Shown here: positions 1 to 64,000 of the stretch, one piece after another
How the letters are laid out: each line of letters opens with the position of its first letter
How positions within the stretch are numbered: the first letter of the stretch is position 1
DNA from: Candidatus Yanofskybacteria bacterium RIFCSPLOWO2_01_FULL_42_49
Lineage (GTDB): Bacteria > Patescibacteriota > Minisyncoccia > 2-02-FULL-40-12 > GWA2-44-9
Reading direction: 5' to 3'
DNA length: 64,000 nucleotides
Assembly (NCBI GenBank): GCA_001795615.1
Contig: MGKI01000011.1
Location: 44,996-108,995 of the forward strand
Program-made: the position numbers and the translations under genes
The notes under the pieces: model-generated
Database searches by the model: none
Told to the model about the DNA's origin: nothing
What the model saw: only the letters and a program-made list of their open reading frames with translations

Positions 1-3000
1 CTTGACGATGAAGTTGAACGCCCCCGTGCCGATATTGTCTTCCTGTTGAAGCGAAGTCCCGCTCCCCCATTGTCCCGAAGCCGCTTTTGCCATTAACTCT
101 TCAGCCGTCATCGATAGCGACGCATATCTGACATCAAGCTTGAGCTCAGGATTCGCCATCCCGATGCCGGGGTTGCCGCTGCTTGTGCCGACAACAACAT
201 TCACTATTTTGTTGCTACCCTTTCTGCTCATTAGATTTCTTAATTCCACTTCGAATCCGCCGTCTGAAGTTTCATTGAATTCATAATTAAATTCGTTGAG
301 TACCCGTCCGATGACCTGTTTATATTGATATGGCTGAATGTTTTCAGACGGTACAGCTACGGCCAAACCGTCGTTCCTGCCAGACGGCATTACATAATCT
401 CCTTCCTTGAATTCGCCTTTCAATAGTACGGGGACTTGTCCTACATAAGCAACAACAATCCATTCTTTGTCATTGTCCCTCGGTGTATCCATTGAATTGC
501 CGCCGCGTATCCCTGACTTTGAAGAAGTCAACATGTAAAACGTCGCGTCATTTGTATCTTTGGTGACCTTCCCGTTCTTGATGCCAACAACTTCAAACGG
601 CAATATCTCTTCATTAGGGTCCAGCTTCTTCATCCATTCGGCATAGTCAACAGCTGCAGTTTCCCAACCATCATCATTTTGCGCAGATGCGTCTACCCTG
701 AAGAGGATTTGATTATCGCCCCCATCGTACCATATCAAATTTCCTGCAGCTTGTTGGGCTTGTTGCCATTTCAATACTCCATTTATATAAAAACCGATCT
801 GTGATTCATCATTTGCGTTACTCGAGTCAATCCGCAGATTTGCCGTAGTCCCGGAAGCGCTCTTTATATGAAGTTGCGTTCCCGGTGCCGTCGTCCCGAT
901 GCCGACGTTGCCGTCGTCTTGTATTCTTATTTTTTCAGCGCTTGGGTCAGCTCCGGAAGATGTTCCAACCGTAAATGTAAAATCACCATCATTTGTACCG
1001 ATAGCCCAATTACGTGCAGAGGCATGAGGGTTCGTAATCCAAATATCCGCAACACTGCTGATTGAATATCGACTTGTAAATTTGGCTACCGTTCCTGCTG
1101 AATCACCACGATCAACATGAAGCGGTGCCCCTGGCCCCGTCGTCCCGATGCCGACGTTGCCGGATTTTACGAAAAGCGTGTTAGACAATGATGCCGGTCC
1201 CTGGAAAGCAAGGGAACCGACGCCGTAAAGGTCGCCGGACACAAGAAGGTCGTTTGAGGTTGTTATCCAGTTTGATGCGGGGCCGGAGATGGTTGAAGTA
1301 CCGAAACGATTGTAGCTGACTGTTGCATATCCTCCAACCTGCAATGTGTTACCAAATAATCCGTAAGATGCACTGGCCGTGCCTTGGACTTCAAAGACAG
1401 TTGACGGGGCGGCGCCAAGACCAATCTTGAAGCCGGCGCGGTTAATGGTCAGATCGGCATCCAGGGTCATCGAGTTCACAAACTCATCAAAGTCCAGAGA
1501 GTTGGAAGCGACTCCGGCTGTGGCCCAGGTAAGAGCGCCTGAACTATTGGTCTGGAGGAATTGGTTGGCTGAACCGTCAGCCGAAGGCCAAGTGTATCTA
1601 ATACCATTAAGAGAGGTGACGCCTGAGATAGAAGCCACGCCTCCAAATGAGACCGTGCCTCTTACTTCAAGGTCGCCGCTTATCAGCAAATCATTGCTTG
1701 CGGAGATGTAATTTGAGTGACCCGTAGTTGCCGTCCCGAATCTTGAATAGGCGGCTGATGAGAATCCCCCGACTTGGAGTGTATTGCCGGTTAAGAGGTA
1801 GGAGGCGCTTGCCGTGCCTTGAAACTCGGCTCTGTCGTCGATGGTGAGTATGCCATCAGCCGTGATTAAACCGATGCCGGTTAAGGCTCCTGTGTTAGAT
1901 ATATCCCAATCATTGGTATTGATTTCTCCCGTATCTCCATTGTCTCCAAGAACGAATCTGCCCGCGATCTGGAAGTTGCTTGAAATACTGGCTTTGCCGT
2001 CAAAGAAGGCGTTGCCGTCGATTTCAAGGGCTCCGGAGATGAGAAGATCGTCAAATTTATCAACATTCGAAGAATAGCCGGTCGTGTTAATACCCAATCT
2101 TGAATATGAAGTTGTCGCTGTTGAAAAGCCAAGGGCAAAGTTAAAGCCCGATGAAGCAGTAAGGAGTCCGGTCTGCTGATCGACGGTCAGCGTGGTCTGA
2201 CTGTTCGGGTTCCTGATTCTGAATACATCCTGAGCCTGTGAAGAAGAAGCGTTAATCAAAAGAGAGAAGTTGGTCAATGAGTACGGATAAACGGTGCCGG
2301 TCATTTTGATGATATCCGTCTGGGCATCACCTAAACGAGAATTGCCTTCAACATTCAAGTCGCCAGTGATGTCGGTTGTTGACTGGACTGTTGTTCCGGA
2401 AAGAGTCAGGTTGCCGGCCACAAAAACATCCCCTTCGGCATCAACTACAAATTTGGGAGAAGTGTTGTTGACATAGGCGATGACATTGCCGTCGGCCACG
2501 GGAGAGGAGGGATTAACATAAAATGTGGCGTTGTCGGTATTAGTAAAATTGGGCCAAGTTCCGCCATGGGCTTGGGTGGGATTCCTTGTTGCCGTAAGCC
2601 GTCCCGTGAACGAACCGCTTCCGATGACGGTAAGTTCGGCGCTAGTGTTGGATGTGCCGATACCGATGTCACCGAAGACATAGAGATTGCCTGATATACT
2701 GGCTACTCCTCCAAACGAAGCCGTGCCTCGGGTTTCAAGATCGCCACTTATCAATAAATCATTGCTCGCCGAAATGTAATTGGCATGGCCCGTGGTTGAC
2801 GTGCCGAACCTTGAATAGCTGGCTGATGAGAAGCCTCCGACTTGAAGGGTATTGCCGGTTAAGAAGTAGGAGGCGGAAGCCGTGCCTTGGACTTCAAATT
2901 TAGTTTGAGGGGTAGTGGTATTAACGCCAACATTGCCTCCAGAAAGAACAGTGAATTTTGTATTAACATCCAATAAGCCCGCGGGTCCCGTAGTCCCAAT

Positions 3001-5775
3001 CCCCACATTGCCTCCCACCAAAACCAAAGTATTCGCCGAAGTATTAGCATTAACAGAAAGAGCTGTGTTGGCTCCGACTCGAAGGCCTTTTGAAATATCC
3101 ATACTTCCCGAGAATGATGTTGAACCTGTTCCGGAAAATGTGTTGATACCGCTTGTGAAGAAACTGCCTGATATACTGGCTACTCCTCCGAACGAAGCCG
3201 TGCCTCGGGTTTCAAGATCGCCACTTATCAATAAATCATTGCTCGCCGAAATGTAATTGGCATGGCCCGTGGTTGACGTGCCGAACCTTGAATAGCTGGC
3301 TGATGAGAAGCCTCCGACTTGAAGGGTATTGCCGGTTAAGAAGTAGGAGGCGGAAGCCGTGCCTTGGACTTCAAATTTAGTTTGAGGGGTAGTGGTATTA
3401 ACGCCAACATTGCCTCCAGAAAGAACAGTGAATTTTGTATTAACATCCAATAAGCCCGCGGGTCCCGTAGTCCCAATCCCCACATTGCCTCCCACCAAAA
3501 CCAAAGTATTCGCCGAAGTATTAGCATTAACAGAAAGAGCTGTGTTGGCTCCGACTCGAAGGCCTTTTGAAATATCCATACTTCCCGAGAATGATGTTGA
3601 ACCTGTTCCGGAAAATGTGTTGATACCGCTTGTGAAGAAACTGCCTGATATACTGGCTACTCCTCCGAACGAAGCCGTGCCTCGGGTTTCAAGATCGCCA
3701 CTTATCAATAAATCATTGCTCGCCGAAATGTAATTGGCATGGCCCGTGGTTGACGTGCCGAACCTTGAATAGCTGGCTGATGAGAAGCCTCCGACTTGAA
3801 GGGTATTGCCGGTTAAGAAGTAGGAGGCCGATGCTGTTCCTTGAACTTCAAATTTAGTTTGAGGGGTAGTGGTATTAACGCCAACATTGCCGCCAGAAAG
3901 AACAGTGAATTTTGTATTAACATCCAATAAGCCCGCGGGTCCCGTAGTCCCAATCCCCACATTGCCTCCCACCAAAACCAAAGTATTCGCCGAAGTATTA
4001 GCATTAACAGAAAGAGCTGTGTTGGCTCCGACTCGAAGGCCTTTTGAAATATCCATACTTCCCGAGAATGATGTTGAACCTGTTCCGGAAAATGTGTTGA
4101 TACCGCTTGTGAAGAAACTGCCTGATATACTGGCTACTCCTCCGAACGAAGCCGTGCCTCGGGTTTCAAGATCGCCACTTATCAATAAATCATTGCTCGC
4201 CGAAATGTAATTGGCATGGCCCGTGGTTGACGTGCCGAACCTTGAATAGCTGGCTGATGAGAAGCCTCCGACTTGAAGGGTATTGCCGGTTAAGAAGTAG
4301 GAGGCGGAAGCCGTGCCTTGGGTCTCGCTTCTCCCGTTTATGGTGAGCAGCGATGTAGGAGTTGTCGTTCCAATGCCGACGAGACCAGAGTTATCAATCC
4401 TCAATCTTTCCGTTCCTCCGGTTGAGAAAGCAAGGAGATCAGAGCCAGGACTGAAGAAACCGGTATTCTGGTCGATACCGAATGAGAATGACGGGGAAGC
4501 GGCGGTGTCTCTCTGAGCATAGAAGTATGAAGCTGAGGCGATGCCAGAAACATTGAGGTCTACTCCGCTTGAACCGCCGCCGATGGAAAGATTGCCACCG
4601 ATGGTTAGATTGCTTGATATGCTGGCTGTACCGACTAATTCAAAGGTTGTTTCAGGAGATATCGTGCCGATACCTACCCTGTTATTAGTCGCATCGACAT
4701 AGAATGTGTTCGTATCCACGGTCAGATCGCTCACGACAGAAAGAGTGCTGTTTAGAGCTGCGCCTCCTTCAAGTGTAGTACCTCCGGATATTTTAAGGGT
4801 TTTGGCATCTATTGTGTCGGGGTTTAAAGTAATCGGACCTATCCCACCGGTATTGGTGGGAGGAAGTTGATAGACAGTTGGTGTAAATCTTTGAAGAGAG
4901 TTGAAGTCACCGGCAAGACTTAAAAGATTTATCCTGTTTGCTTCGATAAGGGAAACGGCCTTGTCGAGACGTTGTTCAAGTTGAGCTAAGACCGCACCGG
5001 AAGGACCGACGGTAACTTCACGGACAACTGTTGTTTTCTTTGTTTGGCCATTGGTTATTGAATTTTGATTGATTACTGGAAATTGGTTATTGGTTATTTG
5101 ATGTTCAAGAGCAGTAATTCTTGATTCCTGTTCTTTTATTTTCTCCTCTCGCAACTTGAACGGATCCACGAGAATATATGTTTGAGTGCTATAGTCGTCG
5201 GTAAATAATCTGACAATGTTTCTGAATGAATCAACTATGCCGGCATATTTCTGTTCTCCCACCGCCACTTTTGCCATTTGAGGAGCAACATCATTTATGA
5301 AAGGACGGAGATATACCGACAAAAACAAAATGCCACCCACAAGTAAAAGAAACATCCTTGGGATGGCATTGGTCCTTACTAACTCTCCTCGCGATAGTGA
5401 ACCTATCTTAGAGGATGGTTTTGCACTGTAGGAACTTTTGTTTAAAAGAGCAGAAGAAAGAACATCAGAGTTTGTTAAATGGGATGTTTGAAATTCGTAT
5501 AAAGATTCTTTCAGAGGCCTGCCCTGAACAGAGTTGAAGGGCTTATGAACTAACTTAACGGCTAACGACTGGCGATAAGCGAGCAATGATTTTTCTTCAG
5601 CATACCATCTGCCGTGCTTTCCATATCGAATGGCCTGAATTCGGCCGGTTCTTGCAAGCCATCCGATGTGATCTTTAGCATATCCGTATTTCTCGGCTAA
5701 ATCATTTATGGGGAAATACCCCCTGGTTACAGGATCATCGTTTGAAATAAATTGTTTATTAAGAATTTCTCGCAT
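1..5775 (-). CDS. Giant cell-surface protein, 5' partial (C-terminus runs past the window start). N-terminal excisionase-like HTH segment (…IQAIRYGKHGRWYAEE…), then one TM helix, then long Gly/Thr/Ser/Asn-rich repeats with recurring N(V/I)GIGTT(T/G)P…L(D/T)V motifs (tail-fibre/adhesin-like).
   Basis: Hand translation of the minus strand in the frame with p mod 3 = 0 from ATG(5775) runs without stops through at least 4280 (…ETQGTASASYFLTGNTLQVGGFSSASYSRFGTSTTGHANYISASNDLLISGDLETRGTASFGG…). The ORF track lists no stop-bounded minus ORF here, consistent with the frame running off the edge. All + strand ORFs in 1379..4516 are antisense artefacts. Confidence 0.75.
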   Translation of the reverse strand, partial: MREILNKQFISNDDPVTRGYFPINDLAEKYGYAKDHIGWLARTGRIQAIRYGKHGRWYAEEKSLLAYRQSLAVKLVHKPFNSVQGRPLKESLYEFQTSHLTNSDVLSSALLNKSSYSAKPSSKIGSLSRGELVRTNAIPRMFLLLVGGILFLSVYLRPFINDVAPQMAKVAVGEQKYAGIVDSFRNIVRLFTDDYSTQTYILVDPFKLREEKIKEQESRITALEHQITNNQFPVINQNSITNGQTKKTTVVREVTVGPSGAVLAQLEQRLDKAVSLIEANRINLLSLAGDFNSLQRFTPTVYQLPPTNTGGIGPITLNPDTIDAKTLKISGGTTLEGGAALNSTLSVVSDLTVDTNTFYVDATNNRVGIGTISPETTFELVGTASISSNLTIGGNLSIGGGSSGVDLNVSGIASASYFYAQRDTAASPSFSFGIDQNTGFFSPGSDLLAFSTGGTERLRIDNSGLVGIGTTTPTSLLTINGRSETQGTASASYFLTGNTLQVGGFSSASYSRFGTSTTGHANYISASNDLLISGDLETRGTASFGGVASISGSFFTSGINTFSGTGSTSFSGSMDISKGLRVGANTALSVNANTSANTLVLVGGNVGIGTTGPAGLLDVNTKFTVLSGGNVGVNTTTPQTKFEVQGTASASYFLTGNTLQVGGFSSASYSRFGTSTTGHANYISASNDLLISGDLETRGTASFGGVASISGSFFTSGINTFSGTGSTSFSGSMDISKGLRVGANTALSVNANTSANTLVLVGGNVGIGTTGPAGLLDVNTKFTVLSGGNVGVNTTTPQTKFEVQGTASASYFLTGNTLQVGGFSSASYSRFGTSTTGHANYISASNDLLISGDLETRGTASFGGVASISGSFFTSGINTFSGTGSTSFSGSMDISKGLRVGANTALSVNANTSANTLVLVGGNVGIGTTGPAGLLDVNTKFTVLSGGNVGVNTTTPQTKFEVQGTASASYFLTGNTLQVGGFSSASYSRFGTSTTGHANYISASNDLLISGDLETRGTASFGGVASISGNLYVFGDIGIGTSNTSAELTVIGSGSFTGRLTATRNPTQAHGGTWPNFTNTDNATFYVNPSSPVADGNVIAYVNNTSPKFVVDAEGDVFVAGNLTLSGTTVQSTTDITGDLNVEGNSRLGDAQTDIIKMTGTVYPYSLTNFSLLINASSSQAQDVFRIRNPNSQTTLTVDQQTGLLTASSGFNFALGFSTATTSYSRLGINTTGYSSNVDKFDDLLISGALEIDGNAFFDGKASISSNFQIAGRFVLGDNGDTGEINTNDWDISNTGALTGIGLITADGILTIDDRAEFQGTASASYLLTGNTLQVGGFSSAAYSRFGTATTGHSNYISASNDLLISGDLEVRGTVSFGGVASISGVTSLNGIRYTWPSADGSANQFLQTNSSGALTWATAGVASNSLDFDEFVNSMTLDADLTINRAGFKIGLGAAPSTVFEVQGTASASYGLFGNTLQVGGYATVSYNRFGTSTISGPASNWITTSNDLLVSGDLYGVGSLAFQGPASLSNTLFVKSGNVGIGTTGPGAPLHVDRGDSAGTVAKFTSRYSISSVADIWITNPHASARNWAIGTNDGDFTFTVGTSSGADPSAEKIRIQDDGNVGIGTTAPGTQLHIKSASGTTANLRIDSSNANDESQIGFYINGVLKWQQAQQAAGNLIWYDGGDNQILFRVDASAQNDDGWETAAVDYAEWMKKLDPNEEILPFEVVGIKNGKVTKDTNDATFYMLTSSKSGIRGGNSMDTPRDNDKEWIVVAYVGQVPVLLKGEFKEGDYVMPSGRNDGLAVAVPSENIQPYQYKQVIGRVLNEFNYEFNETSDGGFEVELRNLMSRKGSNKIVNVVVGTSSGNPGIGMANPELKLDVRYASLSMTAEELMAKAASGQWGSGTSLQQEDNIGTGAFNFIVK
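2693..4330. repeat. Perfect 477-bp (159-codon) tandem repeat, about 3.4 copies, inside the giant surface-protein gene. A diverged extra copy lies near 1560..1800.
   Basis: Identical 113-aa antisense ORFs at 2915, 3392 and 3869, and identical minus ORFs at 2859 and 3336, give a 477-nt period. Unit ends visible at atatactggctactcctccgaacgaagccgtgcctcgggtttcaag (3172, 3649, 4126). Confidence 0.9.
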
Positions 5776-5984
5776 CACACAGAGTTAACAAAAACTCCAT
5801 GCAGCGCAAAACAACAAGTTGTTAAGGACCAATGAACGAGAGGAATCCCTCTCTAAAATTGGTGTTTTTATCTTCTCGAGAATCACGATAATCACGAGAC
5901 GAGATTCGCGAGAAAACAAATGCTACAGCCAATATATATATTATAACGCGCCTCGACATAGGGGCGCAAGCTCTAAATTTTAAA

Positions 5985-6095
5985 CCCTAAATCCTAAACA
6001 AATTCAAAGTTCAAAACCCAAAATTTAAAACAGTTTTTGGCTTAAATATTAGAATTTAGATATTGTTTAGAAATTAGAAATTAGAGATTAGAAAT
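5985..6095. repeat. Composite intergenic element, copy 3 (AT-rich module only, lacking the GC hairpin block), upstream of the giant surface-protein gene.
   Basis: ctaaatcctaaaca…gatattgtttagaaattagaaattagagattagaaatt shares both flanking modules with copies 1 and 2, but the 68-nt hairpin block is absent. Confidence 0.6.
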
Positions 6096-6096
6096 T

Positions 6097-6133
6097 CTAT
6101 ATATCTTTATTAAATCTTAATAAAGATATATAG
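6097..6133. terminator. Perfect inverted repeat ctatatatctttattaa-atc-ttaataaagatatatag immediately after the stop of the minus-strand GT gene.
   Basis: 17-bp stem with 3-nt loop, 2 nt from the stop at 6136. AT-rich, so the stem is weak; it could also be a protein-binding palindrome in the promoter region of the giant gene. Confidence 0.45.
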
Positions 6134-6135
6134 GT

Positions 6136-7299
6136 TTAGGCCTTAATTATGGCCTCGAGAGTCTTGCTAGCGGCATCTTTCCAGTTAAACTTAGATGCTT
6201 GCTTTGTTCCCTTTTTGACCATAAAATGGGAGAGTTTTTTATCTCCCAAAATTTTGGTTATCCACAACTCCAACTCGACAACATCGTAAGGATCTATTAA
6301 TACCGCCGCATCTCCGACTACCTCCGGAAGCGAAGAATTTCTTGAAGTGATGACGGGAACACCAAAAGACATTGCTTCAAGCGGAGGAAAACCAAAGCCC
6401 TCAAAAAAAGATGGATAGATAAAAACATCCGCCGCGGAGTAATATAAAAATTTTTCCTCCTTGCTTAAATGTCCAGTAAAAATTATGTGGTGCCGATAAT
6501 TTGATCCGTCTGCTTCTTTAAAAATTTCTTCGCAAAGCCACCCCTTCGCTCCTGCAATGACCAAGCCGACATCTTTATATTTAGGGTCTGTTTTCAGGTT
6601 GTTAAATGCCTTGATGATGCCTACGATATTTTTTCGCGGTTCAAGTTTGCCGAGAAAAAGAATAAATCTGTCAGGAAGATTTTTTTCACGCTTAAAATTA
6701 ATGATATTAACGACATCGGATGAATTAGCAACATCGAATGTCCGCGGGACATTCGATGTTGTAATACCGGAACAAATAACTTCAATGCGGGCGGGATCAA
6801 TTTTATAAAAATTAACTAAGTCTTTTTTAGTTGACTCTGAAACGGAGATTATTTTGTCGGAAAATTTTGCTTGCCACTCCGGTCTCATTTGTAAATTGTG
6901 CCAAACTCTTTTTACCGGAGTTAAAAATTCCGGATAATGCAGATAGGATAAATCGTGAAAGATGGTTACTCTCTTGCATTCCGGCGACAGAGAAGAAATA
7001 AAAAAGTGAGGAAAGAAAAAAACATCCGCCCCCCCGACCATTTTGTCCAGGCATGGCCTATTAAAAAATCGGGACGAAGTGAACAAAATATTATTTGGAT
7101 AGTTGAATTTATATAACTCAACGTTCTTCTCTTTCAGCCAAGAATAATCGGGGAGCTTATTTTTTGAAGAAGAATAAAAAAGTTTAAATTTAATATCACC
7201 ACCTTCTTTGATCAGGAGGGGTATTAAATTTTCAGCATATTCTTCAATGCCGCTTTTTATGGAATTACCGAGAACACGAATGTCAATACCGATAACCAT
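6136..7299 (-). CDS. Glycosyltransferase family 1 (GT4-type).
   Basis: C-terminal E-X7-E region [40 protein letters not shown]. 387 aa. Confidence 0.8.
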
Positions 7300-7344
7300 A
7301 AGCGTAAAACTTAAAGCGCAAAACGAAAAATAACAGCTTAAAAC

Positions 7345-7725
7345 CTAAAATTTTCTTTTCCCTTTAAGAGTTAGGATGCTAGAACCAAGAATATTGGACA
7401 GCTCTTTAGTCTCTTGCAACAACTGGTTTGCCTTATTTCCATCAGCCTTATGAGAATCTCTTAAAAGACCAAGCCAAAACTTACTTTCATTTGCTGACTT
7501 TAGCGCGTAGCTAAAAAAGTTTGTAAAATCTTTTTTAGTGCTTCCAGCTTGAGCTTCAATTATATTGGCTCCTATACTTGTAGCGCTTCTTAGTAGTTGT
7601 TTAGAGATAATCTCAATACTAAAATCTTTTCTATCCAAAGAATCGATAAAATTTATAATATCTAGGGCATAAATATATGCTCTTCTCTTTAACTCTATTT
7701 TTTCTTTTGAGTTGTTGTTTTGCAC
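7345..7725 (-). CDS. Four-helix-bundle protein (the family often encoded in 23S rRNA intervening sequences). GTG start.
   Basis: ATSIGANIIEAQ… motif (the SIGANIAEG signature of that family). 126 aa. The ORF-track M at 7725 corresponds to GTG. Confidence 0.7.
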   Translation of the reverse strand: MQNNNSKEKIELKRRAYIYALDIINFIDSLDRKDFSIEIISKQLLRSATSIGANIIEAQAGSTKKDFTNFFSYALKSANESKFWLGLLRDSHKADGNKANQLLQETKELSNILGSSILTLKGKRKF

Positions 7726-7740
7726 TTTTCGCTTTGCACT

Positions 7741-8856
7741 TTACGCTTTATCATTTAATTTTTCAAGTACCTTCTGCCTAAATACTTCAACATCAAACTT
7801 AAGTGCCTGGTCTCGACAGTTCTGGGGGTTGAATTTGTTTGTATCAAAATTCTTTACGACATAGGCAAGAGAATCAACCGTCTGCTCATCAAAAAATAAA
7901 CCGGTTTTATTTTCCACTATGGTTTCAACCGCTCCCCCGCTTCGGAAAGCAATCACTGGCCGGCCAGAAGCCATGCCTTCAAGGGGAACTATGCCGAAAT
8001 CTTCTTCTTGGGGAAATATTAAAGCCTGCGCTTTTGCGTAAAGACTGGATAGCCGGTCGTCAGAAACTTGTCCTAAAAATTCTATATTTTTTGCTTTACA
8101 CTTTTCGCTTTGCGATTTTAATTTTCGAAGTTCTGGACCGACGCCCACGATTTTCAGAGGCAAACCGAGTTTAGAAAAAGCCTTAATCCCAAGGTCAAAT
8201 CGTTTATAAGCGACCAAGCGGCCAACCATAAGAAAATAATTTCCAATTTCCAACCCCCTGGTTAGTGAATAATTTCCAAACTTGAATTTTGAAACATCAA
8301 CCGATGGATAAATAACTTGTGATTCTCGTCCGTAATATTTTTTGATTCTTTCTTTAATAAAATCCGATATCGCCCAGAATTCATCTACCCGATACGAGGC
8401 CTCTTTATCCCACATCCTCAGATAAGATATAAACGGCGGCAGAATGGCTTTAATAACTCGCGGATACCCGAACTCCTCGACAAATTTGTGGCTGTCGTCC
8501 CACAAAAACCTCGGTGGCGTCAGGCAAAAGCAAATATGCTTAGTGGAGGGTTTTGTGATAATACCCTTCGCAAAAGAAGCGGAGAGAGAAATCACCACAT
8601 CAAATTGAGAGAAATCAAACTGCTCTATGGCAAGAGGCATCAATAAAGGAAATCCCCGGTGATATTTTTTAACAAATGGGATTTTTTGCAAAAAAGAGGT
8701 CCTGATGTCCTTCCCCTCAAAAATACCGCCCGTAGTATTCTTGTCATAAAAGAGAGTATAAATGGGGGCATCGGGAAATATGGTACATAAAACCTGAAGC
8801 ATTCTCTCCGCTCCACCGAACTGATTGAGATATTCATGAACAAACGCGATACGCAT
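7741..8856 (-). CDS. Glycosyltransferase family 1 (GT4-type).
   Basis: EDFGIVPLEGMASGRPVIAFRSGGAVETIVENKTGLFF (E-X7-E GT4 motif). 371 aa. Confidence 0.8.
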   Translation of the reverse strand: MRIAFVHEYLNQFGGAERMLQVLCTIFPDAPIYTLFYDKNTTGGIFEGKDIRTSFLQKIPFVKKYHRGFPLLMPLAIEQFDFSQFDVVISLSASFAKGIITKPSTKHICFCLTPPRFLWDDSHKFVEEFGYPRVIKAILPPFISYLRMWDKEASYRVDEFWAISDFIKERIKKYYGRESQVIYPSVDVSKFKFGNYSLTRGLEIGNYFLMVGRLVAYKRFDLGIKAFSKLGLPLKIVGVGPELRKLKSQSEKCKAKNIEFLGQVSDDRLSSLYAKAQALIFPQEEDFGIVPLEGMASGRPVIAFRSGGAVETIVENKTGLFFDEQTVDSLAYVVKNFDTNKFNPQNCRDQALKFDVEVFRQKVLEKLNDKA

Positions 8857-8905
8857 AATGTAGTACGAATACTGCGAATAATTCGTGATATTCGTATTGT
8901 GTTAT
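8857..8905. repeat. ACGAAT-rich leader element, copy A (short form), ending 11 nt upstream of the GT (7741..8856) start codon.
   Basis: aatgtagtacgaatactgcgaataattcgtgatattcgtattgtgttat shares the core with copies B–D. Confidence 0.7.
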
Positions 8906-10287
8906 ACCGCTGAGCGGTCGGTAAATATTTTGAGTACTGTTTTGAGAATAATCTTAATGTCCATCCACAGCGACCAATTCTCAACATAAAATGTATCCAG
9001 TGCCACTTCCTGTTCAAACGGCAGGTCGGAACTGCCGGATACTTGCGCAAGTCCAGTGGCTCCTGCTTTTATCGCCAAGACTTTTTTGTGATGTTTCTGA
9101 TAAAGAGAAATCTCATCCGGCTGATGAGGACGGGGGCCGACCAAACTAATGTCCCCCGTCAGAACATTCCAAAACTGAGGTAATTCGTCAATCCTAAGTT
9201 TTCTTATCAACCTGCCGACTCTGGTTACTCTCGGATCATCTTTTATTTTAAAAAGCGGGCCGTCTTTTCTCTCGTTAAATACCGCAAGCGAAGCTTTGAG
9301 CTCTTCGGCGTTTTTAAGCATAGACCGGAATTTAATCAGTCCGAACTCTTTATTTTTGCTGATTCTTTTCAATCGCACGAACACCGGACCGCTGGAGTCG
9401 AGTTTTACTGTTATGCCCACTGCAACATAGAGCGGAGACAACAGGATAAGGCCTAAGATAGACGCAAGTATATCCATGGCTCTTTTTATAACTTTTCCCC
9501 ATCCGTCCAAACGCGTTCTTTTGAGTTCTATGAGCGGAAGCCCGCCGACAACATCAATGTCAAAATTCGTGGTCAAGGTTTTATACATATTCGGGATATA
9601 TTTAAAAACAATATGATTCTCATGACAAAAGTCTACCAACTCCTGAACATTTCCTTCCGGATAATCCGGATTAGTAAGTAGCACTTCATCTACTGTGTCG
9701 GTGGTCAAAAATATTTTAAGCGCCTGAATATCCGGTTCTGCCAGTTGATGAACAACCCGATAGCCAAGTAAGGGATTCAAATAAATTTCTTCTTTTACTT
9801 GCCTGGCCGCAGCATCATTGCCAATAACAAGAACCTGGTGAATCCCAAAGTTAAATTTTGAAACAGCATAAGTCTGAAAAATTTTAATAAGCATCCTCCC
9901 GACAAAAACGAATATAATTGCCAATAACCAGCCGCCTAGAACGAGGAATCGGGAATTAAAAAGTTCCTGCCTCAAGAAAATATACACAATAATAATCATT
10001 ATGCCCGCCGACGAAGCAATAATTATTTTAGAAAATTCTTCCATCAAGCCCAGACGGTTCTTAAGCGAGTAGAGTCCTGATATAGCATAAGCGCCGATAA
10101 AAATTAAAGAAACAAAAACTACCAAATAAAAATATTTGAGAAGGGGCAGGTTGAATTCAAAAAGCACCGGCCTGAAAGCGGAGATTATCTCAGTCCTTAA
10201 AAAATAAGCGGTAATGCCGGCACTCAACAGCATCACAAAATCAACCGGCAGTCGCAAGACGTTAAAGAAAAGTTCAGATTTCTTCAT
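8902..10287 (-). CDS. Polyprenyl-phosphate sugar phosphotransferase (WbaP/bacterial sugar transferase family), initiating enzyme for a glycan.
   Basis: N-terminal TM helices plus C-terminal LFKIKDDPRVTRVGRLIRKLRIDELPQFWNVLTGDISLVGPRP signature. Confidence 0.8.
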   Translation of the reverse strand: MKKSELFFNVLRLPVDFVMLLSAGITAYFLRTEIISAFRPVLFEFNLPLLKYFYLVVFVSLIFIGAYAISGLYSLKNRLGLMEEFSKIIIASSAGIMIIIVYIFLRQELFNSRFLVLGGWLLAIIFVFVGRMLIKIFQTYAVSKFNFGIHQVLVIGNDAAARQVKEEIYLNPLLGYRVVHQLAEPDIQALKIFLTTDTVDEVLLTNPDYPEGNVQELVDFCHENHIVFKYIPNMYKTLTTNFDIDVVGGLPLIELKRTRLDGWGKVIKRAMDILASILGLILLSPLYVAVGITVKLDSSGPVFVRLKRISKNKEFGLIKFRSMLKNAEELKASLAVFNERKDGPLFKIKDDPRVTRVGRLIRKLRIDELPQFWNVLTGDISLVGPRPHQPDEISLYQKHHKKVLAIKAGATGLAQVSGSSDLPFEQEVALDTFYVENWSLWMDIKIILKTVLKIFTDRSAV

Positions 10288-10365
10288 TCCTCGCCAAAAC
10301 TAGCATAAAACTTGAACTTCTTCAACTGAGTATCCGCGACATTATGCATCAGCTTTATGCCAAAG

Positions 10366-10413
10366 ACTTCGTACCAATTTGTCTCATAACCATGCCGATC
10401 GGAATTCTTATAA
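10366..10413. repeat. 45-nt imperfect-palindrome stem-loop, copy i (TTGTCTCATAA-N21-TTATAAGACAA).
   Basis: ttgtctcataaccatgccgatcggaattcttataagacaa. Confidence 0.7.
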
Positions 10414-10443
10414 GACAACCCAAAAACCCCTTTCGGGGTTTTT

Positions 10444-10873
10444 GGGCCTGTGTTCAATAAGCCGAGTTCTGTCTGGTCTGCCTGTCGGCAGACAGGGGCA
10501 ATCATTTATCTGGGCCGCACATTACTGTGGGGCTCTAGCGAGCTAACTTTTCGAACCAGGCATTTTCTAAGTTTCCAAAGAAAGTGCCTGGAACGCTGCT
10601 CTTGCACTCGAGTAAGGATTTAGCCGTTTCATTCTCAACCTTTTATCCCCGGTTGAGACTAAGCTTATTAATGATTGTATCAATAATTCGGGATCAGCTT
10701 TCCTTCGCCTTTCGGCTCAGGACGTCTCTAATCGCACCTCTCGCATCACTGTGGACGGGTGTTACCCGCTACCCTGCTCCCTTCTTCGCATAAAGCTCCG
10801 AAGGGGAGTGCTCGGACTTTCCTCTCTTGCTTTTGGCGAGAGTAATTGCCTAAAACACAGGATAATTTAATCA
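10444..10873 (-). ncRNA. rnpB: RNase P RNA (bacterial type A).
   Basis: Minus strand carries the 5' P4 strand GAGAGGAAAGTCCGAGC, then GGGAGCAGGGTAGCGGGTAACACCCG (compare E. coli GGGCAGGGTGCCAGGTAACGCCTGG), then 3' CAGATAAATGATTGCC…ACAGAACTCGGCTTATTG (compare TAGATGAATGACTG…ACAGAACCCGGCTTATCG). P1 pairs CCTGTGTT with AACACAGG; P2 pairs GGCAAT with ATTGCC; P3 is ctctc/gagag. Followed by terminator hairpin aaaaacccctttcggggttttt (10422..10443). Confidence 0.8.
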
Positions 10874-10947
10874 TAACATTAAAAAAGTCAAAAAACAAGC
10901 GTTTGTTAGACAAACCCACCAAAGCAAAATGACAAGACAACAAGACA

Positions 10948-10996
10948 CCACTTGTCTCATAATCATGCCGACCGGAGTTGTTATAAGACAAGTTAG
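10948..10996. repeat. 45-nt stem-loop, copy ii, between the PaaX-like gene and rnpB.
   Basis: ttgtctcataatcatgccgaccggagttgttataagacaa. Confidence 0.7.
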
Positions 10997-11008
10997 GTGG
11001 AAGGAAAT

Positions 11009-11542
11009 TTATAAACCAAAGGTTTTTAATAGTTCCTCCTCTTTAAAACCGGCGGACTGAGCGATCAGAATATCTATATAATCGCTCACGCCTAATCTAC
11101 CTGCAATGTCCGCAATTTCTTCCTCACACGGATAAGGAAAAATAAACACACTTTTTTGAATCATTTCAAACCCAAGCAACTTGATTTTCTTTCGAAAATT
11201 AACTCTTTCTTTATGCATCTCTTCCGGAATATCAAAAACGATTAACCGCCATTTTTTATCCCACTTGCCTCTAACTTTATTCTTAAAATATTTTTTTATA
11301 GAAGTATCAAGCCATTTTCGGCCTTTATTTGTAAAAACAAAACAGTCGTTATTTTTGTTTTTTATGATTCCCCGTCGCTCAAGATTTTTAAACCCCACAT
11401 ATTTTTTTCTAGTTTTGTAGCCATAAATATTAAAATCACTATATCTACAACCCTTATAAGGGATCCTGCTCCAGCCGATACCTATATCTCTGACAACATG
11501 GGCAAGTTCTGTTAAAAATTTAATTACAAAATCTCCTTTCAT
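11009..11542 (-). CDS. PaaX-family-like transcriptional regulator (C-terminal domain pattern W-x3-W-x-L-I-V-F-D-I-P-E…R…L…GF…Q-x-S-V-F).
   Basis: WDKKWRLIVFDIPEEMHKERVNFRKKIKLLGFEMIQKSVFIFPYP matches the PaaX C-terminal domain consensus. A Cas2-like fold is also possible. 177 aa. Confidence 0.45.
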   Translation of the reverse strand: MKGDFVIKFLTELAHVVRDIGIGWSRIPYKGCRYSDFNIYGYKTRKKYVGFKNLERRGIIKNKNNDCFVFTNKGRKWLDTSIKKYFKNKVRGKWDKKWRLIVFDIPEEMHKERVNFRKKIKLLGFEMIQKSVFIFPYPCEEEIADIAGRLGVSDYIDILIAQSAGFKEEELLKTFGL

Positions 11543-11545
11543 AAA

Positions 11546-11590
11546 ATTTGTCTCATAAAGGTTCCGATCGGTATTATTATAAGATAATTA
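11546..11590. repeat. 45-nt stem-loop, copy iii, upstream of the PaaX-like gene.
   Basis: ttgtctcataaaggttccgatcggtattattataagataa. Confidence 0.65.
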
Positions 11591-11634
11591 TTAGTAGTTA
11601 CAAATTGATAGTTATAATGTTACAACAACAAATA

Positions 11635-12072
11635 TTACAACGCTAACTTGTTGGTTTCCTTGTCTAAAATCTGGTTGGCTATCCGGTCAGCCTCGATGTT
11701 TTTCTCTCTGAAAATATGTTTGAAAACGACTTCCCCAAAATCAGTTTTTAAGTTCCACACCTCCAGAAAAAGACCCTGAATGTTTTTGTCTTTTACTTTG
11801 TATTCTCCATTCAACTGCCTCTCCAAGAGCTCACTGTCAACATGGATCTCAACCCTTGAGTCCTTTGCTTTCTCGCTGCCAATGAGGTGCTTTAATTTTT
11901 TCAACGCCAAAATGACCGCCTGATATTCGGCTTCATTGTTCGTAACCTCTCCCAGATATTCCCCGCCGTTCTTTTTGCCGATTATTCCCCCCTCCAATGT
12001 AAAACCTGCCGCCGCCGGCCCGGGATTGCCTCTCGCTCCCCCATCGGTATGAATTAAAAATTTATATTTCAT
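11635..12072 (-). CDS. rnhA: Ribonuclease HI.
   Basis: HTDGGARGNPGPAAAGF…TNNEAEYQAVILALK RNase H signature. Start taken at MKYKF (12072), not the upstream M at 12087. Confidence 0.8.
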   Translation of the reverse strand: MKYKFLIHTDGGARGNPGPAAAGFTLEGGIIGKKNGGEYLGEVTNNEAEYQAVILALKKLKHLIGSEKAKDSRVEIHVDSELLERQLNGEYKVKDKNIQGLFLEVWNLKTDFGEVVFKHIFREKNIEADRIANQILDKETNKLAL

Positions 12073-12952
12073 TGTTTTGTTTAACAATTTTCCAAGGAAA
12101 ATCGCATTGACTATTTACTCTAAAACCGGCTGCTCCTTTATGCCCCCCTCCGCCATATTTTTTTGCGATTTCAGAAACATCAACGCTTCCGCCAGATCTC
12201 AAAGAAACAGTGATTTTGCCTTCGGACCAACTCCAAACAATCGCCAAAGGTGGTTTTTCTTTGCACAAAAAGTTTCCCATCTGTGAAGCAAAAAAATGAG
12301 GAGCATTTACAGCATACACTTCGTGTCCCTCGAAAATAACCACTTCTTTATTAGAACTGGTGATATCTTCTATGACTTTATTTTCATACCTCTGAATCAA
12401 TTTGCCTTGTTCAATATATTTACGACGCGTATTCTCGTCTTCAAGTTCTTCGGCCAATTTGCCCCATGTCTCAAAATTCTTATCAAATGTGTCCAGCATT
12501 AAGCCCATGGCAAAAGTGTCTGGCAACTCCAATTTCCACATGTCTCGGTCCCCAATATATCTTAACAACCACGGCACAGATAAATCCGGATAAAAATATT
12601 GCCAAGCGAGAACGGCGCCAGAACGATCCATCTCATAGACGTATTCATGAGCCATTTTAACCGATTCTTCGGCGCTTTTATGGTGGTCTATCACGACAAT
12701 TTTTTTATTATTTTTAACCACTTCGGCCATTACCTCTTTGTGAAAAGAAAAATCAAGAATATAAATTTCTTTATTAATTAAACCGTCGGGTATTAGTTCT
12801 CCGTGGCTGACCCTAAAGTAATCGGCATTCTCGCCAAACTTCTTCCAAGCAGCCCAGGCCGCGCTAAAACCATCCGGGCATTCGCCATGATAGATTATCA
12901 CAACATCTTTGGTAATTTTAAATTTTTGTTCTGTCATTTTGATTTTTGACAT
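12062..12952 (-). CDS. nrnA: DHH-family phosphoesterase (NrnA-like oligoribonuclease/pAp phosphatase).
   Basis: DHH motif VVIDHHKS and DHHA1 GGGGHKGAAGF motif. 296 aa. Confidence 0.7.
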   Translation of the reverse strand: MSKIKMTEQKFKITKDVVIIYHGECPDGFSAAWAAWKKFGENADYFRVSHGELIPDGLINKEIYILDFSFHKEVMAEVVKNNKKIVVIDHHKSAEESVKMAHEYVYEMDRSGAVLAWQYFYPDLSVPWLLRYIGDRDMWKLELPDTFAMGLMLDTFDKNFETWGKLAEELEDENTRRKYIEQGKLIQRYENKVIEDITSSNKEVVIFEGHEVYAVNAPHFFASQMGNFLCKEKPPLAIVWSWSEGKITVSLRSGGSVDVSEIAKKYGGGGHKGAAGFRVNSQCDFPWKIVKQNNEI

Positions 12953-12980
12953 TTAATTTTTGATACTTTCTCCGCTCTTC

Positions 12981-14135
12981 CTACTGCGCTGACTTATAGT
13001 ATCCCAATGCTTCAAGCCCCGGCAGTTTTTCTCCGGCCAAGAATGCCAGCATTGCTCCCCCGCCGGTGGAGACGAAGTTTCCGCCAGAGGCGGATCCGCC
13101 TTCGGCGGAAAATTTATCAAAAATTTTGAATTTTGAAACTGCAGCAATTGTATCACCACCCCCGACTATTTTGTAAGCTTTGGACTCAACGATAGCTTCG
13201 GCAATTTTCTGGGTACCCATAGCAAAAGCCGAATTTTCAAAAAGTCCCATCGGCCCGTTCCATATTACCATAGACGCACCACCGATTGCATCAGCATATC
13301 TCTTTATCGTCTTTTCTCCTATATCAAGTATCTTATTGTCAAAAACAACAAAATCCTCCGGAATTAGAAGCTGGGAACTATCCAGGTCAAGACCAGCAAG
13401 AAGCTCCTTTGAATTCTCGTCCACAACTGAACTGCCCATGTCCTGGCCTTTTTCTTTAAGCACATCGTTTGCAACTACGCCACCAAGCAATATCTTTTCG
13501 GCTTTGTCTACAAAATTCTTGATAACCGACACCTTTGTTTCCGTTTTCGCTCCACCGATAATTATTATCTTTCCTAATTTAGAAGCATAAATTGCTTTTC
13601 GAAGTTGAACCGTCTCTTCCTGCACCAATAATCCGGCAAAACTTGGCAAAAATTCGGTTATGGCTGATACGGAAGCGTGGTCGCGATGACAAACCGCAAA
13701 ATTGTTATTAATGTAAATATCAAACCCCTTTGATAAGCTCAGGGCAAGCCCTTTATCATTTTCTTTTTCTCCGGATCCAGCAACTGCCGGATTGCGAATA
13801 TTATCCAAGAGACCGACACCCGGGTAGTTAGCAAGGTGCCCTTCAATGTCTTCGATATTTTTGATAAATACCACTTCGCGTCCCAGAAGGATATGAAGTT
13901 GGGGAATAAGATTGGAAAAAGAACTATCATCTTCGTGAAGGTGGGTAATCATTACCACCTTAGCTCCACGCTCAACTAGCCAGTCAATCATCACCTTTTG
14001 TTTCTTAATTCTAAACGATTCCGTGATTTCAGTAGCACACCCGCCTTCGCCAAGGCTTCGGACGGGCATGTCAAAATCAACCCTTAATAAAACTTTTTTG
14101 TTTTTTAAATCGGGAATATCGAGGACAGTTTTCAT
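12981..14135 (-). CDS. pgk: Phosphoglycerate kinase. Carries a 30-nt in-frame palindromic insertion (SAEGGSASGG) near the C-terminus.
   Basis: KKVLLRVDFDMP…GGGDTIAAV…STGGGAMLAFLAGEKLPGLEAL PGK signatures. 384 aa. Confidence 0.9.
   Translation of the reverse strand: MKTVLDIPDLKNKKVLLRVDFDMPVRSLGEGGCATEITESFRIKKQKVMIDWLVERGAKVVMITHLHEDDSSFSNLIPQLHILLGREVVFIKNIEDIEGHLANYPGVGLLDNIRNPAVAGSGEKENDKGLALSLSKGFDIYINNNFAVCHRDHASVSAITEFLPSFAGLLVQEETVQLRKAIYASKLGKIIIIGGAKTETKVSVIKNFVDKAEKILLGGVVANDVLKEKGQDMGSSVVDENSKELLAGLDLDSSQLLIPEDFVVFDNKILDIGEKTIKRYADAIGGASMVIWNGPMGLFENSAFAMGTQKIAEAIVESKAYKIVGGGDTIAAVSKFKIFDKFSAEGGSASGGNFVSTGGGAMLAFLAGEKLPGLEALGYYKSAQ
13080..13109. repeat. 30-nt GC-rich double mini-hairpin, in frame within pgk.
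   Basis: tccgcc-aga-ggcgga tccgcc-ttc-ggcgga, encoding SAEGGSASGG relative to canonical PGK. Confidence 0.8.
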
Positions 14136-14935
14136 AAAATTTTTGAAACAGTGGCTAAAATTTTTACAAACTCTTCTTTATTTACACTTGCACCGCCTAC
14201 CAAAACACCGTCAAATTGATTATTTTGTAAAAATTCCCGGGCATTAGCAGAAGTGATGGAACCGCCATATAAATAGGTCTTAGGTTTTAGGTTATAGGTT
14301 TTAGATAAAACTTCTTTGATTATAAATATTGACTCCGCAGCACTTTCGGGGGTATCGGAACGGGCGCCGGGAGTCGTGCTTATCGCCCAGACCGGCTCAT
14401 AGGCAATGATACACCGTGTGACTTCATCAGCCGAAAGACCGGCAAAAGTTGCTTCGACTTGTTTTTTTATGAAATCCTTCCAGCCGGAGGCTGGTTCGCC
14501 TTCGGCGGAAAAATCTCTTTCTCTCTCGCCTATGCAGACTATCGGTACCATTTCATTCCTTAAGACGGCCTTAAGTTTTTTATTTACCGTTTCGTTAGAC
14601 TCGTTTAACTTCCATCTTCTTTCGGAGTGGCCAACAATGACATATCCCACACCGAGTTTGCACAACATCGATCCAGAGACCTCGCCGGTTAGAGCCGTTT
14701 TGTCGTCTATCGATATGTCCTGCGCGCCAAGTTCCGCCTGATGTTCCAAGTGTGATGTTTTTAAAATCTTTCCGACTTCCTCAGTAAAAACAAAGGGGGG
14801 ACAAAATATCAGTCCGAATCTTTCGGCTTCCGATAAAGAACCGAGGTATTTGTCAGCCGAATCCAGAATCTCGACCGCTTCGGCCAGCGAATCGGGATGA
14901 TTCTTCCAATTGGCCACAATCAGTTGTTTAGTCAT
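14132..14935 (-). CDS. tpiA: Triosephosphate isomerase. Carries a 30-nt in-frame palindromic insertion (SAEGEPASGW).
   Basis: ANWKNHP…VGHSERR…CIGE…YEPVWAISTTPG TIM signatures. ATGA overlap with pgk. Confidence 0.9.
   Translation of the reverse strand: MTKQLIVANWKNHPDSLAEAVEILDSADKYLGSLSEAERFGLIFCPPFVFTEEVGKILKTSHLEHQAELGAQDISIDDKTALTGEVSGSMLCKLGVGYVIVGHSERRWKLNESNETVNKKLKAVLRNEMVPIVCIGERERDFSAEGEPASGWKDFIKKQVEATFAGLSADEVTRCIIAYEPVWAISTTPGARSDTPESAAESIFIIKEVLSKTYNLKPKTYLYGGSITSANAREFLQNNQFDGVLVGGASVNKEEFVKILATVSKIL
14480..14509. repeat. 30-nt GC-rich double mini-hairpin, in frame within tpiA.
   Basis: ccagcc-gga-ggctgg ttcgcc-ttc-ggcgga, encoding SAEGEPASGW. Confidence 0.8.
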
Positions 14936-15554
14936 GAGTTAAGTGCCTCTTTGTTTTATGGCGATATATATACCATATTACCAAAACAATCAACAAAACG
15001 GCCAAAATATAATTAAACTTTTCAAAATAAGTCAGCAATTTTTGAATATAGTCATCCGCTTTAAAACCGACATAGACATACAAAAAATTGAGAGGCATTG
15101 ATCCTAAAAAAGTAAAAAGCGAAAACTTTGATAAGTTCATTCTTGATATGCCGGCTGGAATCGGAATAACACTTCGCGAAGAAGGCAAGACATAGCCCCA
15201 AAAAACGATTTTATCGCCGTATTTCAAAAACAACCTATCTAAATGCCCAAGTTCGTGTTGAGTTATCAAAAAATACTTTCCATACCTTTCTAAAAACGGC
15301 CTGCCACCCTTCATAAAAATGAAATAAAGAGCCAGATTGCCAAAAAAGTTGCCAAGAGTCACCCACACCATAACGGGCCAAAAAGAAAATTTTCCCTGGC
15401 CGACAAGTATCCCGAAAGCCGGCAAAATTATTTCCGCCGGAATAAGAAATATGGTTAACCTATCCAAGAGAGATGCCCAAAAAACACCGGCGTAGCCAAG
15501 AGATCCAAGAAATCCGACAGCTTTATCTATGGAAGAGGACAGAATTTCAAACAT
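14928..15554 (-). CDS. DedA/TVP38-family membrane protein.
   Basis: Polytopic, with DedA-like G-x3-F…R-x-(F/L) pattern (KGGRPFLERYGKYF). 208 aa. Confidence 0.55.
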   Translation of the reverse strand: MFEILSSSIDKAVGFLGSLGYAGVFWASLLDRLTIFLIPAEIILPAFGILVGQGKFSFWPVMVWVTLGNFFGNLALYFIFMKGGRPFLERYGKYFLITQHELGHLDRLFLKYGDKIVFWGYVLPSSRSVIPIPAGISRMNLSKFSLFTFLGSMPLNFLYVYVGFKADDYIQKLLTYFEKFNYILAVLLIVLVIWYIYRHKTKRHLTHD

Positions 15555-15569
15555 GGTTCAACAAGCTCA

Positions 15570-16598
15570 CTATAAATTAGTTTCTCTTAACAATTTTGCC
15601 GCTTCGTCCGGATCAACCGTATTTACAAACACGTTCGTCCCCAGCTCCATTCCCGCCGCAATGGAAAAACGAGGCATTATCTCAATGTGCCAGTGATAAA
15701 AATCATAAAGACCGGAACTGTCCTTTTTAATCGGCGAAGTGTGGACGAAAAATGTGTAGTCGGGGTTGTTAAGCGCAACATACAACTTTTTTAAAGTCTT
15801 GTTTAAAATTTCCGCCAAGAGCATAAAATCTTCATCTTTTGTATCCCCGAAATTGGAATTTTTCTTTTTGGGGAATATCCTTACCTCATAAGGAGTGCGG
15901 CTTACGAAAGGACAAAGGGCAATAAATTTTTCATTTTCGTAAATAATTCTTTTGTTCTGGTCTGCCTCCCACTCTAAAAGCATCTCATGGATTTTCTCCC
16001 CCGTTCTCTCAAAAAATTCTTTCGCTCCTTTAATATTCTTCAAAATACCCGGCGGTATTATGGGCATGGATAAAATCTGGGAATGGTTGTGGTAAACAGT
16101 TGCCCCGGCGAAGAAACCGTGATTGTGAAATATCAATACATAGTCACCGCATTCGTCTTGAGATATGGAGTTGTACCGGTCTTTATAAACCCTAAGCACT
16201 TCCGCCGTTTCTTCGTCCGTAAATTGAGCAAAACTTTTATCATGGTCACGGGTAATAACAAGCTCATGGAATCCAAAACCGTCTGCGACTAAAAAGGGGC
16301 CGATGTTCCGAGGCGGCACGCAAAACCCGTCGGCAAGAGCCGGATACTTATTCTTTACAACTTGAGTCGTCCACTCCCTGGCAGATTCCTTTTCCCAGAC
16401 AACTTTTTGACCTTTATTGTAAACAAGAATCGGATCTCTATGGTCTGACCTTTGGGGATCTTCAAAGGGACAGGTTTCTTTGTCTTGATAAAGCTGACTA
16501 TGTTTAGTGGTCTCTTGGGGACTTGGTTTTTTAGCTCTTTCGGTAGAAATTAAAACCCAGTCGCCGGAAACAATATCTTGTCGGAATTCATTGAGCAT
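15570..16598 (-). CDS. galT: Galactose-1-phosphate uridylyltransferase (HIT-family GalT).
   Basis: FHNHGFFAGATVYHNHSQILS (H-x-H-x-Q), CPFVSRTPYEVRIFP, HWHIEIMPR. 342 aa. Confidence 0.7.
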   Translation of the reverse strand: MLNEFRQDIVSGDWVLISTERAKKPSPQETTKHSQLYQDKETCPFEDPQRSDHRDPILVYNKGQKVVWEKESAREWTTQVVKNKYPALADGFCVPPRNIGPFLVADGFGFHELVITRDHDKSFAQFTDEETAEVLRVYKDRYNSISQDECGDYVLIFHNHGFFAGATVYHNHSQILSMPIIPPGILKNIKGAKEFFERTGEKIHEMLLEWEADQNKRIIYENEKFIALCPFVSRTPYEVRIFPKKKNSNFGDTKDEDFMLLAEILNKTLKKLYVALNNPDYTFFVHTSPIKKDSSGLYDFYHWHIEIMPRFSIAAGMELGTNVFVNTVDPDEAAKLLRETNL

Positions 16599-16610
16599 CG
16601 CTTCGCTTGT

Positions 16611-16695
16611 GTAATACGAATTTTACAAATATCACACGAATACTGCGAATAATTCGTGGTATTCGTATACCATTCGTAGTATTCAGATTATGTTA
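16611..16695. repeat. ACGAAT-rich leader element, copy B, between GT2 and galT, ending about 12 nt upstream of the galT ATG.
   Basis: gtaatacgaattttacaaatatcacacgaatactgcgaataattcgtggtattcgtataccattcgtagtattcag. Confidence 0.8.
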
Positions 16696-17430
16696 ATCGT
16701 ACTTGCCAGTCATCAGATTCCATCTTATTTTAACTGTTTCCATAAGAACTTGGAAATACGCTTTTAGGCCGACATGGGACTCGGCGGCATTTTTCCAATC
16801 AACGGGAACTTCTTTTATCTTGTAGCCGAACTTCCTTGCCAAAGCAAGCACCTCGACATCAAATCCCCATCTTTCAATCGTAAGTTTGGGAAATATTTTC
16901 TCTGCCGCTTCGGCAGTGAAAAGTTTAAATCCTCTTTGGGTATCATTTATCCCGGGCACAGCCATAATTTGAATGAATAAATTGCCCATTTTACCAAAAA
17001 GACGGCGCCAGGCCGGTTCGCTTCCGGCGGCAACTTTATGGCCTGAAATAGCTATGGAACCGATAACCACTGAGTATCCTTCGCTTATATAAGGAATGAA
17101 CTTCTCCAAATGGTCCATAGAAGTTGAGTTATCAGCATCAGTGAAAAGACGCAGATCGCCGCTTGCTTTGGTCATGCCTTGCTTTACAGCATAACCCTTG
17201 CCACGGTTTATTTCGTAATCAAGAAGTTGAAGTGTTGAAAGCTCGGTTTTTAACAAACGGACAATATCATTGGTCTTATCTTTTGATCCGTCGGTAACAA
17301 CTAAAATTTCATGATCAATGTTTTTATCTTTCAGATAACAAAAAATGGGCCTGATAGTCTTTTCAATATTCTTCTCCTCATTGTAAGCAGGAATGATGAC
17401 GGATAAAAACATATAAATTATAATAACCAA
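16693..17430 (-). CDS. Glycosyltransferase family 2 (dolichyl/polyprenyl-phosphate sugar synthase-like).
   Basis: MFLSVIIPAYNEEKNI…VVTDGSKDKT…DADNS GT2 motifs. Contains a degenerate copy of the mini-hairpin insertion (AAGSEPAW). Confidence 0.8.
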   Translation of the reverse strand: MVIIIYMFLSVIIPAYNEEKNIEKTIRPIFCYLKDKNIDHEILVVTDGSKDKTNDIVRLLKTELSTLQLLDYEINRGKGYAVKQGMTKASGDLRLFTDADNSTSMDHLEKFIPYISEGYSVVIGSIAISGHKVAAGSEPAWRRLFGKMGNLFIQIMAVPGINDTQRGFKLFTAEAAEKIFPKLTIERWGFDVEVLALARKFGYKIKEVPVDWKNAAESHVGLKAYFQVLMETVKIRWNLMTGKYD

Positions 17431-17643
17431 CGGTCAATATCTAATACCAAATAACCAATAACCAACATCCAATAAAACAATTAAAAAATATTTTAAATAA
17501 CCAAACCCGTAATTGTTTTAAACATTATATAATCGTTTATTTATTGGTTATTGGTGATTGAATATTGGTTATTTGTTAATTATTCAGTAGCTTTAATCTA
17601 TCACAATTTGACCCTTTATTCAAACTCGCATAATCTTAATTGA

Positions 17644-18522
17644 ATGACTGGAGAAATTGCTCAAATACCTCTCGATAACAAATACTACCCAAAATTACTG
17701 GCTCAAATTCCTGACCCTCCGAAAAAATTGTACTGCCGGGGAAACTTAAATCTGCTGGACAGCGAATGTTTTGCCGTAGTCGGAACAAGAAAATTAACTT
17801 CTTACGGGAAAGAAGCTGCGCAAAAAATCACCACTGGTTTGGTTCAGTCCGGATTTACAATAGTAAGCGGGCTGGCAATGGGTATTGACGCCGTGGCCCA
17901 TCAGACGACCTTAAATAACGGCGGCAAAACAATTGCCGTGCTGGGAGGCGGGGTTGACGATAAAAGCATTGGCCCTCAAATAAATTTTAAGTTGGCAATA
18001 GATATTTTAAAAAATCACGGTCTAATAATATCCGAGTATCCTGAAGGATTTCATGCCAACGAAAAAACCTTCCCTCAAAGAAACAGGATAATAAGCGGGC
18101 TATCGAGAGGCATATTGGTTATTGAGGCAGACGAGAAAAGCGGAGCGTTAATAACCGCTCACTGCGCCCTTGATCAAAACCGTGATGTTTTTGCCATACC
18201 GGGAAGTATTTTTTCTTCCAAGTCATTCGGACCAAATGAACTAATTAAAAGGGGGGCGAAATCGGTCACATCGGTTCAGGATATAATCGACGAATATGGT
18301 TACAACTTGAATATTTTTGATAAAAAGCGTAATACTATATCCACAAATAATCCTGTCGAGAAAAGTATTATTGCTATACTTGAAGAGAAGGGGGAAGCCA
18401 CCATGGATGAAATGATAAGAGAATCTGCGGAAGAAACTTCAAAAACAATCGCGACAATATCAACACTTGAAATGCGAGGAATAATAAAAGAAACGGGAAA
18501 TGGAAAATACAGAATAGCATAA
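17644..18522 (+). CDS. dprA: DNA processing protein DprA/Smf.
   Basis: AVVGTRKLTSYGKEAA…IVSGLAMGIDAVAHQTTL…TIAVLGGGVD Rossmann-like DprA core. 292 aa. Confidence 0.8.
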   Translation: MTGEIAQIPLDNKYYPKLLAQIPDPPKKLYCRGNLNLLDSECFAVVGTRKLTSYGKEAAQKITTGLVQSGFTIVSGLAMGIDAVAHQTTLNNGGKTIAVLGGGVDDKSIGPQINFKLAIDILKNHGLIISEYPEGFHANEKTFPQRNRIISGLSRGILVIEADEKSGALITAHCALDQNRDVFAIPGSIFSSKSFGPNELIKRGAKSVTSVQDIIDEYGYNLNIFDKKRNTISTNNPVEKSIIAILEEKGEATMDEMIRESAEETSKTIATISTLEMRGIIKETGNGKYRIA

Positions 18523-18523
18523 A

Positions 18524-18592
18524 TATAATACGAATGCCACGAATAGTTATTCGCAGTATTCGTGTGATATTCGTAGAATTCGTATTACACTT
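18524..18592. repeat. ACGAAT-rich leader element, copy C (opposite genomic orientation, same orientation relative to transcription), ending 5 nt upstream of the topA ATG.
   Basis: Reverse complement gtgtaatacgaattctacgaatatcacacgaatactgcgaataactattcgtggcattcg matches B and D. Confidence 0.8.
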
Positions 18593-18594
18593 TA

Positions 18595-20906
18595 TGAATC
18601 TAGTCATCGTTGAGTCACCTACAAAAAGTCGCACAATTTCAAAATTCCTTGATAGGAGTTTTTCGATTCGCGCTTCCGTCGGCCATATTCGCGATCTTCC
18701 TAAAAGCAACAAAAAAGCCGTCGATATCAAAGGGGGGTTTATCCCCCATTACGAAATAAGCGAAGGCAAGAAAGACATCATTGATGATCTTAAAAAAACC
18801 GCCGCAAAGGCCGATGAAATTTATCTGGCTACTGACCCTGACAGAGAAGGTGAAGCAATCGCATGGCACATTGCCCAGGTATTAAACCTGGGAAACTCTA
18901 AATCCGACAGAGATTCCCGGCTTCACACGGGAACCTTTTCCAAGCAAACTCTAAACTCTAAACAATCTCAAATCTCAAATCTCAAATCTCAAAAAATTAA
19001 ACGAATTGTTTTTCACGAGATTACAAAAGAAGCTATACAGGAAGCACTCAAGCATCCTCGTGAAATAGATAAAAAACTTGTAAAAGCGCAGGAGGCGCGA
19101 CGAGTACTCGACCGTCTGGTTGGTTATGACTTATCCGGGTTGATTTGGAAAAAGGTGCGTTACGGACTTTCCGCGGGCCGGGTCCAGTCGCCGGCTCTTC
19201 GCATTATTGCCGAGCGCGAACGCGAAATCCAAGCTTTTAAAAGCGAGGATTATTACATTATTACCGCTGATGTTTTTGGAGGGAATAAGACAGTATTTCA
19301 AGTTACCTGCGAAGATCAGCCTAAAGACGCGAAAATCGCTGAAACCATTCTGGCTAAGAGTAAAACCGGATCATGGTTCGTCAAAAATATTGAAGAAGGA
19401 GAAGCTAAGCGTTCGCCTAGATCACCTTTCACCACATCAACCCTGCAGCAATCTGCGAGTTCGCGTTTGGGATTCTCTCCGTCCCGAACCATGGGCATAG
19501 CCCAAAAACTATATGAACAGGGCTACATCACCTATATGCGCACCGACAGTTTAAATATCGCCTCTTCCGCCCAAGGACAGATTGTAAACCTGATTGAGCA
19601 AAAATACGGCAAACAATATGCCGAGCCAAGAACATATAAGACTAAGAGCAAAAGCGCTCAAGAAGCCCACGAAGCAATCCGGCCGACAAATTCAGCTAGA
19701 GAAATCGCCGGCCACACCGAGGAACAAAAAAAGCTTTATCGCCTAATCAGGGAAAGAACAATCGCCTCTCAAATGGCCGATGCTAAAATTTTGCGAGCCA
19801 AGATAACAGCAAACACCAGAGAAGGGGGTATCCCCGATTTTGCCACAACCGGTTCAAGGGTTCTTTTTGACGGCTGGCTGGCTTGCGATACCAGAGCCAG
19901 AGGTGAAGATATAGAATTGCCGAAAGTCGTTAAAGACGAGCCGCTCACCTTGAAAGACATAATCAGTGAAGAAAAACATACCGAGCCGCCGCCCCGTTAT
20001 ACCGAGGCTGGCCTTGTTAAAGAGTTGGAAAAGCGCGGAATCGGAAGACCGTCTACTTATGCTTCTATTATTAAAACTTTGTACGATAGAAAATATGTAG
20101 AAAAAGAAGGTCGGGCGCTTAAACCGACAGACACAGGAGAAGTTGTCAGTTCTTTCCTTGAAAAAAATTTTATGGCCTATATCAATGACACTTTTACAGC
20201 TGAAATGGAAGACGAACTTGACGATATAGCAACCGGCAAAAGAGACTATGTTAAAACCCTCCAGGATTTTTACGTGCCTTTTCATAAAGATGTTAAAGCC
20301 AAAGAAAAAATAGACAAGCTGACCAACCTCGGTGCAGCGCCAACAAAATGGAAATGCCCGGAATGCGGCAATGCCATGATAATTAAACTTGGCAAGAGCG
20401 GGAAATTCATGAGTTGCGAACGATATCCGGAATGCAAAGGATCTCGTCGTATTGACGGTTCGGTGGTAGAGCCAAACAAACCTATCGGGACCGATCCGAA
20501 AACCGGCCTGCCAATCTTTGTTATGGAAGGAAAATTCGGACCTTATGTTCAAATCGGAGAAACCCATTCGACAAGCTCAGGGCAAGATATTAAAGAAAAG
20601 GTAAAGCCAAAAAGAGCAAGCGTCCCCAAAGGCAAAGACCCGGCAACGGTCAGTCAAGAAGAAGCTCTTAAATATTTAAGCCTGCCCCGCATACTCGGCA
20701 CTCACCCGGAAACCGGAAAAGAAATCGTTGCCAATATCGGCCGTTTTGGGCCTTATATTATGCACGACGGTGACTTTCGATCGCTTAAAAAAGATTCCGG
20801 AGATAATGTTTACACGATTGAACTATCCCGTGCCCTTGAAATATTGAAAGAAGAGAAAAAGATCGGGCGCCGAAGAAAAATTGAAGACAAGAGCGAAAAA
20901 CATTGA
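18595..20906 (+). CDS. topA: DNA topoisomerase I. Has a low-complexity in-frame insert (…KQTLNSKQSQISNLKSQKIK…) and C-terminal Zn-ribbon repeats.
   Basis: MNLVIVESPTKSRTISKFL Toprim start. RVLDRLVGYDLSGLIWKKV. CPECG/C-x-RYPEC zinc ribbons. Start taken at ATG 18595 rather than the upstream alternative start at 18534. Confidence 0.9.
18947..18996. repeat. In-frame heptamer microsatellite in topA (ctctaaa ×2, ctcaaat ×4).
   Basis: caaactctaaactctaaacaatctcaaatctcaaatctcaaatctcaaaaaa. Confidence 0.85.
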
Positions 20907-20940
20907 AAATTACTCCCAAAAGAGTAATTTTCTTTTATAC

Positions 20941-22671
20941 ATGGAAGGTCTATTATCAAAAATCTTAGAGAGTCCCGGGGGCGCTAAAAATCCTGCTTTG
21001 TTAGAGAAGGCTTTTCAATTTGCCGAAAAAGCTCATGCCGGACAAAAACGGCTATCCGGAGAAGAATACATCGTCCATCCTCTGAATGTGGCTAATTTTC
21101 TGGCCGAACTCGGGCTTGATCCCTCAACCATAGCGGCTGGCTTCCTCCACGATGTTTTGGAAGATACGAAAATTACGCTTGAAGAACTTAGAAAAGAATT
21201 TGGCGAAGATATCACTTTTTTGGTTGAAGGCATGACAAAATTAAGGAAAATATCCGATGCGGCCAACAAAGAAGAAAGCGTTCACAGGGGCCACTTCAAC
21301 TCGCTTAAAAAAATGTTCTTCGCTACCGCCGAAGACATCAGGGTAATCCTAATCAAGCTGGCTGATAAATATCACAACATGGAAACCCTCAAATTTATGT
21401 CCAAACCCGACCAGAAAAGAATTGCAACAGAGACGCTGGAGATATACGCTCCCGTAGCCGCTCGGCTTGGAATGGGACGACTAAAAGGCCAGCTTGAAGA
21501 TTTGGCTTTTCCGTATGTATATCCAAAAGAATATTCCTGGCTTTTAAAAAAAGTAAAAGAAAAATATACAGACAGAATTGATTATATTGAGAGGACAAAA
21601 CCTCTCATCAGAAGATATCTCAAAGACGCTGGAGTTCCAGTCATTGATCTACATTCAAGAGCAAAACATTATTACAGCTTATATCAAAAGCTCGAGAGAA
21701 AAGAAATGGACTTGGACAAAATACACGACCTGGTCGCAATGAGAATAATCGTTCCCGACATAAAGTCATGCTATGAAGCGTTGGGCGTAATACATAAACA
21801 CTACAAACCCTTGCCCGGCTTGATAAAGGACTACATAGCGCTTCCCAAGCCAAACGGATACCAGTCACTCCACACTACAATATTTTGCGAAAAAGGACGG
21901 CTCGTCGAAATACAAATACGCACAGAAAGTATGCACGACTACGCCGAAAACGGTATCGCCGCCCACTGGGCCTATGGCGAGAGCGGGAAAAAAGCTCCGG
22001 TATCGGCTAATGCCAGAGAAATCGAATGGGTTTCGCAACTGAAAAGATTTCTGGAAGAACAAAAAACCGAGGACGGGCTGTCGAACCTCAAAATCGATTT
22101 CTTCAAAAACCGAATATTTGTTTTTTCCCCAAAAGGCGATGTAAAAGATTTGCCTGAAGGCGCGACTCCGATTGATTTTGCTTATGCGATCCACACCGAC
22201 CTCGGCCATGCTACCAAGGGAGCAAAAATTAACGGCAAGATCGTTTCTCTGGACTATGAGCTGAGGAATGGCGATGTGGTTGAGATAATAAAGGGAAAAG
22301 AAAAAAAACCGTCATTTGACTGGCTGAAAATAGTTAAAACAGCAATGGCTAAAAAATCTATTTTATCTTGGTTTAGAGAAACTGGGGACGTTAGAGTAGA
22401 AAAAATTGAAGACAAACCAACCAAGCGTAAAACACAAACCGGAAAACGAAAAGCAAATGTGGCCATGATAAAAACCGGCGAACTCTTGATAGCCGGCCAG
22501 CGGGGACTTCTCTATAAAATAGCCAGATGCTGCAACCCGACCCCGAACCAAACAATAAAGGGATACATGACGCTCACCAAAGGAATAAGCATCCACAATC
22601 ACAACTGTTCAAACATAAAAAACGCTTCCGAAGCTAGACTGGTAAGCGTTTTGTGGGAATCAAAAAAATAG
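20941..22671 (+). CDS. relA: Bifunctional (p)ppGpp synthetase/hydrolase (RSH; RelA/SpoT).
   Basis: HD hydrolase HPLNVANFLAELGLDPSTIAAGFLHDVLEDT, synthetase domain, TGS region and C-terminal ACT-like region. Start taken at ATG 20941 (MEGLLSK); the track start at 20881 is TTG. Confidence 0.85.
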   Translation: MEGLLSKILESPGGAKNPALLEKAFQFAEKAHAGQKRLSGEEYIVHPLNVANFLAELGLDPSTIAAGFLHDVLEDTKITLEELRKEFGEDITFLVEGMTKLRKISDAANKEESVHRGHFNSLKKMFFATAEDIRVILIKLADKYHNMETLKFMSKPDQKRIATETLEIYAPVAARLGMGRLKGQLEDLAFPYVYPKEYSWLLKKVKEKYTDRIDYIERTKPLIRRYLKDAGVPVIDLHSRAKHYYSLYQKLERKEMDLDKIHDLVAMRIIVPDIKSCYEALGVIHKHYKPLPGLIKDYIALPKPNGYQSLHTTIFCEKGRLVEIQIRTESMHDYAENGIAAHWAYGESGKKAPVSANAREIEWVSQLKRFLEEQKTEDGLSNLKIDFFKNRIFVFSPKGDVKDLPEGATPIDFAYAIHTDLGHATKGAKINGKIVSLDYELRNGDVVEIIKGKEKKPSFDWLKIVKTAMAKKSILSWFRETGDVRVEKIEDKPTKRKTQTGKRKANVAMIKTGELLIAGQRGLLYKIARCCNPTPNQTIKGYMTLTKGISIHNHNCSNIKNASEARLVSVLWESKK

Positions 22672-22676
22672 GAAAT

Positions 22677-23549
22677 CTAGTCGATGATCGACTTGGCGAT
22701 CTCGTTGAGGTCTTGGAGAGTAGTGAATCGGATGACTATCTTGCCGCCTTTTTCAGCCGCGTGAATAAGTACCGGAGCCTTAAGCGTTTCGCTCAAGTTC
22801 TTTTCAAGTTCCAAGAATTTATTATCAATTTTCGACTTCCTGGTATTGCTCTTGCGAGAAGAAGCAATGCTTTCAACCTCCTTTGATGAAACGCCGCCGG
22901 CCAATATCTGCTTGTACATCTCTCTCTGCTTTCCTTCATCACTGAAAGCAAGAAGCGCCCGCGCATGAGCACGACTTAATTTACCGGAGCGCAACGATTC
23001 TTTTATGTCTTTCGGCAAGCCAAGCAAACGAATTGCATTAGCGACGACCTCTCTTGATTTAGAAACTTTTTCGGCAATTTCTTTTTGGGTTAAATTAAAT
23101 TCTTTAGAGAATCTGTCATACGCTTCCGCTTCTTCAACGGGGTTCAGATCCTTTCGCTGGATATTCTCTATAAGCGCAACTTCGAGATTAGCTTTGGGCT
23201 CTTCAAGATCGTCCCTGATAATAACCGGGACATGAGGCAAACCAGCGGCTTTGGCCGCCCTTAACCTTCTTTCTCCGGCGATTAACTGGTAGTAAACATT
23301 TAAACCCTGCCTGTTTTCTTCTTCAACTTTTGAAACTAAAAGGGGCTGTAAAACTCCGTATTTTCTTATTGATTTAGACAGTTCTTTCAGCCCGTCATCA
23401 TCAAAATCGTGCCTCGGCTGTTCGGGATTTGGCCTTATCTTGTTTACTTCAACATAAAAAACGCTGTCCTTTTTTACTTCAGGAATTATGTGTTTAGCGT
23501 CGGGAATCAACGAGTTTAAACCTTTACCTAATCCAAATAACTTTTTCAT
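22677..23549 (-). CDS. parB: Chromosome partitioning protein ParB/Spo0J.
   Basis: LIAGERRLRAAKAAGL ParB box plus HTH. 290 aa. Confidence 0.85.
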   Translation of the reverse strand: MKKLFGLGKGLNSLIPDAKHIIPEVKKDSVFYVEVNKIRPNPEQPRHDFDDDGLKELSKSIRKYGVLQPLLVSKVEEENRQGLNVYYQLIAGERRLRAAKAAGLPHVPVIIRDDLEEPKANLEVALIENIQRKDLNPVEEAEAYDRFSKEFNLTQKEIAEKVSKSREVVANAIRLLGLPKDIKESLRSGKLSRAHARALLAFSDEGKQREMYKQILAGGVSSKEVESIASSRKSNTRKSKIDNKFLELEKNLSETLKAPVLIHAAEKGGKIVIRFTTLQDLNEIAKSIID

Positions 23550-23550
23550 A

Positions 23551-23637
23551 AATGTAATACGAATTCTACGAATATCACACGAATACTGCGAATAATTCGT
23601 GGTATTCGCATATTATTCGTTATATTCGTATTATGTT
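23551..23637. repeat. ACGAAT-rich leader element, copy D, between parA and parB, ending 4 nt upstream of the parB ATG.
   Basis: aatgtaatacgaattctacgaatatcacacgaatactgcgaataattcgtggtattcgcatattattcgttatattcgtattatg. Confidence 0.8.
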
Positions 23638-23639
23638 GA

Positions 23640-24404
23640 TTAACTTGTTAACCTTATGACTTCCTCCGCCAATTGCCTATACGCTCTTGCCGCACGGGAA
23701 CCAGGGTCAAACTGCAAAATTGTTTTACCGAAACTTGGTGCTTCGGCCAATGACACCAACCGAGGAATAACAGCATTGAAAACTCGGCCGGGGAAATTTT
23801 TGTGGATCTCATTCATCACTTGGTGCGATAACTGGTTCCTCTTATCATACATTGTAAGCAATACCCCAAGCACTTGCAAATCAGGGTTAAGCCCTTGCCG
23901 GACAAGGTTGATTGTATTAAGCAGCTGGCTTAATCCTTCTAGTGCGAAGTATTCGCACTGAACCGGAATTACCACATTCTCTGAAGCAGCCAAAGCATTA
24001 ACGGTCAAAAGCCCTAGCGAAGGCGGACAATCAATCAGTATGTAGTCATAATTTGTACGAATTGAGTTTAGAACTTTCTTGAGACGGGTTTCTCTTTCAT
24101 CCATCGTAACCAGTTCTACGGTAGCACCGGCCAAGCTTTGAGCGGCGGGAAGAATGTCAAAGCCAAAGATTGATGTCTTTCTTATTATCGTCTCTGGATT
24201 TTGGTCAACGACAAGAGAATGATAAACATTGGGGTGATCTTGTTTTAGACTTACTCCAATACCAATCGTAGCATTTGCTTGAGAGTCTAAATCAACCAAT
24301 AAAACATATCTGCCCATAGCCGCAAGGTAGGCGGCTAAATTAGTGGCAGTAGTGGTCTTGCCAACTCCCCCTTTTTGATTGCAAACACTTATTACTCTAG
24401 CCAT
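23640..24404 (-). CDS. parA: Chromosome partitioning ATPase ParA/Soj.
   Basis: ISVCNQKGGVGKTTTATNLAAYLA deviant Walker A. 254 aa. Confidence 0.9.
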   Translation of the reverse strand: MARVISVCNQKGGVGKTTTATNLAAYLAAMGRYVLLVDLDSQANATIGIGVSLKQDHPNVYHSLVVDQNPETIIRKTSIFGFDILPAAQSLAGATVELVTMDERETRLKKVLNSIRTNYDYILIDCPPSLGLLTVNALAASENVVIPVQCEYFALEGLSQLLNTINLVRQGLNPDLQVLGVLLTMYDKRNQLSHQVMNEIHKNFPGRVFNAVIPRLVSLAEAPSFGKTILQFDPGSRAARAYRQLAEEVIRLTS

Positions 24405-24442
24405 ATATAGTTTAATTCTATAACTCTGATATAATTTTGCAA

Positions 24443-24471
24443 TTGAAAATTATCGAATAAAATGGTAAAAT
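24443..24471 (+). promoter_or_regulatory. Sigma70-like promoter for tRNA-Leu: TTGAAA-17-TG-n-TAAAAT (extended -10).
   Basis: ttgaaa (24443..24448), 17-nt spacer, tggTAAAAT (24464..24471), about 11 nt upstream of the mature tRNA 5' end. Confidence 0.5.
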
Positions 24472-24482
24472 TTATACAAGTT

Positions 24483-24569
24483 GCTCGAGTGGCGGAATTG
24501 GCATACGCGCGTGACTCAAAATCGCGTGTCCTTACGGACTTGTGGGTTCAACTCCCACCTCGAGCACCA
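24483..24569 (+). tRNA. tRNA-Leu(CAA), class II with long variable arm. CCA is encoded.
   Basis: Acceptor GCTCGAG/CTCGAGC. D-arm gcgg…cgc. Anticodon stem cgtga/tcgcg with loop cTCAAaa. Variable arm gtcc-ttac-ggac. T-arm gtggg-TTCAACT-cccac. Ends A-CCA. Confidence 0.85.
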
Positions 24570-24653
24570 GTAAGGAAATTGTAGGAGCTTTACAAATAGT
24601 AAAATTGGCATATACTATGCTCCAGATCTCAAGTAAAGTAAAAGGGCTCAGAC

Positions 24654-24905
24654 ATGGACAAGAACAGAATGGCAGTATTGGTGGAAAAAGCCCTAGATGG
24701 CCGGATATCAAAGAAAGGGGCAGCTGACTTATTAAAAGCTCTCTGGCACAAATTCTGGAACGGCGGCCTTGAAAATCATAAAGAGAAGGTGGTTTTATAT
24801 GCTTATACGGTCTTCGACTTTCGGCATAACAGCTTGCGAGAAAAAAGAAACGAATGTATAAAAAGAGAGCTGGAAAGACAAAGAGTACGAACTGCTATAA
24901 TTTAA
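24654..24905 (+). CDS. Hypothetical small protein (83 aa).
   Basis: ORF followed by a weak hairpin plus T-run (24919..24945). No recognisable domain. Confidence 0.3.
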   Translation: MDKNRMAVLVEKALDGRISKKGAADLLKALWHKFWNGGLENHKEKVVLYAYTVFDFRHNSLREKRNECIKRELERQRVRTAII

Positions 24906-25006
24906 AAAACAGTCCCAGTGCCCATTACGGGCATTTTTGTTTACACTAATATTCCGATATGGTAAGGTGATTCTCAGATTATCATTTACAAATAAGCCGA
25001 GGCATA

Positions 25007-25567
25007 ATGAGAAAGCTGCAATGGCTCATAGCGATTATAAGTATTCTGACTGGAATTTTTCTGTTCTCGTTCCCACTTAACGGCACCGATAAAGAACTCC
25101 GTCCAATTGTACTTCCTGACGACTATGACCAACTCAAAGTTGCGGCCAGAGGCACCGTTTCATGCACCCAAAACGAATCTTTCTCAGCGGGAATGGCAGA
25201 CCTTTTGGTATATCCCGACCCCAAAAGTCCTAAACACTATATCATCATCACATCTAATACCGGTTTAACGGACGGCGACCTTGGTAAAAGCGACGAAGAA
25301 CTGAGGGACAAGATGGCGCTTTTATCCCCCTATGCCCTCTTCCACCTGCAAGTTCTAGACAATAAGCAGGTCAAGATAAGCTCCTTCATGAGAGAAGGAG
25401 ATATGTGGCTAGAAGCCCTCAAGCTCTGGCAAACAAGATTTGACATGAACTGGGAACTTGTGGACACACAAACCAGAAATGCAGGCCAAAATGATAATGT
25501 CGGAGATAAAATGCTGGAAGACATTTATAAAATGAGTTGTAAGCTGTCGGTAGGAACCATTCACTGA
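25007..25567 (+). CDS. Hypothetical membrane-anchored protein (N-terminal TM helix).
   Basis: MRKLQWLIAIISILTGIFLFSF, then a soluble domain. Followed by a bidirectional terminator. Confidence 0.5.
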   Translation: MRKLQWLIAIISILTGIFLFSFPLNGTDKELRPIVLPDDYDQLKVAARGTVSCTQNESFSAGMADLLVYPDPKSPKHYIIITSNTGLTDGDLGKSDEELRDKMALLSPYALFHLQVLDNKQVKISSFMREGDMWLEALKLWQTRFDMNWELVDTQTRNAGQNDNVGDKMLEDIYKMSCKLSVGTIH

Positions 25568-25586
25568 CGATAACGCTCCCTACTGC

Positions 25587-25610
25587 AAACCCCGGCATTA
25601 GCCGGGGTTT
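25587..25610. terminator. Rho-independent bidirectional terminator aaaccccggc-atta-gccggggttt between a convergent gene pair.
   Basis: GC-rich 10-bp stem flanked by A- and T-runs. Confidence 0.7.
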
Positions 25611-27479
25611 TTATTCTACAGTAACACTTTTAGCTAAATTTCGTGGTTTATCGACATCATATCCCCGCATCACACCTACATAGTAAGCAAAAAGGTGAAG
25701 CGGGCTAGCCGAAAGAATCGGAGTTAGCATTTCCAGCATCTTCGGAATATATACGACATCGTCGGCAATTTTTGATATTTCTTTGTTGCCTTCAGTGGCA
25801 ATAGCAATAACCTTTCCGTTTCTGGCTTTTATTTCTTGGATATTGCTAACTACCTTTTCATAAACACTGTCAGAGGGAGCAATAATCATGCTCGGAAAAT
25901 TTTTATCTATCATTGCTATCGGCCCATGCTTCATCTCCCCCGCTCCGTAACCTTCAGCGTGAATATAGGAAACCTCTTTTAATTTTAGAGCACCCTCAAG
26001 GGCGACGGGATAGTTATATTTTCTTCCAAGATAAAAAAAGTGGCCGTGTTTATGATATTTTCTTGCAATTTTTTTGATATTCGGCGCTTCCTTCAAGACC
26101 CTTCTCATTTTTTCTGGCAAAGTTGAGAGTTCAGAAGCAATGCGTTTTCCCATTACCAAAGACATGCCCCTTTGACGGCCCACGAAAAGGGTTAAAAGAG
26201 ATAACACGGCTAGCTGTGAAACAAACGCCTTTGTAGAAGCAACGCTTACTTCCGGCCCGGCGTGATTATATACTCCAGCATTGGTCTCACGAGCAATGGA
26301 AGATCCGACCACATTAACTAAGCCCAAATTAAGAACCCCTTTTCTTTTTGCTTCCTTTAACGCCTCGAGGGTATCAGCGGTCTCTCCCGATTGGCTTATG
26401 GATAAAAGAGCGGTTCTGGCGTCAAATAGTTGTTTTTTATATCTGAGTTCCGAAGCGTATTCAACCTCAACCGGCATCCCGCCGTATTCTTCAAGCATAT
26501 ACTCTCCAGTAAGGCCAGCTAGATATGCCGTACCGCAGGCAGAAATTATCAAACGGTTCAGCCGTTTCATTTTATCCTCCACCGATTCAAGCCCCCCAAG
26601 TTTAGCAAGGCCGTCCTTTACGATAAGCCGACCTCTAATAGCGTTCTCTACCGCTTCCGGCTCCTCATAAATTTCTTTGAGCATAAAATGGGGGAAATTA
26701 TTCTTCCTTGCTTCATCTTTCGCGGAGAGAAACCCATGCACAGCCAGGTCTACGGGCGACTGTTCTATTAACTCCTGGCTGCGGAATACTTTTTTCCTAT
26801 CAAGCGTCGCAACTCTAAAATCCGACGGAGTGATAACGGCAAATTCTCCGTCATGAAGATAAACAACTCTTCTGGCGTAAGGCAGAATAGCTGAAACATC
26901 AGAAGCGACAAACTTACTATTTTCAGCAAAGCCGACAAGAAGCGGGCTTGATTTTTTGGCCACTATCATCGTATCCGGGGCATCGGCGCTGATAATAACA
27001 AGGGCATAGGCACCAACTACGGACTCAAGAGTCAGTCGGACCGACTCCTCAAAACTGTACTTTTTTGAGAACTCTTCTATGAGATGAGCCATAACCTCAG
27101 TATCGGTATCCGATTTAAAAATATGGCCTCTTTTTTCAAGTTTGCTTTTTAGTTCTTTGTGGTTTTCTATTATCCCATTGTGAACTAAATGAATCCTTCC
27201 TGTGCAATCGCAATGGGGATGGGCATTTTTATTGGTTGGTTTGCCGTGTGTGGCCCAGCGAGTATGGCCCATGGCAACTGATGATTTAATGCTCCGGGAG
27301 ATAACCTTTTCAAGCTCAAAAACCCTGCCAGATTGTTTTCTCGAGTAGATTTTAGAATTTATCACCGCGGCAAGACCAGACGAATCGTAACCGCGATATT
27401 CAAGACGCTTTAAACCGTCGATAATAATATCGGCCACATTTAACTTATCCTCAGAAACAAAGCCAAAAATACCACACAT
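25611..27479 (-). CDS. glmS: Glutamine--fructose-6-phosphate aminotransferase.
   Basis: MCGIFGFV N-terminal nucleophile plus two SIS domains. 622 aa. Confidence 0.9.
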   Translation of the reverse strand: MCGIFGFVSEDKLNVADIIIDGLKRLEYRGYDSSGLAAVINSKIYSRKQSGRVFELEKVISRSIKSSVAMGHTRWATHGKPTNKNAHPHCDCTGRIHLVHNGIIENHKELKSKLEKRGHIFKSDTDTEVMAHLIEEFSKKYSFEESVRLTLESVVGAYALVIISADAPDTMIVAKKSSPLLVGFAENSKFVASDVSAILPYARRVVYLHDGEFAVITPSDFRVATLDRKKVFRSQELIEQSPVDLAVHGFLSAKDEARKNNFPHFMLKEIYEEPEAVENAIRGRLIVKDGLAKLGGLESVEDKMKRLNRLIISACGTAYLAGLTGEYMLEEYGGMPVEVEYASELRYKKQLFDARTALLSISQSGETADTLEALKEAKRKGVLNLGLVNVVGSSIARETNAGVYNHAGPEVSVASTKAFVSQLAVLSLLTLFVGRQRGMSLVMGKRIASELSTLPEKMRRVLKEAPNIKKIARKYHKHGHFFYLGRKYNYPVALEGALKLKEVSYIHAEGYGAGEMKHGPIAMIDKNFPSMIIAPSDSVYEKVVSNIQEIKARNGKVIAIATEGNKEISKIADDVVYIPKMLEMLTPILSASPLHLFAYYVGVMRGYDVDKPRNLAKSVTVE

Positions 27480-27579
27480 GCCACAAGTATTAAGTATTGA
27501 GAGTTAAGTATCAAGGCCATTAAATCAAAAAGCCATTAAGCGGTTTTAGTCCACAACATTTAATACTGTATACTTAACA

Positions 27580-27921
27580 CTAAGAAGTTGGAGCTTCGGC
27601 GGGAAGCTGTTCTACAGAAGGCGCCGCTGGTTTAGTTTCGGATGCTTGTTCCTTCTTTTTTGGTTTCCAGCTTTGCATTTTGGGCTTATTCCAATATTTA
27701 TAATCTACAAGGAGATTATTAACCGTCGGCGACACTTGAGCGCCTTTTGATGCCCAATATTCAATCCGTTCCATTTTAACATTGAGCTCTTTTTTATGAG
27801 GATCGTAGTTACCCAAAAGCTCCAAAAATTCTCCCTTTGTTTTTTTGGTGTGCTCTAAAACAACTACCCTGAAATAGGCCTGACCTCGCTTCCCTGTTCG
27901 TTGTAATCTAACCTTAAGCAT
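27580..27921 (-). CDS. rpsP: 30S ribosomal protein S16 with Lys/Glu-rich C-terminal extension.
   Basis: MLKVRLQRTGKRGQAYFRVVV. 113 aa. Confidence 0.85.
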   Translation of the reverse strand: MLKVRLQRTGKRGQAYFRVVVLEHTKKTKGEFLELLGNYDPHKKELNVKMERIEYWASKGAQVSPTVNNLLVDYKYWNKPKMQSWKPKKKEQASETKPAAPSVEQLPAEAPTS

Positions 27922-28008
27922 GGGCTATATACTATCAATCTCTCTCAATTTTAGCAAGTTTTAGAATTTGGAATTTGTTATTTGTGATTTGGAATTTCAA
28001 AAGAAAGG

Positions 28009-28698
28009 TTACCATCCTTTCTTTTGAAGCGCGTCTTCCGCCGCCATTTGTTGCGCCTCCTGCTTAGACGGTCCTTGGCCGACTCCAGCCAGTTCTTTTT
28101 CTAAAAATACGCCGACCTTGAAATTCCTTGCATGATCCGGCCCCCACTCTTCAAGCACTTCATAGGTAGGAGTGATGCTGACCTTATCTTGCGCCATTTC
28201 CTGAAACGAGCTCTTGGCGTCTCGGTATAGATGCTTTTCTATTATCATCGGCAGTTCTTTAAGAATAAACCTCTTGATGAATTTTTCGCACGGTTCATAT
28301 CCTTGATCCAAATATATAGCCCCTATTAGCGCTTCGATAGCATTGGCCAAAATATATTGCCTTGCCCGGCCGGTATCTTTTGCCTCTCCGCGCGAAAGAA
28401 GAATATATTCATTCAAATCAAACTCTCCGGTAATTTTTGACAAGATGACCGCATTAACCAGCGCCGCCCGCCAATTGGTCATTTCTCCCTCTGGGTTAGG
28501 ATAATTTTTGTAAAGATATTCCGTAACCACCAATTCTAAAACCGCGTCGCCTAAAAACTCTAGGCGCTCATTGTGGTCCAGTCGCCAGCTCGGATTTTCA
28601 TTAATATATGAACGATGAGTTAAGGCCGTGAGTAGCAGGTCTTTGTTTTTGAATTGAAATCCTATTTTTGACTCTAACTCAGAAGTTTTTTCTAACAT
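28009..28698 (-). CDS. rnc: Ribonuclease III.
   Basis: ERLEFLGDAVLELVV signature plus C-terminal dsRBD. 229 aa. Confidence 0.85.
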   Translation of the reverse strand: MLEKTSELESKIGFQFKNKDLLLTALTHRSYINENPSWRLDHNERLEFLGDAVLELVVTEYLYKNYPNPEGEMTNWRAALVNAVILSKITGEFDLNEYILLSRGEAKDTGRARQYILANAIEALIGAIYLDQGYEPCEKFIKRFILKELPMIIEKHLYRDAKSSFQEMAQDKVSITPTYEVLEEWGPDHARNFKVGVFLEKELAGVGQGPSKQEAQQMAAEDALQKKGW

Positions 28699-28846
28699 TT
28701 ATATTCAGAGCGAGAGGACAATCAATTAGAGACAAGATAGCGAAGCTTGAGCCCAAGACGAATGTTCGGAGGCCGGGTAGCCGAGAGAGAGCGCAAAGCC
28801 CAGCAGGGTTTTGACGCGGTGAGTTGTGGCTTAAGCAAGCGACTGT

Positions 28847-29365
28847 CTATAATTGGTTGTCTTCGAGCTGCTTTTCTTCTTGTTCGTTTGTTTCTTGTTC
28901 TCTGTCTTTCTTCTCTTTCGCCGGCGGCGCATCATCTTTCCCAGGTTCGCCTATTTCTCGATAGATTGTGCCCAATACTCCGTTAACAAATTTCCCGGAC
29001 GACTCTCCGCCGAACGATTTTGCCAGTTCAATTGCCTCATTGATGGCAACTTTGGGAGGCACCTCTTCCCTGTTGCCGAAAAGCAGTTCATAAAGCCCGA
29101 GACGAAGAACATTGCGATCAATAACAGCTATCTGTTCAAGCGGCCACTGGGGTGCAGCCTTTTCAATAATTTTATCCAGCTCTTTAATATGTTCAATAAC
29201 TCCGTTGATAAGATTACGGATAAACGACGGATCTTCCACTCCGGCTGCAAACTCTTTGATATTTCTTTCTACCACCTCAGACAGCATCTCTTCTTTTCTG
29301 CCTCGAAAATCCCACTCATAAAGGGACTGCATAGCAACACTTCTAGAAAGATGTCTACTGGCCAT
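28847..29365 (-). CDS. nusB: Transcription antitermination factor NusB with acidic/Lys-rich C-terminal tail.
   Basis: [20 protein letters not shown]… NusB fold pattern. 172 aa. Confidence 0.7.
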
Positions 29366-29485
29366 CTTTTAAATTTCTAATATCTAATTCCTAATTACCA
29401 ATAAAATGTCCGATGGATTTAATGTCTAATTGGAAATTTAGAATTTAATATTTTATTAGTAATTAGGTATTAGTAATTAGACATT

Positions 29486-29701
29486 CTATTTCCCCGCCTT
29501 CTTCTCCTTCTTCTTCAACTCTTTCGCCAAAACATTTATAACTTCCCTGCCCTTATAATAGCCGCAATTTTTACAAACAATGTGCGGCAAAATCTCACGA
29601 TTACAGTGAGAACATTTAACTAATTTCTTCGGCTTCAGAGCAAGGTGGCTTCGCCTTCGAAGCTGTTTGCCCTTTGCCATATGATGTCTTGGTACTGCCA
29701 T
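29486..29701 (-). CDS. rpmF: 50S ribosomal protein L32 with Lys-rich tail.
   Basis: MAVPRHHMAKGKQLRRRSH…C-x2-C…C-x2-C zinc-ribbon L32 pattern. 71 aa. Confidence 0.7.
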   Translation of the reverse strand: MAVPRHHMAKGKQLRRRSHLALKPKKLVKCSHCNREILPHIVCKNCGYYKGREVINVLAKELKKKEKKAGK

Positions 29702-29812
29702 GGTTTACAAACATTAACACGGAAAACTAGTTTTTGCAAATAAATATCCGAGCGTTAAATGTTGTCCACAATTGTCGTAAACTTTTTTAGAGTGTTAGAA
29801 TGAGGTTATGAA

Positions 29813-29871
29813 CCCCCACACTCATACAAGCGAAAGCTCCAAACAAGAAAATCGCTCGATGAGTGTGGGGG
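29813..29871 (+). promoter_or_regulatory. 13-bp perfect inverted repeat (cccccacactcat … atgagtgtggggg) whose 3' arm contains the dnaE start codon.
   Basis: Seen directly in the sequence. The 33-nt loop carries no obvious SD. Candidate translational control hairpin. Confidence 0.4.
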
Positions 29872-32800
29872 TGAAATTCATTCACCTTCACACTCACTCC
29901 CATTACTCTCTCCTTGACGGACTCTCTAAGGTGAGTGGCATGGTCAAACTGGCAAAGAAACATGGGATGACCGCTATCGGACTGACTGACCATGGGGCAA
30001 TGTACGGAGCTATCGACTTTTACACAGCCTGCGTAAAAAACGGCATCAAGCCCATCATCGGCATAGAAGTATATGTGGCCAACCGCTCCCGTCTTCAAAA
30101 AGAATCTCATGTCGATAACAAACGCTATCATCTAACGCTTCTCGCCAAAAACAATACCGGCTATCAAAATTTAATAAAGCTCACAACCTCCGCCCACTTG
30201 GAGGGCTATTATTATAAACCCCGCGTCGACAAGGACCTGCTTCGCTCCCACGCCGAGGGACTTATCGCCCTCTCCGGCTGTCCAGCCGGCGAACTTGGCC
30301 GGGCTATCCAATCAGGAAACAAAGATAAGGCCGAAGCGGTTATCAGAGAATACCAAGAAATCTTCGGTCTGGAGAATTATTACTTAGAAATAATGCACCA
30401 TCCGGATGTTGAATTTTTCCAAGAATGGAGAGAAGCCCTCATTGAGTTCTCAAGAAAACTCAATATCCCGTTAGTCGCCACCCAGGACTCTCACTACCTT
30501 CACCCAGACGATGCGTTCGCCCACAAAACTTTGGTTGCCATTTCAACAAACACTGACATTGGGGACACCGCCATCTTTTCCGGCAACGGACAGTATCACT
30601 TTATCTCCACCGAGGAAGCCCTTGAGTGGTTTAAAGATATTCCGGAAGCGGTTGAAAACACCGAAAAAGTCGCCGAAAGATGCAATGTTAATTTAACTTT
30701 GGGCAAATTTATTTTCCCAGACTTTGTTCTTGAACCAGGCAAAACAGCCGATCAAATGCTCAATGAACTTACTTTCAAGGGCGCGCAAGAACGAGGATTA
30801 GACAACAGCCCAGAGGCTGAAGAAAGACGCCGTTACGAACTTGAAATCATTAAAAATAAAAATTACTCCCCCTATTTCCTTGTTGTTGCCGACCTACTTC
30901 GATTTGCCCGAGAATCCAAAATTTACACAACCGTCCGCGGTTCAGTCGCCGGCTCTTTGGTGGCATATCTGGCCGGTATCACCAATGTTAATCCCCTGGA
31001 ATTCCAGCTCCCGTTTGAGCGGTTTTTAAACCCCTTCCGGCCCTCGGCTCCGGATATTGACATGGACTTTGCCGACAACCGGCGGGGAGAAGTCATAGAA
31101 TACGCCAAACAGAAATACGGAGCTGACAAGGTAGCTCAAATTGGAACATTCGGCACCATGCTGGCCCGGGGAGCAGTCCGCGACGTAGCAAGAGCACTGG
31201 GGAAGCCGTATGATGTCGGCGATCGTATTGCCAAACTCATACCAATGGGATCCCAAGGATTCCCGATGACGATAGATCGCGCCATGAAACTGGAGCCGGG
31301 GTTAAATAATCTTTACAAACAGGATCTTGAAGCTCGTCAAATCCTTGATGTTGCAAAAAAACTTGAAGGCACAGTCCGACATGTGTCGGTTCACGCCGCC
31401 GGCGTAGTTATCGCCCCCAGACCCTTAACTGAATATGTACCAATACAATTTGACCCCAAGGAGGACGGCAATCTAATCACTCAATATGACATGTACACAG
31501 TCGGCGAAGACGGCGTGGGCCTTACCAAGCTTGATTTTCTGGGAATCCGCAACCTGGCAATCTTAGGAAACGCGGTTCATTTGGTTAAAAAACACAGGGA
31601 CATCGACATTGACATTGAAAAGATACCCTTTGACGATAAGAAAACATTTGAAATGCTGGCCAGAGGAGAAACCGAGGGACTTTTTCAATTAAACGGTTCA
31701 GGTATGACCAAATATCTGGTCGAATTAAAACCGACCTCAATTCATGATATCAATCTCATGGTTGCTTTATACCGTCCGGGGCCGATAAATAACATCGCAG
31801 AATATATTGCCAGAAAACAAGGCCGAAGCCCAATCAGATATTTCCACCCAAAAGCCAAACAATGGCTTGAAAAATCATACGGAGTATTGGTCTATCAGGA
31901 CGATCTCTTGTTTACCGCCTTGGAATTGGCCGGTTATAACTGGGAATCGGTTGATAAATTTCGCAAAGCGGTTGGTAAAAAAATACCTGCCGAAATGGCC
32001 AAACAGCACGAAATTTTTGTCCAGGGCTGCCAAACTCACAGCGGAATGACACAGGTGCAAGCAGAACAGATATGGAATTTATTTGAACCTTTCCAGGGAT
32101 ATGGCTTCAACAAGGCCCACGCCGCCTGTTACGGCCGCGTCGCTTACCAAACCGCATACATGAAGGCAAACTTCCCGGCCGAATACATGTGTGCCGTGCT
32201 CACGGCCGAAGCCGGCGATACGGAAAAAATAGCCGGGGTAATATCCGAGTGTCAACGAATGGGAATACCCGTACTGCCGCCGGACATTAACAGTTCGTTC
32301 AAAGATTTTACGGTAATAAAAAACCGACCATTAGCCATTAGCTATCAGCCATTAGCCGATAAAATTAGATTTGGGCTTTTAACAATTAAAAACCTCGGCG
32401 AGGGTGTTGCCGACGCTGTTATTGCCGAACGAGAAGCCAGCGGACCGTATAAAGACACGGAGGATTTCGTAATTAGGATCAGAAATAAAGATTTAAATAA
32501 AAAGTCATTTGAATCATTGGTAAAATGCGGAGCCTTCGACACATTTGGCGAACGCAGCACATTATTATTTAATATGGAGAATCTTCTAACTTATGCCCGG
32601 GACAGGCAAAAAAATAACAATCTCGGCCAAACAAGCTTATTCGGCGGATCACTTGAAGTCGCTCTTCCTCCGCTTCGCCTTGTTGAAACAACGCCCGCTT
32701 CCAACTCTGAAAAACTTATGTGGGAAAAGGAACTCCTTGGACTGTTTGTTTCTAGCCATCCGCTTAATGAATATCAGACGGCTTTAAAGTTTGAGAGAGT

Positions 32801-33089
32801 CTTACCAATTAAAAATGTATCGTCGGCAACAGCAGGACAAATTAAAATAGGCGGAATGATTACCAAAACCCAGAGAATTACGACTAAGACCGGCAGACCG
32901 ATGATCTTTTCATGGCTTGAAGACCTTACATCAAAGATAGAGGTGGTAGTGTTTCCAAATGTTTTTGAAAAGAACCCCGACATCTGGAAAGAAAACAGCA
33001 TTGTCGTTGCCACCGGAAAAATAAACGACCGCGACGGAACTCTCAAATTACTTTGCGACGAGGTTAAGGCTATCGCGGCAACTGTCTAA
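29859..33089 (+). CDS. dnaE: DNA polymerase III alpha subunit.
   Basis: PHP domain MSVGVKFIHLHTHSHYSLLDG, polymerase core, and OB fold at the C-terminus. About 1076 aa from ATG 29859. The track's 29808 start adds an atypical 17-aa N-terminal extension. Confidence 0.9.
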   Translation: MSVGVKFIHLHTHSHYSLLDGLSKVSGMVKLAKKHGMTAIGLTDHGAMYGAIDFYTACVKNGIKPIIGIEVYVANRSRLQKESHVDNKRYHLTLLAKNNTGYQNLIKLTTSAHLEGYYYKPRVDKDLLRSHAEGLIALSGCPAGELGRAIQSGNKDKAEAVIREYQEIFGLENYYLEIMHHPDVEFFQEWREALIEFSRKLNIPLVATQDSHYLHPDDAFAHKTLVAISTNTDIGDTAIFSGNGQYHFISTEEALEWFKDIPEAVENTEKVAERCNVNLTLGKFIFPDFVLEPGKTADQMLNELTFKGAQERGLDNSPEAEERRRYELEIIKNKNYSPYFLVVADLLRFARESKIYTTVRGSVAGSLVAYLAGITNVNPLEFQLPFERFLNPFRPSAPDIDMDFADNRRGEVIEYAKQKYGADKVAQIGTFGTMLARGAVRDVARALGKPYDVGDRIAKLIPMGSQGFPMTIDRAMKLEPGLNNLYKQDLEARQILDVAKKLEGTVRHVSVHAAGVVIAPRPLTEYVPIQFDPKEDGNLITQYDMYTVGEDGVGLTKLDFLGIRNLAILGNAVHLVKKHRDIDIDIEKIPFDDKKTFEMLARGETEGLFQLNGSGMTKYLVELKPTSIHDINLMVALYRPGPINNIAEYIARKQGRSPIRYFHPKAKQWLEKSYGVLVYQDDLLFTALELAGYNWESVDKFRKAVGKKIPAEMAKQHEIFVQGCQTHSGMTQVQAEQIWNLFEPFQGYGFNKAHAACYGRVAYQTAYMKANFPAEYMCAVLTAEAGDTEKIAGVISECQRMGIPVLPPDINSSFKDFTVIKNRPLAISYQPLADKIRFGLLTIKNLGEGVADAVIAEREASGPYKDTEDFVIRIRNKDLNKKSFESLVKCGAFDTFGERSTLLFNMENLLTYARDRQKNNNLGQTSLFGGSLEVALPPLRLVETTPASNSEKLMWEKELLGLFVSSHPLNEYQTALKFERVLPIKNVSSATAGQIKIGGMITKTQRITTKTGRPMIFSWLEDLTSKIEVVVFPNVFEKNPDIWKENSIVVATGKINDRDGTLKLLCDEVKAIAATV

Positions 33090-33145
33090 AGAGGAACCTG
33101 CTTCTCTTTTTTGCTAATCACTTTTCTGATATTCTGATAAATAAC

Positions 33146-34366
33146 ATGACGGCAGACGAAAAAACCCTAAAAGACCATCGGGACATAGGCCAAGCATTGG
33201 ATCTTTTTAGTTTCCACGAAATCGCTCCAGGAGCGCCGTTTTGGCATGCTAAAGGAATGACTATTTTTAAGGAGCTGGAAAAACTTGCCAGAGAAATAAA
33301 CGAACAGGAACATTATCTTGAGATTTCGACTCCGATTCTGGTCAAAAAAGAAGTCTTTGTAAAATCAGGCCATTGGGATCATTACCGCGATAACATGTTT
33401 TACTTTGCTAATCCACGGGACGAAAACGAAATGCTGGTTGTGAAACCCATGAACTGTCCCGAATCAACCTACATCTACAATTCTCGAACAAGAAGCTACC
33501 GCGATTTGCCGTTGCGGTTAGCCGAGATTGGGCGCTTAAACCGAAACGAGCTTTCTGGCACCTTAGGCGGCTTATTCAGGGTCAGACAAATCACCATGGA
33601 TGACGCCCATATCTATCTTCGACCCGACCAAGTTGAAGAAGAAATCGTTAAAATAATCGCTACAATCAAGAAATTTTACGATATGTTCGGTTTTAAAACT
33701 ACCTATGTCTTGGCCACCAGTCCAAAAGATGCCCTGGGAAGCAAAGAAGAGTGGAATATGGCAGAAAAAGCGCTTAAAAACGCTCTAGAGATCGCCGATG
33801 TTAAATATACAATTGCAAAAGGCGAGGGGGCTTTTTACGGACCCAAAATAGAAGCACACTTGAGAGATTCTCAGGATCGTGATTGGCAAATGGGCACAGC
33901 TCAATTGGACTTGGTGATGCTCCCCAAACAGTTTGATGTTTTTTACACCGACGAAAATGGCCAACAGAAAATGCCATGGGTTATCCATAGATCTATTTTC
34001 GGTTCGTTCGAAAGATTTATCGGGGTCTTGCTTGAACATACCGCCGGAGCTTTTCCTGTTTGGCTCTCTCCCGTTCAAGTGGTAATATTACCTATCACAG
34101 AAAAACAGAACGAGTGGGCAAAAAGCATCTGCCAAGAATTAAAGGGGGCCGGCATACGCTCGGAAATAAATCTGGAAAATGAAACCCTCGGCAAAAAAAT
34201 ACGCGAAGCCGAAACACAAAAAATTCCCTACCTTCTTGTCGTGGGAGACAAAGAGGTCCAAGCCGGAACTGTTGCAGTCAGACAAAGGGGTAAGGGTGAT
34301 ACTGGCCAGATAAAAGTTGAAGAATTTATAGAAAAAATTAAAAAAGAAATAAACGATAAAAGCTAG
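33146..34366 (+). CDS. thrS: Threonyl-tRNA synthetase, catalytic plus anticodon-binding domains only (no N-terminal TGS/editing domains).
   Basis: KDHRDIGQALDLFSFHEIAPGAPFWHAKGMTIF aligns with the start of the ThrRS class II core. Only 56 nt separate it from dnaE upstream. 406 aa. Confidence 0.8.
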   Translation: MTADEKTLKDHRDIGQALDLFSFHEIAPGAPFWHAKGMTIFKELEKLAREINEQEHYLEISTPILVKKEVFVKSGHWDHYRDNMFYFANPRDENEMLVVKPMNCPESTYIYNSRTRSYRDLPLRLAEIGRLNRNELSGTLGGLFRVRQITMDDAHIYLRPDQVEEEIVKIIATIKKFYDMFGFKTTYVLATSPKDALGSKEEWNMAEKALKNALEIADVKYTIAKGEGAFYGPKIEAHLRDSQDRDWQMGTAQLDLVMLPKQFDVFYTDENGQQKMPWVIHRSIFGSFERFIGVLLEHTAGAFPVWLSPVQVVILPITEKQNEWAKSICQELKGAGIRSEINLENETLGKKIREAETQKIPYLLVVGDKEVQAGTVAVRQRGKGDTGQIKVEEFIEKIKKEINDKS

Positions 34367-34441
34367 AAAACCCCGAAAGGGGTTTTTAGATATTTTTTCC
34401 AGAATTTGCAAAATAGCAAAATTTAAAGGCCCATAAGGGCC

Positions 34442-35044
34442 CTAAAGTATTCTGCTCCAGCCGTATATCACTCCGACAGTCTTTAGAAAGTTGCCGATAG
34501 ATAAAGCGATAAAACCCATTTTCCATCTAGCAGTTCCGCACAATACATCAGGCAAAACGCGAAAACCCGGAATCGGCATCAGGCCGAATATAAATACCGT
34601 AATCACTCCCCCGCTTTTCAATAAGACAACAAGCCATTTTAAGATCCCGTTTATGTTACGAAATAACCATCTCTTAGAAACTGGCTCTTCATAGTACTCT
34701 TTGTTGTCCGTAAATTTTAGATATTTTCTGGTAAGACGTATTTCGAGACCTTCTACAAAATTATCCACGCCCTCCTCGCCTCTCAACTTTTTAATAAACT
34801 CTTTATTTTTGAGCCATTTGTCAAAAAGTAGTCCTCTAAAACCCGACCAGCCGTTATAGCCCCCCAACATTTCTAAAAATCCGATGGAACCGACGATTAA
34901 TACTATCACCGGCTTAGTGAATAATTTGTTTCTTATCAAAAACGGGGCAATAATATAATCGGGATTAAAATAAGATAGGAGGTAAACACAAGCAAGAAGA
35001 AAAACAGGCCAAAGTTCCAAAAATTTGGACTTTTTGCTGCTCAC
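34442..35044 (-). CDS. Hypothetical polytopic membrane protein.
   Basis: Several hydrophobic helices. 200 aa. Flanked by a terminator hairpin ggcccataagggcc. Confidence 0.45.
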   Translation of the reverse strand: MSSKKSKFLELWPVFLLACVYLLSYFNPDYIIAPFLIRNKLFTKPVIVLIVGSIGFLEMLGGYNGWSGFRGLLFDKWLKNKEFIKKLRGEEGVDNFVEGLEIRLTRKYLKFTDNKEYYEEPVSKRWLFRNINGILKWLVVLLKSGGVITVFIFGLMPIPGFRVLPDVLCGTARWKMGFIALSIGNFLKTVGVIYGWSRIL

Positions 35045-35092
35045 ATGCTGTACCTATTTTCTTGTTAAGAAACTTAGTTTATTCTACCTAAC

Positions 35093-36142
35093 ATGGCAGC
35101 TAAAATCAATCCGCCAGCTGGCGGACAAAAACTAATCGTCATTGTAGGCCCGACGGCTTCAGGAAAGTCGGATTTGGGCATCAAAATTGCTAAAAAAATT
35201 TCCGCCAGAGGCGGACCAGCCTCTGGCTGGAACGGTGCGGAAATAATTTCCGCGGATAGCCGACAAGTTTATCGTGGAATGGACGTCGGAACAGGAAAAG
35301 TTTTGCGAGACAAAACTTTTCCTGTTCCGAGTTCAAAAGTTAAAAGTGAAAAGTTAAAAGTTTTAAGAAATTATTTTTATTCTTCGGGGATTCGACATCA
35401 TTTGATAGATGTTGCTTCACCGAAAAAACAATTTACGGCTGATGACTTTAAAAGATTAGGGCAAAAAGCAATAAAAGAAATACTCGAGAAAAATAAAATC
35501 CCCATCATTGTCGGAGGTACCGGATTTTACATTGATATCTTGCTTGGCCGAATGTCGGTTGCCGAAGTCCCGCCAAATCCCAAATTGCGTAAATGCTTCG
35601 AGAGACTCAATACGGAGCATCTTTTCAAAATGCTTCGAAAACTAGACCTCCAACGAGCTAAAACAATAGGACCCAAAAACAAGCGCCGACTTATCCGAGC
35701 ATTGGAGATAATTCTAATAACCGGCAGACCGATACCAAAACCAGTATTAAGTATAAAGTATAAAGTATTATGGTTAGGGTTAAATCCTAAAAACTTGAAA
35801 GAGAGAATTAAGGTTCGCCTAGACGAGCGACTAAAACAAGGGATGATTGAAGAAGTTATAAATTTGCGCAAGCAAGGGGTAAGCTGGAAACGGCTTGATG
35901 GTTTCGGACTGGAATACCGCTATATCTCAAAGTACCTTCGAGAATTTTCAATTTCCAATTTTCAATTTTCAAAAAAAGATTACTACAATAATTTCAAGAA
36001 ATCATTCTATTACGGTAAACTCTTAAGAGATATAATCAAATACTCAAAGCGCCAGATGACCTGGTTCAAGAGAAATGAGGAAACATGTTGGATTAAAAAT
36101 TATTTGGAAGCAGAGAAATTGACGAAAAATTTTGTCTCATAG
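35093..36142 (+). CDS. miaA: tRNA dimethylallyltransferase with three in-frame low-complexity/palindromic insertions.
   Basis: GPTASGKSDLGIKIAKK…AEIISADSRQVYRGMDVGTGK…HHLIDV MiaA signatures. Inserts are SARGGPASGW, a KVKSEKLKV block and a FSISNFQFS block. Confidence 0.85.
   Translation: MAAKINPPAGGQKLIVIVGPTASGKSDLGIKIAKKISARGGPASGWNGAEIISADSRQVYRGMDVGTGKVLRDKTFPVPSSKVKSEKLKVLRNYFYSSGIRHHLIDVASPKKQFTADDFKRLGQKAIKEILEKNKIPIIVGGTGFYIDILLGRMSVAEVPPNPKLRKCFERLNTEHLFKMLRKLDLQRAKTIGPKNKRRLIRALEIILITGRPIPKPVLSIKYKVLWLGLNPKNLKERIKVRLDERLKQGMIEEVINLRKQGVSWKRLDGFGLEYRYISKYLREFSISNFQFSKKDYYNNFKKSFYYGKLLRDIIKYSKRQMTWFKRNEETCWIKNYLEAEKLTKNFVS
35201..35230. repeat. 30-nt GC-rich double mini-hairpin, in frame within miaA.
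   Basis: tccgcc-aga-ggcgga ccagcc-tct-ggctgg, encoding SARGGPASGW. Confidence 0.8.
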
Positions 36143-36177
36143 CTCTTCCGTACGGAATAGTTGTGAGACACTCGTAT

Positions 36178-37773
36178 CTATGCTCTTAACCTTTCTCTAA
36201 ATATCCCCTCGATTATTTGGGGATTTGCTTTACCCTTTGTTTCCCGCATGGCCATGCCGACAAGAAATTTTAGCGACGCTTCTTTCCCTTTTTTATAATC
36301 TTCCACGGCTTTAGGATTATCAGCAACAACCTTGTCCACCGCCATCTCAAGATCGCCGATGCTTGATAACTGTGCAAGATCTTTTTCTTCTATTATTTTC
36401 CCCGGAGAAGCTCCGGTCGCAAACATTTCTTTCAGCACTGTCTGGGCGCCGCTTGAAGAAACCTCGCCATGGAATATTCTGACGACAAGATCGGCCAGCA
36501 TTTCCGGTAACACTTTTGTATCTGCCAGTTCAGCATAAACCTCTTCGGCCATTCGTTTTAATTCGGTGATAAGATAGTTAGCTGCTAATTTAAAAAGTTG
36601 TTTGTGATGCTCCTCCAGTTTGCCCGCCCCGTAGTGTGATTTCGATTTTTCTTTGCCGGAGGAGGCATTCGAAATCTCTACTTCGGGGTCAAAAGATAAC
36701 AATTCCGAAGCCACATGTTCAAAATAATCTCCGAGCAGTTTGTCTGTGGTAAAAAGCTTAGTGTCCTTTTCTGGCAAACCGTATTGCTTGGCAAATCTTT
36801 CTCTTCTTTGTTGCGGTAACTCTGGAAGTCGGGACTTGATGTCTTCAATGTCGACGTCTTCAAAATGAAGCGGCGGCAAGTCCGGTTCCGGGAAATATCT
36901 GTAATCCTGCGCCTCTTCCTTTGTTCTCATTAAATACGTCTCCCCTTTTTTCTCATCCCAACCCCGTGTCTCTTGCTTTACCTTCTCCCCTGCCTCAAGA
37001 AGTTCGGTTTGTCTTTTTATCTCATAATTAACAGCATCGGCGGCAAACTTAATAGAGTTAATGTTTTTAACCTCAACTTTTGTCCCTAATTTGTTTGGTA
37101 ATTGTCCGCCAACTGGCGGATTGGAAATTGGTAATTCCGGTCGAAGTGATATATTCACTTCTACGCGCATCTGTCCTTTTTCCATGTCGGCGTCGGAAAC
37201 ATTTAAGTATCTCCAAATAAGCTGCAACTCCTCCGCAAATTTTTTGACCTCCTGTCCGCTTTCAAGATCTGGTTCTGTCACCAACTCCATAAGTGGCACC
37301 CCGGCACGATTAAAATCAACCAGTGAGTAGTCGGCACCAGTCGGATGGTACAACCGTCCAGCATCTTCCTCAAGATGTATTCGTGTTATTCTTATTCGTT
37401 TCGGATTTGAAATTTCTGGTTCTGAACTTGTTTCAGATTTTATATCAAGATACCCTTCATAACACAACGGTTTCTGGTATTGAGAAATCTGATAACCCTT
37501 AGGCAAATCTGGGTAAAAGTAATTTTTTCTTTCAAAAAAGGTGTCTTTTTCAATTTTACAATTCAACGCCAATCCGGTCATAATCACTTTTTTCACAGCA
37601 TCTTCGTTTGCGACGGGCAAGGTTCCCGGATGCCCCATACAAATTGGACAGACATTAACATTCGGGTGTTTTTCATCCGGATCATTTAACGAATCACAAA
37701 ACATTTTAGTTTTTGTCTTCAGCTCGGCGTGTATTTCCAGACCGATAACTGGCTTGTATTTAGTAGCGGCCAT
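36178..37773 (-). CDS. gatB: Asp/Glu-tRNA amidotransferase subunit B. Contains a 65-nt in-frame palindromic insertion (DPEVEISNASSGKEKSKSHYGAG).
   Basis: MAATKYKPVIGLEIHAELKTKTKMFC…NVCPICMGHPGTLP GatB N-terminus. 531 aa. Confidence 0.85.
   Translation of the reverse strand: MAATKYKPVIGLEIHAELKTKTKMFCDSLNDPDEKHPNVNVCPICMGHPGTLPVANEDAVKKVIMTGLALNCKIEKDTFFERKNYFYPDLPKGYQISQYQKPLCYEGYLDIKSETSSEPEISNPKRIRITRIHLEEDAGRLYHPTGADYSLVDFNRAGVPLMELVTEPDLESGQEVKKFAEELQLIWRYLNVSDADMEKGQMRVEVNISLRPELPISNPPVGGQLPNKLGTKVEVKNINSIKFAADAVNYEIKRQTELLEAGEKVKQETRGWDEKKGETYLMRTKEEAQDYRYFPEPDLPPLHFEDVDIEDIKSRLPELPQQRRERFAKQYGLPEKDTKLFTTDKLLGDYFEHVASELLSFDPEVEISNASSGKEKSKSHYGAGKLEEHHKQLFKLAANYLITELKRMAEEVYAELADTKVLPEMLADLVVRIFHGEVSSSGAQTVLKEMFATGASPGKIIEEKDLAQLSSIGDLEMAVDKVVADNPKAVEDYKKGKEASLKFLVGMAMRETKGKANPQIIEGIFRERLRA
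36624..36688. repeat. 65-nt imperfect palindromic element, in frame in gatB.
   Basis: cccgccccgtagtgtgatttcgatttttctttgccggaggaggcattcgaaatctctacttcgggg. Arms cccgtagtgtgatttcga and tcgaaatctctacttcggg. Confidence 0.8.
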
Positions 37774-37821
37774 AACTACATTAAAATACCATTATTTTTT
37801 GTAATAAAAAAGTCTCCATTA

Positions 37822-39561
37822 TTAGAGACTTTGTGTCAACGGCACTTCAGAACCGCGAGCAAATATGTAGGCAGGAGTCATGTTGGCCCTCGAAAATAGG
37901 TGCCACCACGGATAAAGATCACGCAAACCTTTCTCAATAGAGAGAAAGATCTGCCTCACTTCGTGATTAACTGACGGTTTAGTTCTTTGCCAGTTACAAA
38001 ACTCATGCTGTCGCAAATTGGCTGAATAAATAAACCCAGCCCTAAAACCAATCGGCAGAATATACTGAGATATTACTGGCGGAACTTGATTTAATCCCAC
38101 ATAAACATTTTGGCTTGACTGTTTGGCGATTTGGAAACTTTTAGCAAGCTTAGGAGGCTGTGGTTTATCATACCGATAAAATCCGAGAGAGGGGGTCAAT
38201 AAAGTCCTCCGATGAGTAGACAGACCCTGACGATGCAAGTCGCGCCATCCTCTAAAAGACATCACCCCCACAAAGGGAACGGTGACTAACTCAAATTCTC
38301 GAGGCAACTTGTCGTGATCGTCGCGTCCGCCAATAAATAATTCCCCAACGATATCTCGAATGTCCAAAATACTCAGATGCTCGTCTTCTTCTCTAAAGAA
38401 AAATGCCTCTTCGATAATGTTTTTGGCTATTTCGTTCTTGGGAACAGTAATAAAGGGCACAATTCTTTCTAACCCGCCAAACAAGGTTAGCGGTATATGC
38501 TTCCACCCCCGTATTTCAGCATCCGAGGGTTGATAGTGACGAATGAACTGGTCTGCTCCGACTTTGCCTGCTTCCTGCAAAATCAATTCCACAAGCGCTA
38601 AATTTTCAGCCGTATCATCAAGAATAAGGTGTCTTAGAACAGACGGCAGTGACTCGCCACTAATCGCGGCGGCGACAGAAGTAAGGGTTGCTGCCGGAAG
38701 TAAGTTGCCTAAAATATCAAATGTTTCACCGGCAACACCAACTTCAACTTTGCCTCCATTCTCTTCGATCAACTTCCCCCATTTCTCTCTAAGAAAGTTA
38801 GGAAACAGACCGTTTAAATTATCGCCCAAGTTGTCTGCATAAAGAATAAACAGACTGTTTAGGTGATTTTGAATAACTGACGCGGATGTTCCTAATACTC
38901 GGAGTTCGTTATCAATTGGATATACTCCCGCTTTTTCTCTGTCGACAAATCTTGTCGACAGCTCAACATAACCGGCTCCGGGCCGCGTCCACTCAATTGA
39001 TTTAGCGGCAAGAATAGAAACATCCTCAAAACAGATCCATACCTCACCCATCCTGGCAATAGAGTTGTGGCCATATTGATCCAACCACATACCAAGAAAT
39101 TTTTTGGCTTTTTGCGAATCTGCCAACAGCCGAGTATATGCTTCTTCGGGGGCTTGAGACACAAACCACTCAAATTTAGACCTCGTTTCAGATGAGTAGG
39201 AAATAAAATCGCGCAGATTTTTTATTTCATGGTTCTTAAGAAATGGCTCAACATCGTCTTGGCTCGTGCATAAATTACTCACCAGAAGACCAGGCAAAAA
39301 AGAGTCGACAAAAACACCCCTGATTCCGCGTTTATTTTTAAGCCTGGAGAACATCGAGGCAAGCGTGGCCATTACATTAGAAGGCAAGGAATGCATAAAA
39401 AATACCCGTTGATCAATATTAGTAAAGAATGGTTTTAATGTTTTTTGTTCATCTCCTGAAAAAGAGTATCCGACTTTGGAATGAACAAACTCTCTAGCAA
39501 CCGAAACAAGAGCATCCTGCTTTTCTTTCGGCAGCACAGACAAGCCAAGACCTGTGTCCAT
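37822..39561 (-). CDS. Thy1/ThyX-family (flavin-dependent thymidylate synthase) homolog with tandem duplicated domains and degenerate catalytic motifs.
   Basis: Half 1: YGHNSIARMGEVWICFEDVSILAAKSIEWTRPGAGYVELSTRF versus ThyX GH-x-SV-x-EH…F-x-GVSR…QLVRHR-x-ASY-x-E-x-S-x-RY (AGYVELSTRF matches ASYNELSGRY). Half 2: …FVGVMSFRGWRDLHRQG…SLGFYRY. The RHR and E-H residues are substituted in both halves. 579 aa. Confidence 0.4.
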   Translation of the reverse strand: MDTGLGLSVLPKEKQDALVSVAREFVHSKVGYSFSGDEQKTLKPFFTNIDQRVFFMHSLPSNVMATLASMFSRLKNKRGIRGVFVDSFLPGLLVSNLCTSQDDVEPFLKNHEIKNLRDFISYSSETRSKFEWFVSQAPEEAYTRLLADSQKAKKFLGMWLDQYGHNSIARMGEVWICFEDVSILAAKSIEWTRPGAGYVELSTRFVDREKAGVYPIDNELRVLGTSASVIQNHLNSLFILYADNLGDNLNGLFPNFLREKWGKLIEENGGKVEVGVAGETFDILGNLLPAATLTSVAAAISGESLPSVLRHLILDDTAENLALVELILQEAGKVGADQFIRHYQPSDAEIRGWKHIPLTLFGGLERIVPFITVPKNEIAKNIIEEAFFFREEDEHLSILDIRDIVGELFIGGRDDHDKLPREFELVTVPFVGVMSFRGWRDLHRQGLSTHRRTLLTPSLGFYRYDKPQPPKLAKSFQIAKQSSQNVYVGLNQVPPVISQYILPIGFRAGFIYSANLRQHEFCNWQRTKPSVNHEVRQIFLSIEKGLRDLYPWWHLFSRANMTPAYIFARGSEVPLTQSL

Positions 39562-39650
39562 CTTCCCTCTTTATCAAAGAACGGTTTTTAAATGTTATCA
39601 AAAAACTTGTAAACAAAAAAGCCCTTCTGGGGGCTTGAGCGAAAAAGGTA

Positions 39651-40334
39651 TTATGACAACTTGATCCCGTTGGCGTTTAGAAGTTTTAACAATTCGCTTT
39701 TGACATCAGAGAATATCTCCTCAATGCTTCTGGACCCGTCAATAAAATGAAGATTTGCTTCCGGGTACTCGCGAGCAAAGATATAAAAATTTTCCCTTAC
39801 TCTTGCTAGCGTGTCTAGCCTTTCCATTTCGTCAAACGACCGACCCGACGCCTTGCCTCGTTCAATGGCCAGTTCAGGTGGTACATCAAAAATAAATACT
39901 TTGTCAGGCCACACCCAGTATCGGCGGTGGAGTTGTTGGTTCATTTCCATAAGCATGTGCAATTCAATAACATTGCCCTTTTCTGCTCCGTAAACCATCG
40001 ACTCCCTAAACCTGTCAGTGCAGACGATGTGTCCCGCTTCAAGACCAGGTATTACTTCCATCTCGCAATGCATCCGGCTGTCTTTGGCAAACAACTCTTG
40101 CAAATCAAACGGATCGGTTTGAGCAAACAATTGCTTGTCTCCCAAAATAGACCTTATCATCCTTCCAAAGCGTTGAGTAGTCGGTTGTTTTGTCCGCAGA
40201 ACCGCAATATTTTTATCTGCCAGATTGGCCCTCAACCAGTTGCATATCCTCAAAACCTGGCTTGACTTCCCACAGAAGTCGATACCACTGCCACACAAAA
40301 AAAGGCCACGATAGGGATTTTGTAAAACACCCAT
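39651..40334 (-). CDS. Divergent thymidylate-kinase-like P-loop nucleotide kinase.
   Basis: FLCGSGIDFCGKSSQ P-loop, LRTKQPT…GRMIRSIL, lid region HIVCTDRFRESMVYGAEKG, and DVPPELAIERGKASG…FDEMERL (Tmk architecture). A canonical tmk exists at 59920. Confidence 0.55.
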   Translation of the reverse strand: MGVLQNPYRGLFLCGSGIDFCGKSSQVLRICNWLRANLADKNIAVLRTKQPTTQRFGRMIRSILGDKQLFAQTDPFDLQELFAKDSRMHCEMEVIPGLEAGHIVCTDRFRESMVYGAEKGNVIELHMLMEMNQQLHRRYWVWPDKVFIFDVPPELAIERGKASGRSFDEMERLDTLARVRENFYIFAREYPEANLHFIDGSRSIEEIFSDVKSELLKLLNANGIKLS

Positions 40335-40508
40335 GTTTTTCTCCTTAAAGAACTAAAATGCTCCAGTAGGAGCATTTTAGTTCACTTTCAAAAATTAAGC
40401 AAGTTTTTACTTCATCCCGCACCAATCTTATCCCTGCCTGCCGGCAGGCAGGCGTTGACCGCCATTAAGAAAGGTGGCGGGATTGGTGCGGGATTCCGTT
40501 CGCTTCGC

Positions 40509-40931
40509 TCACTTCACTTCAATCCCCATCGATCTTGCCGTTCCCTCGATTATTTTCATTGCCCCTTCGACATCATTCGCGTTTAAATCGGCCATTTTTT
40601 GTTCAGCTATCTCTTTGACTTGGGCTTTGGTAACTTTGCCGACTTTTGTCTTGTTTGGCACACCGGAACCTTTTTCAAGTCCGGCGGCAACTCGTAAAAG
40701 ATATGCCGCAGGAGGGGTTTTTAATTTAAATTCAAAACTCCTGTCTTCATAGATAGTTATCTCGACTGGGGTAACTTGGCCCATTTTATCTTTGGTTGCA
40801 TCATTAAACTGCGACACGAACTGCTGGAGATTTATTCCATGAGGACCCAAAGCCGTACCAACCGGCGGAGCCGGAGTAGCTCGCCCGCTTTCGACTTGGA
40901 GTTTTACAATTGTTTTTATTTTCTTAGCCAT
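40509..40931 (-). CDS. rplK: 50S ribosomal protein L11.
   Basis: [34 protein letters not shown]. 140 aa. Confidence 0.9.
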
Positions 40932-40934
40932 AAA

Positions 40935-41112
40935 TTTTAATAAATCTCTAAATCCTAATCTCTAAATCCTAAACACCTGCCTGCCGGCAGGCAGGAATCC
41001 AAAATTCTCAGCCTGAGGCTGATCCGCCTCTGGCGGAAAATATCTAAATGTTTTTGGATTTTGATATTTGGTCATTTGATATTGTTTAGAAATTAGAAAT
41101 TGCGAGTTATAT
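40935..41112. repeat. Composite intergenic element, copy 1 (AT-rich heptad module plus three GC hairpins), upstream of rplK.
   Basis: aaatctctaaatcctaatctctaaatcctaaacacctgcctgccggcaggcaggaatccaaaattctcagcctgaggctgatccgcctctggcggaaaatat…gatattgtttagaaattagaaatt. Nearly identical to copy 2. Confidence 0.85.
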
Positions 41113-41115
41113 TTT

Positions 41116-41661
41116 TTACAATTTCTTAATTTGTAAAAAATCTAACTCGACTGGTGTTTCGCGACCAAAAATAGTCACCAACACCTTTACTCGGCCCTTT
41201 TCCGGATCTATCTCGGATATCTTGCCGTCAAAGTCCTTGAACGGACCGTCGGTTATTTTTACCCTATCACCCACCTCCACGTCAATCTTGTACTTCGGTT
41301 CGTCAACGCCCATTCTCTTCAATAATGTCTCAACTTCTTCGCTTGAAAGAGGCGTCGGCACGGTGCCAGCTCCGATAAATCCGGTCACATTCGGCGTATT
41401 TCTAACTACATACCAGGAATCATCATCCACCAACATCTCAACTAAAACATAGCCGGGATAAATTTTTTCCTCAATCGTTTCTCTTTTCCCGCCCTTAATT
41501 CTGATCTTTTTTTCCTTGGGAACAAGAACATTAAAAATTTTGTCTTCAAATCCAAGCGACTCAACACGCTGTTTGAGGTTTCGGGACACATTGTCTTCAT
41601 AACCTGAATAGGTATGGATCGCGTACCACTGTTTCTCTCCGGTTGTAACTTGCTTCGGCAT
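41116..41661 (-). CDS. nusG: Transcription termination/antitermination factor NusG.
   Basis: WYAIHTYSGYEDNV NGN domain plus KOW (VGDRVKITDGPFKDFDGKISEID). 181 aa. Confidence 0.85.
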   Translation of the reverse strand: MPKQVTTGEKQWYAIHTYSGYEDNVSRNLKQRVESLGFEDKIFNVLVPKEKKIRIKGGKRETIEEKIYPGYVLVEMLVDDDSWYVVRNTPNVTGFIGAGTVPTPLSSEEVETLLKRMGVDEPKYKIDVEVGDRVKITDGPFKDFDGKISEIDPEKGRVKVLVTIFGRETPVELDFLQIKKL

Positions 41662-41844
41662 TTATAACTTGCTGGCCGCTCTCGCCTTCCGGCAACTGCC
41701 GGATTATGGCGAGTACGCTCTTGACCGACTTTTTCGTTAAATCTTTCGCTTGCTCCTTACCATACATTAGTATGGCTCGTCGCAATGCTCAGATTTGTCT
41801 CAAATTCGGTCAAGCCAGCTGCGTTCTAATCTAAATCTTTTTTA

Positions 41845-42027
41845 TTAAATTATGAATTTATTCAACAACCACTCGAACATAAAATCTAATAACCCTAAAA
41901 ACACCGCTGTAGCCAAACTAATAGCAACCACCACAATGGTATATTGGACAGTTTGGCTTTTGGTCGGCCAGCTTACTTTTGATAATTCGTGTCTGACCTC
42001 TTTTAGAAAAGTAATGAGTTTATCCAT
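41845..42027 (-). CDS. secE: Preprotein translocase subunit SecE.
   Basis: MDKLITFLKEVRHELSKVSWPTKSQTVQYTIVVVAISLATAVFLGLLDF. Conserved secE-nusG-rplK order. Confidence 0.75.
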   Translation of the reverse strand: MDKLITFLKEVRHELSKVSWPTKSQTVQYTIVVVAISLATAVFLGLLDFMFEWLLNKFII

Positions 42028-42098
42028 TCCATTAATTAAAGTATTTAAAAACGCCCTCGGGCGCACTTAATTTCCCTTAATGATAGCAAAATTTAATA

Positions 42099-42392
42099 TT
42101 AACTGTCAATAGCCTTCTTCTGAACATCGGTGGCCAATAAATAACCTGAGCGAAAGTAGTATTTAAGATTTTCCAAAAAAGACATTCCGTCGTAAGGATA
42201 TAGTTTGCCGGGTTTCGCATTTTTGTAATCAAAAATTCCTTCTCCTTCTATGTTTTTTAAAACGGGGTGGTTTTCATCTCCGTCAATTTCAACTCTCCCC
42301 GGTTCATCGCCTTGCATTTTAAAAGTAGCAATCTTTCTTTGCTTTGCATCTTTGTCCAGTTCGTATAAGTCAACGAAATAAAATAAGGTCAT
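42099..42392 (-). CDS. Hypothetical protein (97 aa).
   Basis: ORF only. Overlaps the next gene by 4 nt. Confidence 0.4.
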   Translation of the reverse strand: MTLFYFVDLYELDKDAKQRKIATFKMQGDEPGRVEIDGDENHPVLKNIEGEGIFDYKNAKPGKLYPYDGMSFLENLKYYFRSGYLLATDVQKKAIDS

Positions 42393-43147
42393 ATCGAGAT
42401 TGTTCCGGTTTCCAATACCGTTGCCGCTATTTGCTTAACACCGGTTATAACTTTGATCAAGGTCGGTGTCACTGTTTCAACACCTATTTCTCTTGGGTCA
42501 ACCAGAAGCCGCTCTAAGGCCTCAACGAGCCTTCTCAATGGCTCTCTCGATTCGTCGTTAATTTCTGTCTTTAGCCCCCGGCGTTTAGCTTCACCTAACA
42601 TGTAATTATACTGATTCCATTCTTCCTTGGCATCTGCAAACATAAAATCATCATGGTCTGTGAGCCAAATTTTTTTAGTTCTTTCTAAAAAAATATTTGC
42701 TAATTTTCTGTCCGCTGCCTTTATCAGATGTTCAAAAAGTACCGCTCGAAATAATTCCTCGTCTGAAATTTCTCTTAAACAATCATCCTCAAGTTTCACG
42801 GCCGGTGTGGCTTCACCTAAAAACCGCTGCAAGGTTCCCTCTTCTTGATTAACCGTCCTCATTACGACTTCTGGGACGACTCCTAATTCTGCGGTTTTAC
42901 TGATAAGTCTCGCTAATAGCTCAAGTTGAACTCTTAATGGCCTTCCTCTGGCTTCGCTCTCTTTGGGCCTGAACAAACCCTTCCCGTCATCTCTAATTTC
43001 TACAACATCAAATCTCTCCGCTCCCTCAAGTGGCCGACTGTCAACAATCTCTCCTCTCTCCAAAACCGACTCAATATCAACTTCCGGACCTGTTTCCGGC
43101 TTTGTGACTGGAGCTTCATGTTTTTCGAAAGATTGACCCTCTGCCAT
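42389..43147 (-). CDS. Hypothetical acidic protein (about 252 aa from MAEGQ).
   Basis: ORF. The track's 69-nt N-terminal extension (MDSCLPAGRCLGF…) is translation of the intergenic palindromic repeat, so the start is placed at 43147. Confidence 0.45.
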   Translation of the reverse strand: MAEGQSFEKHEAPVTKPETGPEVDIESVLERGEIVDSRPLEGAERFDVVEIRDDGKGLFRPKESEARGRPLRVQLELLARLISKTAELGVVPEVVMRTVNQEEGTLQRFLGEATPAVKLEDDCLREISDEELFRAVLFEHLIKAADRKLANIFLERTKKIWLTDHDDFMFADAKEEWNQYNYMLGEAKRRGLKTEINDESREPLRRLVEALERLLVDPREIGVETVTPTLIKVITGVKQIAATVLETGTISI

Positions 43148-43335
43148 AAGTGGTAAAATCTCTAAATCCCAATCTCTAAATCCTAAACACCTGCCTGCCG
43201 GCAGGCAGGAATCCAAAATTCTCAGCCTGAGGCTGATCCGCCTCTGGCGGAAAATATTTAAACGGTTTTGAGCTTTGATATTTGGTTATTTGATATTGTT
43301 TAGAGTTTAGAAATTAGAGTTTAGGGTTTTCTGTT
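43148..43335. repeat. Composite intergenic element, copy 2, upstream of the hypothetical gene 42389..43147 and downstream of gyrB.
   Basis: Same about 150-nt sequence as copy 1 with a few substitutions. Confidence 0.85.
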
Positions 43336-43341
43336 CAAAAC

Positions 43342-45477
<2,136 letters not shown>

Positions 45478-45762
45478 CTAGACTGCTTAGAGGGCGGGAC
45501 ATTTTTATCATCTAATTATATCATTTTAAACTATTGAAATCAAGCAAAATTGTGGCTAATTTTGTAAAACAAAAGAGGGCCTTATTTGCCCTCCCAAATC
45601 TCCTGACTCGACTCGCGCCGGAATTGGTTGCGGTCATACCGGCCGCCTCTTCGCGCCGGCACGACTTTCTCGGTCTGCCGCGGAAGTGGCGCCCGCGGAA
45701 GCGCGATTCGCACCGCTTTTTTTCTGTTTTTCACCTTATCCTCCCACCAAACCCTCACATCA

Positions 45763-45798
45763 CCGCCATATAACTAGCAATTGTTAGTTATATGGCGG
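45763..45798. terminator. Perfect hairpin ccgccatataacta-gcaattgt-tagttatatggcgg at the 3' end of pheS.
   Basis: 14-bp stem seen directly, immediately downstream of the pheS stop (minus strand). Confidence 0.6.
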
Positions 45799-45799
45799 T

Positions 45800-46954
45800 T
45801 TACCTTAGTTCTACGTTAAATTGCTCCGCCGTTTGTTTATAAACTTTATCTTGAATTGCATCCACTTCCCCACTCTTCAGTGTCCTTTCCATACTTCTAT
45901 AAACGATACGGTAGGTGTAGCTGATCTTATCGGATCCAAATTTTTTAGAATCTTCGTATTTATCTATCAGCTCAACTTGTTCCACCAAATCTCCGCCCAG
46001 ATCTCTTATTAGTTCGAAATAGTTGTTGGGAATGAAATCTTTGTTTACCACAAAAGAAATATCGCGAGTTATGGCCGGGTACTTCGAAACTTCTTTGTAC
46101 TCCTGTCCTAGTTTCAACTGTTTTTTGACCCTCTCGTCCTGCGACCAGAAAAGACGGATATCGGGAATATTCATATTGGCTATCGCTAGACGCTCCAATC
46201 CGAATCCAAAAGCCCAGCCGTTGTAAACATCCGGGTCAACGCCAAAATTTTTCAACACGGTTCCTCTCACAATGCCGCATCCAAGCACCTCAACCCACCT
46301 TTCTTTTATCTTTACTTCCATCTCAACGCTTGGATCCGTATACGGAAACTGGTCAATATTAAAACGATGTTCAACTTTTTCTCCAAAAATCGCCTTGGCA
46401 ATTTCGGTCAGCACTTCTTTCAAATCGTCGATGGTAATAACCTTTTCTTCCCGCCGTACAAGATACCAGCCGTCGATCTGATGAAACACCGGCATGTGGA
46501 AACGATCAATCTCATCTTTACGATATACTTTCCCGTGAGATAAGGCTCCGACGCTTTTCCCTTTTTCAATTTCACTTTTTACTTGAGGCAACCCCAAATG
46601 GTAATACCACATCACGGTGGTGTGGGTCCTTAAAACATTTTCTTGATCTACAAAATATGTATCCGACGGATTGCGGGCGGGGTGATCCGAAGGAAAGTTA
46701 AACAAATCAAAACTCACATCGTATCGGACGATTTCCGGCACTTTCAAAACATTAAAATCGGCAAACCGAGGCAGAGCGACTATACGCTCAGCGAGTTCCG
46801 CAAGCGGACTGTCCGGTGTACGGGACAGGTCGGGCATGGCTAAAAAACGCTTTAAGCGCAGCCCATCCGAGTCTGTCCTTCCTTCCAGTTGTTTGACAAG
46901 TTCAGATTCTTCCGGTGATTTTATTTCAATATATTTTGAATCGTCAACTGACAT
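45800..46954 (-). CDS. pheS: Phenylalanine--tRNA ligase alpha subunit.
   Basis: FPYTDPSVEMEV…GWAFGFGLERLAI class II motifs. 384 aa. Confidence 0.85.
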   Translation of the reverse strand: MSVDDSKYIEIKSPEESELVKQLEGRTDSDGLRLKRFLAMPDLSRTPDSPLAELAERIVALPRFADFNVLKVPEIVRYDVSFDLFNFPSDHPARNPSDTYFVDQENVLRTHTTVMWYYHLGLPQVKSEIEKGKSVGALSHGKVYRKDEIDRFHMPVFHQIDGWYLVRREEKVITIDDLKEVLTEIAKAIFGEKVEHRFNIDQFPYTDPSVEMEVKIKERWVEVLGCGIVRGTVLKNFGVDPDVYNGWAFGFGLERLAIANMNIPDIRLFWSQDERVKKQLKLGQEYKEVSKYPAITRDISFVVNKDFIPNNYFELIRDLGGDLVEQVELIDKYEDSKKFGSDKISYTYRIVYRSMERTLKSGEVDAIQDKVYKQTAEQFNVELR

Positions 46955-46959
46955 GGCCG

Positions 46960-47154
46960 TTATTTCTTAAATATTTTTTTAACCACCAGCTTTAATATCA
47001 GAAACAATCCCGACAGTGAAAGCAGCAGCGAACTAAAAAATAAAAATTTAACTAATTTACCAGCCGTATACGGATCGTGGCCGATGACTATAATAATTAG
47101 TCCGGCCACCGATGAACTGACGATTATAAGAATGCTCCAGATAAAAAACTTCAT
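46960..47154 (-). CDS. Small two-TM membrane protein (64 aa).
   Basis: Two hydrophobic helices and a Lys-rich tail. Confidence 0.35.
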   Translation of the reverse strand: MKFFIWSILIIVSSSVAGLIIIVIGHDPYTAGKLVKFLFFSSLLLSLSGLFLILKLVVKKIFKK

Positions 47155-47256
47155 AGTGAGATCATCTCAAAATATCTTAACTGAAATTCCCGTTTTTGAC
47201 AATTATTTATCAGGTTGTATGCTAGCGGCATCATCCTTAAAAACTAGGGGTTTTTA

Positions 47257-48807
47257 ATGTCCGGATCTTGGACAATACAAAAACTTTCTGAAAACACGGT
47301 CCGAACGGGTCCTGCTTTGGTTTTGCTTAAAAAAGACGGCTCCAGGATAAGTTATTCATGGCAATGTTATGAATGGCAAGTCGGGCAAACAATGTCCTCT
47401 TTGAAACGGATTGGTGTCTCTGAAAATGACTTTGTCGTTGTGGCTGCCCCCAACCTCCCTGAATCATTTTTTGTTCTGTTGGGAGTAATCGCAGTTGGAG
47501 CCATTCCCGTACCAATCAACATTCCCATTCTTAAAGAACCGGGGCAAGGCGAGTTCTTGTCAATCATAAAAGACTGTCGGCCTAAATTGATTTTAGCCGA
47601 TTCATGTTTGTCGAAATATTTAAGCAGCGTGGAACATGCTACTTTTGGCAAGCTGCTGTTTCACGGCCGTATTCCGCCATCGCTTGAATTTGATAAAAAT
47701 AAATCTAACCCCGAAGCTTTGCTGATAATGCCCTATACTTCCGGAACAACCGGCAAATCCAAAGGGGTTATGCTTAGCGAAGAAAACATATTAGACAGGG
47801 TCTCGGCCGTCACCCAAGAATTGGACGCCGATTCACAAGAGAGGATCCTTTCTTACTTATCTCTGGGTCATATCTCCGAACTTATCGCTACCTTCTTCGG
47901 ACAACTGTACGGCGGCTTCTGCGTTTATTTTACCGAGTACGCTAAGGATGTGGTTGAAAATAGAGAAAAATTTAGAGCGGCGTTCCCGACGATCCTTCAA
48001 GCGGCCCGGCCGACCATATTTCTTGCCGTTCCCAAAGTCTGGGCGAACATCAGAAAACAGATTGAACACAAAACCAGATATATTCCCGTGGATCTGGGCA
48101 AACAAGGTCTGATCAGAAACTATCTGGTCAGTAAAATAAAAAATCGGCTTGGATTTGACGAAACAAGACGGTTCATCAGCGCCGGATCTAAAATTCTACA
48201 GGAAGATGTCAATTTCTTCGCCAAATTAGGAATTCATGTTGACGATATATACGGCCAAACGGAAACTGCCGGTCCGCTTACTCTCAACGGCAAGGCGATA
48301 GGAAATGTTTCCGTGACAAGCGGAGAGGATGATGAAATATTGGTATCGGGGCCAAATGTAATGACTGGTTACTATAACAATCCCGAGGTGACAAAACGGA
48401 TTTTAGTTGATGGAGTTTATCGGACCGGCGACATTGGAATATGGACGACTGATAAAGTCCTCTACGGCGGACGACTTAGAGACGGGTTTAAAAACGCCCA
48501 AGGCGAATTTGTGTCCGCCACTAAAATTGAAGAAATGGAAGACAAGATAAGAAAAATTCCTGGAGTTGATGAGGTTATAATCTGTGGCGACGGAAAACCT
48601 TATCCCGTAGCCCTCGTATTCAGCGCCACTCCTTCCGAAAACCTGAGAAGCAGACTGCAAAAAACCCTGCCAAAAATAGAAAACAGCCTTTTCAGAATAG
48701 GGAATTTCATTCTCGCTGATATAAGCACTCTTGAAACGACGGCAACCCTGAAAGTAAAGCGAAACGCAATGATTAAAAAATTCGAGAAAGAAATAGCCAA
48801 ACTTTAA
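47257..48807 (+). CDS. AMP-dependent synthetase/ligase (acyl-CoA synthetase-like).
   Basis: AMP-binding motif YTSGTTGKSKGV, TGD…GR motif, and C-terminal lysine region. Followed by terminator aaaaaccccc-ttcg-ggggtttt (48806..48828). Confidence 0.8.
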   Translation: MSGSWTIQKLSENTVRTGPALVLLKKDGSRISYSWQCYEWQVGQTMSSLKRIGVSENDFVVVAAPNLPESFFVLLGVIAVGAIPVPINIPILKEPGQGEFLSIIKDCRPKLILADSCLSKYLSSVEHATFGKLLFHGRIPPSLEFDKNKSNPEALLIMPYTSGTTGKSKGVMLSEENILDRVSAVTQELDADSQERILSYLSLGHISELIATFFGQLYGGFCVYFTEYAKDVVENREKFRAAFPTILQAARPTIFLAVPKVWANIRKQIEHKTRYIPVDLGKQGLIRNYLVSKIKNRLGFDETRRFISAGSKILQEDVNFFAKLGIHVDDIYGQTETAGPLTLNGKAIGNVSVTSGEDDEILVSGPNVMTGYYNNPEVTKRILVDGVYRTGDIGIWTTDKVLYGGRLRDGFKNAQGEFVSATKIEEMEDKIRKIPGVDEVIICGDGKPYPVALVFSATPSENLRSRLQKTLPKIENSLFRIGNFILADISTLETTATLKVKRNAMIKKFEKEIAKL

Positions 48808-48989
48808 AAACCCCCTTCGGGGGTTTTGTTTTACTACTGGCGGGCGCGACGGCGGTTGGAATGAACTGCTTCATTCCAACCAGGAATTTTAGTGTGCGTC
48901 TATTGCTGTTGCGGCATAGAACGCGTTGGAAAATTCCCGAAGAACATCGCGAAGCGCGTTCGAGTCTGTCAGCTTTGCTGGCAATAATA

Positions 48990-49021
48990 GATAAGACCGC
49001 CATTTGAATGGCGGTCTTATC
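48990..49021. terminator. Perfect 13-bp-stem hairpin gataagaccgcca-tttgaa-tggcggtcttatc downstream of the minus-strand tRNA-Asp.
   Basis: Seen directly. Confidence 0.55.
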
Positions 49022-49031
49022 TATTACCGGC

Positions 49032-49104
49032 GGGGCCGACGGGACTCGAACCCGCAACCTCTTCCGTGACAGGGAGGCGCTCTAACCAATTGAGCTACGG
49101 CCCC
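49032..49104 (-). tRNA. tRNA-Asp(GUC). CCA is not encoded.
   Basis: Minus strand GGGGCCG-TA-GCTC-AATTGGTTA-GAGC-G-CCTCC-CTGTCAC-GGAAG-AGGTT-GCGGG-TTCGAGT-CCCGT-CGGCCCC-G. Anticodon loop and T-arm are identical to E. coli tRNA-Asp. One C·A mismatch in the anticodon stem. Confidence 0.85.
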
Positions 49105-49171
49105 AAATTATTAAAATAATGCTTAAATGTTAGCATATTTTGCCTAAAATAAAAGCCCCGCTACTGCGGGA

Positions 49172-50632
49172 CTACCTCTCAAATGATTCTTTCTTTGCGG
49201 CTTCGGAAAGTTTAACGAGATATCTGGCGGGATCTGCCATAAATATTCCTTTGGCTTCTTTTAAATTTCGCGCGCCCAAGTAACTTACCATCGAGGATAA
49301 ATGGCCGACTATTTCTTTTACGATCGGAACAACCGGACCTCGATACTCAACCTCTTTTTCCATGCCTTCTGGGCTTATTCTGGAAGAAATTTCATAGGGA
49401 TCGTCAGTTTCTTCGGCTCTAAGCTTTTCGTACATTGCTTCTCGCGAAGCCATCCCTCTGAACCTTTTGACTTTCCTGCCTTCAGAATTTCTGAAAACCA
49501 GTCCTGGGGTTTCGTCCGTACCGGCGAATGTGCCTCCTGCCATCACCGAATCGGCTCCCAACAAAAGAGCCAAGCCGAAATGTCCGTTTCTTTTAACGCC
49601 TCCGTCGGCGCAAATAGGAATTTCCGCATCAACAGAGCACTCAAAAATCGCTTGAGCTTGGGGAACGCCAATATTGGTATTCTTTCTGGTGGTACAGGCA
49701 GAACCTGGCCCTAGGCCGACTTTTAGTCCGTTAGCCCCGAGCGTCTGGTACTTTTTGACAGCTCCCGATAAAACAATATTGCCTACAACCAACTCAAAAT
49801 CAGGAAATCTTTTCCTAAACTCTCGAACCGCTTTTTCTCCCACTACCGACTGTGCGTTAGCTATATCAAGAACGATAACGTCCGCGTCGGTCCTGATTAG
49901 TTCAGCCGCCCTTTCAAGGTAGTCCCCCGTAGCTCCTATAGCCGCCCCGACAACAAGCTGGCCTTTTTCGTCTTTATTTGCTAACGGATGGCGTTCTATG
50001 CTCTCTATGTCCTTAGCCGTAATCAATCCAAGCAACCGACCCGTACCTTTATCAATAAGCGGTAATTTCTCCAAACGGTGAGTGTCGATAATTTTTTTGG
50101 CCTCTTCCAAGGTTGTAGAAAGAAAACCATACTTAAGATTATCAATCGGCGTCATCCGTTTGACGACTCTTGCGTCGTCGCCACAAAATCTGACATCACG
50201 ACCGGACAACATGCCTACAAGCCGTTTGTTTTGGTCAACGACAACCAACCCCCCGACCTTATTCTTTTGCATCAAATCCCTGGCCTCACCCACTGATGCT
50301 CCCGGATTTATTTCATACGGCTCTTTTATCACAAAACTTTCAGCGCGTTTTACTTCTCTAATTTTTGCGCACTGATCTTCAATGTTGAGATAACGGTGAA
50401 TAACCCCTAAACCGCCTTGTTTGGCAATCGCGATAGCCATCCGCGCTCCCGTAACAGTATCCATATTCGCAGACACTATCGGAATGTTAAGTTTTACATT
50501 AGTCGAGAATCGCGAAGTAAGAGAAATACCGCCACGACTTTCGACGACACCCCAACCGGGCGGGTTAAGAAAGTCGTCAAAAGCACACCCGTTCAACACG
50601 GAACGGAGCCACTTATTTCTTTTACCACTCAT
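49172..50632 (-). CDS. guaB: IMP dehydrogenase with CBS pair.
   Basis: IPIVSANMDTVTGARMAIAIAKQGGLGVIH, GLGPGSACTTR, and CBS pair (…MLSGRDVRF…LGLITAKDI). 486 aa. Confidence 0.85.
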   Translation of the reverse strand: MSGKRNKWLRSVLNGCAFDDFLNPPGWGVVESRGGISLTSRFSTNVKLNIPIVSANMDTVTGARMAIAIAKQGGLGVIHRYLNIEDQCAKIREVKRAESFVIKEPYEINPGASVGEARDLMQKNKVGGLVVVDQNKRLVGMLSGRDVRFCGDDARVVKRMTPIDNLKYGFLSTTLEEAKKIIDTHRLEKLPLIDKGTGRLLGLITAKDIESIERHPLANKDEKGQLVVGAAIGATGDYLERAAELIRTDADVIVLDIANAQSVVGEKAVREFRKRFPDFELVVGNIVLSGAVKKYQTLGANGLKVGLGPGSACTTRKNTNIGVPQAQAIFECSVDAEIPICADGGVKRNGHFGLALLLGADSVMAGGTFAGTDETPGLVFRNSEGRKVKRFRGMASREAMYEKLRAEETDDPYEISSRISPEGMEKEVEYRGPVVPIVKEIVGHLSSMVSYLGARNLKEAKGIFMADPARYLVKLSEAAKKESFER

Positions 50633-50699
50633 TTTCGCCCCTTTTTAAGTCAAAGAACATTTACCCATAGATAACAAAAATGTAAGAACAAGAGAAGAG

Positions 50700-51227
50700 T
50701 TATTCAAGCCACAACATCCCTCCGCGCCAGCCGGCGAGAAATTCTTTTTTAGAAACAACGTACCTGTTGCCTCTTTTGCCCGGATACGGATCGGCGATAT
50801 GATAGCCCAAGACAAATGGACCCAGCTTCTTTATTTTTTCTACGATGACCAAATGAGCCGTGTCGGACAAATTAAATTCTTTCAGGACTGAAACCGCAAC
50901 CGGTGATTTTAATATTGACAATTGATTATTGATCATTTTAATCCCCTCTTTTTTCTTTTCCGGGGTGTTGAAAAATTCTTTCTGGAAATTCATGGGTACT
51001 CCATATGAAGCGGCCAGATCCACCAGAGCTTGATGCTTCCAGCCGATATTTTTAATATAGCCGCCGGCATTGAAAGCTTGGCTTAATAAAGTCATAATCG
51101 GGATACTCTGAAATTTCTGATTTTTAAAAACCATCAGCATCTTAATAACACAAATCCCGCACGAGTGCTTGCTCCAACTTTCATCCCCAGCATCGGTAAT
51201 TTGATTTACAAGTTTAACTTCTGCCAT
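50700..51227 (-). CDS. Papain-like cysteine peptidase, C39-like domain.
   Basis: WSKHSCGICVIKMLM (catalytic Cys context of C39-like peptidases) with downstream His. 175 aa. Confidence 0.45.
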   Translation of the reverse strand: MAEVKLVNQITDAGDESWSKHSCGICVIKMLMVFKNQKFQSIPIMTLLSQAFNAGGYIKNIGWKHQALVDLAASYGVPMNFQKEFFNTPEKKKEGIKMINNQLSILKSPVAVSVLKEFNLSDTAHLVIVEKIKKLGPFVLGYHIADPYPGKRGNRYVVSKKEFLAGWRGGMLWLE

Positions 51228-51255
51228 TTATTCGTAATTCTTAATTCATAATTCG

Positions 51256-51801
51256 TTATTCCAGTTCGGGATGCCAATAAATTTTTTCTATTTTACGGGT
51301 GCCATTATAGGTATAGTGATGCTTATGCGGAAACCCTGTGCCTTTGGAATCGTTGCTTATCGCTTCCTGTCCGCTCCAAAAAAATCCAATATGATTGTGA
51401 GGCTCTCCGTCGTGGCCGTCTTTTTTCTCCCAAATTATTACAGCGCCAGGCTTGAGTTCTTTTATTTCGTACCAACCATTTTCAAGCAAATCTTTTTCGG
51501 TTGAAACGACGGTAAGGTGGATGTATTTAATCCAATGTTTCTTGCCCGTAAACTCCAACAGTGGGTTGAATGAGTAAAGAATGGACGACACCATAACCGC
51601 GCAGGAGTTCCTGCCGTTTTCAAGCGAATCTTCGATTTCCCCGCCCGCCCCGTAGTGTGATTTCGATTTATCTTTGCCGGAGGCATTCGAAATCTCTACT
51701 TCGGGGTGTTTTTCCACATAAAAATTCCTGAACAAATGGTTCTCGCCTTTTGCGGAATTTTCGATTTGAGTTAAATAATTTTTTTTTAACAACAACCTCA
51801 T
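51256..51801 (-). CDS. CHAP/NlpC-P60-like cysteine peptidase (putative cell-wall hydrolase). Carries the 65-nt in-frame palindromic insertion also present in gatB.
   Basis: NSCAVMVSSIL…GW…KPGAVIIW…HIGFFWSG Cys/His arrangement. Insertion is PEVEISNASGKDKSKSHYGAGG. Confidence 0.5.
   Translation of the reverse strand: MRLLLKKNYLTQIENSAKGENHLFRNFYVEKHPEVEISNASGKDKSKSHYGAGGEIEDSLENGRNSCAVMVSSILYSFNPLLEFTGKKHWIKYIHLTVVSTEKDLLENGWYEIKELKPGAVIIWEKKDGHDGEPHNHIGFFWSGQEAISNDSKGTGFPHKHHYTYNGTRKIEKIYWHPELE
51641..51704. repeat. 65-nt imperfect palindromic element, second copy, in frame in the CHAP-like peptidase gene.
   Basis: ccgcccgccccgtagtgtgatttcgatttatctttgccggaggcattcgaaatctctacttcgggg. Identical to the gatB copy apart from 3 nt and one codon. 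Confidence 0.8.
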
Positions 51802-51902
51802 ACTGATTAAAATTACTAAAACCTCGCCAGCGCGTCAATCAAACGTAAAGGGCATCTTTACAAAATGTAAAGATGCCCTTTACGCTACTAGCTTTAAATC
51901 TT

Positions 51903-53264
51903 TTACGGCTCGCAGGTTACTGTATATGTATAGGTGGCGGGGCCGGTGAGATTACCGGTTGAACGAGAGTTATCTGTTCCAGCCCAACCAGTTGGTGAAA
52001 CAGTACATTGAGATACATTTTGGGAGGACCAGTTGACTTTTGCGGAAGAATTATACGGGATTGAAGAAGGTTCGCAAGTTATTGAAACCGAAGGCTCTAA
52101 AACAGGAACTGTTGTTTGGGCAGTAGGGCTTGTTCCCCCCGGTCCGGTGCAAGTCAAAGTGTATGTTTGAGATGAAGTCAATGGTAGCGTGGTTCTTCTG
52201 GATAGAGGCACACCATTGGACGATGTTTCCACTGGTCCCTGCCAACCGGTTGTAGTGCCGCCGGCGGTACAGGAAGTGGCATCGGTTGAAGACCAAGTCA
52301 AAACAGAAGTACCGTTATATCGGACACTAGCCGGAGAAGCAGAAATAGATGCGGTCGGCCGAGCTGGCTGAATTACCGCAACTGACCTTTCTTTAAGATC
52401 CGACCCTCCGGGTCCTTCGCATCTGACTCCAAAAGTAGTCGGATCAGCGGTCAGACCGCCCGTAGTGGTTGAAGAGTACCCGCTGGTACCAAGCCACTGT
52501 CCGCTCCAAGTGGGCCAGTTACCCGTACCCCAACAGCCGGTTACATTACCACTGACTGACCACGAAACCGTAACATTTTCCCCCCTGTTAACCCTTGACG
52601 GACTGACGGAAACAGAAACCGACGGAGGCGATGGTTCTTGAACCTTAACCGTTGTACTGGCCAAAGTCGATCCGCCTGATGAATTATAGCAAGTTATATC
52701 ATAAGTTTTAGTTATGGTTAAATTTCCGGTCGTTGTGTCATAATTAGCAGGAATCTGGACTCCTTGCGGGCTCCAGTTTTGGCCAGTGACACAATAACTG
52801 GCATTGGAACGAACATGAAGACCTGTGGATGTGTTGTATGGGATCGAAGAAGAATCAGGATAGAAATTGACGGTCGGAGGTGGCTGGTTTTGGTTCCATG
52901 TCACATAATAACCCCTTTCTTTGCCGTTTCTATTAGACACCCAGCCTTCTGGATCTACTTTATTAAAAGTGTAGCCTGGTACAGAATTTAAGTCTACTAT
53001 AATAGTCCAATCTCCTTCTTCCATGCCGTACCAATAATAACGGACGGAATACGAACCCCACTGGTTAAGGCATTGATACCAGCTGTCTTCCCTATACCCC
53101 GAAGGGGTTTCCCCTTTGGCCATTAAAGTGTAGCAAAAATTGGGCACGTTGCCGCTGATAGTAACTCCTCCCGGGTTATACGCTTTTGCGTCCTCGGCCA
53201 GCATAAAAAAACAGGCTAAAATAAAGGTTGTAAAAACAATCAGTTTTAGTTTCATTTTATTCAT
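51903..53264 (-). CDS. Secreted/surface protein with signal peptide and three to four tandem Ig-like beta-sandwich repeats, Ser/Thr/Gly-rich.
   Basis: MNKMKLKLIVFTTFILACFFMLAEDAKA signal. Repeated …PS-x-S-x-S-x-SP-x-V-x3-(N/T)-x-(V/L)-x-W-S-(S/V)-x5-C… modules. Confidence 0.6.
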   Translation of the reverse strand: MNKMKLKLIVFTTFILACFFMLAEDAKAYNPGGVTISGNVPNFCYTLMAKGETPSGYREDSWYQCLNQWGSYSVRYYWYGMEEGDWTIIVDLNSVPGYTFNKVDPEGWVSNRNGKERGYYVTWNQNQPPPTVNFYPDSSSIPYNTSTGLHVRSNASYCVTGQNWSPQGVQIPANYDTTTGNLTITKTYDITCYNSSGGSTLASTTVKVQEPSPPSVSVSVSPSRVNRGENVTVSWSVSGNVTGCWGTGNWPTWSGQWLGTSGYSSTTTGGLTADPTTFGVRCEGPGGSDLKERSVAVIQPARPTASISASPASVRYNGTSVLTWSSTDATSCTAGGTTTGWQGPVETSSNGVPLSRRTTLPLTSSQTYTLTCTGPGGTSPTAQTTVPVLEPSVSITCEPSSIPYNSSAKVNWSSQNVSQCTVSPTGWAGTDNSRSTGNLTGPATYTYTVTCEP

Positions 53265-53637
53265 TTATCAAAATTATTTTTTTGGCTATAAATCTACCGT
53301 CCGATGAAACTTCATACTCAGCTGAAATAATTGAACCTTCCGTTATTTTTGAAATTTCTTCCAAAACAAGTTCTCCATAACCGGGAAGAGTTTTATTTAC
53401 CAAAGTTTGATCATTGTAATAAATTGCTGCCTCCTGATTTTGCCCGGCTTTGTTGGTTGATAAATCAACTGAACCAGCCCGGATGACGATTCTCCCTTCA
53501 TTTATTGAGATAATCTCTCCCGAAACAAACGAGAAACTCTCGTTTTGGTTGTTACTCTGTAAATTAAAGTACCAAACCATGCCCGCACCAATAAGGGTTA
53601 AGATCATAATTATAATTGTAATTCTTTTGACTTTCAT
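53257..53637 (-). CDS. Small N-terminally membrane-anchored protein, paralog of 56264..56680.
   Basis: MKVKRITIIIMILTLIGAGMVWYF TM helix, then …GEIISINEGRIVIRAG…, similar to …GRIIEIKENSIVVSG… of the paralog. Overlaps its downstream partner by 8 nt. Confidence 0.5.
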   Translation of the reverse strand: MKVKRITIIIMILTLIGAGMVWYFNLQSNNQNESFSFVSGEIISINEGRIVIRAGSVDLSTNKAGQNQEAAIYYNDQTLVNKTLPGYGELVLEEISKITEGSIISAEYEVSSDGRFIAKKIILINE

Positions 53638-53670
53638 ATCACATTTTAGAATTTTTCCCAGTCGAAGTCT

Positions 53671-56289
53671 TTATCTTGGAGCTATTTCTTTCCACAGCGG
53701 AATTGATTTTTGAATAAGTATCGGCCCCTTTGTCCTGGCGCAGGATTGGTTTGCGTTATCTGTCGCTGTAAGGGTTACATAATATGTTCCTTCTCCAACA
53801 TAAGTATGGGACGGGTTCTGTTGCGCCGATGATCCGCCGTCGCCAAATGTCCAACTCCATAGCCGGCCGTTCGGATTACCGCCAAATACGGTTTGATCAG
53901 TAAACTGTACAGGATTGTTTAAAGGAGGGTTGGGTGGCGACCAACTAAAATCGACTTGAGGATAAGCATAATTCGGAGTTTTCCAGCTAGAACCAGTCAT
54001 CCAGTTTGACACCCTATCAAAACCGTTCCAAACCCTAACTCTGGCCCGATAAGTAACATTGAATTGCAGAATACCCTGGCCGGTAAAATAAGATTTAGAA
54101 CCGGAAATTATCTTGCCGGTGTCAACTTCCGGACTGTCAAATGAGCCCTTGTCGTCGATTTGGACCTGATAAGCCGACTGGGGACCACCACCGGGGTCGC
54201 TGTAAGTCCAGCCAACCGTCGCCGCCGGCCCCGATATACAGTAGTTGGGCTCGGTGACGGTAATATCAGATACTGAAGGGATAGAAGGCGGCGGGGGATC
54301 AACGGTTACGGTGCAAAAATCGCTTACTGGTCCGGGTGGAGGCGGTGGTGGAGGAGCAGCATTATTATTAACACGAATGTTGACAGTATAAGATGTCGTA
54401 TTCCCGGCGTTGTCTGTGGCCCTGACAGTAATTGTATGCGACCCATTGCTTACCGTAGCTGAATCCCATATATAGGTATAGCCCACAAAAGGACATCCGG
54501 TCCTAAAGCCTCCTGCAGCAGTACAAGCATCTCTCCTGTCAGTATTTCCATATGAATTGTTGTTAACCAAAACCGAGTCAACAAATATATCTACCATGGA
54601 AACTGGCCCCTCATCAGCATTCCAGTAATCAAGGGCCCATCCTCCCACAACAACACTGCCTGAAAGGTTGGCGCCGTTTTGCGGAGCATCTAGCGCTAAT
54701 GTCGGCGGGTTACCTACCGGTAGCGGTGGTGGAAGAGAATCAACTACTACAGTAGCAGAACATGTCCTGATTGACCCGGCACTATTTACAACTGTTAGCA
54801 CACAGGTTTGCGAATCAGGTACAATATCTATTTCTCCATTTGGGCTAATGAATGTTCCTGAACCGATACTCCCCCTACCACAATCAAAAGGAATATACCC
54901 ATCAACATCATTAGACGAACTCCATGATAAATTACTTGATTCGCCGGAGTTTATATTTGATGGGAAAAAATTGGCAACACAAGTTGCATCGCTCGGTTGT
55001 GGTGGAGGCGGTGACGATGGAGGCGGTGACGATGGAGGCGGTGACGATGGAGGCGGTGACGATGGAGGCGGCGGCGGTAGGGCTCCGCTGATAAAATCAG
55101 CGGTAACGGTTCTATCGGCATTCATCGTAACACTACATTGGTTGCCGCTTGAACTGTCGCATCCCGACCAGGCCGTTACGAAACCGCTATCTGGGATGGC
55201 ATCAAGAGAAACATTGGTACCATCCGGGTAACTCTCGGTACAGTCGGATCCGCAACTTATACCGGGGCCGGAAACGCTTCCGTTGGCTCCGCGGTTAACA
55301 TCCAGATTATAATTGCCCGGAGGCGAAGGAGGCACAGACGAAGAACAGTTCCCGCCAAACGCAACATTATCAGCGTCCGTTGTGCCAGCACTGTTTTTGG
55401 CTATTACAAAATAGTAAAGGTCCACATCTTGAATGGGACTGTCAACAGTATAATCGGTGCCTCCAATGTTAGTGGCTATAGTCCTCCAGCTCCCACCTAA
55501 CCATTGCTTTTCTAATAGATCATAGAGGGTTGCATTAGCCGAAGAACCCCAGCTTATATCTATATACTGGGAACCATCGCCTCTGGTTTGGCAACTTGAA
55601 TTATTCATACTAAAAGGCCCCGGGGAAGGAACATAAACATCAACACTACAATCATCGGATTGGCCAGCACTTGTTACGGTAACGGTTTTTGTTCCGGCAG
55701 TTGAATAAACAGTAGATAAGTTGCTTCCCGTTCCGGATGTCGGAGATCCGTCGGGAGCCGACCAAGAAAAATTCCCGTCACCGTCAGAAGCGCTGAAATT
55801 TACAGTTTGATCGGTACTGGCCGTCTGGCTTGATGGGCTACAGGCAGGAGGCAAGATAGCGGGTTCAATTTCAACAGTCCAGGTCCAGTTAACAGTCGAT
55901 TTAATGCCTTGTATAAAAAAGTCTGTCCACTCTTCCCCTGTCCCGCCGGATAACGTCATCGAATCGGAAAATTGCTGTTGATACCAGGATCTTGTATCAG
56001 CGTCAGTCATCCCTGAACTGTTGCCAATACGAATGGCGACATGCCCTTGGCCGTTGTTAAGACTGCCGCTTATGGTAAAGTTTATCTGTGATGATCTTAT
56101 GTACTCGCCAGGGTCAGCCCATTCTTCTCGTGGTCTAGGATAACAATACTCAAAAGTACTTTGATCAAAATTACAGTAACCACTTTGAACCTGAGTACGT
56201 GCATACGCCCCGTTAAAAATAAAAGGTAGCCCGACCAATACTAAGCCAAAAAATATAAAATTTTTAGTCCTTGAGGATAATGGATTCAT
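53671..56289 (-). CDS. Large secreted surface protein with signal peptide, Ig/FN3-like domains, a (PPPSS)n linker and a C-terminal PKD domain.
   Basis: Signal MNPLSSRTKNFIFFGLVLVGLPFIFNGAYA. PPPPSSPPPSSPPPSSPPPSSPPPP linker. C-terminal WSWTFGDGGSSAQQNPSHTYVGEGTYYVTLTATD (PKD signature). 872 aa. Confidence 0.7.
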   Translation of the reverse strand: MNPLSSRTKNFIFFGLVLVGLPFIFNGAYARTQVQSGYCNFDQSTFEYCYPRPREEWADPGEYIRSSQINFTISGSLNNGQGHVAIRIGNSSGMTDADTRSWYQQQFSDSMTLSGGTGEEWTDFFIQGIKSTVNWTWTVEIEPAILPPACSPSSQTASTDQTVNFSASDGDGNFSWSAPDGSPTSGTGSNLSTVYSTAGTKTVTVTSAGQSDDCSVDVYVPSPGPFSMNNSSCQTRGDGSQYIDISWGSSANATLYDLLEKQWLGGSWRTIATNIGGTDYTVDSPIQDVDLYYFVIAKNSAGTTDADNVAFGGNCSSSVPPSPPGNYNLDVNRGANGSVSGPGISCGSDCTESYPDGTNVSLDAIPDSGFVTAWSGCDSSSGNQCSVTMNADRTVTADFISGALPPPPPSSPPPSSPPPSSPPPSSPPPPQPSDATCVANFFPSNINSGESSNLSWSSSNDVDGYIPFDCGRGSIGSGTFISPNGEIDIVPDSQTCVLTVVNSAGSIRTCSATVVVDSLPPPLPVGNPPTLALDAPQNGANLSGSVVVGGWALDYWNADEGPVSMVDIFVDSVLVNNNSYGNTDRRDACTAAGGFRTGCPFVGYTYIWDSATVSNGSHTITVRATDNAGNTTSYTVNIRVNNNAAPPPPPPPGPVSDFCTVTVDPPPPSIPSVSDITVTEPNYCISGPAATVGWTYSDPGGGPQSAYQVQIDDKGSFDSPEVDTGKIISGSKSYFTGQGILQFNVTYRARVRVWNGFDRVSNWMTGSSWKTPNYAYPQVDFSWSPPNPPLNNPVQFTDQTVFGGNPNGRLWSWTFGDGGSSAQQNPSHTYVGEGTYYVTLTATDNANQSCARTKGPILIQKSIPLWKEIAPR
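55004..55078. repeat. Perfect 15-bp tandem repeat (ggaggcggtgacgat ×4, plus a degenerate unit) encoding the Pro/Ser linker on the minus strand.
   Basis: Seen directly: ggaggcggtgacgatggaggcggtgacgatggaggcggtgacgatggaggcggtgacgatggaggcggcggcggt. Confidence 0.9.
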
Positions 56290-56680
56290 AATTTATGTAT
56301 AAAGCGGTAGCTTCGTTGACGGTAAACAAATCTTCGTTGCTTTCAACTCTTAAAATTCTAACGTTGGTATTATTCATTAAGTCAGAAAGTGAACCATCTG
56401 CCATCTCTGGAGGAGTAATCTTGTTGGCCAAACTGATAACAGTGATGCTTTTTTTAAATACAGTTTCAGGTGTAATTCTGAATTCAACCGTTCTTTCCTG
56501 TCGATACTCGTCTCCTGATTTTAACGACCTCGCCATTCCTGAAACAACAATCGAGTTTTCCTTAATTTCAATAATTCTTCCATACATCCAGTACATATTT
56601 TTGTCCTGATTGAAAAAGTAGAATAAAAATATTCCTAAAATTAAAACGATGAATCCCAAAATCCACACCTTTTTATTCAT
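56264..56680 (-). CDS. Small N-terminally membrane-anchored protein, paralog of 53257..53637.
   Basis: MNKKVWILGFIVLILGIFLFYFF TM helix. Overlaps the start of the PKD protein by 26 nt. Confidence 0.5.
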   Translation of the reverse strand: MNKKVWILGFIVLILGIFLFYFFNQDKNMYWMYGRIIEIKENSIVVSGMARSLKSGDEYRQERTVEFRITPETVFKKSITVISLANKITPPEMADGSLSDLMNNTNVRILRVESNEDLFTVNEATALYINYESIILKD

Positions 56681-56732
56681 ACTGACATTATATCATATCA
56701 AATTCCTGGGGCTAAAAAGTTATAAACAAAAA

Positions 56733-56752
56733 GGGCCGACCACGGTCAGCCC
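56733..56752. terminator. Rho-independent terminator (gggccgacc-ac-ggtcagccc plus T-run on the minus strand) after the GC-rich lipoprotein gene.
   Basis: Minus strand reads ggaagggctgaccgtggtcggccctttttgtttat. Confidence 0.6.
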
Positions 56753-56762
56753 TTCCCTTCCC

Positions 56763-57398
56763 CTACTCCGATGTTCTAAGAAATGTCACCTCCCATTCTA
56801 GCACCTGATGCGACAGTACATTCCTCAAAGCGCTAATAAGAATGGGGGGTTTTGTTTCGGGGGCGCTAGGAGGGAACCCCCGAAATACAAGCACGTGAAC
56901 GAAGCTGAAGGTGGTATCTTGTCTTACTGATACCCCCACCGCCAGAGTCGCTGGATTCTCTTGTCTCCAGTCTCCAACCCTCCTAACCCACTGACCACCG
57001 AATCCGTGTGTGAGCACATCTCTCTCTTGAGAGACTGCCGTAACTACGCCCACATACTCCGAATCCGACATACCGTCGAACAAGAGCCAGACTGTCAACA
57101 AGGCTATCTGGCCTTTCTCGATAACTCCACCATTCGGGGTTATCATCTGAATCCTCTGAATTTCAGCGGTACCACCCCCGGGTGAAGGCGAAGTGGGTCC
57201 GCTATCGCACCCGGCAAGGACAAGCCCCGCCAGCGCGATCAGCATCACGGCCAAAATCGGCCACAGATCGACGAACACGAACTTCGTGTTGCCGATACGT
57301 CGAATGGCGAATCCCGCCGAAGAGCGTCGTGCACGAGTTGCCCCAAAAGTCATTGTTCTTCTCCTTGTTGTCGAGCTTGACTCGACAGTAAATGTCAA
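56763..57398 (-). CDS. Putative lipoprotein (lipobox LAGC) in a GC-rich (about 55% versus about 40%) island. Likely start is the internal M at 57353.
   Basis: …RRIGNTKFVFVDLWPILAVMLIALAGLVLAGCDSGPTSPSPGGG signal plus lipobox. Local GC is clearly above the flanks. Has its own terminator. Confidence 0.5.
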   Translation of the reverse strand: MTFTVESSSTTRRRTMTFGATRARRSSAGFAIRRIGNTKFVFVDLWPILAVMLIALAGLVLAGCDSGPTSPSPGGGTAEIQRIQMITPNGGVIEKGQIALLTVWLLFDGMSDSEYVGVVTAVSQERDVLTHGFGGQWVRRVGDWRQENPATLAVGVSVRQDTTFSFVHVLVFRGFPPSAPETKPPILISALRNVLSHQVLEWEVTFLRTSE

Positions 57399-57497
57399 CG
57401 ATCGATCCTTACATCTTAATCATACCATAAAACACCCACAAAAGTCAAGCAAAAAATTCCTAGGAATTTTGGATATGAAAACGGCCTTATCGGGCCG

Positions 57498-58454
57498 TTA
57501 CTTTAGCTTAATTCTCAAAAGCAACTGAACAGAGGAAGGGCTGTTTTTAAACAAGAGCTCATCTTCTCTGTCAAAATTAAAACGCCCCTTCAACACAAAT
57601 CTTAGTCTGTCTGCGCGCAATAGCGGAACCGCCTCCAAAGATCCCTCCGCCGCAAGATCGTCGAATCTGTTTAGTCCATATGTATTTTCATCCCAGAACA
57701 TAAAGACTTTTTCGTAAAAACTTTTTTCAACTCGCATTCTATAACTGAACCGTTTCAAAAAATCTATTCTTCCGTCTGTCGCCACAAAAAAGGTTCTGTA
57801 CTGATCGTCATAAAGAGGAAGCGGCCCAACATCTCTAAACGAAGCTATGTAAACCTCCTGGCTTTCGGTCCATATATACCCACCGCCTACCCTTATCGCC
57901 AGATACCTGTCGTTGAGATCTCCAAATTTTGCACCACCCCAGCCTCGACTGCCATAAGACAATCTTTCAAAGTCAGCATTGAACTGAATACCATTGATGA
58001 TCGATAACGCTTTTTCCTGCTCAACAAATCCTCCTATTCCAAATAAAAACCCGCCCAAACTTTCTTCACCGGAAAACTTAAAAGACTTATTGTTTCTTAC
58101 ATTGACGCCATCATCGGAATAAGAAAACCCGCCGGAAACATCAACTGCATAGTCAACCCCTTCAAATCTTACACTTGGATTGGGCCAAACCACCGAAATT
58201 TGATCCTCCCAAGGATCTCTCAATGTTCCAAGGTTGACAGACCTATCCTGAATCCTGCCTATATCCACACTTCTTTCAAAAGGAAGAAGTGGGATATCCA
58301 AAAAAATGGCTTTCTTTTTTTTGACCTTAACAGGTTCGGACGGTTGGGAAGGTTGATCAGCCACAACCGGTTCCGGCTCTTTTTCCTGAGCAAGGACACT
58401 CGAACCCGAAAAAATTAAAAACATAGCAAAAACTAAGCACAACCCCTGCTTCAT
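57498..58454 (-). CDS. Secreted hypothetical protein (signal peptide; Gly/aromatic-rich).
   Basis: MKQGLCLVFAMFLIFSGSSVLAQE signal. Terminator aacggccttatcgggccgtt overlaps the stop. 318 aa. Confidence 0.55.
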   Translation of the reverse strand: MKQGLCLVFAMFLIFSGSSVLAQEKEPEPVVADQPSQPSEPVKVKKKKAIFLDIPLLPFERSVDIGRIQDRSVNLGTLRDPWEDQISVVWPNPSVRFEGVDYAVDVSGGFSYSDDGVNVRNNKSFKFSGEESLGGFLFGIGGFVEQEKALSIINGIQFNADFERLSYGSRGWGGAKFGDLNDRYLAIRVGGGYIWTESQEVYIASFRDVGPLPLYDDQYRTFFVATDGRIDFLKRFSYRMRVEKSFYEKVFMFWDENTYGLNRFDDLAAEGSLEAVPLLRADRLRFVLKGRFNFDREDELLFKNSPSSVQLLLRIKLK

Positions 58455-58549
58455 TAGACTTCCTTTTAAAGAGCTATGCCCCTAGAGTTAACATTTGATG
58501 CCTGAAAAATCAAATCCCGTACCATGGTACGGGAATAAAAATGTTATCT

Positions 58550-59782
58550 TTACCGGAAAAAATTTCGAAGTATTTCCAGTCTAACTGTGCCGCAACCCAC
58601 GAACCGGCCGGGCGCATCCCTGGTCTCAGACAAACATTGAGATTCAATCACCGCTGCCCCCTCCGGAAGCTCACTATAAATAACAAACGGTCCGCTATCA
58701 TAGATACGACGCGTCATGCCATCTTTGATCAGCTCGGCATGAAGCTCAACTTCTCCTCTTTCTCTAGCATACATAACTGTTTTGTCTGGTCTATTCGCTA
58801 TTTTGGAGTCGTCGTAAGCTGCCTGAAATGTCGGAATAATCAAATATCTCTTTCCGGCAGATTGAGAAAGTCCGTCTAAATATCTCCTCCAACTGTAAGA
58901 ATTGCGGGCATATTCGTGAATTCTGGCCACATAACTTTTAGTGTCGTCTGCCAGCGAGTAGTCCATAAATCCGTCCAAGCTTTTTATTCTGTTTTTATCA
59001 TCCTCTCTTTCGGGAAAAGCCCGCATTCCTTCCGAACCGATAAAAAACACGGGGTAATCTTTTTTCGCTTCTTCAAGAAGACTAGCAAAATCTCCAACCA
59101 TCTGTATCGATGACCACATATATATAACGGCTCGACCGTTTACGGTGACATATCTCGACTGATAGGGCATAATCACATTTTTAAACATAAAATCTATATC
59201 TTCCTTAAACACTTGGCGATTGCGCGGATCATTCATGTTTTTTGGTCCGCCGTCTGAAGGATTATACCTGGTACCGTAGATATGCTCGTAGAGAAGAAAG
59301 AATGGCCCGCATCCACTGGCAAAATTATTGCTTAACCAGTAATTGTGATCATAGTGACTGGGGTTGGGGTTATACTCAAGAACAGCCGCTCCGCCACCAA
59401 ACTCTTTGATCTGCCGGCATTGTTCCATAACTTGAAAGGGCGAAGGTCTTTGATTGGGAGTCCAAAGCCGTGAAATCGGATGAACCGCAGCTTCATGTGG
59501 AGAATAGTCCCACGGATAAGTGTTAGCAAACCAGCCTTGAATTGTTGTCAGTTCAACGCCGCCAATCACACTGGGGGTGCTTAAGGCCATCTCCGAAGCG
59601 GAAGTAACACCCAAAATATCACCCGCAATTTCTTTGGCTTCATCGATAGGATTTGCCGCATCACCCCGGTTTTCTGTCGAAACAGAAGACGGACTTAGGG
59701 GAAATGTCTCGTCACAACTTTCGCAGCCCGGAATAGACGATACGGCAAGCACAAATACTGACATCATGACAGACTTATACAT
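58550..59782 (-). CDS. Putative lipoprotein (…SSIPGC), possibly a glycoside-hydrolase-like TIM-barrel enzyme.
   Basis: MYKSVMMSVFVLAVSSIPGCESC lipobox. 410 aa. No confident family assignment. Confidence 0.4.
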   Translation of the reverse strand: MYKSVMMSVFVLAVSSIPGCESCDETFPLSPSSVSTENRGDAANPIDEAKEIAGDILGVTSASEMALSTPSVIGGVELTTIQGWFANTYPWDYSPHEAAVHPISRLWTPNQRPSPFQVMEQCRQIKEFGGGAAVLEYNPNPSHYDHNYWLSNNFASGCGPFFLLYEHIYGTRYNPSDGGPKNMNDPRNRQVFKEDIDFMFKNVIMPYQSRYVTVNGRAVIYMWSSIQMVGDFASLLEEAKKDYPVFFIGSEGMRAFPEREDDKNRIKSLDGFMDYSLADDTKSYVARIHEYARNSYSWRRYLDGLSQSAGKRYLIIPTFQAAYDDSKIANRPDKTVMYARERGEVELHAELIKDGMTRRIYDSGPFVIYSELPEGAAVIESQCLSETRDAPGRFVGCGTVRLEILRNFFR

Positions 59783-59919
59783 ACTTGTTCCTTGTTTTTA
59801 AAAAACAAAACTGCCCTTACTAAAGCAGTTTTTATCAGGTTAGCAATATTGACAACTATGAATATTCGAGTTATTTATAAGCCATCTTTTACAACAAAAC
59901 GCCTGGAGAACATACGAAA

Positions 59920-60552
59920 GTGAGCACAAAAGGGGTTTTGGTCGCAATCGAAGGAATAGATGGTTCGGGAAAATCCACCCAATGCAAGCTCTTGAAAGAA
60001 CGCCTTGAGAAAGCCGGCTTTCCCGCCACCATTGTTAAGGCGAAGAACGATAAACAAGGTCGTGTTTTTAAAAATTTCCTGAGTGTTTTCGGAATTACAG
60101 CCGATTCAGTTTCTTTCACACTGCTTTATCAAGCGTTACACCGCCGGCAATTTGAAATCGCTCGGAACGAACTTGGTAAAAAACATATTGTCGTCGCCGA
60201 TCGATGGAACCCTTCATTTTTTGTTTTTCATAACCTTTATGGCCTCCTGGCTGATAAACCCCAAATCAGAGAGTCTCTCGACAAACTAGCGTTTGAAAAT
60301 CTCAGGCCGGACATATGCTTCCTTTTAAATGTTCCAGTGAAAGTGTCTTTCACGAGAAGGTCTGGCCGAAAAAATGAACCGGAACGAGAACCAAGCCCAG
60401 ACAGATTGGAGTTTTATGAGAAAATAGCTGCAGAGTATTTGCGGCTTGCATCTAGAGAAGGGTGGGTGGTTATTGACGCTAATTTGCCAATATCAGAAAT
60501 ACATCGACAAATAATGGGGACAGTCGAAAACATATTGCTCAAAAGAAATTAG
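59920..60552 (+). CDS. tmk: Thymidylate kinase (canonical). GTG start.
   Basis: VLVAIEGIDGSGKSTQCKLLKERLEKAGF…DRW… Tmk signatures. 210 aa. Confidence 0.8.
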   Translation: MSTKGVLVAIEGIDGSGKSTQCKLLKERLEKAGFPATIVKAKNDKQGRVFKNFLSVFGITADSVSFTLLYQALHRRQFEIARNELGKKHIVVADRWNPSFFVFHNLYGLLADKPQIRESLDKLAFENLRPDICFLLNVPVKVSFTRRSGRKNEPEREPSPDRLEFYEKIAAEYLRLASREGWVVIDANLPISEIHRQIMGTVENILLKRN

Positions 60553-60589
60553 TACTAACACCGGGGGCATGGGCCCCTGTTTTACTATA

Positions 60590-61141
60590 ATGAACAACCA
60601 CGGAAAAGTTATTTTTATAGAGGGGATATGGGGCAGTGGAAAGACGGCCCTTGTTAAAGTACTCAAAAAATCTTTAGACGGGAGAACTGTAACTCTAAAA
60701 GAACCCAATCACCTTACCAGTCTTAAAAAGGCTTCCCCCGAAAAAATCACGAACTGGTATCTTCGGGCCCACCACAAAAACATTCGAAGAGCCATCAGCT
60801 TGTCGAGCGATAACGACACCGTACTGACAGAGCGCTCCCCTATTTCCTCAATATCTTTTATGCGGGCCTATCTTAACAAAGACTCGAGGGGTTTAGAAAA
60901 GAATATGATCCGTCTGGAAACCGAGCTTGGCCGAATATTAAAATTAACCGGCAAAAAGGCGGTCATCGTTTATCTCAACCACAACCTAGACAGGACCTTG
61001 GCAAAATTGCATTCTAAAGCACACCTTAAACACCTAGACTCAGTCGACTCGCTTATGATCCTTGCTAAAAGCACGAGAGAATTTTTAGCAAGATTAAACA
61101 AGAGGGGCATAATAGACTTAATAATTTTAAAAAATGAGTAG
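60590..61141 (+). CDS. Deoxynucleoside-kinase-like P-loop NTPase.
   Basis: VIFIEGIWGSGKTALVKVL Walker A, and ERSPISS (dNK-like ERS motif). Start taken at MNNHGK. Confidence 0.5.
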   Translation: MNNHGKVIFIEGIWGSGKTALVKVLKKSLDGRTVTLKEPNHLTSLKKASPEKITNWYLRAHHKNIRRAISLSSDNDTVLTERSPISSISFMRAYLNKDSRGLEKNMIRLETELGRILKLTGKKAVIVYLNHNLDRTLAKLHSKAHLKHLDSVDSLMILAKSTREFLARLNKRGIIDLIILKNE

Positions 61142-62417
61142 CGAAATAATTTTATATTCTGCGTCAGCTTTCTTTGTGTTTCTGGGACTTTTGAATTCTT
61201 TTAAGGTCTCCCATTCGCTGGCCCACATCAAAAAACAGCAAAAGAATCTTGCGGCCAAAAAAGCAGAATACTGCCCGGATGTTTTTGTGCTTATCCCTGT
61301 CCTTAGAGAAGCAAAAATTATAGGAAACTCCCTCGAAAATTTTTCCCGGTTAAAGTACCCCGCAGACAAGCTTAATATCGTTGTGGTAACGACTGAAAAA
61401 GAGCACGAGACTTTCTCCGAGCCGGATACCCCAGAAGTCGTCAAAACCAAAATAACTTTACTTAATAAGAGGCTCGAAAGAGAAGCTTTTCTGCATATCC
61501 ACTATCCTAATAAAGACGGGGTTAAATCTGACCAGCTAAACTATGCGATAGAAAAGCTTTCTCAAAAATTTCCGTCGCGTTTTCAAGACAATACTTACAT
61601 CGGAGTCTACGACGCCGATTCGTCCACAAACGACGATGTCATTGAGTTGCTAGCCGCAGATGGTTCCGTTAACGGCTGGGCCGACGCTTATCAGCAACCG
61701 ACGCTATATATCAAGAATCATCCCGGTGGAAATATTTTGGCTGGTTCTTTTTCATTACTGCAAACTGCTTTTGCTTTTTACCACGAAAACTACAACCTCA
61801 TCACCGCTTCAAAAATGCGCTATCTTATCGGACACGGTTTATTTGTTAAATGGTCTTCGTTAAAAGAAGCCGGACTTTTCCCTACACCGGTAGAAGATAC
61901 CCGCCTGGGTCACATTTTTTCATATCTAAAAAAGGATATCCGTCTCCTTCCGTCTTTTGATACCGTAGAAACTGCTCCGAGAATAACGGCCAGGATAAGA
62001 CAGGCGTCGGTGTGGTTTATCGGAGAGAGTTATTTCTGGATGGATCGGAAAATAGCTACAAAAATTAAACCTATTCCAAGTTTACGGATACTTTGGCTGG
62101 GAACATATAAACTTTATAGAAACGCGGTCTGGATGTTTCGTGGTGGAATTTTATTGATACTACTGGCTTTGTTGATTTATAAATTCGGCCCGATTGCGCT
62201 CCTGCCTCCCCTAATCTACCTGACATTACCGATTGTCATACTCATATCTAAACTTGACCAGATAAATGTGAGCTGGCCGAAAATATTATTTTCTCTTCTT
62301 CTTTCACCGGTAGAATTTTTATTCATGTCTCTGGGGCCGCTAGTCGGATTTATAAAAACAAGCATCTTCAGATCTGACAATAAAAATTTCTTGTTTCCCA
62401 AGACAGAAAGAGTGTGA
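61134..62417 (+). CDS. Membrane glycosyltransferase family 2 (processive synthase-like; multiple C-terminal TM helices).
   Basis: VLIPVLREAKIIGNSLEN…VVVTTEKE…YDADSS GT2 motifs plus C-terminal TM helices. 427 aa. Confidence 0.65.
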   Translation: MSSEIILYSASAFFVFLGLLNSFKVSHSLAHIKKQQKNLAAKKAEYCPDVFVLIPVLREAKIIGNSLENFSRLKYPADKLNIVVVTTEKEHETFSEPDTPEVVKTKITLLNKRLEREAFLHIHYPNKDGVKSDQLNYAIEKLSQKFPSRFQDNTYIGVYDADSSTNDDVIELLAADGSVNGWADAYQQPTLYIKNHPGGNILAGSFSLLQTAFAFYHENYNLITASKMRYLIGHGLFVKWSSLKEAGLFPTPVEDTRLGHIFSYLKKDIRLLPSFDTVETAPRITARIRQASVWFIGESYFWMDRKIATKIKPIPSLRILWLGTYKLYRNAVWMFRGGILLILLALLIYKFGPIALLPPLIYLTLPIVILISKLDQINVSWPKILFSLLLSPVEFLFMSLGPLVGFIKTSIFRSDNKNFLFPKTERV

Positions 62418-63148
62418 CTAACAAATATTACCAACAATTCAGCAATATCTTCGCCCATTCGTCTGTCCCTTGGCAACAGGAAATATTAAAGCAGTTTTTA
62501 AATAAGGCCGAAGTTACAGATTCTTACCTTATAGCCGATATCGGCTCTGGTGTTGGAAACAATATACAAACCATCCTAGGGTTTACGAGACAAATCACCG
62601 CCATTGACATCTCGCCAGGAGCCTTGAGTATGCTTAAAAAAAGATACGCTGGGATTGATAGTTTATCAATTATCCAGGCCGATGCGACGAAACTTCCTTT
62701 TCGTGCGGAAACATTTGACGCGGTAATACTGACGGAGATCCTTGAACACTGTGAAAACCCCGCAAAAGCTTTGTCCGAATCCTTGAGAATTTTAAAAAAA
62801 GGTGGACACATAATAATGAGCACCCCTAACTACTTTAATCCAGCCGGACTCTGGAAAAAAATCTGTGACCTAGTTAACCCTGCTTCAACTTGGGACGCCT
62901 GGGGAAATCACGAAAAGGGCGTTGAAAACTTTTTCACATCTTTTAAACTGTCGAATTTGGCCAAATCACAAGATATTAAAATCGTTACGGAGTTGGGCGG
63001 AGACATAATAAGAAGCTGGCTACCATTTTTTAGAAAACAGTACCGTTTTATAGACCGGCATCCGTTTTTAAGAGTGGGCAAAATGTGGCCAATCAAATAT
63101 CTGCTAATGAACTACTTTATTTTGGGTAAAAAGGATGACATTAACTGA
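62414..63148 (+). CDS. Class I SAM-dependent methyltransferase.
   Basis: LIADIGSGVGNNIQ (motif I) … ILKKGGHIIMSTPN. 244 aa. Confidence 0.75.
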   Translation: MTNKYYQQFSNIFAHSSVPWQQEILKQFLNKAEVTDSYLIADIGSGVGNNIQTILGFTRQITAIDISPGALSMLKKRYAGIDSLSIIQADATKLPFRAETFDAVILTEILEHCENPAKALSESLRILKKGGHIIMSTPNYFNPAGLWKKICDLVNPASTWDAWGNHEKGVENFFTSFKLSNLAKSQDIKIVTELGGDIIRSWLPFFRKQYRFIDRHPFLRVGKMWPIKYLLMNYFILGKKDDIN

Positions 63149-63593
63149 CACCGATAAACGGGTCTTCTTCTATGATAAATTTATCAATATTATCCCAAAA
63201 AGTATTTTTTAAACGCTTTGGGAAAACTTTTAAATCCTGCAGCTCTTCTTTTGAGAACCATCTGCCTGTCTCCACTTGGCCGTTCGGATCAAGATCAATA
63301 TGGTTCTCGTTTATTTCAGTTCCCGCTTTGGGCACAGCAAGCCAGAATGTCTCGAAGAAGATGGAGTCCTCGGTAGCGTGGAATTCTTGAAGATAGAGAA
63401 TTCTTTTTATCTCAACGCTCAGGCCGACTTCTTCGGTAACCTCTCTTTCAGCGCACTGAAGAATATTTTCTTTATCATACTCCCATCCTCCGCCAGGAGC
63501 ATACCAAAAGTTAGTCCCCTTATTTTTGACCAGAAGTATTTTATTGTCTTCGGGATTATAGATAACCACCCTCGCCAAAATGCGTATATTCAT
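63141..63593 (-). CDS. NUDIX hydrolase.
   Basis: Nudix box G-x5-E-x7-REVTEEVGL. 150 aa. Confidence 0.8.
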   Translation of the reverse strand: MNIRILARVVIYNPEDNKILLVKNKGTNFWYAPGGGWEYDKENILQCAEREVTEEVGLSVEIKRILYLQEFHATEDSIFFETFWLAVPKAGTEINENHIDLDPNGQVETGRWFSKEELQDLKVFPKRLKNTFWDNIDKFIIEEDPFIGVS

Positions 63594-63607
63594 TGGTGTA
63601 GAATGTC

Positions 63608-64000
63608 TTACTTAAGTTTTTCTTCGAGTAACTTCGCTATGTCTTTGGTGTCAATTCTCTTTTGTTCCATGGTGTCCCGGTCACGCAAAGTTACCGTCCC
63701 GTCCTCCAGCGTCTGAAAGTCCACCGTGATACAGAATGGGGTGCCTATTTCGTCTTGCGAATAATATCGTTTGCCGATATTTCCTCTGTCGTCCCAGGCG
63801 ATATTTAAACTTGTCATTTTTAAATCTTTAAACACCTGTCGCGCTTTGGCGGCTAACTCCGGCTTGTTCTTTAACAACGGAAACACCGCCGCTTTGTACG
63901 GCGCGAGTTTTGGGTGGATTTTCAGGACGATCCTATCTTTTTCTTCTTGATATGCATCGAGCAAAAAGAATAGTAGCGCCCGGTCCACACCGCCTGATGT
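63608..64000 (-). CDS. glyQS: Glycine--tRNA ligase (alpha2 type), C-terminal anticodon-binding domain only; the 5' part lies beyond the window end.
   Basis: …KAAVFPLLKNKPELAAKARQVF…DDRGNIGKRYYSQDEIGTPFCITVDFQTLEDGTVTLRDRDTMEQKRI matches the GlyRS C-terminus. Confidence 0.7.
   Translation of the reverse strand, partial: TSGGVDRALLFFLLDAYQEEKDRIVLKIHPKLAPYKAAVFPLLKNKPELAAKARQVFKDLKMTSLNIAWDDRGNIGKRYYSQDEIGTPFCITVDFQTLEDGTVTLRDRDTMEQKRIDTKDIAKLLEEKLK

Follow-up and report, generated by a model that had tools for sequence, protein, structure and literature searches.

The stretch of DNA analysed here (the window; 64,000 nt from a contig of Candidatus Yanofskybacteria bacterium RIFCSPLOWO2_01_FULL_42_49) carries on its minus strand rnpB, the gene for a bacterial type-A RNase P RNA, together with a set of short GC-rich hairpins that lie both between and inside genes (Table 1). 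Assignment of rnpB to class A is given by a significant, full-length match to the Rfam model RF00010 (91.8 bits, E 1.5e-28, in a permissive scan of positions 10300-11000) and by the presence of the two P4 pseudoknot strands, GAGGAAAGUCCG and ACAGAACUCGGCUUA. The score lies under the Rfam gathering score for RF00010 of 100 bits, and the gene would therefore be missed by routine annotation: a default Rfam scan of the window lists two tRNAs and nothing else. The shortfall coincides with lineage-specific inserts located after CR-I, in the P12 region and in the P15-17 region. Homologous and syntenic counterparts are found in L001, L135, L139 and other related contigs. The promoter-like site upstream of rnpB, a putative promoter judging by its hexamers, keeps both of them in L001. 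Dyad repeats of 39-43 nt that bracket rnpB were considered as parts of the gene but belong to its PaaX/Cas2-like neighbour, around which they are found in L001, L003 and L135 also.

Table 1. Coordinates of rnpB, its elements and the short hairpins of the window
Feature	Position	Strand	Sequence or motif	Context
Terminator-like hairpin 3' of rnpB	10419..10446	-	CCCAAAAACCCCGAAAGGGGUUUUUGGG	Kept in L001 with compensatory changes
rnpB, bacterial type-A RNase P RNA	10443..10861	-		RF00010 match, model positions 1-367
P4 3' strand / CR-V	10458..10472	-	ACAGAACUCGGCUUA	Covariance-model alignment; invariant across all aligned relatives
Helix P19 region, 24 nt	10473..10496	-	CCUGUCUGCCGACAGGCAGACCAG	Between P2-3' and P4-3' in the covariance-model alignment
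P2 3' strand	10497..10503	-	GAUUGCC	Covariance-model alignment; partner GGCAAUU near the 5' end
Promoter-like site	10864..10891	-	TTGACT-16-TAAATT	Directly upstream of rnpB; consensus scan
Double hairpin in PGK gene, 30 nt	13080..13109	-	TCCGCC-GAA-GGCGGA + TCCGCC-TCT-GGCGGA (coding strand)	In-frame, SAEGGSASGG
Double hairpin in TIM gene, 30 nt	14480..14509	-		In-frame, segment SAEGEPASGW; absent in the L001, L002 and L080 orthologues
Single hairpin accompanying the miaA double hairpin	35110-35125			
Double hairpin in miaA gene	35201..35230	+		In-frame, SARGGPASGW
Single hairpin within gatB	37105..37120	-	TCCGCC-AACT-GGCGGA	NPPVGGQ
Perfect palindrome, 20 nt, copy 1	40433..40452	.	CCTGCCTGCCGGCAGGCAGG	In ~80-nt composite structure between rplK and the thymidylate kinase gene
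Perfect palindrome, 20 nt, copy 2	40976..40995	.		In 160-nt repeat between nusG and rplK
Intergenic double hairpin	41008..41037	.	TCAGCC-TGA-GGCTGA + TCCGCC-TCT-GGCGGA	12 nt from palindrome copy 2
Perfect palindrome, 20 nt, copy 3	43190..43209	.		In second copy of the 160-nt repeat, downstream of gyrB
Twin of the intergenic double hairpin	43222-43251			

The 24 nt between the 3' strands of P2 and P4 occupy model positions left unpaired by RF00010, and fold into the hairpin GUCUGCC-GACA-GGCAGAC, with a 7-bp stem (10487-10493 with 10476-10482) and a GACA loop (10483-10486). The stem is extendable by CUG/CAG across one bulged C, and the MFE is -14.1 kcal/mol (z -4.3). A sequence-only reading of the window had already placed this hairpin here on the minus strand, in which the covariance-model alignment and the fold bear it out, but had taken it for an extra hairpin near the catalytic core, in a junction that is normally only a few nucleotides long. 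P19 is defined as a peripheral helix of variable length, located between P2-3' and P4-3' and prolonging the P2/P3 stack; its losses have been numerous, and RNase P RNAs without it have a 4-nt linker in its place (PMC9945441, PMC12974513). The hairpin lies where this definition puts P19, and because the position in the alignment and the published position agree, it can be identified as helix P19 with little room for doubt. A junction of a few nucleotides is characteristic solely of RNAs without P19, and these nucleotides belong to a normal helix, which that reading had itself named as a refutation, so the extra-hairpin reading fails. P19 is here a normal feature at its normal place, a peripheral helix of variable length that does not intrude into the catalytic core, and it probably works as P19 would elsewhere, as a dispensable stacking helix.

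The state of the P19 site was surveyed in metagenome contigs, which were scanned with a pattern bracketing the site and leaving the P19 sequence itself free. Among the 120 matches listed, 99 rnpB genes have an insert of 13-30 nt at the site, and the remaining 21 have 7 nt or fewer (exactly 4 nt in 18 of these). The inserts listed comprise 86 distinct sequences and 98% of them fold with at least 4 bp (mean MFE -9.6 kcal/mol, compared with -2.9 kcal/mol for shuffles), that is, structure is kept while sequence varies, as expected of P19. The helix is thus the majority state among the 120 metagenomic rnpB genes listed.

The neighbouring genes place the organism close to Candidatus Yanofskybacteria, within the Patescibacteria/CPR. 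A closer comparison was made with rnpB genes from 17 related lineages, retrieved via synteny with PGK and the adjacent PaaX/Cas2-like gene. The site holds 24 nt in the window and in L135, 24 nt in L054 (TCCGCCTGCCATCAGGCAGGCCAG), 17 nt in L001 (CTCCGCCAGTTGGCGGA) and in L136/L137 (CTCCGCCAACCGGCGGA), 20 nt in L142, 29 nt in L143, 30 nt in L185 and 18 nt in L028, and the linker alone in L139 and L120 (CCAG), in L138 (TCAG), and in L080, L094 and L146 (CTCG). The clade thereby displays at least seven unrelated hairpins at one site, and the bare 4-nt linker in six members. The nucleotides beside the hairpin are mostly the linker nucleotides of the hairpin-less forms (YC…AG, or CTC…G/A). In this Yanofskybacteria-like CPR group, the P19 site is a hotspot at which hairpins have been repeatedly gained, lost and replaced while the linker nucleotides stay. 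Universal presence of the hairpin in the lineage, which would have counted against its proposed origin from a repeat, is not seen. The closest rnpB from another species is that of L139 (84% identity), which reads GCC-CCAG-ACAGAAC at this point; the window reads the same with exactly 20 nt more, and L140 shows the same 20-nt gap as L139.

Twenty nucleotides is also the length of a perfect palindrome, CCTGCCTGCCGGCAGGCAGG, present in three intergenic copies in the window. Its likeness to the rnpB hairpin had been noted in the sequence-only reading and holds up: the hairpin matches the 19-mer of the palindrome with two mismatches on the plus strand and three on the minus strand (17/19-17/20 identity), and it is the sole other match in the window with up to three mismatches, against an expectation of 0.01 such matches in a shuffled window. 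The three copies reported in that reading are all perfect, although its coordinate for the first was off by 2-3 nt (the copy begins at 40433); the ~80-nt structure that encloses this copy has an MFE of -52.3 kcal/mol (z -6.1). Over the full 20 nt, P19 matches the palindrome at 17 positions, and the three differences are all transitions. The register of the RNA fold is shifted 4 nt from the palindrome centre. In this register the palindrome reads GCCUGCC-GGCA-GGCAGG+C, L054 reads GCCUGCC-AUCA-GGCAGGC (a stem 7/7 identical to that of the palindrome), and the window reads GUCUGCC-GACA-GGCAGAC (6/7 in the stem, plus one compensated pair and one loop change). The compensatory base-pair swap recognized in the sequence-only reading is, in the RNA register, a U-A pair for C-G, which also distinguishes the window from L054, and the third difference lies in the loop.

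The palindrome has a wide range beyond the window. Exact copies were found in 35 stretches of viral contigs of 38-68% GC, and in one of these (L174) the palindrome sits precisely in the variable loop of a tRNA-Met gene. A link of the palindrome with tRNA genes in general was considered and fails, as the 35 viral stretches include one intact tRNA and two fragments. The 30-nt double hairpin was also sought in the viral contigs, and an exact match was not found there.

The palindrome and these double hairpins belong to a family of short GC-rich hairpin modules. Hairpins of the form TCCGCC-N3/4-GGCGGA occur at 11 per 100 kb in the window and at 4.7 per 100 kb in related contigs, and six composition-matched control stems have essentially zero occurrences. 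In 1.13 Mb of CPR DNA outside rnpB, the two GC-rich perfect stems found most often are TCCGCC (25 copies) and CCTGCC (16 copies); the former is exactly the stem seen in P19 of the 17-nt type, and the latter is that of the palindrome, to which the 24-nt type is similar. The PGK insert directly precedes the conserved STGGGA motif. The orthologues of L080, L001, L002 and L059 and most homologues lack it, and its site is a hotspot with a patchy distribution of inserts among 60 homologues. The insert is 30/30 identical in L146, while the flanks are only 62-78% identical. Structured RNA genes are also affected: L080, which is without P19, has an 18-nt insertion of the TCCGCC type at the tip of the P12-region helix, absent in four relatives. 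The hairpin family is therefore real and invasive in these genomes, structured RNA genes included. Relative to flanking DNA, rnpB genes have a roughly tenfold higher density of hairpins with the family motif; conserved core helices account for some of these, and structural RNAs may simply favour such stems. A further match in a GT2 gene (AAGSEPAWRR) proved to be conserved sequence and was rejected as an insertion. A prior description of these CPR hairpin modules was not found in the searchable literature, by topic or by sequence.

These observations raise the question of where this particular P19 came from. An origin of the helix by insertion of the palindrome would begin with the 4-nt linker CCAG as the ancestral state of the P19 site, into which the 20-nt module CCTGCCTGCCGGCAGGCAGG would have been inserted. 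Three transitions would have followed, two of them making the compensatory U-A pair and one falling in the loop, leaving the RNA with its 7-bp stem and 4-nt loop. We regard this origin as evenly balanced between true and false. The insertion of a palindromic element, as first proposed from the sequence, is thus not needed to account for the existence of the helix, and survives as a plausible source of this one. Against it stand the lack of a target-site duplication and of a known insertion mechanism or enzyme, and the perfection of the 47 other copies of the palindrome, found by searches that asked for exact matches, compared with the three mismatches of P19.

The direction of the event was approached with an rnpB tree of 14 taxa, in which the P19 nucleotides were left out (~380 columns). 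The window groups with L139 (78% bootstrap) and, less firmly, with L139 and L138 (51%). Because these nearest relatives both lack P19, a single gain in the lineage of the window is the more parsimonious account, compared with two exact losses. L054, which alone among the other lineages shares this hairpin type, groups with the window in 0% of replicates, and its similar hairpin therefore needs a common external source or recombination. A 9-taxon tree had pointed to P19 as ancestral with two losses, and this interpretation was withdrawn once wider sampling showed that the nearest relatives are P19-less. Also to be set against insertion, the trees rest on one short RNA that is itself mosaic: the P1-P3 type and the P18 type occur in all four combinations. 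Proteins neighbouring rnpB give conflicting identities among relatives, and these identities, mosaic from gene to gene, do not yield an organism tree from the syntenic proteins. Moreover, palindromes are prone to precise deletion and P19 is ancient and widespread, so L139 and L138 could represent two losses; a CC..CC microhomology is present on both sides of the 20 nt.

The main competitor of insertion is that the window has an ordinary P19, inherited vertically or recombined between rnpB alleles, that the P19-less relatives are deletions, and that the likeness to the palindrome is convergence. We consider this account possible, if on the whole doubtful. Inheritance or recombination is favoured by the prevalence of P19 in the 120 listed genes and in the outgroups of the clade, and recombination further by the near-identical 24-nt P19 that L054 carries on a different rnpB backbone and by the mosaic nature of rnpB. 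Vertical inheritance would require at least two independent, exact 20-nt deletions, in L139 and L138, leaving the related linkers CCAG and TCAG, and recombination would require an unsampled donor. The basis proposed for convergence is that stable hairpins in an AT-rich genome draw on few C-rich/G-rich stems. Consistent with this, CUGCC/GGCAG and CCGCC/GGCGG stems recur in the P19 of unrelated lineages, and L107 has a P19 with the same stem and the same loop as the hairpin at 13095. In a control with 62 distinct P19s, mostly from other organisms, the best 18-mer match to the rnpB-masked window was 12-16, so that foreign P19s match the hairpins of the window almost as well as its own P19 does; the latter scores 16/18, a value shared by an unrelated P19 at an unrelated site. 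A comparison of own-contig and other-contig matches, which had 3 kb of flank per contig and low power, showed no significant preference for the own contig (mean percentile 0.44, Wilcoxon p 0.20, n=56), a result that would fit inheritance or convergence but, at this power, tells little about templating by a genome's own repeats. However, 1.1 Mb of DNA contains none of the composition-matched control stems; the notion that any GC-rich hairpin looks alike is therefore untrue for exact stems, which weakens the generic argument drawn from the foreign P19s. The agreement between the inserted length and the length of the palindrome also argues against convergence.

A local origin, in which template switching or short duplications drew on the native linker and P4 and no repeat element took part, is improbable. 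It would explain why CTGTCTG in the 5' arm is reverse-complementary to CAGACAG, the native sequence downstream (CAG of the linker followed by ACAG of P4), and why CAGAC-CAGAC on the 3' side resembles a tandem duplication. However, this signature is missing from L054, whose arm GCCTGCC is closer to the palindrome; the complementarity is partly due to the single G-to-A / C-to-U compensated pair; and it would not account for the agreement with a multi-copy 20-mer at 17/20 positions. Finally, the sub-threshold RF00010 score might suggest that rnpB is decayed and non-functional, or an assembly artefact, and its hairpin meaningless, which is very improbable given that every conserved region is preserved and that P1, P2 and P4 all still pair, that the promoter-like site and terminator-like hairpin are conserved, that a second rnpB was not found in the window by the Rfam scan, and that rnpB of L135, an independent contig of the same species from a different assembly, is 99.5% identical and unchanged in the P19 region.

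Stated as it stands, the finding is ordinary: a divergent RNase P RNA that has a P19 helix. If the helix is repeat-derived, an essential ribozyme would here have received one of its structural elements from selfish DNA, a concrete example of such a transfer, and this would supply a mechanism by which peripheral helices come and go sporadically, as comparative RNase P studies have long recorded. More broadly, and tentatively, as a generalization to which we give a little less than an even chance, CPR bacteria may carry GC-rich modules of 15-30 nt that insert precisely and without target duplication at tolerant sites, among them the surface loops of housekeeping enzymes, the variable loop of a tRNA and the peripheral loops of RNase P RNA; the palindrome would extend to contigs far beyond the CPR. 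In this lineage the modules would then make and unmake P19 time and again, P19 being a domesticated selfish hairpin.

Compared with helix P19 as known from type B RNAs, and sporadically from type A, the helix described here has the same position, the same form of a simple hairpin of variable length and the same 4-nt linker when absent. There is no structural difference; the rate of turnover within one genus-level group is unusual.

The modules can also be compared with the REP elements and BIMEs mobilized by RAYT (Y1) transposases, which are likewise short GC-rich palindromes, often paired and intergenic. REP elements are palindromes tagged with GTAG or CGTC (PMC3733652). In several relatives, a Y1 transposase gene adjoins rnpB and is flanked by inverted hairpins (GTAGAGG-N5-CCTCTAC), and a link between this transposase and P19 was considered. 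It was rejected, since these hairpins are unrelated in sequence to the TCCGCC/CCTGCC family and a Y1 gene was not found in the window; the modules are accordingly not assigned to the REP/RAYT system. REP elements are, besides, extragenic, whereas the modules here are also located inside ORFs.

Repeats within rnpB itself have a parallel in cyanobacteria: in 1997, Vioque (Nucleic Acids Res 25:3471, cited in PMC2858038) reportedly described STRR repeats in the rnpB of heterocyst-forming species. STRRs are tandem heptamers and are located in P12. The common trait is that a genome-wide family of short repeats occupies a variable peripheral helix of rnpB. The difference is that here a single 20-nt palindrome would be involved, at P19, and that its derivation from a repeat is a matter of inference and not evident from exact identity.

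Rickettsia palindromic elements (RPEs), of about 100-150 bp, are larger than the modules of 15-30 nt found here, belong to a different phylum and are unrelated in sequence. The two have in common that palindromic repeats lie in both coding DNA, in-frame, and non-coding DNA, which here takes in PGK, TIM, miaA, gatB and rnpB loops. The TCCGCC double hairpins of PGK and TIM come closest to RPEs, being in-frame insertions in conserved genes with a patchy distribution among orthologues, yet in a different phylum. In R. felis, 728 RPEs have been counted, of which 85 are in ORFs and three in RNA genes (PMC1166351). By analogy, the nearest precedents for a palindromic module at P19 are thus the STRR repeats in cyanobacterial rnpB, and the RPEs in ORFs and RNA genes.

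The window rnpB gene scores below the Rfam gathering threshold, so that default annotation would miss it. It carries a lineage-specific insert of ~25 nt immediately after CR-I (CCCCUUCGGAGCUUUAUGCGAAGAAGGG), and comparison with rnpB genes on related contigs reveals further extra elements. A 39-nt hairpin preceding P18 is common to L001 and L080, and the L080 gene also contains, at the apex of its P12-region helix, an 18-nt insertion (CCTGTCCGCCTTTGGTGG) with a TCCGCC-type hairpin; this insertion is not present in the window, in its conspecific contig L135, or in L138 and L139, two relatives lacking P19. In L094, a TCCGCC-AGA-GGCGGA hairpin lies between A and T runs directly after rnpB, in a terminator-like arrangement. 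On L136, L137 and L146, rnpB has the opposite orientation with respect to the same neighboring genes, and rnpB alleles are mosaics of P1-P3 types and P18 types; both observations suggest that the locus has undergone rearrangement and recombination.

The neighborhood of rnpB also contains a direct repeat of 38-43 nt with internal dyad symmetry (TGTCTYATAA…CCGNTCGG…TTATRAGACA), which occurs on both sides of a PaaX_M/Cas2-like gene in the window and in three related contigs (L001, L003 and L135), with a third copy downstream of rnpB. Other relatives have either nothing or a Y1 transposase gene in the slot of this gene, and the PaaX-like gene of the related contig L146 is found at another location. 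The repeat and gene could together constitute a small mobile cassette, or the repeats could be a set of operator sites.

Repeat features in the window and in related and viral contigs (window positions unless a contig is named)
Feature	Location	Detail
rnpB	10443-10861 (-)	
rnpB P12-region helix with 18-nt insertion, L080	1480-1590	
rnpB, inverted	L136:12478-12859; L137:2600-2981; L146:9032-9409	
Dyad direct repeat	10376-10418; 10949-10991; 11545-11587; 36129-36171	
PaaX_M/Cas2-like gene	11009-11542	
Y1 transposase gene by rnpB	L138:12690-13295; L139:12497-13120; also L142-L145, L147, L149, L028/L059	
160-nt repeat	40942-41101; 43156-43315	94% identical
Related arms	5968-6091	GC-rich core absent
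Three-way structure	40401-40481	-52.3 kcal/mol, z -6.1; closing stem 14 bp
Palindrome, viral	L174:2284-2303	tRNA-Met, 2239-2330
Palindrome by tRNA fragments, viral	L151:8616; L181:515	
Tandem units	1614-4412	five copies, four 78-99% identical
ACGAATA/TATTCGT repeat	8865-8897; 16610-16697; 23553-23640	33-88 nt
PGK module	13080-13109	SAEGGSASGG
TIM module	14480-14509	SAEGEPASGW
miaA modules	35110-35125; 35201-35230	SARGGPASGW (35201-35230)
gatB module	37105-37120	NPPVGGQ

Two copies of the 20-nt palindrome are each embedded in a 160-nt repeat, consisting of AT-rich arms and a central core of the palindrome and a double hairpin. The arms (…CTAAATCCTAAACA / TGTTTAGAAATTAG…) appear from their sequence to be inverted relative to each other, and the organization looks MITE-like; a third locus has related arms only. 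The remaining copy contributes one of the arms of a highly stable three-way structure located between rplK and a thymidylate kinase gene. The exact palindrome is also found in 35 stretches of IMG/VR viral contigs (L150-L184; GC 38-68%), with up to six copies in a single 29.5-kb contig. A 92-nt tRNA-Met in L174 has it exactly within its variable loop, the copies in L151 and L181 lie next to tRNA fragments, and short tandem repeats flank many of the viral copies.

The window contains further repeats. Tandem units of ~477 nt each contain an ORF of 113 aa that has no match in Pfam. A repeat rich in ACGAATA/TATTCGT inverted motifs is located at the ends of three minus-strand genes and may be a shared regulatory element.

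Housekeeping genes in the window contain in-frame GC-rich hairpin modules of 15-30 nt, translated into short segments rich in Ser/Ala/Gly/Pro. The modules in PGK and TIM are missing from the orthologues compared. Insertions are patchily distributed at the PGK site, which is a hotspot for them, and the PGK insert recurs with 30/30 identity in one homologue whose protein is just 64% identical. These modules resemble the Rickettsia palindromic elements, but reside in a CPR genome. In many relatives, a conserved neighbor of rnpB encodes a Y1 (IS200/RAYT-type) transposase and has inverted hairpins on both sides; in L139 the hairpins start with GTAG (GTAGAGG-N5-CCTCTAC), the classical arrangement of the REP/RAYT system.

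Follow-up and report, generated by a model that had tools for sequence, protein, structure and literature searches.

A 30-nt double-hairpin element in frame within pgk, tpiA and miaA: putative insertional, selfish-type DNA with copies across bacterial phyla

How does one GC-rich 30-nt sequence come to lie in frame within three unrelated genes and again between others? The question is raised by a stretch of 64,000 nucleotides from a contig of Candidatus Yanofskybacteria, an ultra-small bacterium of the Patescibacteria (the window: the whole of the DNA analysed), in which a preliminary description had counted six copies. Five are genuine: one each in pgk, tpiA and miaA (gene identities confirmed by Pfam) and two in intergenic DNA, the positions of which had been given one to two bases off. 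A degenerate 30-nt pattern finds five sites in the window where 100 dinucleotide-preserving shuffles predict none; for a single-hairpin pattern there are 11 matches against 0.99 expected.

13080-13109, element in pgk (minus-strand ORF 12981-14135); coding strand TCCGCCGAAGGCGGATCCGCCTCTGGCGGA, encoding SAEGGSASGG, Pgk residues 343-352
14480-14509, element in tpiA (minus-strand ORF 14132-14935); coding strand TCCGCCGAAGGCGAACCAGCCTCCGGCTGG, encoding SAEGEPASGW, TpiA residues 143-152, with one stem position mutated (one stem mismatch)
35201-35230, element in miaA (plus-strand ORF 35093-36142); TCCGCCAGAGGCGGACCAGCCTCTGGCTGG, encoding SARGGPASGW
40942-41101, 160-nt intergenic repeat, copy 1; contains a 30-nt element, the palindrome CCTGCCTGCCGGCAGGCAGG and AT-rich repeats
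41008-41037, intergenic element TCAGCCTGAGGCTGATCCGCCTCTGGCGGA, between nusG and rplK
43156-43315, 160-nt intergenic repeat, copy 2; 94% identical to copy 1
43222-43251, intergenic element downstream of gyrB; all 30 nt identical to 41008-41037

The three genic copies are exactly 30 nt long, keep the frame and encode the peptides first ascribed to them, while both intergenic copies are located within the 160-nt repeat. Folding of the 41008-41037 copy as ssDNA gives a pair of distinct hairpins (-11.6 kcal/mol, z = -5.2). Within the 40942-41101 repeat, the element coincides with no terminator-like prediction and no notable promoter-like one. The supposed sixth copy, a degenerate one in a GT2 gene (17006-17031), was rejected as a native conserved segment: GSEPAWRR is present without an indel in 30 of 30 orthologues examined, and its DNA shows no folding advantage over shuffles (z = -0.49).

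Each unit of the element is a hairpin of 15 nt, in which a GC-rich stem of 6 bp – (T/C)C(C/A)GCC pairing with GGC(G/T)G(A/G) – closes a loop of 3 nt. A second unit in the inverted sense usually abuts the first, so that loop 1 reads NNA and loop 2 TNN. In an alignment of 131 copies drawn from many genomes, T:A forms pair 0-14 in 106, C:G in 17 and other combinations in 8; at pair 2-12, 94 have C:G, 35 have A:T and 2 have something else. This covariation, which argues for selection for pairing, occurs only within each hairpin (none was found between the two in the 131 copies) and bears out the earlier picture of two abutting mini-hairpins. The last base of loop 1 is A in 94% of copies and the first base of loop 2 is T in 95%; outside the element, T occupies position -2 in 80% of copies and A position +2 in 78%. 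Copies in long ORFs are distributed over the reading frames 38:9:7 (n=54), the favoured frame (38/54) encoding SAxGG(S/P)AxG(G/W), the same peptide from either strand.

That the element propagates as DNA, as had been proposed, is supported by empty and filled sites that differ by exactly 30 nt, by the scatter of filled lineages, and by copies in non-coding DNA and in unrelated genes across many phyla. Precisely these 10 residues are missing from Pgk, TpiA and MiaA in most relatives (homologue alignments), which is the 10-aa indel expected at the element. The earlier statement that PGK, TIM and MiaA alignments have no residues there holds for most close homologues and for structures in the PDB: in PGK (1PHP) the gap spans 10 residues and falls exactly on SAEGGSASGG, in MiaA (2QGN) it spans 11 residues at SARGGPASGWN, and TIM (1B9B) is shorter at the TpiA insert. 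Comparison of DNA shows clean 30-nt insertions at TTY|RAN (the bar marks the junction), target duplication being absent: in pgk, empty AAATTC|AACTTC versus filled AAATTT[30]AACTTC; in tpiA, empty AATTTT|AAAGAT (L001) versus filled AATTTT[30]AAAAAG (L229). In MiaA the junction is KKF|NGEIIS, which carries no insert in most homologues.

Where orthologous sites are filled, the element is far better conserved than its surroundings: 86 of 90 nt are identical (96%) versus 456 of 675 in the flanks (68%; Fisher p = 8e-10), and inserts are near-identical in DNA while the host proteins are only ~57-65% identical. The 30 nt in pgk recur without change in L002 and L134, and the orthologous miaA copy in L231 differs at one of 30 nt. 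Filled Pgk is found in at least three lineages, the nearest relatives of which (77-84% identity) are empty. Stems at the tpiA site are of more than one subtype (the GPASGW form and the GSASGG/R form), and in L230 a second palindrome is nested within tpiA; together these argue for more than one insertion at a single site. Decayed copies are also evident, among them the tpiA copy of the window and those encoding SVEDGPASGW and STRGGLSSGW. Ten strain contigs that match the window at 99.7-100% identity show neither gain nor loss: all carry the same copies.

In AlphaFold models, pLDDT falls below 50 at residues 345-351 of Pgk, in coil, and at residues 143-145 of TpiA, in coil between a strand (130-135) and a helix (151-163). 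Both inserts are thus predicted to be disordered loops, and this mapping of the two models onto coil of low pLDDT agrees with the suggestion that essential enzymes tolerate the element in the form of a loop.

We consider it probable (about 0.6) that the 30-mer represents a family of wide distribution, made up of miniature palindromic repeats and acting as insertional, selfish-type DNA. Movement, if it continues today, would insert exactly 30 nt where a T-rich position meets an A-rich one (TTN|NAA), without target-site duplication, within genes at the junctions F|K, F|N, F|D and I|N. Inserted copies would later decay by point mutation or gain nested hairpins. Genic copies would persist mainly in one frame, Ser-Ala-x-Gly-Gly-(Ser/Pro)-Ala-x-Gly-(Gly/Trp), and, surviving at surface loops of host proteins, would therefore be translated as short flexible loops. 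Spread would require a nuclease that acts in trans and recognises the hairpin, probably when the DNA is single-stranded; by analogy with Ssn and its NTS/SRM hairpins, the best candidate would be one of the small GIY-YIG endonucleases with a single domain, of the UPF0213/YhbQ type. The pgk copies, identical in three lineages with loops included, speak against random independent insertion from a loop-variable family, and are easier to reconcile with homing, gene conversion or a dominant master copy; their flanks show no sign of co-conversion.

The same identity can be read as descent. Each gene may have gained the element once, early in the clade, and kept it for DNA or RNA structure – which might bind a protein, act as a signal in replication or transformation, or make translation pause – with many precise losses since. 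Orthologous copies that share stem subtypes and lie 0-3 nt apart, mostly in the loops, are in keeping with this, as are the pgk copies, the stem covariation and the lack of polymorphism among the near-identical strain contigs. However, many independent and precise 30-nt deletions would be needed, without flanking direct repeats to guide them, and an ancient gain accords poorly with the differing stem subtypes at the tpiA site, the nested insertions, the decayed copies, the predicted disorder of the encoded loops and the sharing of the element by unrelated genes and phyla. We regard it as unlikely.

The range of the element is broad. A scan of 185,579 genomes matched at least 120 loci, and a tally of their record titles places at least 51 in Patescibacteria and the others in several phyla. 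Matches listed come from Patescibacteria, Omnitrophota, PVC, Bacteroidota/Ignavibacteria/Chlorobi and uncultured Proteobacteria, and include contigs of 0.36-1.6 Mb and the isolate Marivirga aurantiaca; some cross-phylum matches may be mis-binned contigs, or chance occurrences in high-GC genomes (L029, L085). The element is not peculiar to the kind of genome in which it was noticed. Other host genes among the matches listed are housekeeping (UvrA, UvrB, Mfd, PolA, DnaG, PheT, HisRS, a class II aaRS and the CCA-adding enzyme), and copies also lie between genes, beside stable-RNA genes and inside duplicated tRNA fragments.

As a miniature hairpin repeat the element is probably undescribed. Rickettsia palindromic elements, to which it had been likened, reportedly lie in frame in housekeeping genes, where they add surface segments, and also in non-coding DNA; they are ~100-150 bp long and confined to Rickettsia. 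The likeness holds for behaviour (palindromic, in frame, translated, also non-coding) but not for membership: the Rickettsia elements lack the construction from a pair of 15-nt hairpins and have no sequence in common with the multi-phylum 30-nt element. Double-hairpin elements have reportedly been found in mitochondria. These, with mitochondrial GC clusters and repetitive hairpin-forming elements, are likewise small and GC-rich, occupy intergenic DNA, RNA genes and (in frame) protein genes of AT-rich compact genomes, and encode no enzyme; they are, however, organellar and unrelated in sequence to the bacterial, multi-phylum element, and we know of none outside mitochondria. Cyanobacterial small dispersed repeats (SDR), said to be 21-27 nt long, and HIP1 are also very small, lack a known transposase and occur inside genes and RNA genes, but differ in sequence and taxa and follow no double-hairpin rule; to our knowledge no association with a nuclease has been reported for them.

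REP, BIME and REPIN sequences are GC-rich palindromes of 20-40 nt that form inverted doublets, reach high copy number and leave no target duplication (PMC3733652). The element, itself of high copy number, resembles them in being a small GC-rich palindrome, an inverted doublet and free of target duplication, traits that, with a fixed short target, are typical of hairpin-recognising HUH enzymes; it could accordingly be such a repeat, moved by an IS200/IS605-type Y1 transposase (RAYT) or another conventional transposase encoded elsewhere. Yet REPs are by definition extragenic, carry a GTAG or CGTC tag and are tied to Y1 RAYT genes, whereas the element is untagged and many of its copies are intragenic. 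When the ORFs of the loci (at least 120) were clustered all against all, no RAYT gene and no recurrent transposase-like family emerged, the largest clusters being housekeeping. A transposase of this kind seems improbable.

For an insertional repeat mobilised in trans, the neighbourhood of the element offers a different candidate enzyme. Small single-domain GIY-YIG genes (PF01541 ORFs of ~80-115 aa) lie 0-177 nt from the element at at least eight loci versus 0.26 expected (Poisson p = 4e-10). Six of the eight adjoin tRNA-Ser genes; at all eight the element is in or beside a tRNA-like fragment, in most cases with duplicated tRNA-Ser fragments that contain the element. Targets within the tRNA-like fragments are:

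D-loop, GGTTG|AAGGC and GGTTT|AACTGG
anticodon loop, CTTG|AAAAC
D-stem

At a further locus (L067) a duplicated 3' fragment of tRNA-Ser has the element in its T-loop (GGTTC|GAATCC), and no GIY-YIG gene is present in the sequence examined. Nor is there one in the 64-kb window, an extra 10 kb or related Yanofskybacteria loci; only 8 of ~125 sampled copies adjoin such a gene. A link between nuclease and element is suggested tentatively, and the adjacency could arise in part because the cassettes create neutral tRNA pseudo-fragments with the preferred TTN|NAA target. The proteins look UPF0213/YhbQ- and SLX1-like rather than members of the Ssn clade cd10448 (L098 by PDB sequence match, the rest by resemblance); that of L005 has sequence features that may be more Ssn-like.

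SsnA is a small single-domain GIY-YIG ssDNA endonuclease that goes with Ssn-related motifs, the NTS/dRS3 hairpin repeats (Chenal et al. 2025, PMC11893778), and Ssn nucleases cleave their own flanking hairpin repeats as ssDNA, in the layout NTS-ssnA-NTS (PMC11893778). Both systems comprise short hairpin repeats (20-50 nt) in many copies, with a repeat on one or both sides of a small GIY-YIG gene (L098 here), and both systems span phyla, with different hairpins paired with different nuclease lineages. In contrast to Ssn repeats, the element is two-fold symmetric, without an oriented CGTC tag; the published SRM pattern HGTCWY... matches 1 of 174 element copies and none in the window, where the nuclease gene is absent, and many element copies are in frame within essential genes.

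Spread might also require no enzyme: hairpins that stall replication could be copied by template switching into TT..AA microhomology sites, or nuclease-resistant hairpin oligonucleotides from taken-up DNA could be incorporated. Triloops rich in purines and closed by C:G are akin to DNA mini-hairpins of very high stability, the boundaries fall exactly at the hairpin bases between T-rich and A-rich flanks without duplication, and the host genomes are tiny and encode DprA beside this locus. It is left unexplained why phyla share one stem sequence, why exactly one codon junction is used repeatedly and why GIY-YIG genes are adjacent, and we give this mechanism a low probability. That there is no element, merely convergent low-complexity Gly/Ser/Ala loops or an assembly artefact, gains something from the native GT2 segment but is highly implausible given identical DNA where proteins are 64% identical, non-coding copies, a peptide that does not require palindromy, zero copies in shuffles, and occurrence in independent studies, assemblers, long-read MAG contigs >1 Mb and an isolate genome.

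Two related single hairpins lie in coding DNA of the window:

35110-35125, single hairpin TCCGCCAGCTGGCGGA, loop of 4 nt, in the N-terminal region of miaA (NPPAGGQ)
37105-37120, related single hairpin TCCGCCAACTGGCGGA, inside gatB (NPPVGGQ)

The miaA hairpin would represent a sister family of the 30-nt element, although its membership is uncertain; the N-terminal segment that carries it is missing from most MiaA homologues, and 16-mers of its type recur in coding DNA of relatives. The gatB hairpin forms the core of a ~45-nt repeat, and in contigs L241 and L242 the sequence changes to secA ~15 nt past it.

The window (G+C content 43%) holds a 30-nt GC-rich element at five places, in perfect or near-perfect form; each copy consists of two abutting 15-nt mini-hairpins. 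Proteins of the window are most similar to those of Candidatus Yanofskybacteria and other Paceibacteria, and its MiaA shares 100% identity with a protein from a Rifle 'RIFCSPLOWO2_01_FULL' Yanofskybacteria MAG. A degenerate 30-nt pattern matched exactly these five sites and gave no matches in 100 dinucleotide-preserving shuffles; a single-hairpin pattern gave 11 matches against 0.99 expected.

Copies of the element in the window (window positions)
13080-13109: in pgk; 30 nt, in frame, encoding SAEGGSASGG; host ORF is Pgk by Pfam
14480-14509: in tpiA; 30 nt, in frame, encoding SAEGEPASGW; host ORF is TpiA by Pfam
35201-35230: in miaA; 30 nt, in frame, encoding SARGGPASGW; host ORF is MiaA by Pfam
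41008-41037: intergenic, downstream of nusG and adjoining rplK; within a 160-nt repeat
43222-43251: intergenic, downstream of gyrB; within a 160-nt repeat

Across the inserts the predicted peptides read FSAEGGSASGGNF (Pgk), DFSAEGEPASGWK (TpiA) and ISARGGPASGWNGAE (MiaA). The preliminary description had claimed that the coding copies are 30 nt long and keep the frame of these three genes, and translation together with Pfam bears this out. Of the six copies it listed, five stand. The sixth (17006-17031), said to be a degenerate copy in a GT2 glycosyltransferase gene, is not an element: its GSEPAWRR segment is conserved, free of indels, in 30 orthologues, and the DNA folds no better than shuffled sequences. 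A true element does occur at another site in the GT2 orthologue of comparison locus L002 (2568-3317; YFS[AEGGSASGGE]QGY), and the orthologue in L127 (1845-2627) has a 21-residue insert at the site of the L002 element. No terminator or promoter was predicted on either intergenic copy. The element does not reach an Rfam gathering score (the scan of the window yielded two tRNAs only), and a known RNA family was rejected as its identity.

Across 127-131 copies the consensus is ttTCCGCC-NNA-GGCGGA-TCCGCC-TNN-GGCGGAaa, with stem variants that include CAGCC/GGCTG and C...G ends. The search pattern left the covarying stem positions free: these covary inside each hairpin, not between hairpins and not in the flanks, which identifies two separate hairpins of 6 bp each as the conserved structure. 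A single 15-bp palindrome, which ViennaRNA favors for some copies, finds no such backing from covariation, and a longer stem that includes flanking bases is rejected by the lack of covariation at positions ±1 to ±6. The final base of loop 1 is A in 94% of copies and the first base of loop 2 is T in 95%, so that the second unit of the doublet is the first in inverted form, the arrangement known from REPINs. In the flanks, 80% of copies have T at -2 and 78% have A at +2, a preference that matches empty sites of the form TTN^NAA (where ^ marks the junction).

Of 130 copies overall, 54 are located well within ORFs of 150 aa or more, as are three of the five in the window. The predominant reading frame is SAxGG(S/P)AxG(G/W) (38 of the 54), followed by PPxADPPxA (9/54) and an arginine-rich frame (7/54). 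Host genes elsewhere encode UvrA, UvrB, Mfd, PolA, DnaG, PheT (twice), HisRS, a class II aminoacyl-tRNA synthetase and the CCA-adding enzyme.

Comparison of orthologues that contain the element (filled) with those that lack it (empty) shows what is added. At the Pgk site, between 'KF' and 'D/N-FVSTGGG', most of 120 homologues are empty; SAEGGSASGG is present in seven and the five-residue half SAEGG (one hairpin) in three, and others have different inserts at the same point. Most TpiA homologues read 'RD-xNF^KDF', with about a dozen carrying the element after the Phe codon, and most MiaA homologues read 'KKF^NGEIIS', with nine carrying the element. Alignment to known structures gives a 10-residue gap exactly at the insert for Bacillus stearothermophilus PGK and an 11-residue gap for B. 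halodurans MiaA, while Thermotoga maritima TIM is shorter at the insert position. The 10-residue indel that the preliminary description proposed to look for is evident among the homologues of all three proteins and in the gapped PGK and MiaA structures. AlphaFold models of Pgk and TpiA (from 41-sequence alignments) are confident overall, with pLDDT of 90.3 and 89.2, and the only internal stretches with pLDDT below 50 are predicted coil inside the inserts: by these models both inserts would occupy surface positions, in frame.

Empty and filled sites ([30] denotes the element)
pgk, empty: AAATTC^AACTTC (L001), AAATTT^AACTTC (L123)
pgk, filled: AAATTT[30]AACTTC (window)
tpiA, empty and filled: AAT TTT^AAA GAT and AAT TTT[30]AAA AAG
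miaA, filled: AAA ATT[30]AAC

For the pgk and tpiA pairs of empty and filled DNA sites, the net gain is exactly 30 nt with zero target bases duplicated, and the insertion point is always between TTY and RAN. The element does not show the terminal inverted repeats plus target-site duplication that define MITEs.

In homologues of all three proteins the same codon junctions hold other insert families (loci include L230 6470-7309 and L232 10001-11134). SSGQA-type inserts are found in Pgk (DPSASSGQV), TpiA (STSSGQAR/LGGQA) and MiaA (LNSGQAKLA); MiaA also has an insert of the 'LAKLAQGKAFKK' type, which would form a hairpin if its codons were, as we guess, AAACTTGCC-CAA-GGCAAGTTT. A CCTGCC..GGCAGG palindrome is nested inside the L230 element. 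Relative to the miaA gene of the window, the MiaA orthologue of L231 (P0274, 7798-8904) has two extra features in addition to the shared site: a further double element at 8695-8724 and a single hairpin of 16 nt at 8598.

A further question concerns the history of the filled sites. Filled Pgk alleles belong to three or more lineages, each with empty nearest relatives at 77-84% identity. The window, L002 and L134 nevertheless share every base of the 30-nt pgk element, also in the loops, and the Pgk proteins of L002 and L134 are only 62-64% identical to that of the window. Over the three genes, orthologous elements are identical at 86 of 90 nt versus 456 of 675 in the 100-120-nt flanks (p = 8e-10). 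At the tpiA site lineages differ in stem subtype, and one allele has a second palindrome nested in hairpin 1; several alleles are visibly decayed. A single old insertion that has since drifted neutrally is hard to reconcile with these patterns. Repeated insertion or conversion at hot spots fits them, identical pgk loops aside. Ten strain contigs that match the window at 99.7-100% identity have neither gained nor lost a copy, and no co-conversion of flanks is visible at the pgk site; the only indels seen among strains are a 30-nt difference between the window and L233 in a 15-nt coding tandem repeat (~54994-55076) of an 872-aa protein and a 10-nt gap in L236.

The distribution of the element was obtained by scanning GTDB, with one genome for each species, for exact matches to the pattern; taxa were taken from the genome records.

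Taxonomic distribution among the matches listed (at least 120 loci)
Patescibacteria (many classes): 51 loci
PVC: 16 loci
Bacteroidota/Ignavibacteria/Chlorobi: 13 loci
Uncultured Proteobacteria: 13 loci
Omnitrophota: 9 loci
Other groups: a few loci
Unclassified: 9 loci
High-GC, likely chance: 2 loci

Dispersal by phage is rejected as an explanation: the 2.9 million viral contigs scanned yielded only 19 matches, some of them by chance in high-GC sequence. Mis-binning cannot account for the spread either, since the contigs with matches include several of 0.36-1.6 Mb, and an isolate, Marivirga aurantiaca, has one too. The copy in this isolate (L032 1057-1086) and one in a Cytophagales metagenome-assembled genome (L112 1672-1701) share the same flanks, GCAGCGTGGAAG[..]CATCTTTT, and the element therefore lies in a conserved non-coding context in Bacteroidota, a context that no Rfam family matches. 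Non-coding copies elsewhere adjoin tmRNA and a 16S leader.

Clustering of all neighboring ORFs of the 120 loci gave no recurrent transposase-like cluster: the largest clusters are housekeeping genes (MurE-like ligase, HisRS, Tgt, CarA, ABC-F ATPase), and the one recurrent small ORF that overlaps or adjoins the element encodes a single-domain GIY-YIG protein of ~80-115 aa (PF01541). Such an ORF lies 0-177 nt from the element in eight loci against 0.26 expected (p = 4e-10), the expectation resting on how densely GIY-YIG genes occur in 0.86 Mb of loci selected for pgk. A tRNA-Ser gene is next to six of the eight, and in all eight the element is in or beside a tRNA-like fragment, mostly inside a duplicated tRNA fragment or pseudo-copy, where it occupies the D-loop (GGTTG^AAGGC, GGTTT^AACTGG), the anticodon loop (CTTG^AAAAC) or the D-stem. 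At L098 it stands on both sides of the GIY-YIG gene, inverted between direct flanks. At a ninth locus, L067, where the available sequence has no GIY-YIG gene, it interrupts a duplicated 3' fragment of tRNA-Ser in the T-loop (GGTTC^GAATCC). From these associations we infer a link between nuclease and element; part of the adjacency could reflect neutral tRNA pseudo-fragments that offer a preferred target. A search with an HMM built from the associated ORFs was negative for GIY-YIG genes both in the window and in the Yanofskybacteria relatives examined. GIY-YIG genes of viral contigs are likewise bordered by GC-rich hairpins, which differ from the element in sequence.

A parallel is Ssn, small single-domain GIY-YIG nucleases flanked by hairpin repeats (NTS/SRM) that are cut as ssDNA, in an NTS-ssnA-NTS layout that the authors describe as IS-like (PMC11893778). 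For Ssn a strong correlation between repeat and nuclease gene, 81%, is reported. The element likewise adjoins a small single-domain GIY-YIG gene at the eight loci, none of them in the window. However, the SRM motif HGTCWYN(0-2)YYVSBRHN(0-5)WNVSBRGN(0-2)RNCYNB, which includes a 5' GTC tag, fits only 1 of 174 copies of the element (with 20-nt flanks, both strands) and has no match in the window. The one protein searched against the PDB, from L098, best matched the UPF0213 proteins BH0048 and EF2693 and then SLX1, and an NCBIfam search gave the associated protein no family; by sequence these proteins may belong to a GIY-YIG clade other than Ssn (CDD cd10448). On this analysis the element would resemble the Ssn system in its working and is not a member of it. 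With REP/REPIN sequences it shares an imperfect palindrome of 20-40 nt that is often an inverted doublet, but REPs are extragenic and many copies of the element lie inside genes, and in place of a GTAG or CGTC tag at one end it has only the T(-2)/A(+2) preferences. RPEs, palindromic repeats of ~100-150 bp in Rickettsia, insert in frame into protein genes at surface positions, as the element does according to predicted structures; the element is 30 nt and its host belongs to Patescibacteria. Mitochondrial double-hairpin elements and GC clusters behave similarly. The element lacks defining features of each system compared. The six commonest exact 15-mers (of many loop variants) appear in no paper of the literature searched, a set outside which most subscription journals fall, and no description was found in an incompletely covered literature on CPR, palindromes, in-frame insertions and UPF0213. 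We rate the element a miniature palindromic repeat, unusual in its size, in-frame colonization of essential genes, recurrence at the same sites, phylum range and candidate nuclease partner.

On the best-supported account proposed here, the element would insert at TTN^NAA, possibly driven by a hairpin-specific GIY-YIG nuclease, and selection would then retain copies in a harmless reading frame and loop position. The preliminary description's view of a DNA element tolerated in surface loops is supported. Beyond this account we consider, with a probability of roughly 0.3, that this may be a 'homing' element of smaller size than any other known: a double hairpin of 30 nt which, together with a small GIY-YIG nuclease specific for structure or sequence, is repeatedly written into tRNA loops and into essential genes, in the latter at recurring TTN^NAA codon junctions, across phyla, so reshaping the surface loops of core enzymes in Patescibacteria at large and in other uncultured lineages. 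Under homing, the identical 30 nt of pgk in three separated lineages would be a signature of homing or gene conversion and not of common descent. If the main account holds, core enzymes of the highly reduced Patescibacteria and of several other phyla are peppered with a translated 30-nt DNA parasite, which would account for part of the unexplained length variation and 'low-complexity loops' of such proteins, provide natural markers of permissive loops in PGK, TIM, MiaA, aminoacyl-tRNA synthetases and repair proteins, and caution annotators and phylogeneticists against non-homologous identical inserts. There would then be a second nuclease-hairpin partnership beside Ssn/NTS, involving uncharacterized GIY-YIG proteins of the UPF0213/YhbQ type, which are a possible new source of structure- or sequence-specific ssDNA nucleases. 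The element offers a testable case of a non-coding 30-nt genetic element spreading across phyla.

Other repeats are present nearby. At a hairpin in gatB (window 37093-37136), L241 (4765-5551) and L242 (4745-5063), from different samples, match the window at 99.8-99.96% to ~15 nt past the 16-nt hairpin and then continue as SecA C-terminal coding sequence ('...EKKLS^ISNPPVGGQLPNKLG'), so the ~45-nt repeat around the hairpin is also in secA; the junction reflects true recombination between copies or else a chimera assembled at the repeat. A 20-nt perfect intergenic palindrome, CCTGCCTGCCGGCAGGCAGG, is found at 40433-40452, 40976-40995 and 43190-43209 (degenerate at 10477-10496), and two of these copies precede the double hairpin by 13 nt inside the 160-nt repeat. 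Gene borders hold four copies of a 43-nt repeat that ends in inverted repeats, TTGTCTCATAA...TTATAAGACAA (10376-10418, 10949-10991, 11545-11587, 36129-36171), and an AT-rich family (ACGAATACTGCGAATAATTCGTG..., up to 88 nt, direct and inverted) surrounds GT2 and its neighbors (8865-8897, 16609-16697, 18547-18592, 23550-23640). Tandem repeats of 477 nt lie at the left end of the window (2682-4412). The otherwise syntenic pgk region also holds small, apparently mobile genes at variable places: a reverse transcriptase (RVT_1) between tpiA and pgk in L001 (9004-10026), and 23S_rRNA_IVP/bAvd-type ORFs whose position varies among relatives (window 7345-7725; L002 1161-1544; L229 13545-13925 and 15418-15783).

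What the first reader, a model, noticed from the sequence alone, without database searches (positions are those of the whole stretch)
36624..51704. A second, about 65-nt palindromic element sits in frame in both gatB and a CHAP-like peptidase gene
Sequences 36624..36688 and 51641..51704 are about 95% identical at the DNA level, although the surrounding genes are unrelated. Both are in frame and add the peptide (D)PEVEISNAS(S)GK(E/D)KSKSHYGAG. The element is an imperfect inverted repeat, with arms cccgtagtgtgatttcga and tcgaaatctctacttcggg around a GC-rich core. Sharing a 65-nt DNA segment between unrelated proteins indicates a recently mobile, in-frame-tolerated element.
Basis: seen in the sequence. 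Interest (0 to 1): 0.7.

Follow-up and report, generated by a model that had tools for sequence, protein, structure and literature searches.

The report
In-frame palindromic repeat in groundwater bacterium
A 63-66 base hairpin-forming repeat sits in frame inside two unrelated genes of an uncultured groundwater bacterium (Candidatus Yanofskybacteria), the same kind of "selfish DNA inside protein genes" known from Rickettsia, and it is kept far more constant than the surrounding DNA.

Summary
Window 36622-36687 (gatB) and 51643-51705 (an NlpC/P60-like gene) carry the same imperfect palindrome: 62/63 aligned bases identical plus one 3-nt indel. Both copies lie on the minus strand, in frame, and encode PEVEISNAS(S)GK(E/D)KSKSHYGAG.

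Related copies occur in other Yanofskybacteria-type contigs:
- in frame in class II fructose-bisphosphate aldolase and in a small Cys-rich ORF;
- in intergenic DNA;
- overlapping ORF 3' ends, once supplying the TAG stop.

Orthologues show the peptide is derived. None of the 49 nearest GatB orthologues has it. Only the closest NlpC/P60-like orthologues have it, and one 97.5%-identical allele lacks exactly the 21 residues.

In AlphaFold2 models both inserts are low-confidence loops. Diverged subfamilies keep the same hairpin architecture through compensatory changes. At the orthologous site the element is 63/63 identical between lineages whose flanking synonymous positions are about 59% identical, yet it is decaying in a third lineage.

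Best reading: a REP/REPIN- or RPE-like dispersed hairpin element. In-frame copies survive because the element is 21 codons long, open in that frame and encodes a hydrophilic loop.

"Recently mobile" is only partly right. How it moves is unknown: no target-site duplication and no transposase was seen. I rate it a new member of a known kind, of moderate interest.

The parts
36622..36687 (-). Element copy A (66 nt) in frame in gatB. It encodes GatB residues 363-384, PEVEISNASSGKEKSKSHYGAG. It carries one extra TCC codon relative to copy B.
   Evidence: Covariance-model hit 84.6 bits. Absent from 49/49 nearest GatB orthologues.
51643..51705 (-). Element copy B (63 nt = 21 codons) in frame in the 181-aa NlpC/P60-like gene. 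It encodes residues 33-53, PEVEISNASGKDKSKSHYGAG.
   Evidence: Covariance-model hit 92.8 bits. Clean 21-residue insertion relative to more than 28 orthologues. Empty-site DNA seen in L068 and L067.
36627..36645 (-). Copy A, 3' arm of the hairpin in the sense orientation (TCGAAATCACACTACGGGG). Positions 36622-36626 are the unpaired CGGGC tail.
   Evidence: Fold; pair table.
36669..36688 (-). Copy A, 5' arm of the hairpin in the sense orientation (CCCCGAAGTAGAGATTTCGA). The first C is the third base of the host Asp362 codon.
36655..36666 (-). Copy A, small apical hairpin. It reads GCCTCCTCCGGC here and GCCTTCGGC in the family consensus.
   Evidence: fold.
51648..51666 (-). Copy B, 3' arm of the hairpin in the sense orientation.
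51687..51706 (-). Copy B, 5' arm of the hairpin in the sense orientation.
36178..37773 (-). gatB (531 aa), host gene of copy A. The insert lies between predicted helices 345-360 and 383-411 of the C-terminal helical region.
   Evidence: Pfam; PDB alignment to 3al0_B and 3h0l_B leaves query residues 355-396 unaligned; AlphaFold2 pLDDT below 50 for residues 364-380.
51256..51801 (-). 181-aa NlpC/P60-like protein, host gene of copy B. The insert is the loop between predicted strands 28-31 and 55-58.
   Evidence: AlphaFold2 model: mean pLDDT 85.9, below 50 at residues 43-51. Foldseek hits. UniRef name.

Best explanation
The two sequences are copies of a small (63 nt, 21 codons) non-autonomous hairpin repeat family that lives in Candidatus Yanofskybacteria genomes. 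It is comparable to REP/REPIN elements and to the Rickettsia palindromic elements.

The unit has five parts:
- a 9-bp outer stem carrying GTAG(T) on one arm and its complement (A)CTAC on the other;
- a one-base bulge;
- an 8-10 bp inner stem;
- a tiny apical hairpin (GCC-TTC-GGC) followed by a 9-nt A-rich unpaired stretch;
- a 5-nt 3' tail (CARGY).

Copies have been deposited at unrelated sites in genes, between genes and at ORF ends. No target-site duplication is visible. Most copies sit directly 3' of a GAC triplet that, in gatB and fba, is host-encoded.

Copies inside genes persist only when three conditions hold. They must enter at a codon boundary in the one hydrophilic open frame (only 2 of the 6 frames are open). 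They must add a Gly/Ser/Lys-rich peptide. They must land in a surface loop. The peptide is therefore a tolerated by-product, not the selected object.

The hairpin itself is maintained at the nucleic-acid level. The cause is either selection on a DNA or RNA structure, or homogenisation against other copies.

Shown: dispersal, derived state, frame and loop placement, conserved architecture with compensatory changes, nucleotide conservation above the synonymous background, and a filled/empty polymorphism.

Inferred: that a trans-acting enzyme recognising the single-stranded hairpin (for example a RAYT/IS200-type HUH transposase) copies it, and that GAC is the target.
For: 1. Dispersal. The same element lies in frame in gatB and the NlpC/P60-like gene. 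It also lies in frame in class II aldolase of two other Yanofskybacteria-type contigs (L006, L023) and at the N-terminus of a 76-aa Cys-rich ORF (L051). Intergenic copies occur upstream of rplC (L020, L021, L022, L035) and downstream of another ORF (L019). Copies overlap ORF 3' ends in L027 and at L009 2642-2708, where the element's TAG is the stop codon.

2. Derived state. 0 of 49 GatB orthologues carry the peptide. In the 181-aa family it is present only in the closest orthologues and absent in more than 28 others. P0254 is 156/160 identical to the window protein but lacks exactly the 21 residues.

3. Tolerance. Only 2 of 6 frames are open, and the used frame has GRAVY -0.6 to -1.1. AlphaFold2 places both inserts in low-pLDDT loops. 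The aldolase insert follows the conserved 'ID' at a strand end.

4. Structure.
- 97.6% of cells are paired in 10 copies, with three compensatory pairs; slid controls give 26-44%.
- The variants L009b, L019b and L058 have different stem sequences but fold into the same architecture, with z-scores of -6 to -8.

5. Nucleotide-level maintenance.
- Window versus L064, which was retrieved by protein homology: third positions of same-amino-acid codons are 21/21 identical in the element and 79/135 in the flanks, Fisher p = 3.8e-5.
- Aldolase, L006 versus L023: 19/21 third positions identical against about 51% in the flanks.

6. Host GAC. The Asp directly before the insert is conserved in GatB orthologues without the element (SFD) and in solved aldolases ('ID'). 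GAC also precedes the copies in L019 and L051.

7. Precedent. Intragenic REPs and RPEs, stem subfamilies with complementary changes, and GTAG ends supplying TAG stops are described in PMC3733652. RPE in-frame insertions are summarised in PMC10969869.
Against: - No transposition event was observed directly.
- No target-site duplication, and no transposase or other mobility gene among the precomputed Pfam annotations of the window and about 10 kb beyond it.
- Copy number in the source genome is unknown and looks low: 2 copies in about 74 kb. REPs usually number tens to hundreds.
- Element boundaries are uncertain by about 3 nt. The block conserved among loci is 66 nt but the clean insertion is 63 nt.
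- The GatB event also involves a 21-nt loss, so it is not a textbook insertion.
- The element is 63/63 identical between window and L064 beside diverged flanks, yet shows 8/63 changes in L069/L070. Simple vertical descent of a neutral parasite does not explain this. It needs selection, conversion or repeated site-specific insertion, and these data cannot separate them.
- Most extra copies were found with an exact 21-nt pattern. The sample is therefore biased towards well-conserved inner stems.
Confidence: 0.68

Rival explanations
1. The hairpin is a functional nucleic-acid motif kept by selection at each site, and mobility is only its historical origin. It might act in the mRNA (stability, RNase processing, translational pausing between domains) or in DNA (a protein binding site).
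For: - Nucleotide conservation far above the synonymous background at orthologous sites.
- The three changes in L009 all preserve structure: one G-U wobble, one loop position and one tail position.
- Compensatory changes and a conserved architecture across subfamilies.
- Copies at ORF 3' ends, and a relative followed by a T-run in L058, resemble REP-like post-transcriptional elements (PMC3733652).
Against: - The orthologous copy in L069/L070 has lost the fold (z = -0.26) without losing the gene.
- P0125 keeps only a 13-residue remnant.
- P0254 lacks the element altogether, and most orthologues never had it.
- No Rfam family matches.
- Host genes are functionally unrelated.
Confidence: 0.15
2. 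Copies are not transposed. They spread and stay alike through ectopic gene conversion, illegitimate recombination or hairpin-mediated template switching between existing copies. This would be concerted evolution without a dedicated enzyme.
For: - Identity is confined exactly to the element, with diverged DNA immediately on both sides.
- No target-site duplication and no transposase were seen.
- A contig (P0245) joins gatB to the NlpC/P60-like gene exactly at the repeat.
- Correction of arm against arm within a hairpin could also produce the apparently compensatory changes.
Against: - Conversion can homogenise copies but cannot create a copy at a site that shares no homology. The gatB, fba and NlpC/P60 sites share nothing but GAC.
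- A 63-nt tract is very short for efficient recombination.
- P0245 is more simply an assembly chimera, since it diverges again near its end.
Confidence: 0.12
3. The shared segment is a protein-level module, a selected peptide such as a Lys-rich flexible loop, acquired by both proteins. The DNA palindrome would be incidental.
For: - All four independent genic copies use the same frame and orientation.
- The peptide is well conserved (alignment A2).
Against: - Intergenic and frame-shifted copies exist (L019, L020, L022, L027).
- Synonymous positions are as conserved as the others.
- Same-frame use is expected because only 2 of 6 frames are open.
- A profile search of 1.84 billion representative proteins found no family with this peptide.
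- The inserts are predicted to be disordered loops.
Confidence: 0.03
4. The shared segment is an assembly or chimera artefact that pasted one sequence into two contig positions.
For: One chimeric contig exists in which the two genes are joined at the repeat (P0245).
Against: - The identical GatB protein is encoded on 13 contigs and the 181-aa protein on 9 contigs, from independent JGI and ENA assemblies.
- The element is shorter than a sequencing read.
- Reading frames are preserved.
- Orthologous filled sites occur in several other genomes.
Confidence: 0.02

Closest known systems
Rickettsia palindromic elements (RPE-1 to RPE-10): 'selfish DNA in protein-coding genes' (Ogata et al.; summarised in PMC10969869 and PMC3733652)
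   Same: - A dispersed palindromic repeat found both between genes and in frame inside unrelated housekeeping genes of a small-genome bacterium.
- Each family encodes one conserved peptide in one frame.
- Insertions sit where the protein fold tolerates them.
- No transposase is known.
   Different: - Different phylum: Candidate Phyla Radiation, not Alphaproteobacteria.
- Length of 63-66 nt against about 100-150 nt for RPE-1.
- Sequence similarity to RPE families was not tested here.
- Nucleotide-level conservation exceeding the synonymous background, and a filled/empty polymorphism, are documented here.
GTAG-type REP elements and REPINs mobilised by RAYT (Y1/HUH) transposases (PMC3733652; Bertels & Rainey, PMC3116915; bioRxiv 10.1101/2021.07.10.451892)
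   Same: - Two conserved inverted arms of about 20 nt, each carrying GTAG, around a more variable spacer, folding into one long hairpin.
- Subfamilies differ by complementary stem changes.
- The TAG of the motif can serve as the stop codon of the upstream ORF.
- Some copies are intragenic and encode 20-30 residues.
- No target-site duplication.
- Long persistence with vertical inheritance.
   Different: - GTAG lies 4 nt inside the end and within the stem, not as a terminal tag.
- The arms are not themselves palindromes.
- Observed copy density is low, and both window copies are genic.
- No RAYT gene was seen or could be searched for.
Bacterial MITEs (for example Correia/NEMIS, ERIC, RUP)
   Same: A small non-autonomous repeat with inverted ends, which can create in-frame fusions.
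   Different: No target-site duplication at any of about 9 loci. No related IS is known. The element is much shorter than most MITEs and is essentially one hairpin.

Membership tests
RPE-like protein-coding palindromic repeats | Repeated palindromic DNA dispersed at unrelated loci | tested here: met
   Two window copies plus copies at 7 or more other distinct loci in related contigs. Pairing 97.6%.
RPE-like protein-coding palindromic repeats | In-frame insertion into unrelated protein-coding genes, with the host ORF kept intact | tested here: met
   gatB, the NlpC/P60-like gene, class II aldolase and a 76-aa ORF. The insertions are shown against orthologues or solved homologues.
RPE-like protein-coding palindromic repeats | Inserted peptide located where the fold tolerates it (surface loop) | tested here: met
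   AlphaFold2 gives pLDDT below 50 at GatB 364-380, between two helices. It gives pLDDT below 50 at residues 43-51 of the 181-aa protein, between two strands. This is prediction only.
RPE-like protein-coding palindromic repeats | Sequence relationship to a described RPE family, or a Rickettsiales host | tested here: not met
   The host is Candidatus Yanofskybacteria, by the NCBI names of the identical proteins. Length is 63-66 nt against about 150 nt. Direct sequence comparison with RPE consensus sequences was not possible.
GTAG REP / REPIN-RAYT | GTAG tetranucleotide tagging the end of the palindromic unit | tested here: inconclusive
   GTAG(TAG) is conserved in all subfamilies, and CTAC is mirrored on the other arm. 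It lies 4 nt from the end and inside the stem.
GTAG REP / REPIN-RAYT | Two inverted REP units with a spacer, forming a long hairpin (REPIN) | tested here: inconclusive
   Arms of about 20 nt with a 23-nt spacer that varies more. The paired-versus-unpaired difference in variability is not significant (p = 0.19). The arms are not self-palindromic.
GTAG REP / REPIN-RAYT | Cognate RAYT (Y1 transposase) gene in the genome | not testable with these tools
   No transposase Pfam family among the genes of the window and about 10 kb beyond.
GTAG REP / REPIN-RAYT | Tens to hundreds of mostly extragenic copies per genome | tested here: not met
   Only 2 copies, both genic, in about 74 kb of the source genome. 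The whole-genome count is unknown.
MITE | Target-site duplication flanking the element | tested here: not met
   No direct repeat at any locus. Filled and empty sites were compared.
MITE | Parent insertion sequence sharing the terminal inverted repeats | not testable with these tools
   No IS was seen in the held sequence.
Intrinsic transcription terminator | GC-rich hairpin followed by a T-run at a gene end | tested here: not met
   Both window copies are inside ORFs with no T-run. Only the distant relative in L058 is followed by a T-run.
Any Rfam RNA family | Covariance-model match | tested here: not met
   No hit at E <= 1 around copy A. Only two tRNAs in the whole window at gathering thresholds.

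The most novel reading that the evidence does not exclude
The element is not a passive parasite. It would be a site-specific, hairpin-guided inserting element that targets GAC and leaves no duplication. It would either repeatedly re-enter the same gene positions in separate lineages, or be actively kept identical by a dedicated enzyme. On this reading, Candidate Phyla Radiation bacteria carry a previously undescribed REPIN-like replicator system that remodels loops of core enzymes (GatB, aldolase, and by analogy the other in-frame palindromes in PGK, TIM and MiaA).
Probability: 0.15. Interest if true: 0.7.

Novelty: new member of a known kind. Interest (0 to 1): 0.45.

Why it matters
In-frame palindromic repeats have been treated mainly as a Rickettsia curiosity, with scattered intragenic REPs elsewhere. 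Finding the same phenomenon in an ultra-small, streamlined Candidate Phyla Radiation genome has three consequences.

- The combination of a reduced genome with protein-coding selfish hairpins recurs in an unrelated lineage. Here it affects essential genes: gatB and fba, plus other palindrome families in pgk, tpiA and miaA.
- It gives a concrete DNA-level source for the many lineage-specific loop insertions seen in proteins of these bacteria.
- It offers a small, well-defined element for asking whether such hairpins are selected, homogenised or re-inserted. The element has clear filled, empty, decaying and frozen states.

In practice, such repeats cause chimeric contigs and inflate apparent protein novelty in metagenome-assembled genomes.

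Tried and rejected
- Peptide-level enumeration of in-frame copies failed.
  - A doubled 44-aa peptide query returned only the L051 protein.
  - A profile search of 1.84 billion representatives returned only that protein plus two spurious repeat proteins, one ankyrin and one BspA-like.
- A viral-contig scan found nothing.
- Pfam gave no family for the 181-aa protein even at E = 10.
- Rfam gave nothing.
- The test of whether unpaired positions vary more than paired ones was not significant (p = 0.19).
- G-U versus A-C counts (2 against 1) are too few to say which strand folds.
- MAFFT could not put the diverged subfamilies into structural register, because the inner stem shifts by one column. 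I compared their individual folds instead.
- DNA for the empty allele P0254 is not on record.
- The first third-position test used loci found with an exact pattern inside the element. I repeated it with a locus found by protein homology, and the effect held.
- The covariance-model hit at 48983-49031 (E = 0.11) and weaker hits were treated as chance.

Full report
**1. Observation**

The two stretches exist as described.
- In the sense orientation of the host genes (window minus strand), copy A is at 36687->36622, 66 nt. It reads CCCGAAGTAGAGATTTCGAATGCCTCCTCCGGCAAAGAAAAATCGAAATCACACTACGGGGCGGGC.
- Copy B is at 51705->51643, 63 nt. It is the same sequence without one TCC codon and with GAT in place of GAA (alignment A6).
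- That makes 62/63 aligned bases identical.
- Arm patterns with up to three mismatches occur only at these two sites, with none expected in shuffles.
- A covariance model built from ten family members scores the two copies 93 and 85 bits. The next window hit has E = 0.11, so the 64-kb window holds exactly two copies.
- Another 10 kb of the same genome beyond the right edge of the window holds no copy.
- Either strand folds into a long hairpin, -24 to -29 kcal/mol, z -3.1 to -4.0.

**2. Host genes and organism**

- ORF 36178-37773(-) is GatB (Pfam GatB_N 6.5e-113 and GatB_Yqey 4.4e-37).
- ORF 51256-51801(-) has no Pfam match even at E = 10.
  - UniRef calls the identical protein 'NlpC/P60 domain-containing'.
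  - An AlphaFold2 model (pLDDT 85.9) gives weak but consistent Foldseek hits to NlpC/P60, CHAP and C39 papain-fold peptidases, E about 0.01.
  - Cys67 and His137 are invariant in the family.
  - 'CHAP-like' is therefore roughly right but weakly founded.
- Identical proteins are annotated as Candidatus Yanofskybacteria.
- The same genes occur on 9-13 contigs of independent JGI and ENA metagenome assemblies. This excludes a one-off assembly artefact.

**3. The peptides are derived insertions**

GatB:
- None of the 49 nearest orthologues (68-83% identity in the alignment) has the peptide.
- They read ...ELLSFD-KLDHLKKPEA-EHQNKLFKL... where the window reads ...ELLSFD-PEVEISNASSGKEKSKSHYGAG-KLE-EHHKQLFKL...
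- At the DNA level the element follows the conserved host GAC (Asp362), and 21 nt of the ancestral loop are missing 8 nt downstream. The net change is +15 residues, not +22.
- Solved GatB structures leave query residues 355-396 unaligned against about 9 residues.
- AlphaFold2 places residues 364-380 in a loop with pLDDT below 50, between helices 345-360 and 383-411.

181-aa protein:
- The insertion is clean. Orthologues read FYVEKx-GEIxDS and the window reads FYVEKH-[21 aa]-GEIEDS. Empty-site DNA is visible in L067 and L068.
- The insert is the low-confidence loop between strands 28-31 and 55-58.
- Only the closest orthologues carry it: P0122, P0123, P0124, P0252, P0253 and L009.
- P0125 has a 13-residue remnant sharing both ends.
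- P0254 is 156/160 identical to the window protein but lacks exactly the 21 residues. This is a filled/empty polymorphism among near-identical alleles. Its N-terminal third looks like other lineages, so it may be a recombinant.

**4. The family elsewhere**

- One scan of species-representative genomes found one hit, in a Candidatus Yanofskybacteria MAG. It lies in frame in class II fructose-bisphosphate aldolase. The insert follows the conserved 'ID' and adds about 18-21 residues relative to solved aldolases.
- One metagenome scan gave nine true copies among 51 pattern hits:
  - the orthologous aldolase site (L023);
  - the orthologous NlpC/P60 site (L009);
  - the N-terminus of a 76-aa Cys-rich ORF (L051);
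  - copies outside long ORFs: upstream of rplC in three related contigs (L020/L035, L021, L022), downstream of another ORF (L019), and overlapping the 3' end of an ORF in antisense (L027).
- The covariance model added a variant at L009 2642-2708, whose TAG is the stop codon of the upstream ORF.
- It also found a 76-nt relative in L058, followed by a T-run.
- A motif scan found another relative in tandem with the L019 copy.
- No copy occurs in viral contigs, and no Rfam family matches.

**5. Why all genic copies use the same frame**

In the 63-nt consensus only two of six frames are open. They are the one used (PVVEISNAFGKDKSKSHYGAG, GRAVY -0.6) and one antisense frame rich in Cys, Arg and hydrophobic residues. 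All four independent genic events use the hydrophilic frame. A tolerance filter would produce this, and the result is not significant by itself (p about 0.125). Frame-shifted intergenic copies (L022, L027) show that the peptide is not what defines the family.

**6. Structure is conserved**

- In ten copies, 97.6% of cells in 21 proposed pairs are standard pairs, against 26-44% when the partner is slid.
- Three pairs change on both sides: C-G to U-A, U-A to C-G and G-C to A-U.
- The diverged variants have different stems. The inner stem is GATTTCGA/TCGAAATC, GATTTCGG/CCGAAATC, TTTTTCGG/CCGAAAAA or TTTTCCAG/CTGGAAAA.
- All share GTAGTAGA...TCACTAC and fold into the same design: a 9-bp outer stem, an A bulge, an inner stem, and a small apical hairpin on the 5' side of an A/T-rich unpaired stretch. 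Their z-scores are -5.9 to -7.7.
- The excess of variation at unpaired positions is not significant in this small, pattern-ascertained sample (p = 0.19).

**7. Unexpected conservation**

- Window and L064 were compared at the orthologous NlpC/P60 site. L064 was found by protein homology, so its retrieval did not depend on the element's DNA sequence.
  - The element is 63/63 identical while the rest of the gene is 79.5% identical.
  - At third positions of same-amino-acid codons the figures are 21/21 against 79/135 (Fisher p = 3.8e-5).
- The aldolase pair L006/L023 shows 19/21 against about 51%.
- Identity stops at the element's edges: 9 differences in the next 39 nt. There is therefore no co-converted flank.
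- L009 has three changes: a G-U wobble, a loop position and a tail position.
- L069/L070 have eight changes, including three that destroy the inner 3' arm, and the fold is lost (z = -0.26).
- The element is therefore frozen in some lineages and decaying in another.
- Three explanations fit: selection on the hairpin that was relaxed in one lineage, homogenisation against other copies while the family is 'alive', or repeated insertion of a constant master copy into the same site. I cannot separate them with the data available.

**8. Ends and target**

- The block conserved among unrelated loci is 66 nt (GAC + 63), but the clean insertion is 63 nt.
- In gatB and fba the GAC is certainly host sequence. 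The Asp is conserved in orthologues and solved homologues that lack the element.
- GAC also precedes the copies in L019 and L051. L027 has AAC and L020/L021 have AAT.
- No target-site duplication is visible.
- This suggests insertion 3' of GAC, as target-specific duplication-free HUH (IS200/IS605, RAYT) systems do. That is an inference from about nine loci.
- The C of GAC also pairs with the last G of the stem, and it co-varies in L020/L021. The boundary therefore remains uncertain by 3 nt.

**9. Comparison with known systems**

- The behaviour matches the Rickettsia palindromic elements: in-frame, one peptide per family, tolerated positions (PMC10969869).
- It also matches the intragenic GTAG/CGTC REPs described by Di Nocera et al. 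(PMC3733652). That paper reports REP dimers encoding 20-30 residues, stem subfamilies with complementary changes, and GTAG termini supplying TAG stops.
- Long persistence of hairpin repeats is the hallmark of REPIN-RAYT systems.
- Membership in any of these families is not established:
  - the host and length differ from RPEs;
  - GTAG is internal to the stem, the arms are not self-palindromic, copy density looks low, and no RAYT could be looked for;
  - there is no target-site duplication as in MITEs.
- Full-text searches combining CPR/Patescibacteria/Parcubacteria with palindromic, REP, RPE or MITE terms found no description of such elements in this group. That is a limited search, not proof of novelty.

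**10. Verdict**

This is a real feature: a new member of the known class of protein-coding palindromic repeats, in a phylum where I found no description of them.
- 'Recently mobile' is only partly supported. The polymorphism, and a gatB copy unique to this species, argue for activity. The orthologous copies show that similarity is maintained rather than simply young.
- The GatB event is an insertion plus a deletion.
- Interest is moderate, at 0.45.

Noticed in passing
window 13075-13111 (pgk), 14475-14511 (tpiA), 16997-17033 (glycosyltransferase), 35196-35232 (miaA); also intergenic 41003-41039 and 43217-43253: A second palindrome family, two adjacent small GC hairpins (about CCGCCGAAGGCGG-AYCC-GCCTCYGGCKGG). 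It lies in frame in four more housekeeping genes, giving peptides such as FSAEGGSASGGNF, FSAEGEPASGWKD and ISARGGPASGWN. In-frame palindromes appear to be a general habit of this genome.
   Followed up: partly
window 35107-35135 (miaA N-terminus) and 37095-37123 (gatB residues 217-227): A third short palindrome (CAATCCGCCAGYTGGCGGACAA) is in frame in both genes, giving NPPAGGQ and SNPPVGGQ. The gatB copy is absent from most orthologues and is a low-pLDDT loop. GatB of this organism therefore carries at least two different repeat insertions.
   Followed up: partly
GatB alignment A3, window GatB residues about 112-124 and 213-229: Across Yanofskybacteria-type GatB orthologues these two loops are hypervariable in length and sequence. 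Lineage-specific peptides include SNPPSHKAS, DPSSREATKG, STSSGQMPTA and a 30-residue insert in P0016. This suggests repeated independent insertions at the same loops.
   Followed up: no
protein P0245 (ENA contig, 2168 nt): A predicted 462-aa protein is GatB residues 1-362, then the element, then the NlpC/P60-like protein. The two window loci are thus joined exactly at the repeat. This is probably an assembly chimera, possibly a real ectopic recombination or 15-kb deletion.
   Followed up: no
L019 1282-1347 and 1347-1411: Two hairpins of different subfamilies sit head to tail in one intergenic region: the canonical element and a variant with inner stem TTTTCCAG/CTGGAAAA.
   Followed up: partly
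window 36129-36171; also 10376-10418, 10949-10991, 11545-11587: A 43-nt palindromic repeat (GTCTCATA...TATGAGAC type) occurs at gene ends. The copy at 36129-36171 sits between the convergent stops of miaA and gatB, like a bidirectional terminator.
   Followed up: no
window 8865-8897, 16610-16697, 18547-18592 (inverted), 23553-23640: An intergenic repeat of 33-88 nt, rich in ACGAATA/TATTCGT motifs, is 89-98% identical between copies. It occurs in both orientations and always lies between genes.
   Followed up: no
window 40942-41101 and 43156-43315: A 160-nt direct repeat (94% identical), 2.2 kb apart. It contains several small palindromes, including CCTGCCTGCCGGCAGGCAGG, which also occurs at 40433.
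   Followed up: no
window 1614-4412: Five tandem copies with a 477-nt period (three at 97-100% identity) in a GC-richer region, presumably a repeat-domain protein gene.
   Followed up: no
L058 1084-1815 and L059 9177-10004, compared with window 37774-37821: Relatives carry a gene resembling a homing endonuclease (NUMOD3, Vsr, DUF559) directly upstream of gatB. The window lacks it. The L059 relative also has inteins in gyrB and dnaE, whereas the window GyrB (700 aa) has none.
   Followed up: no
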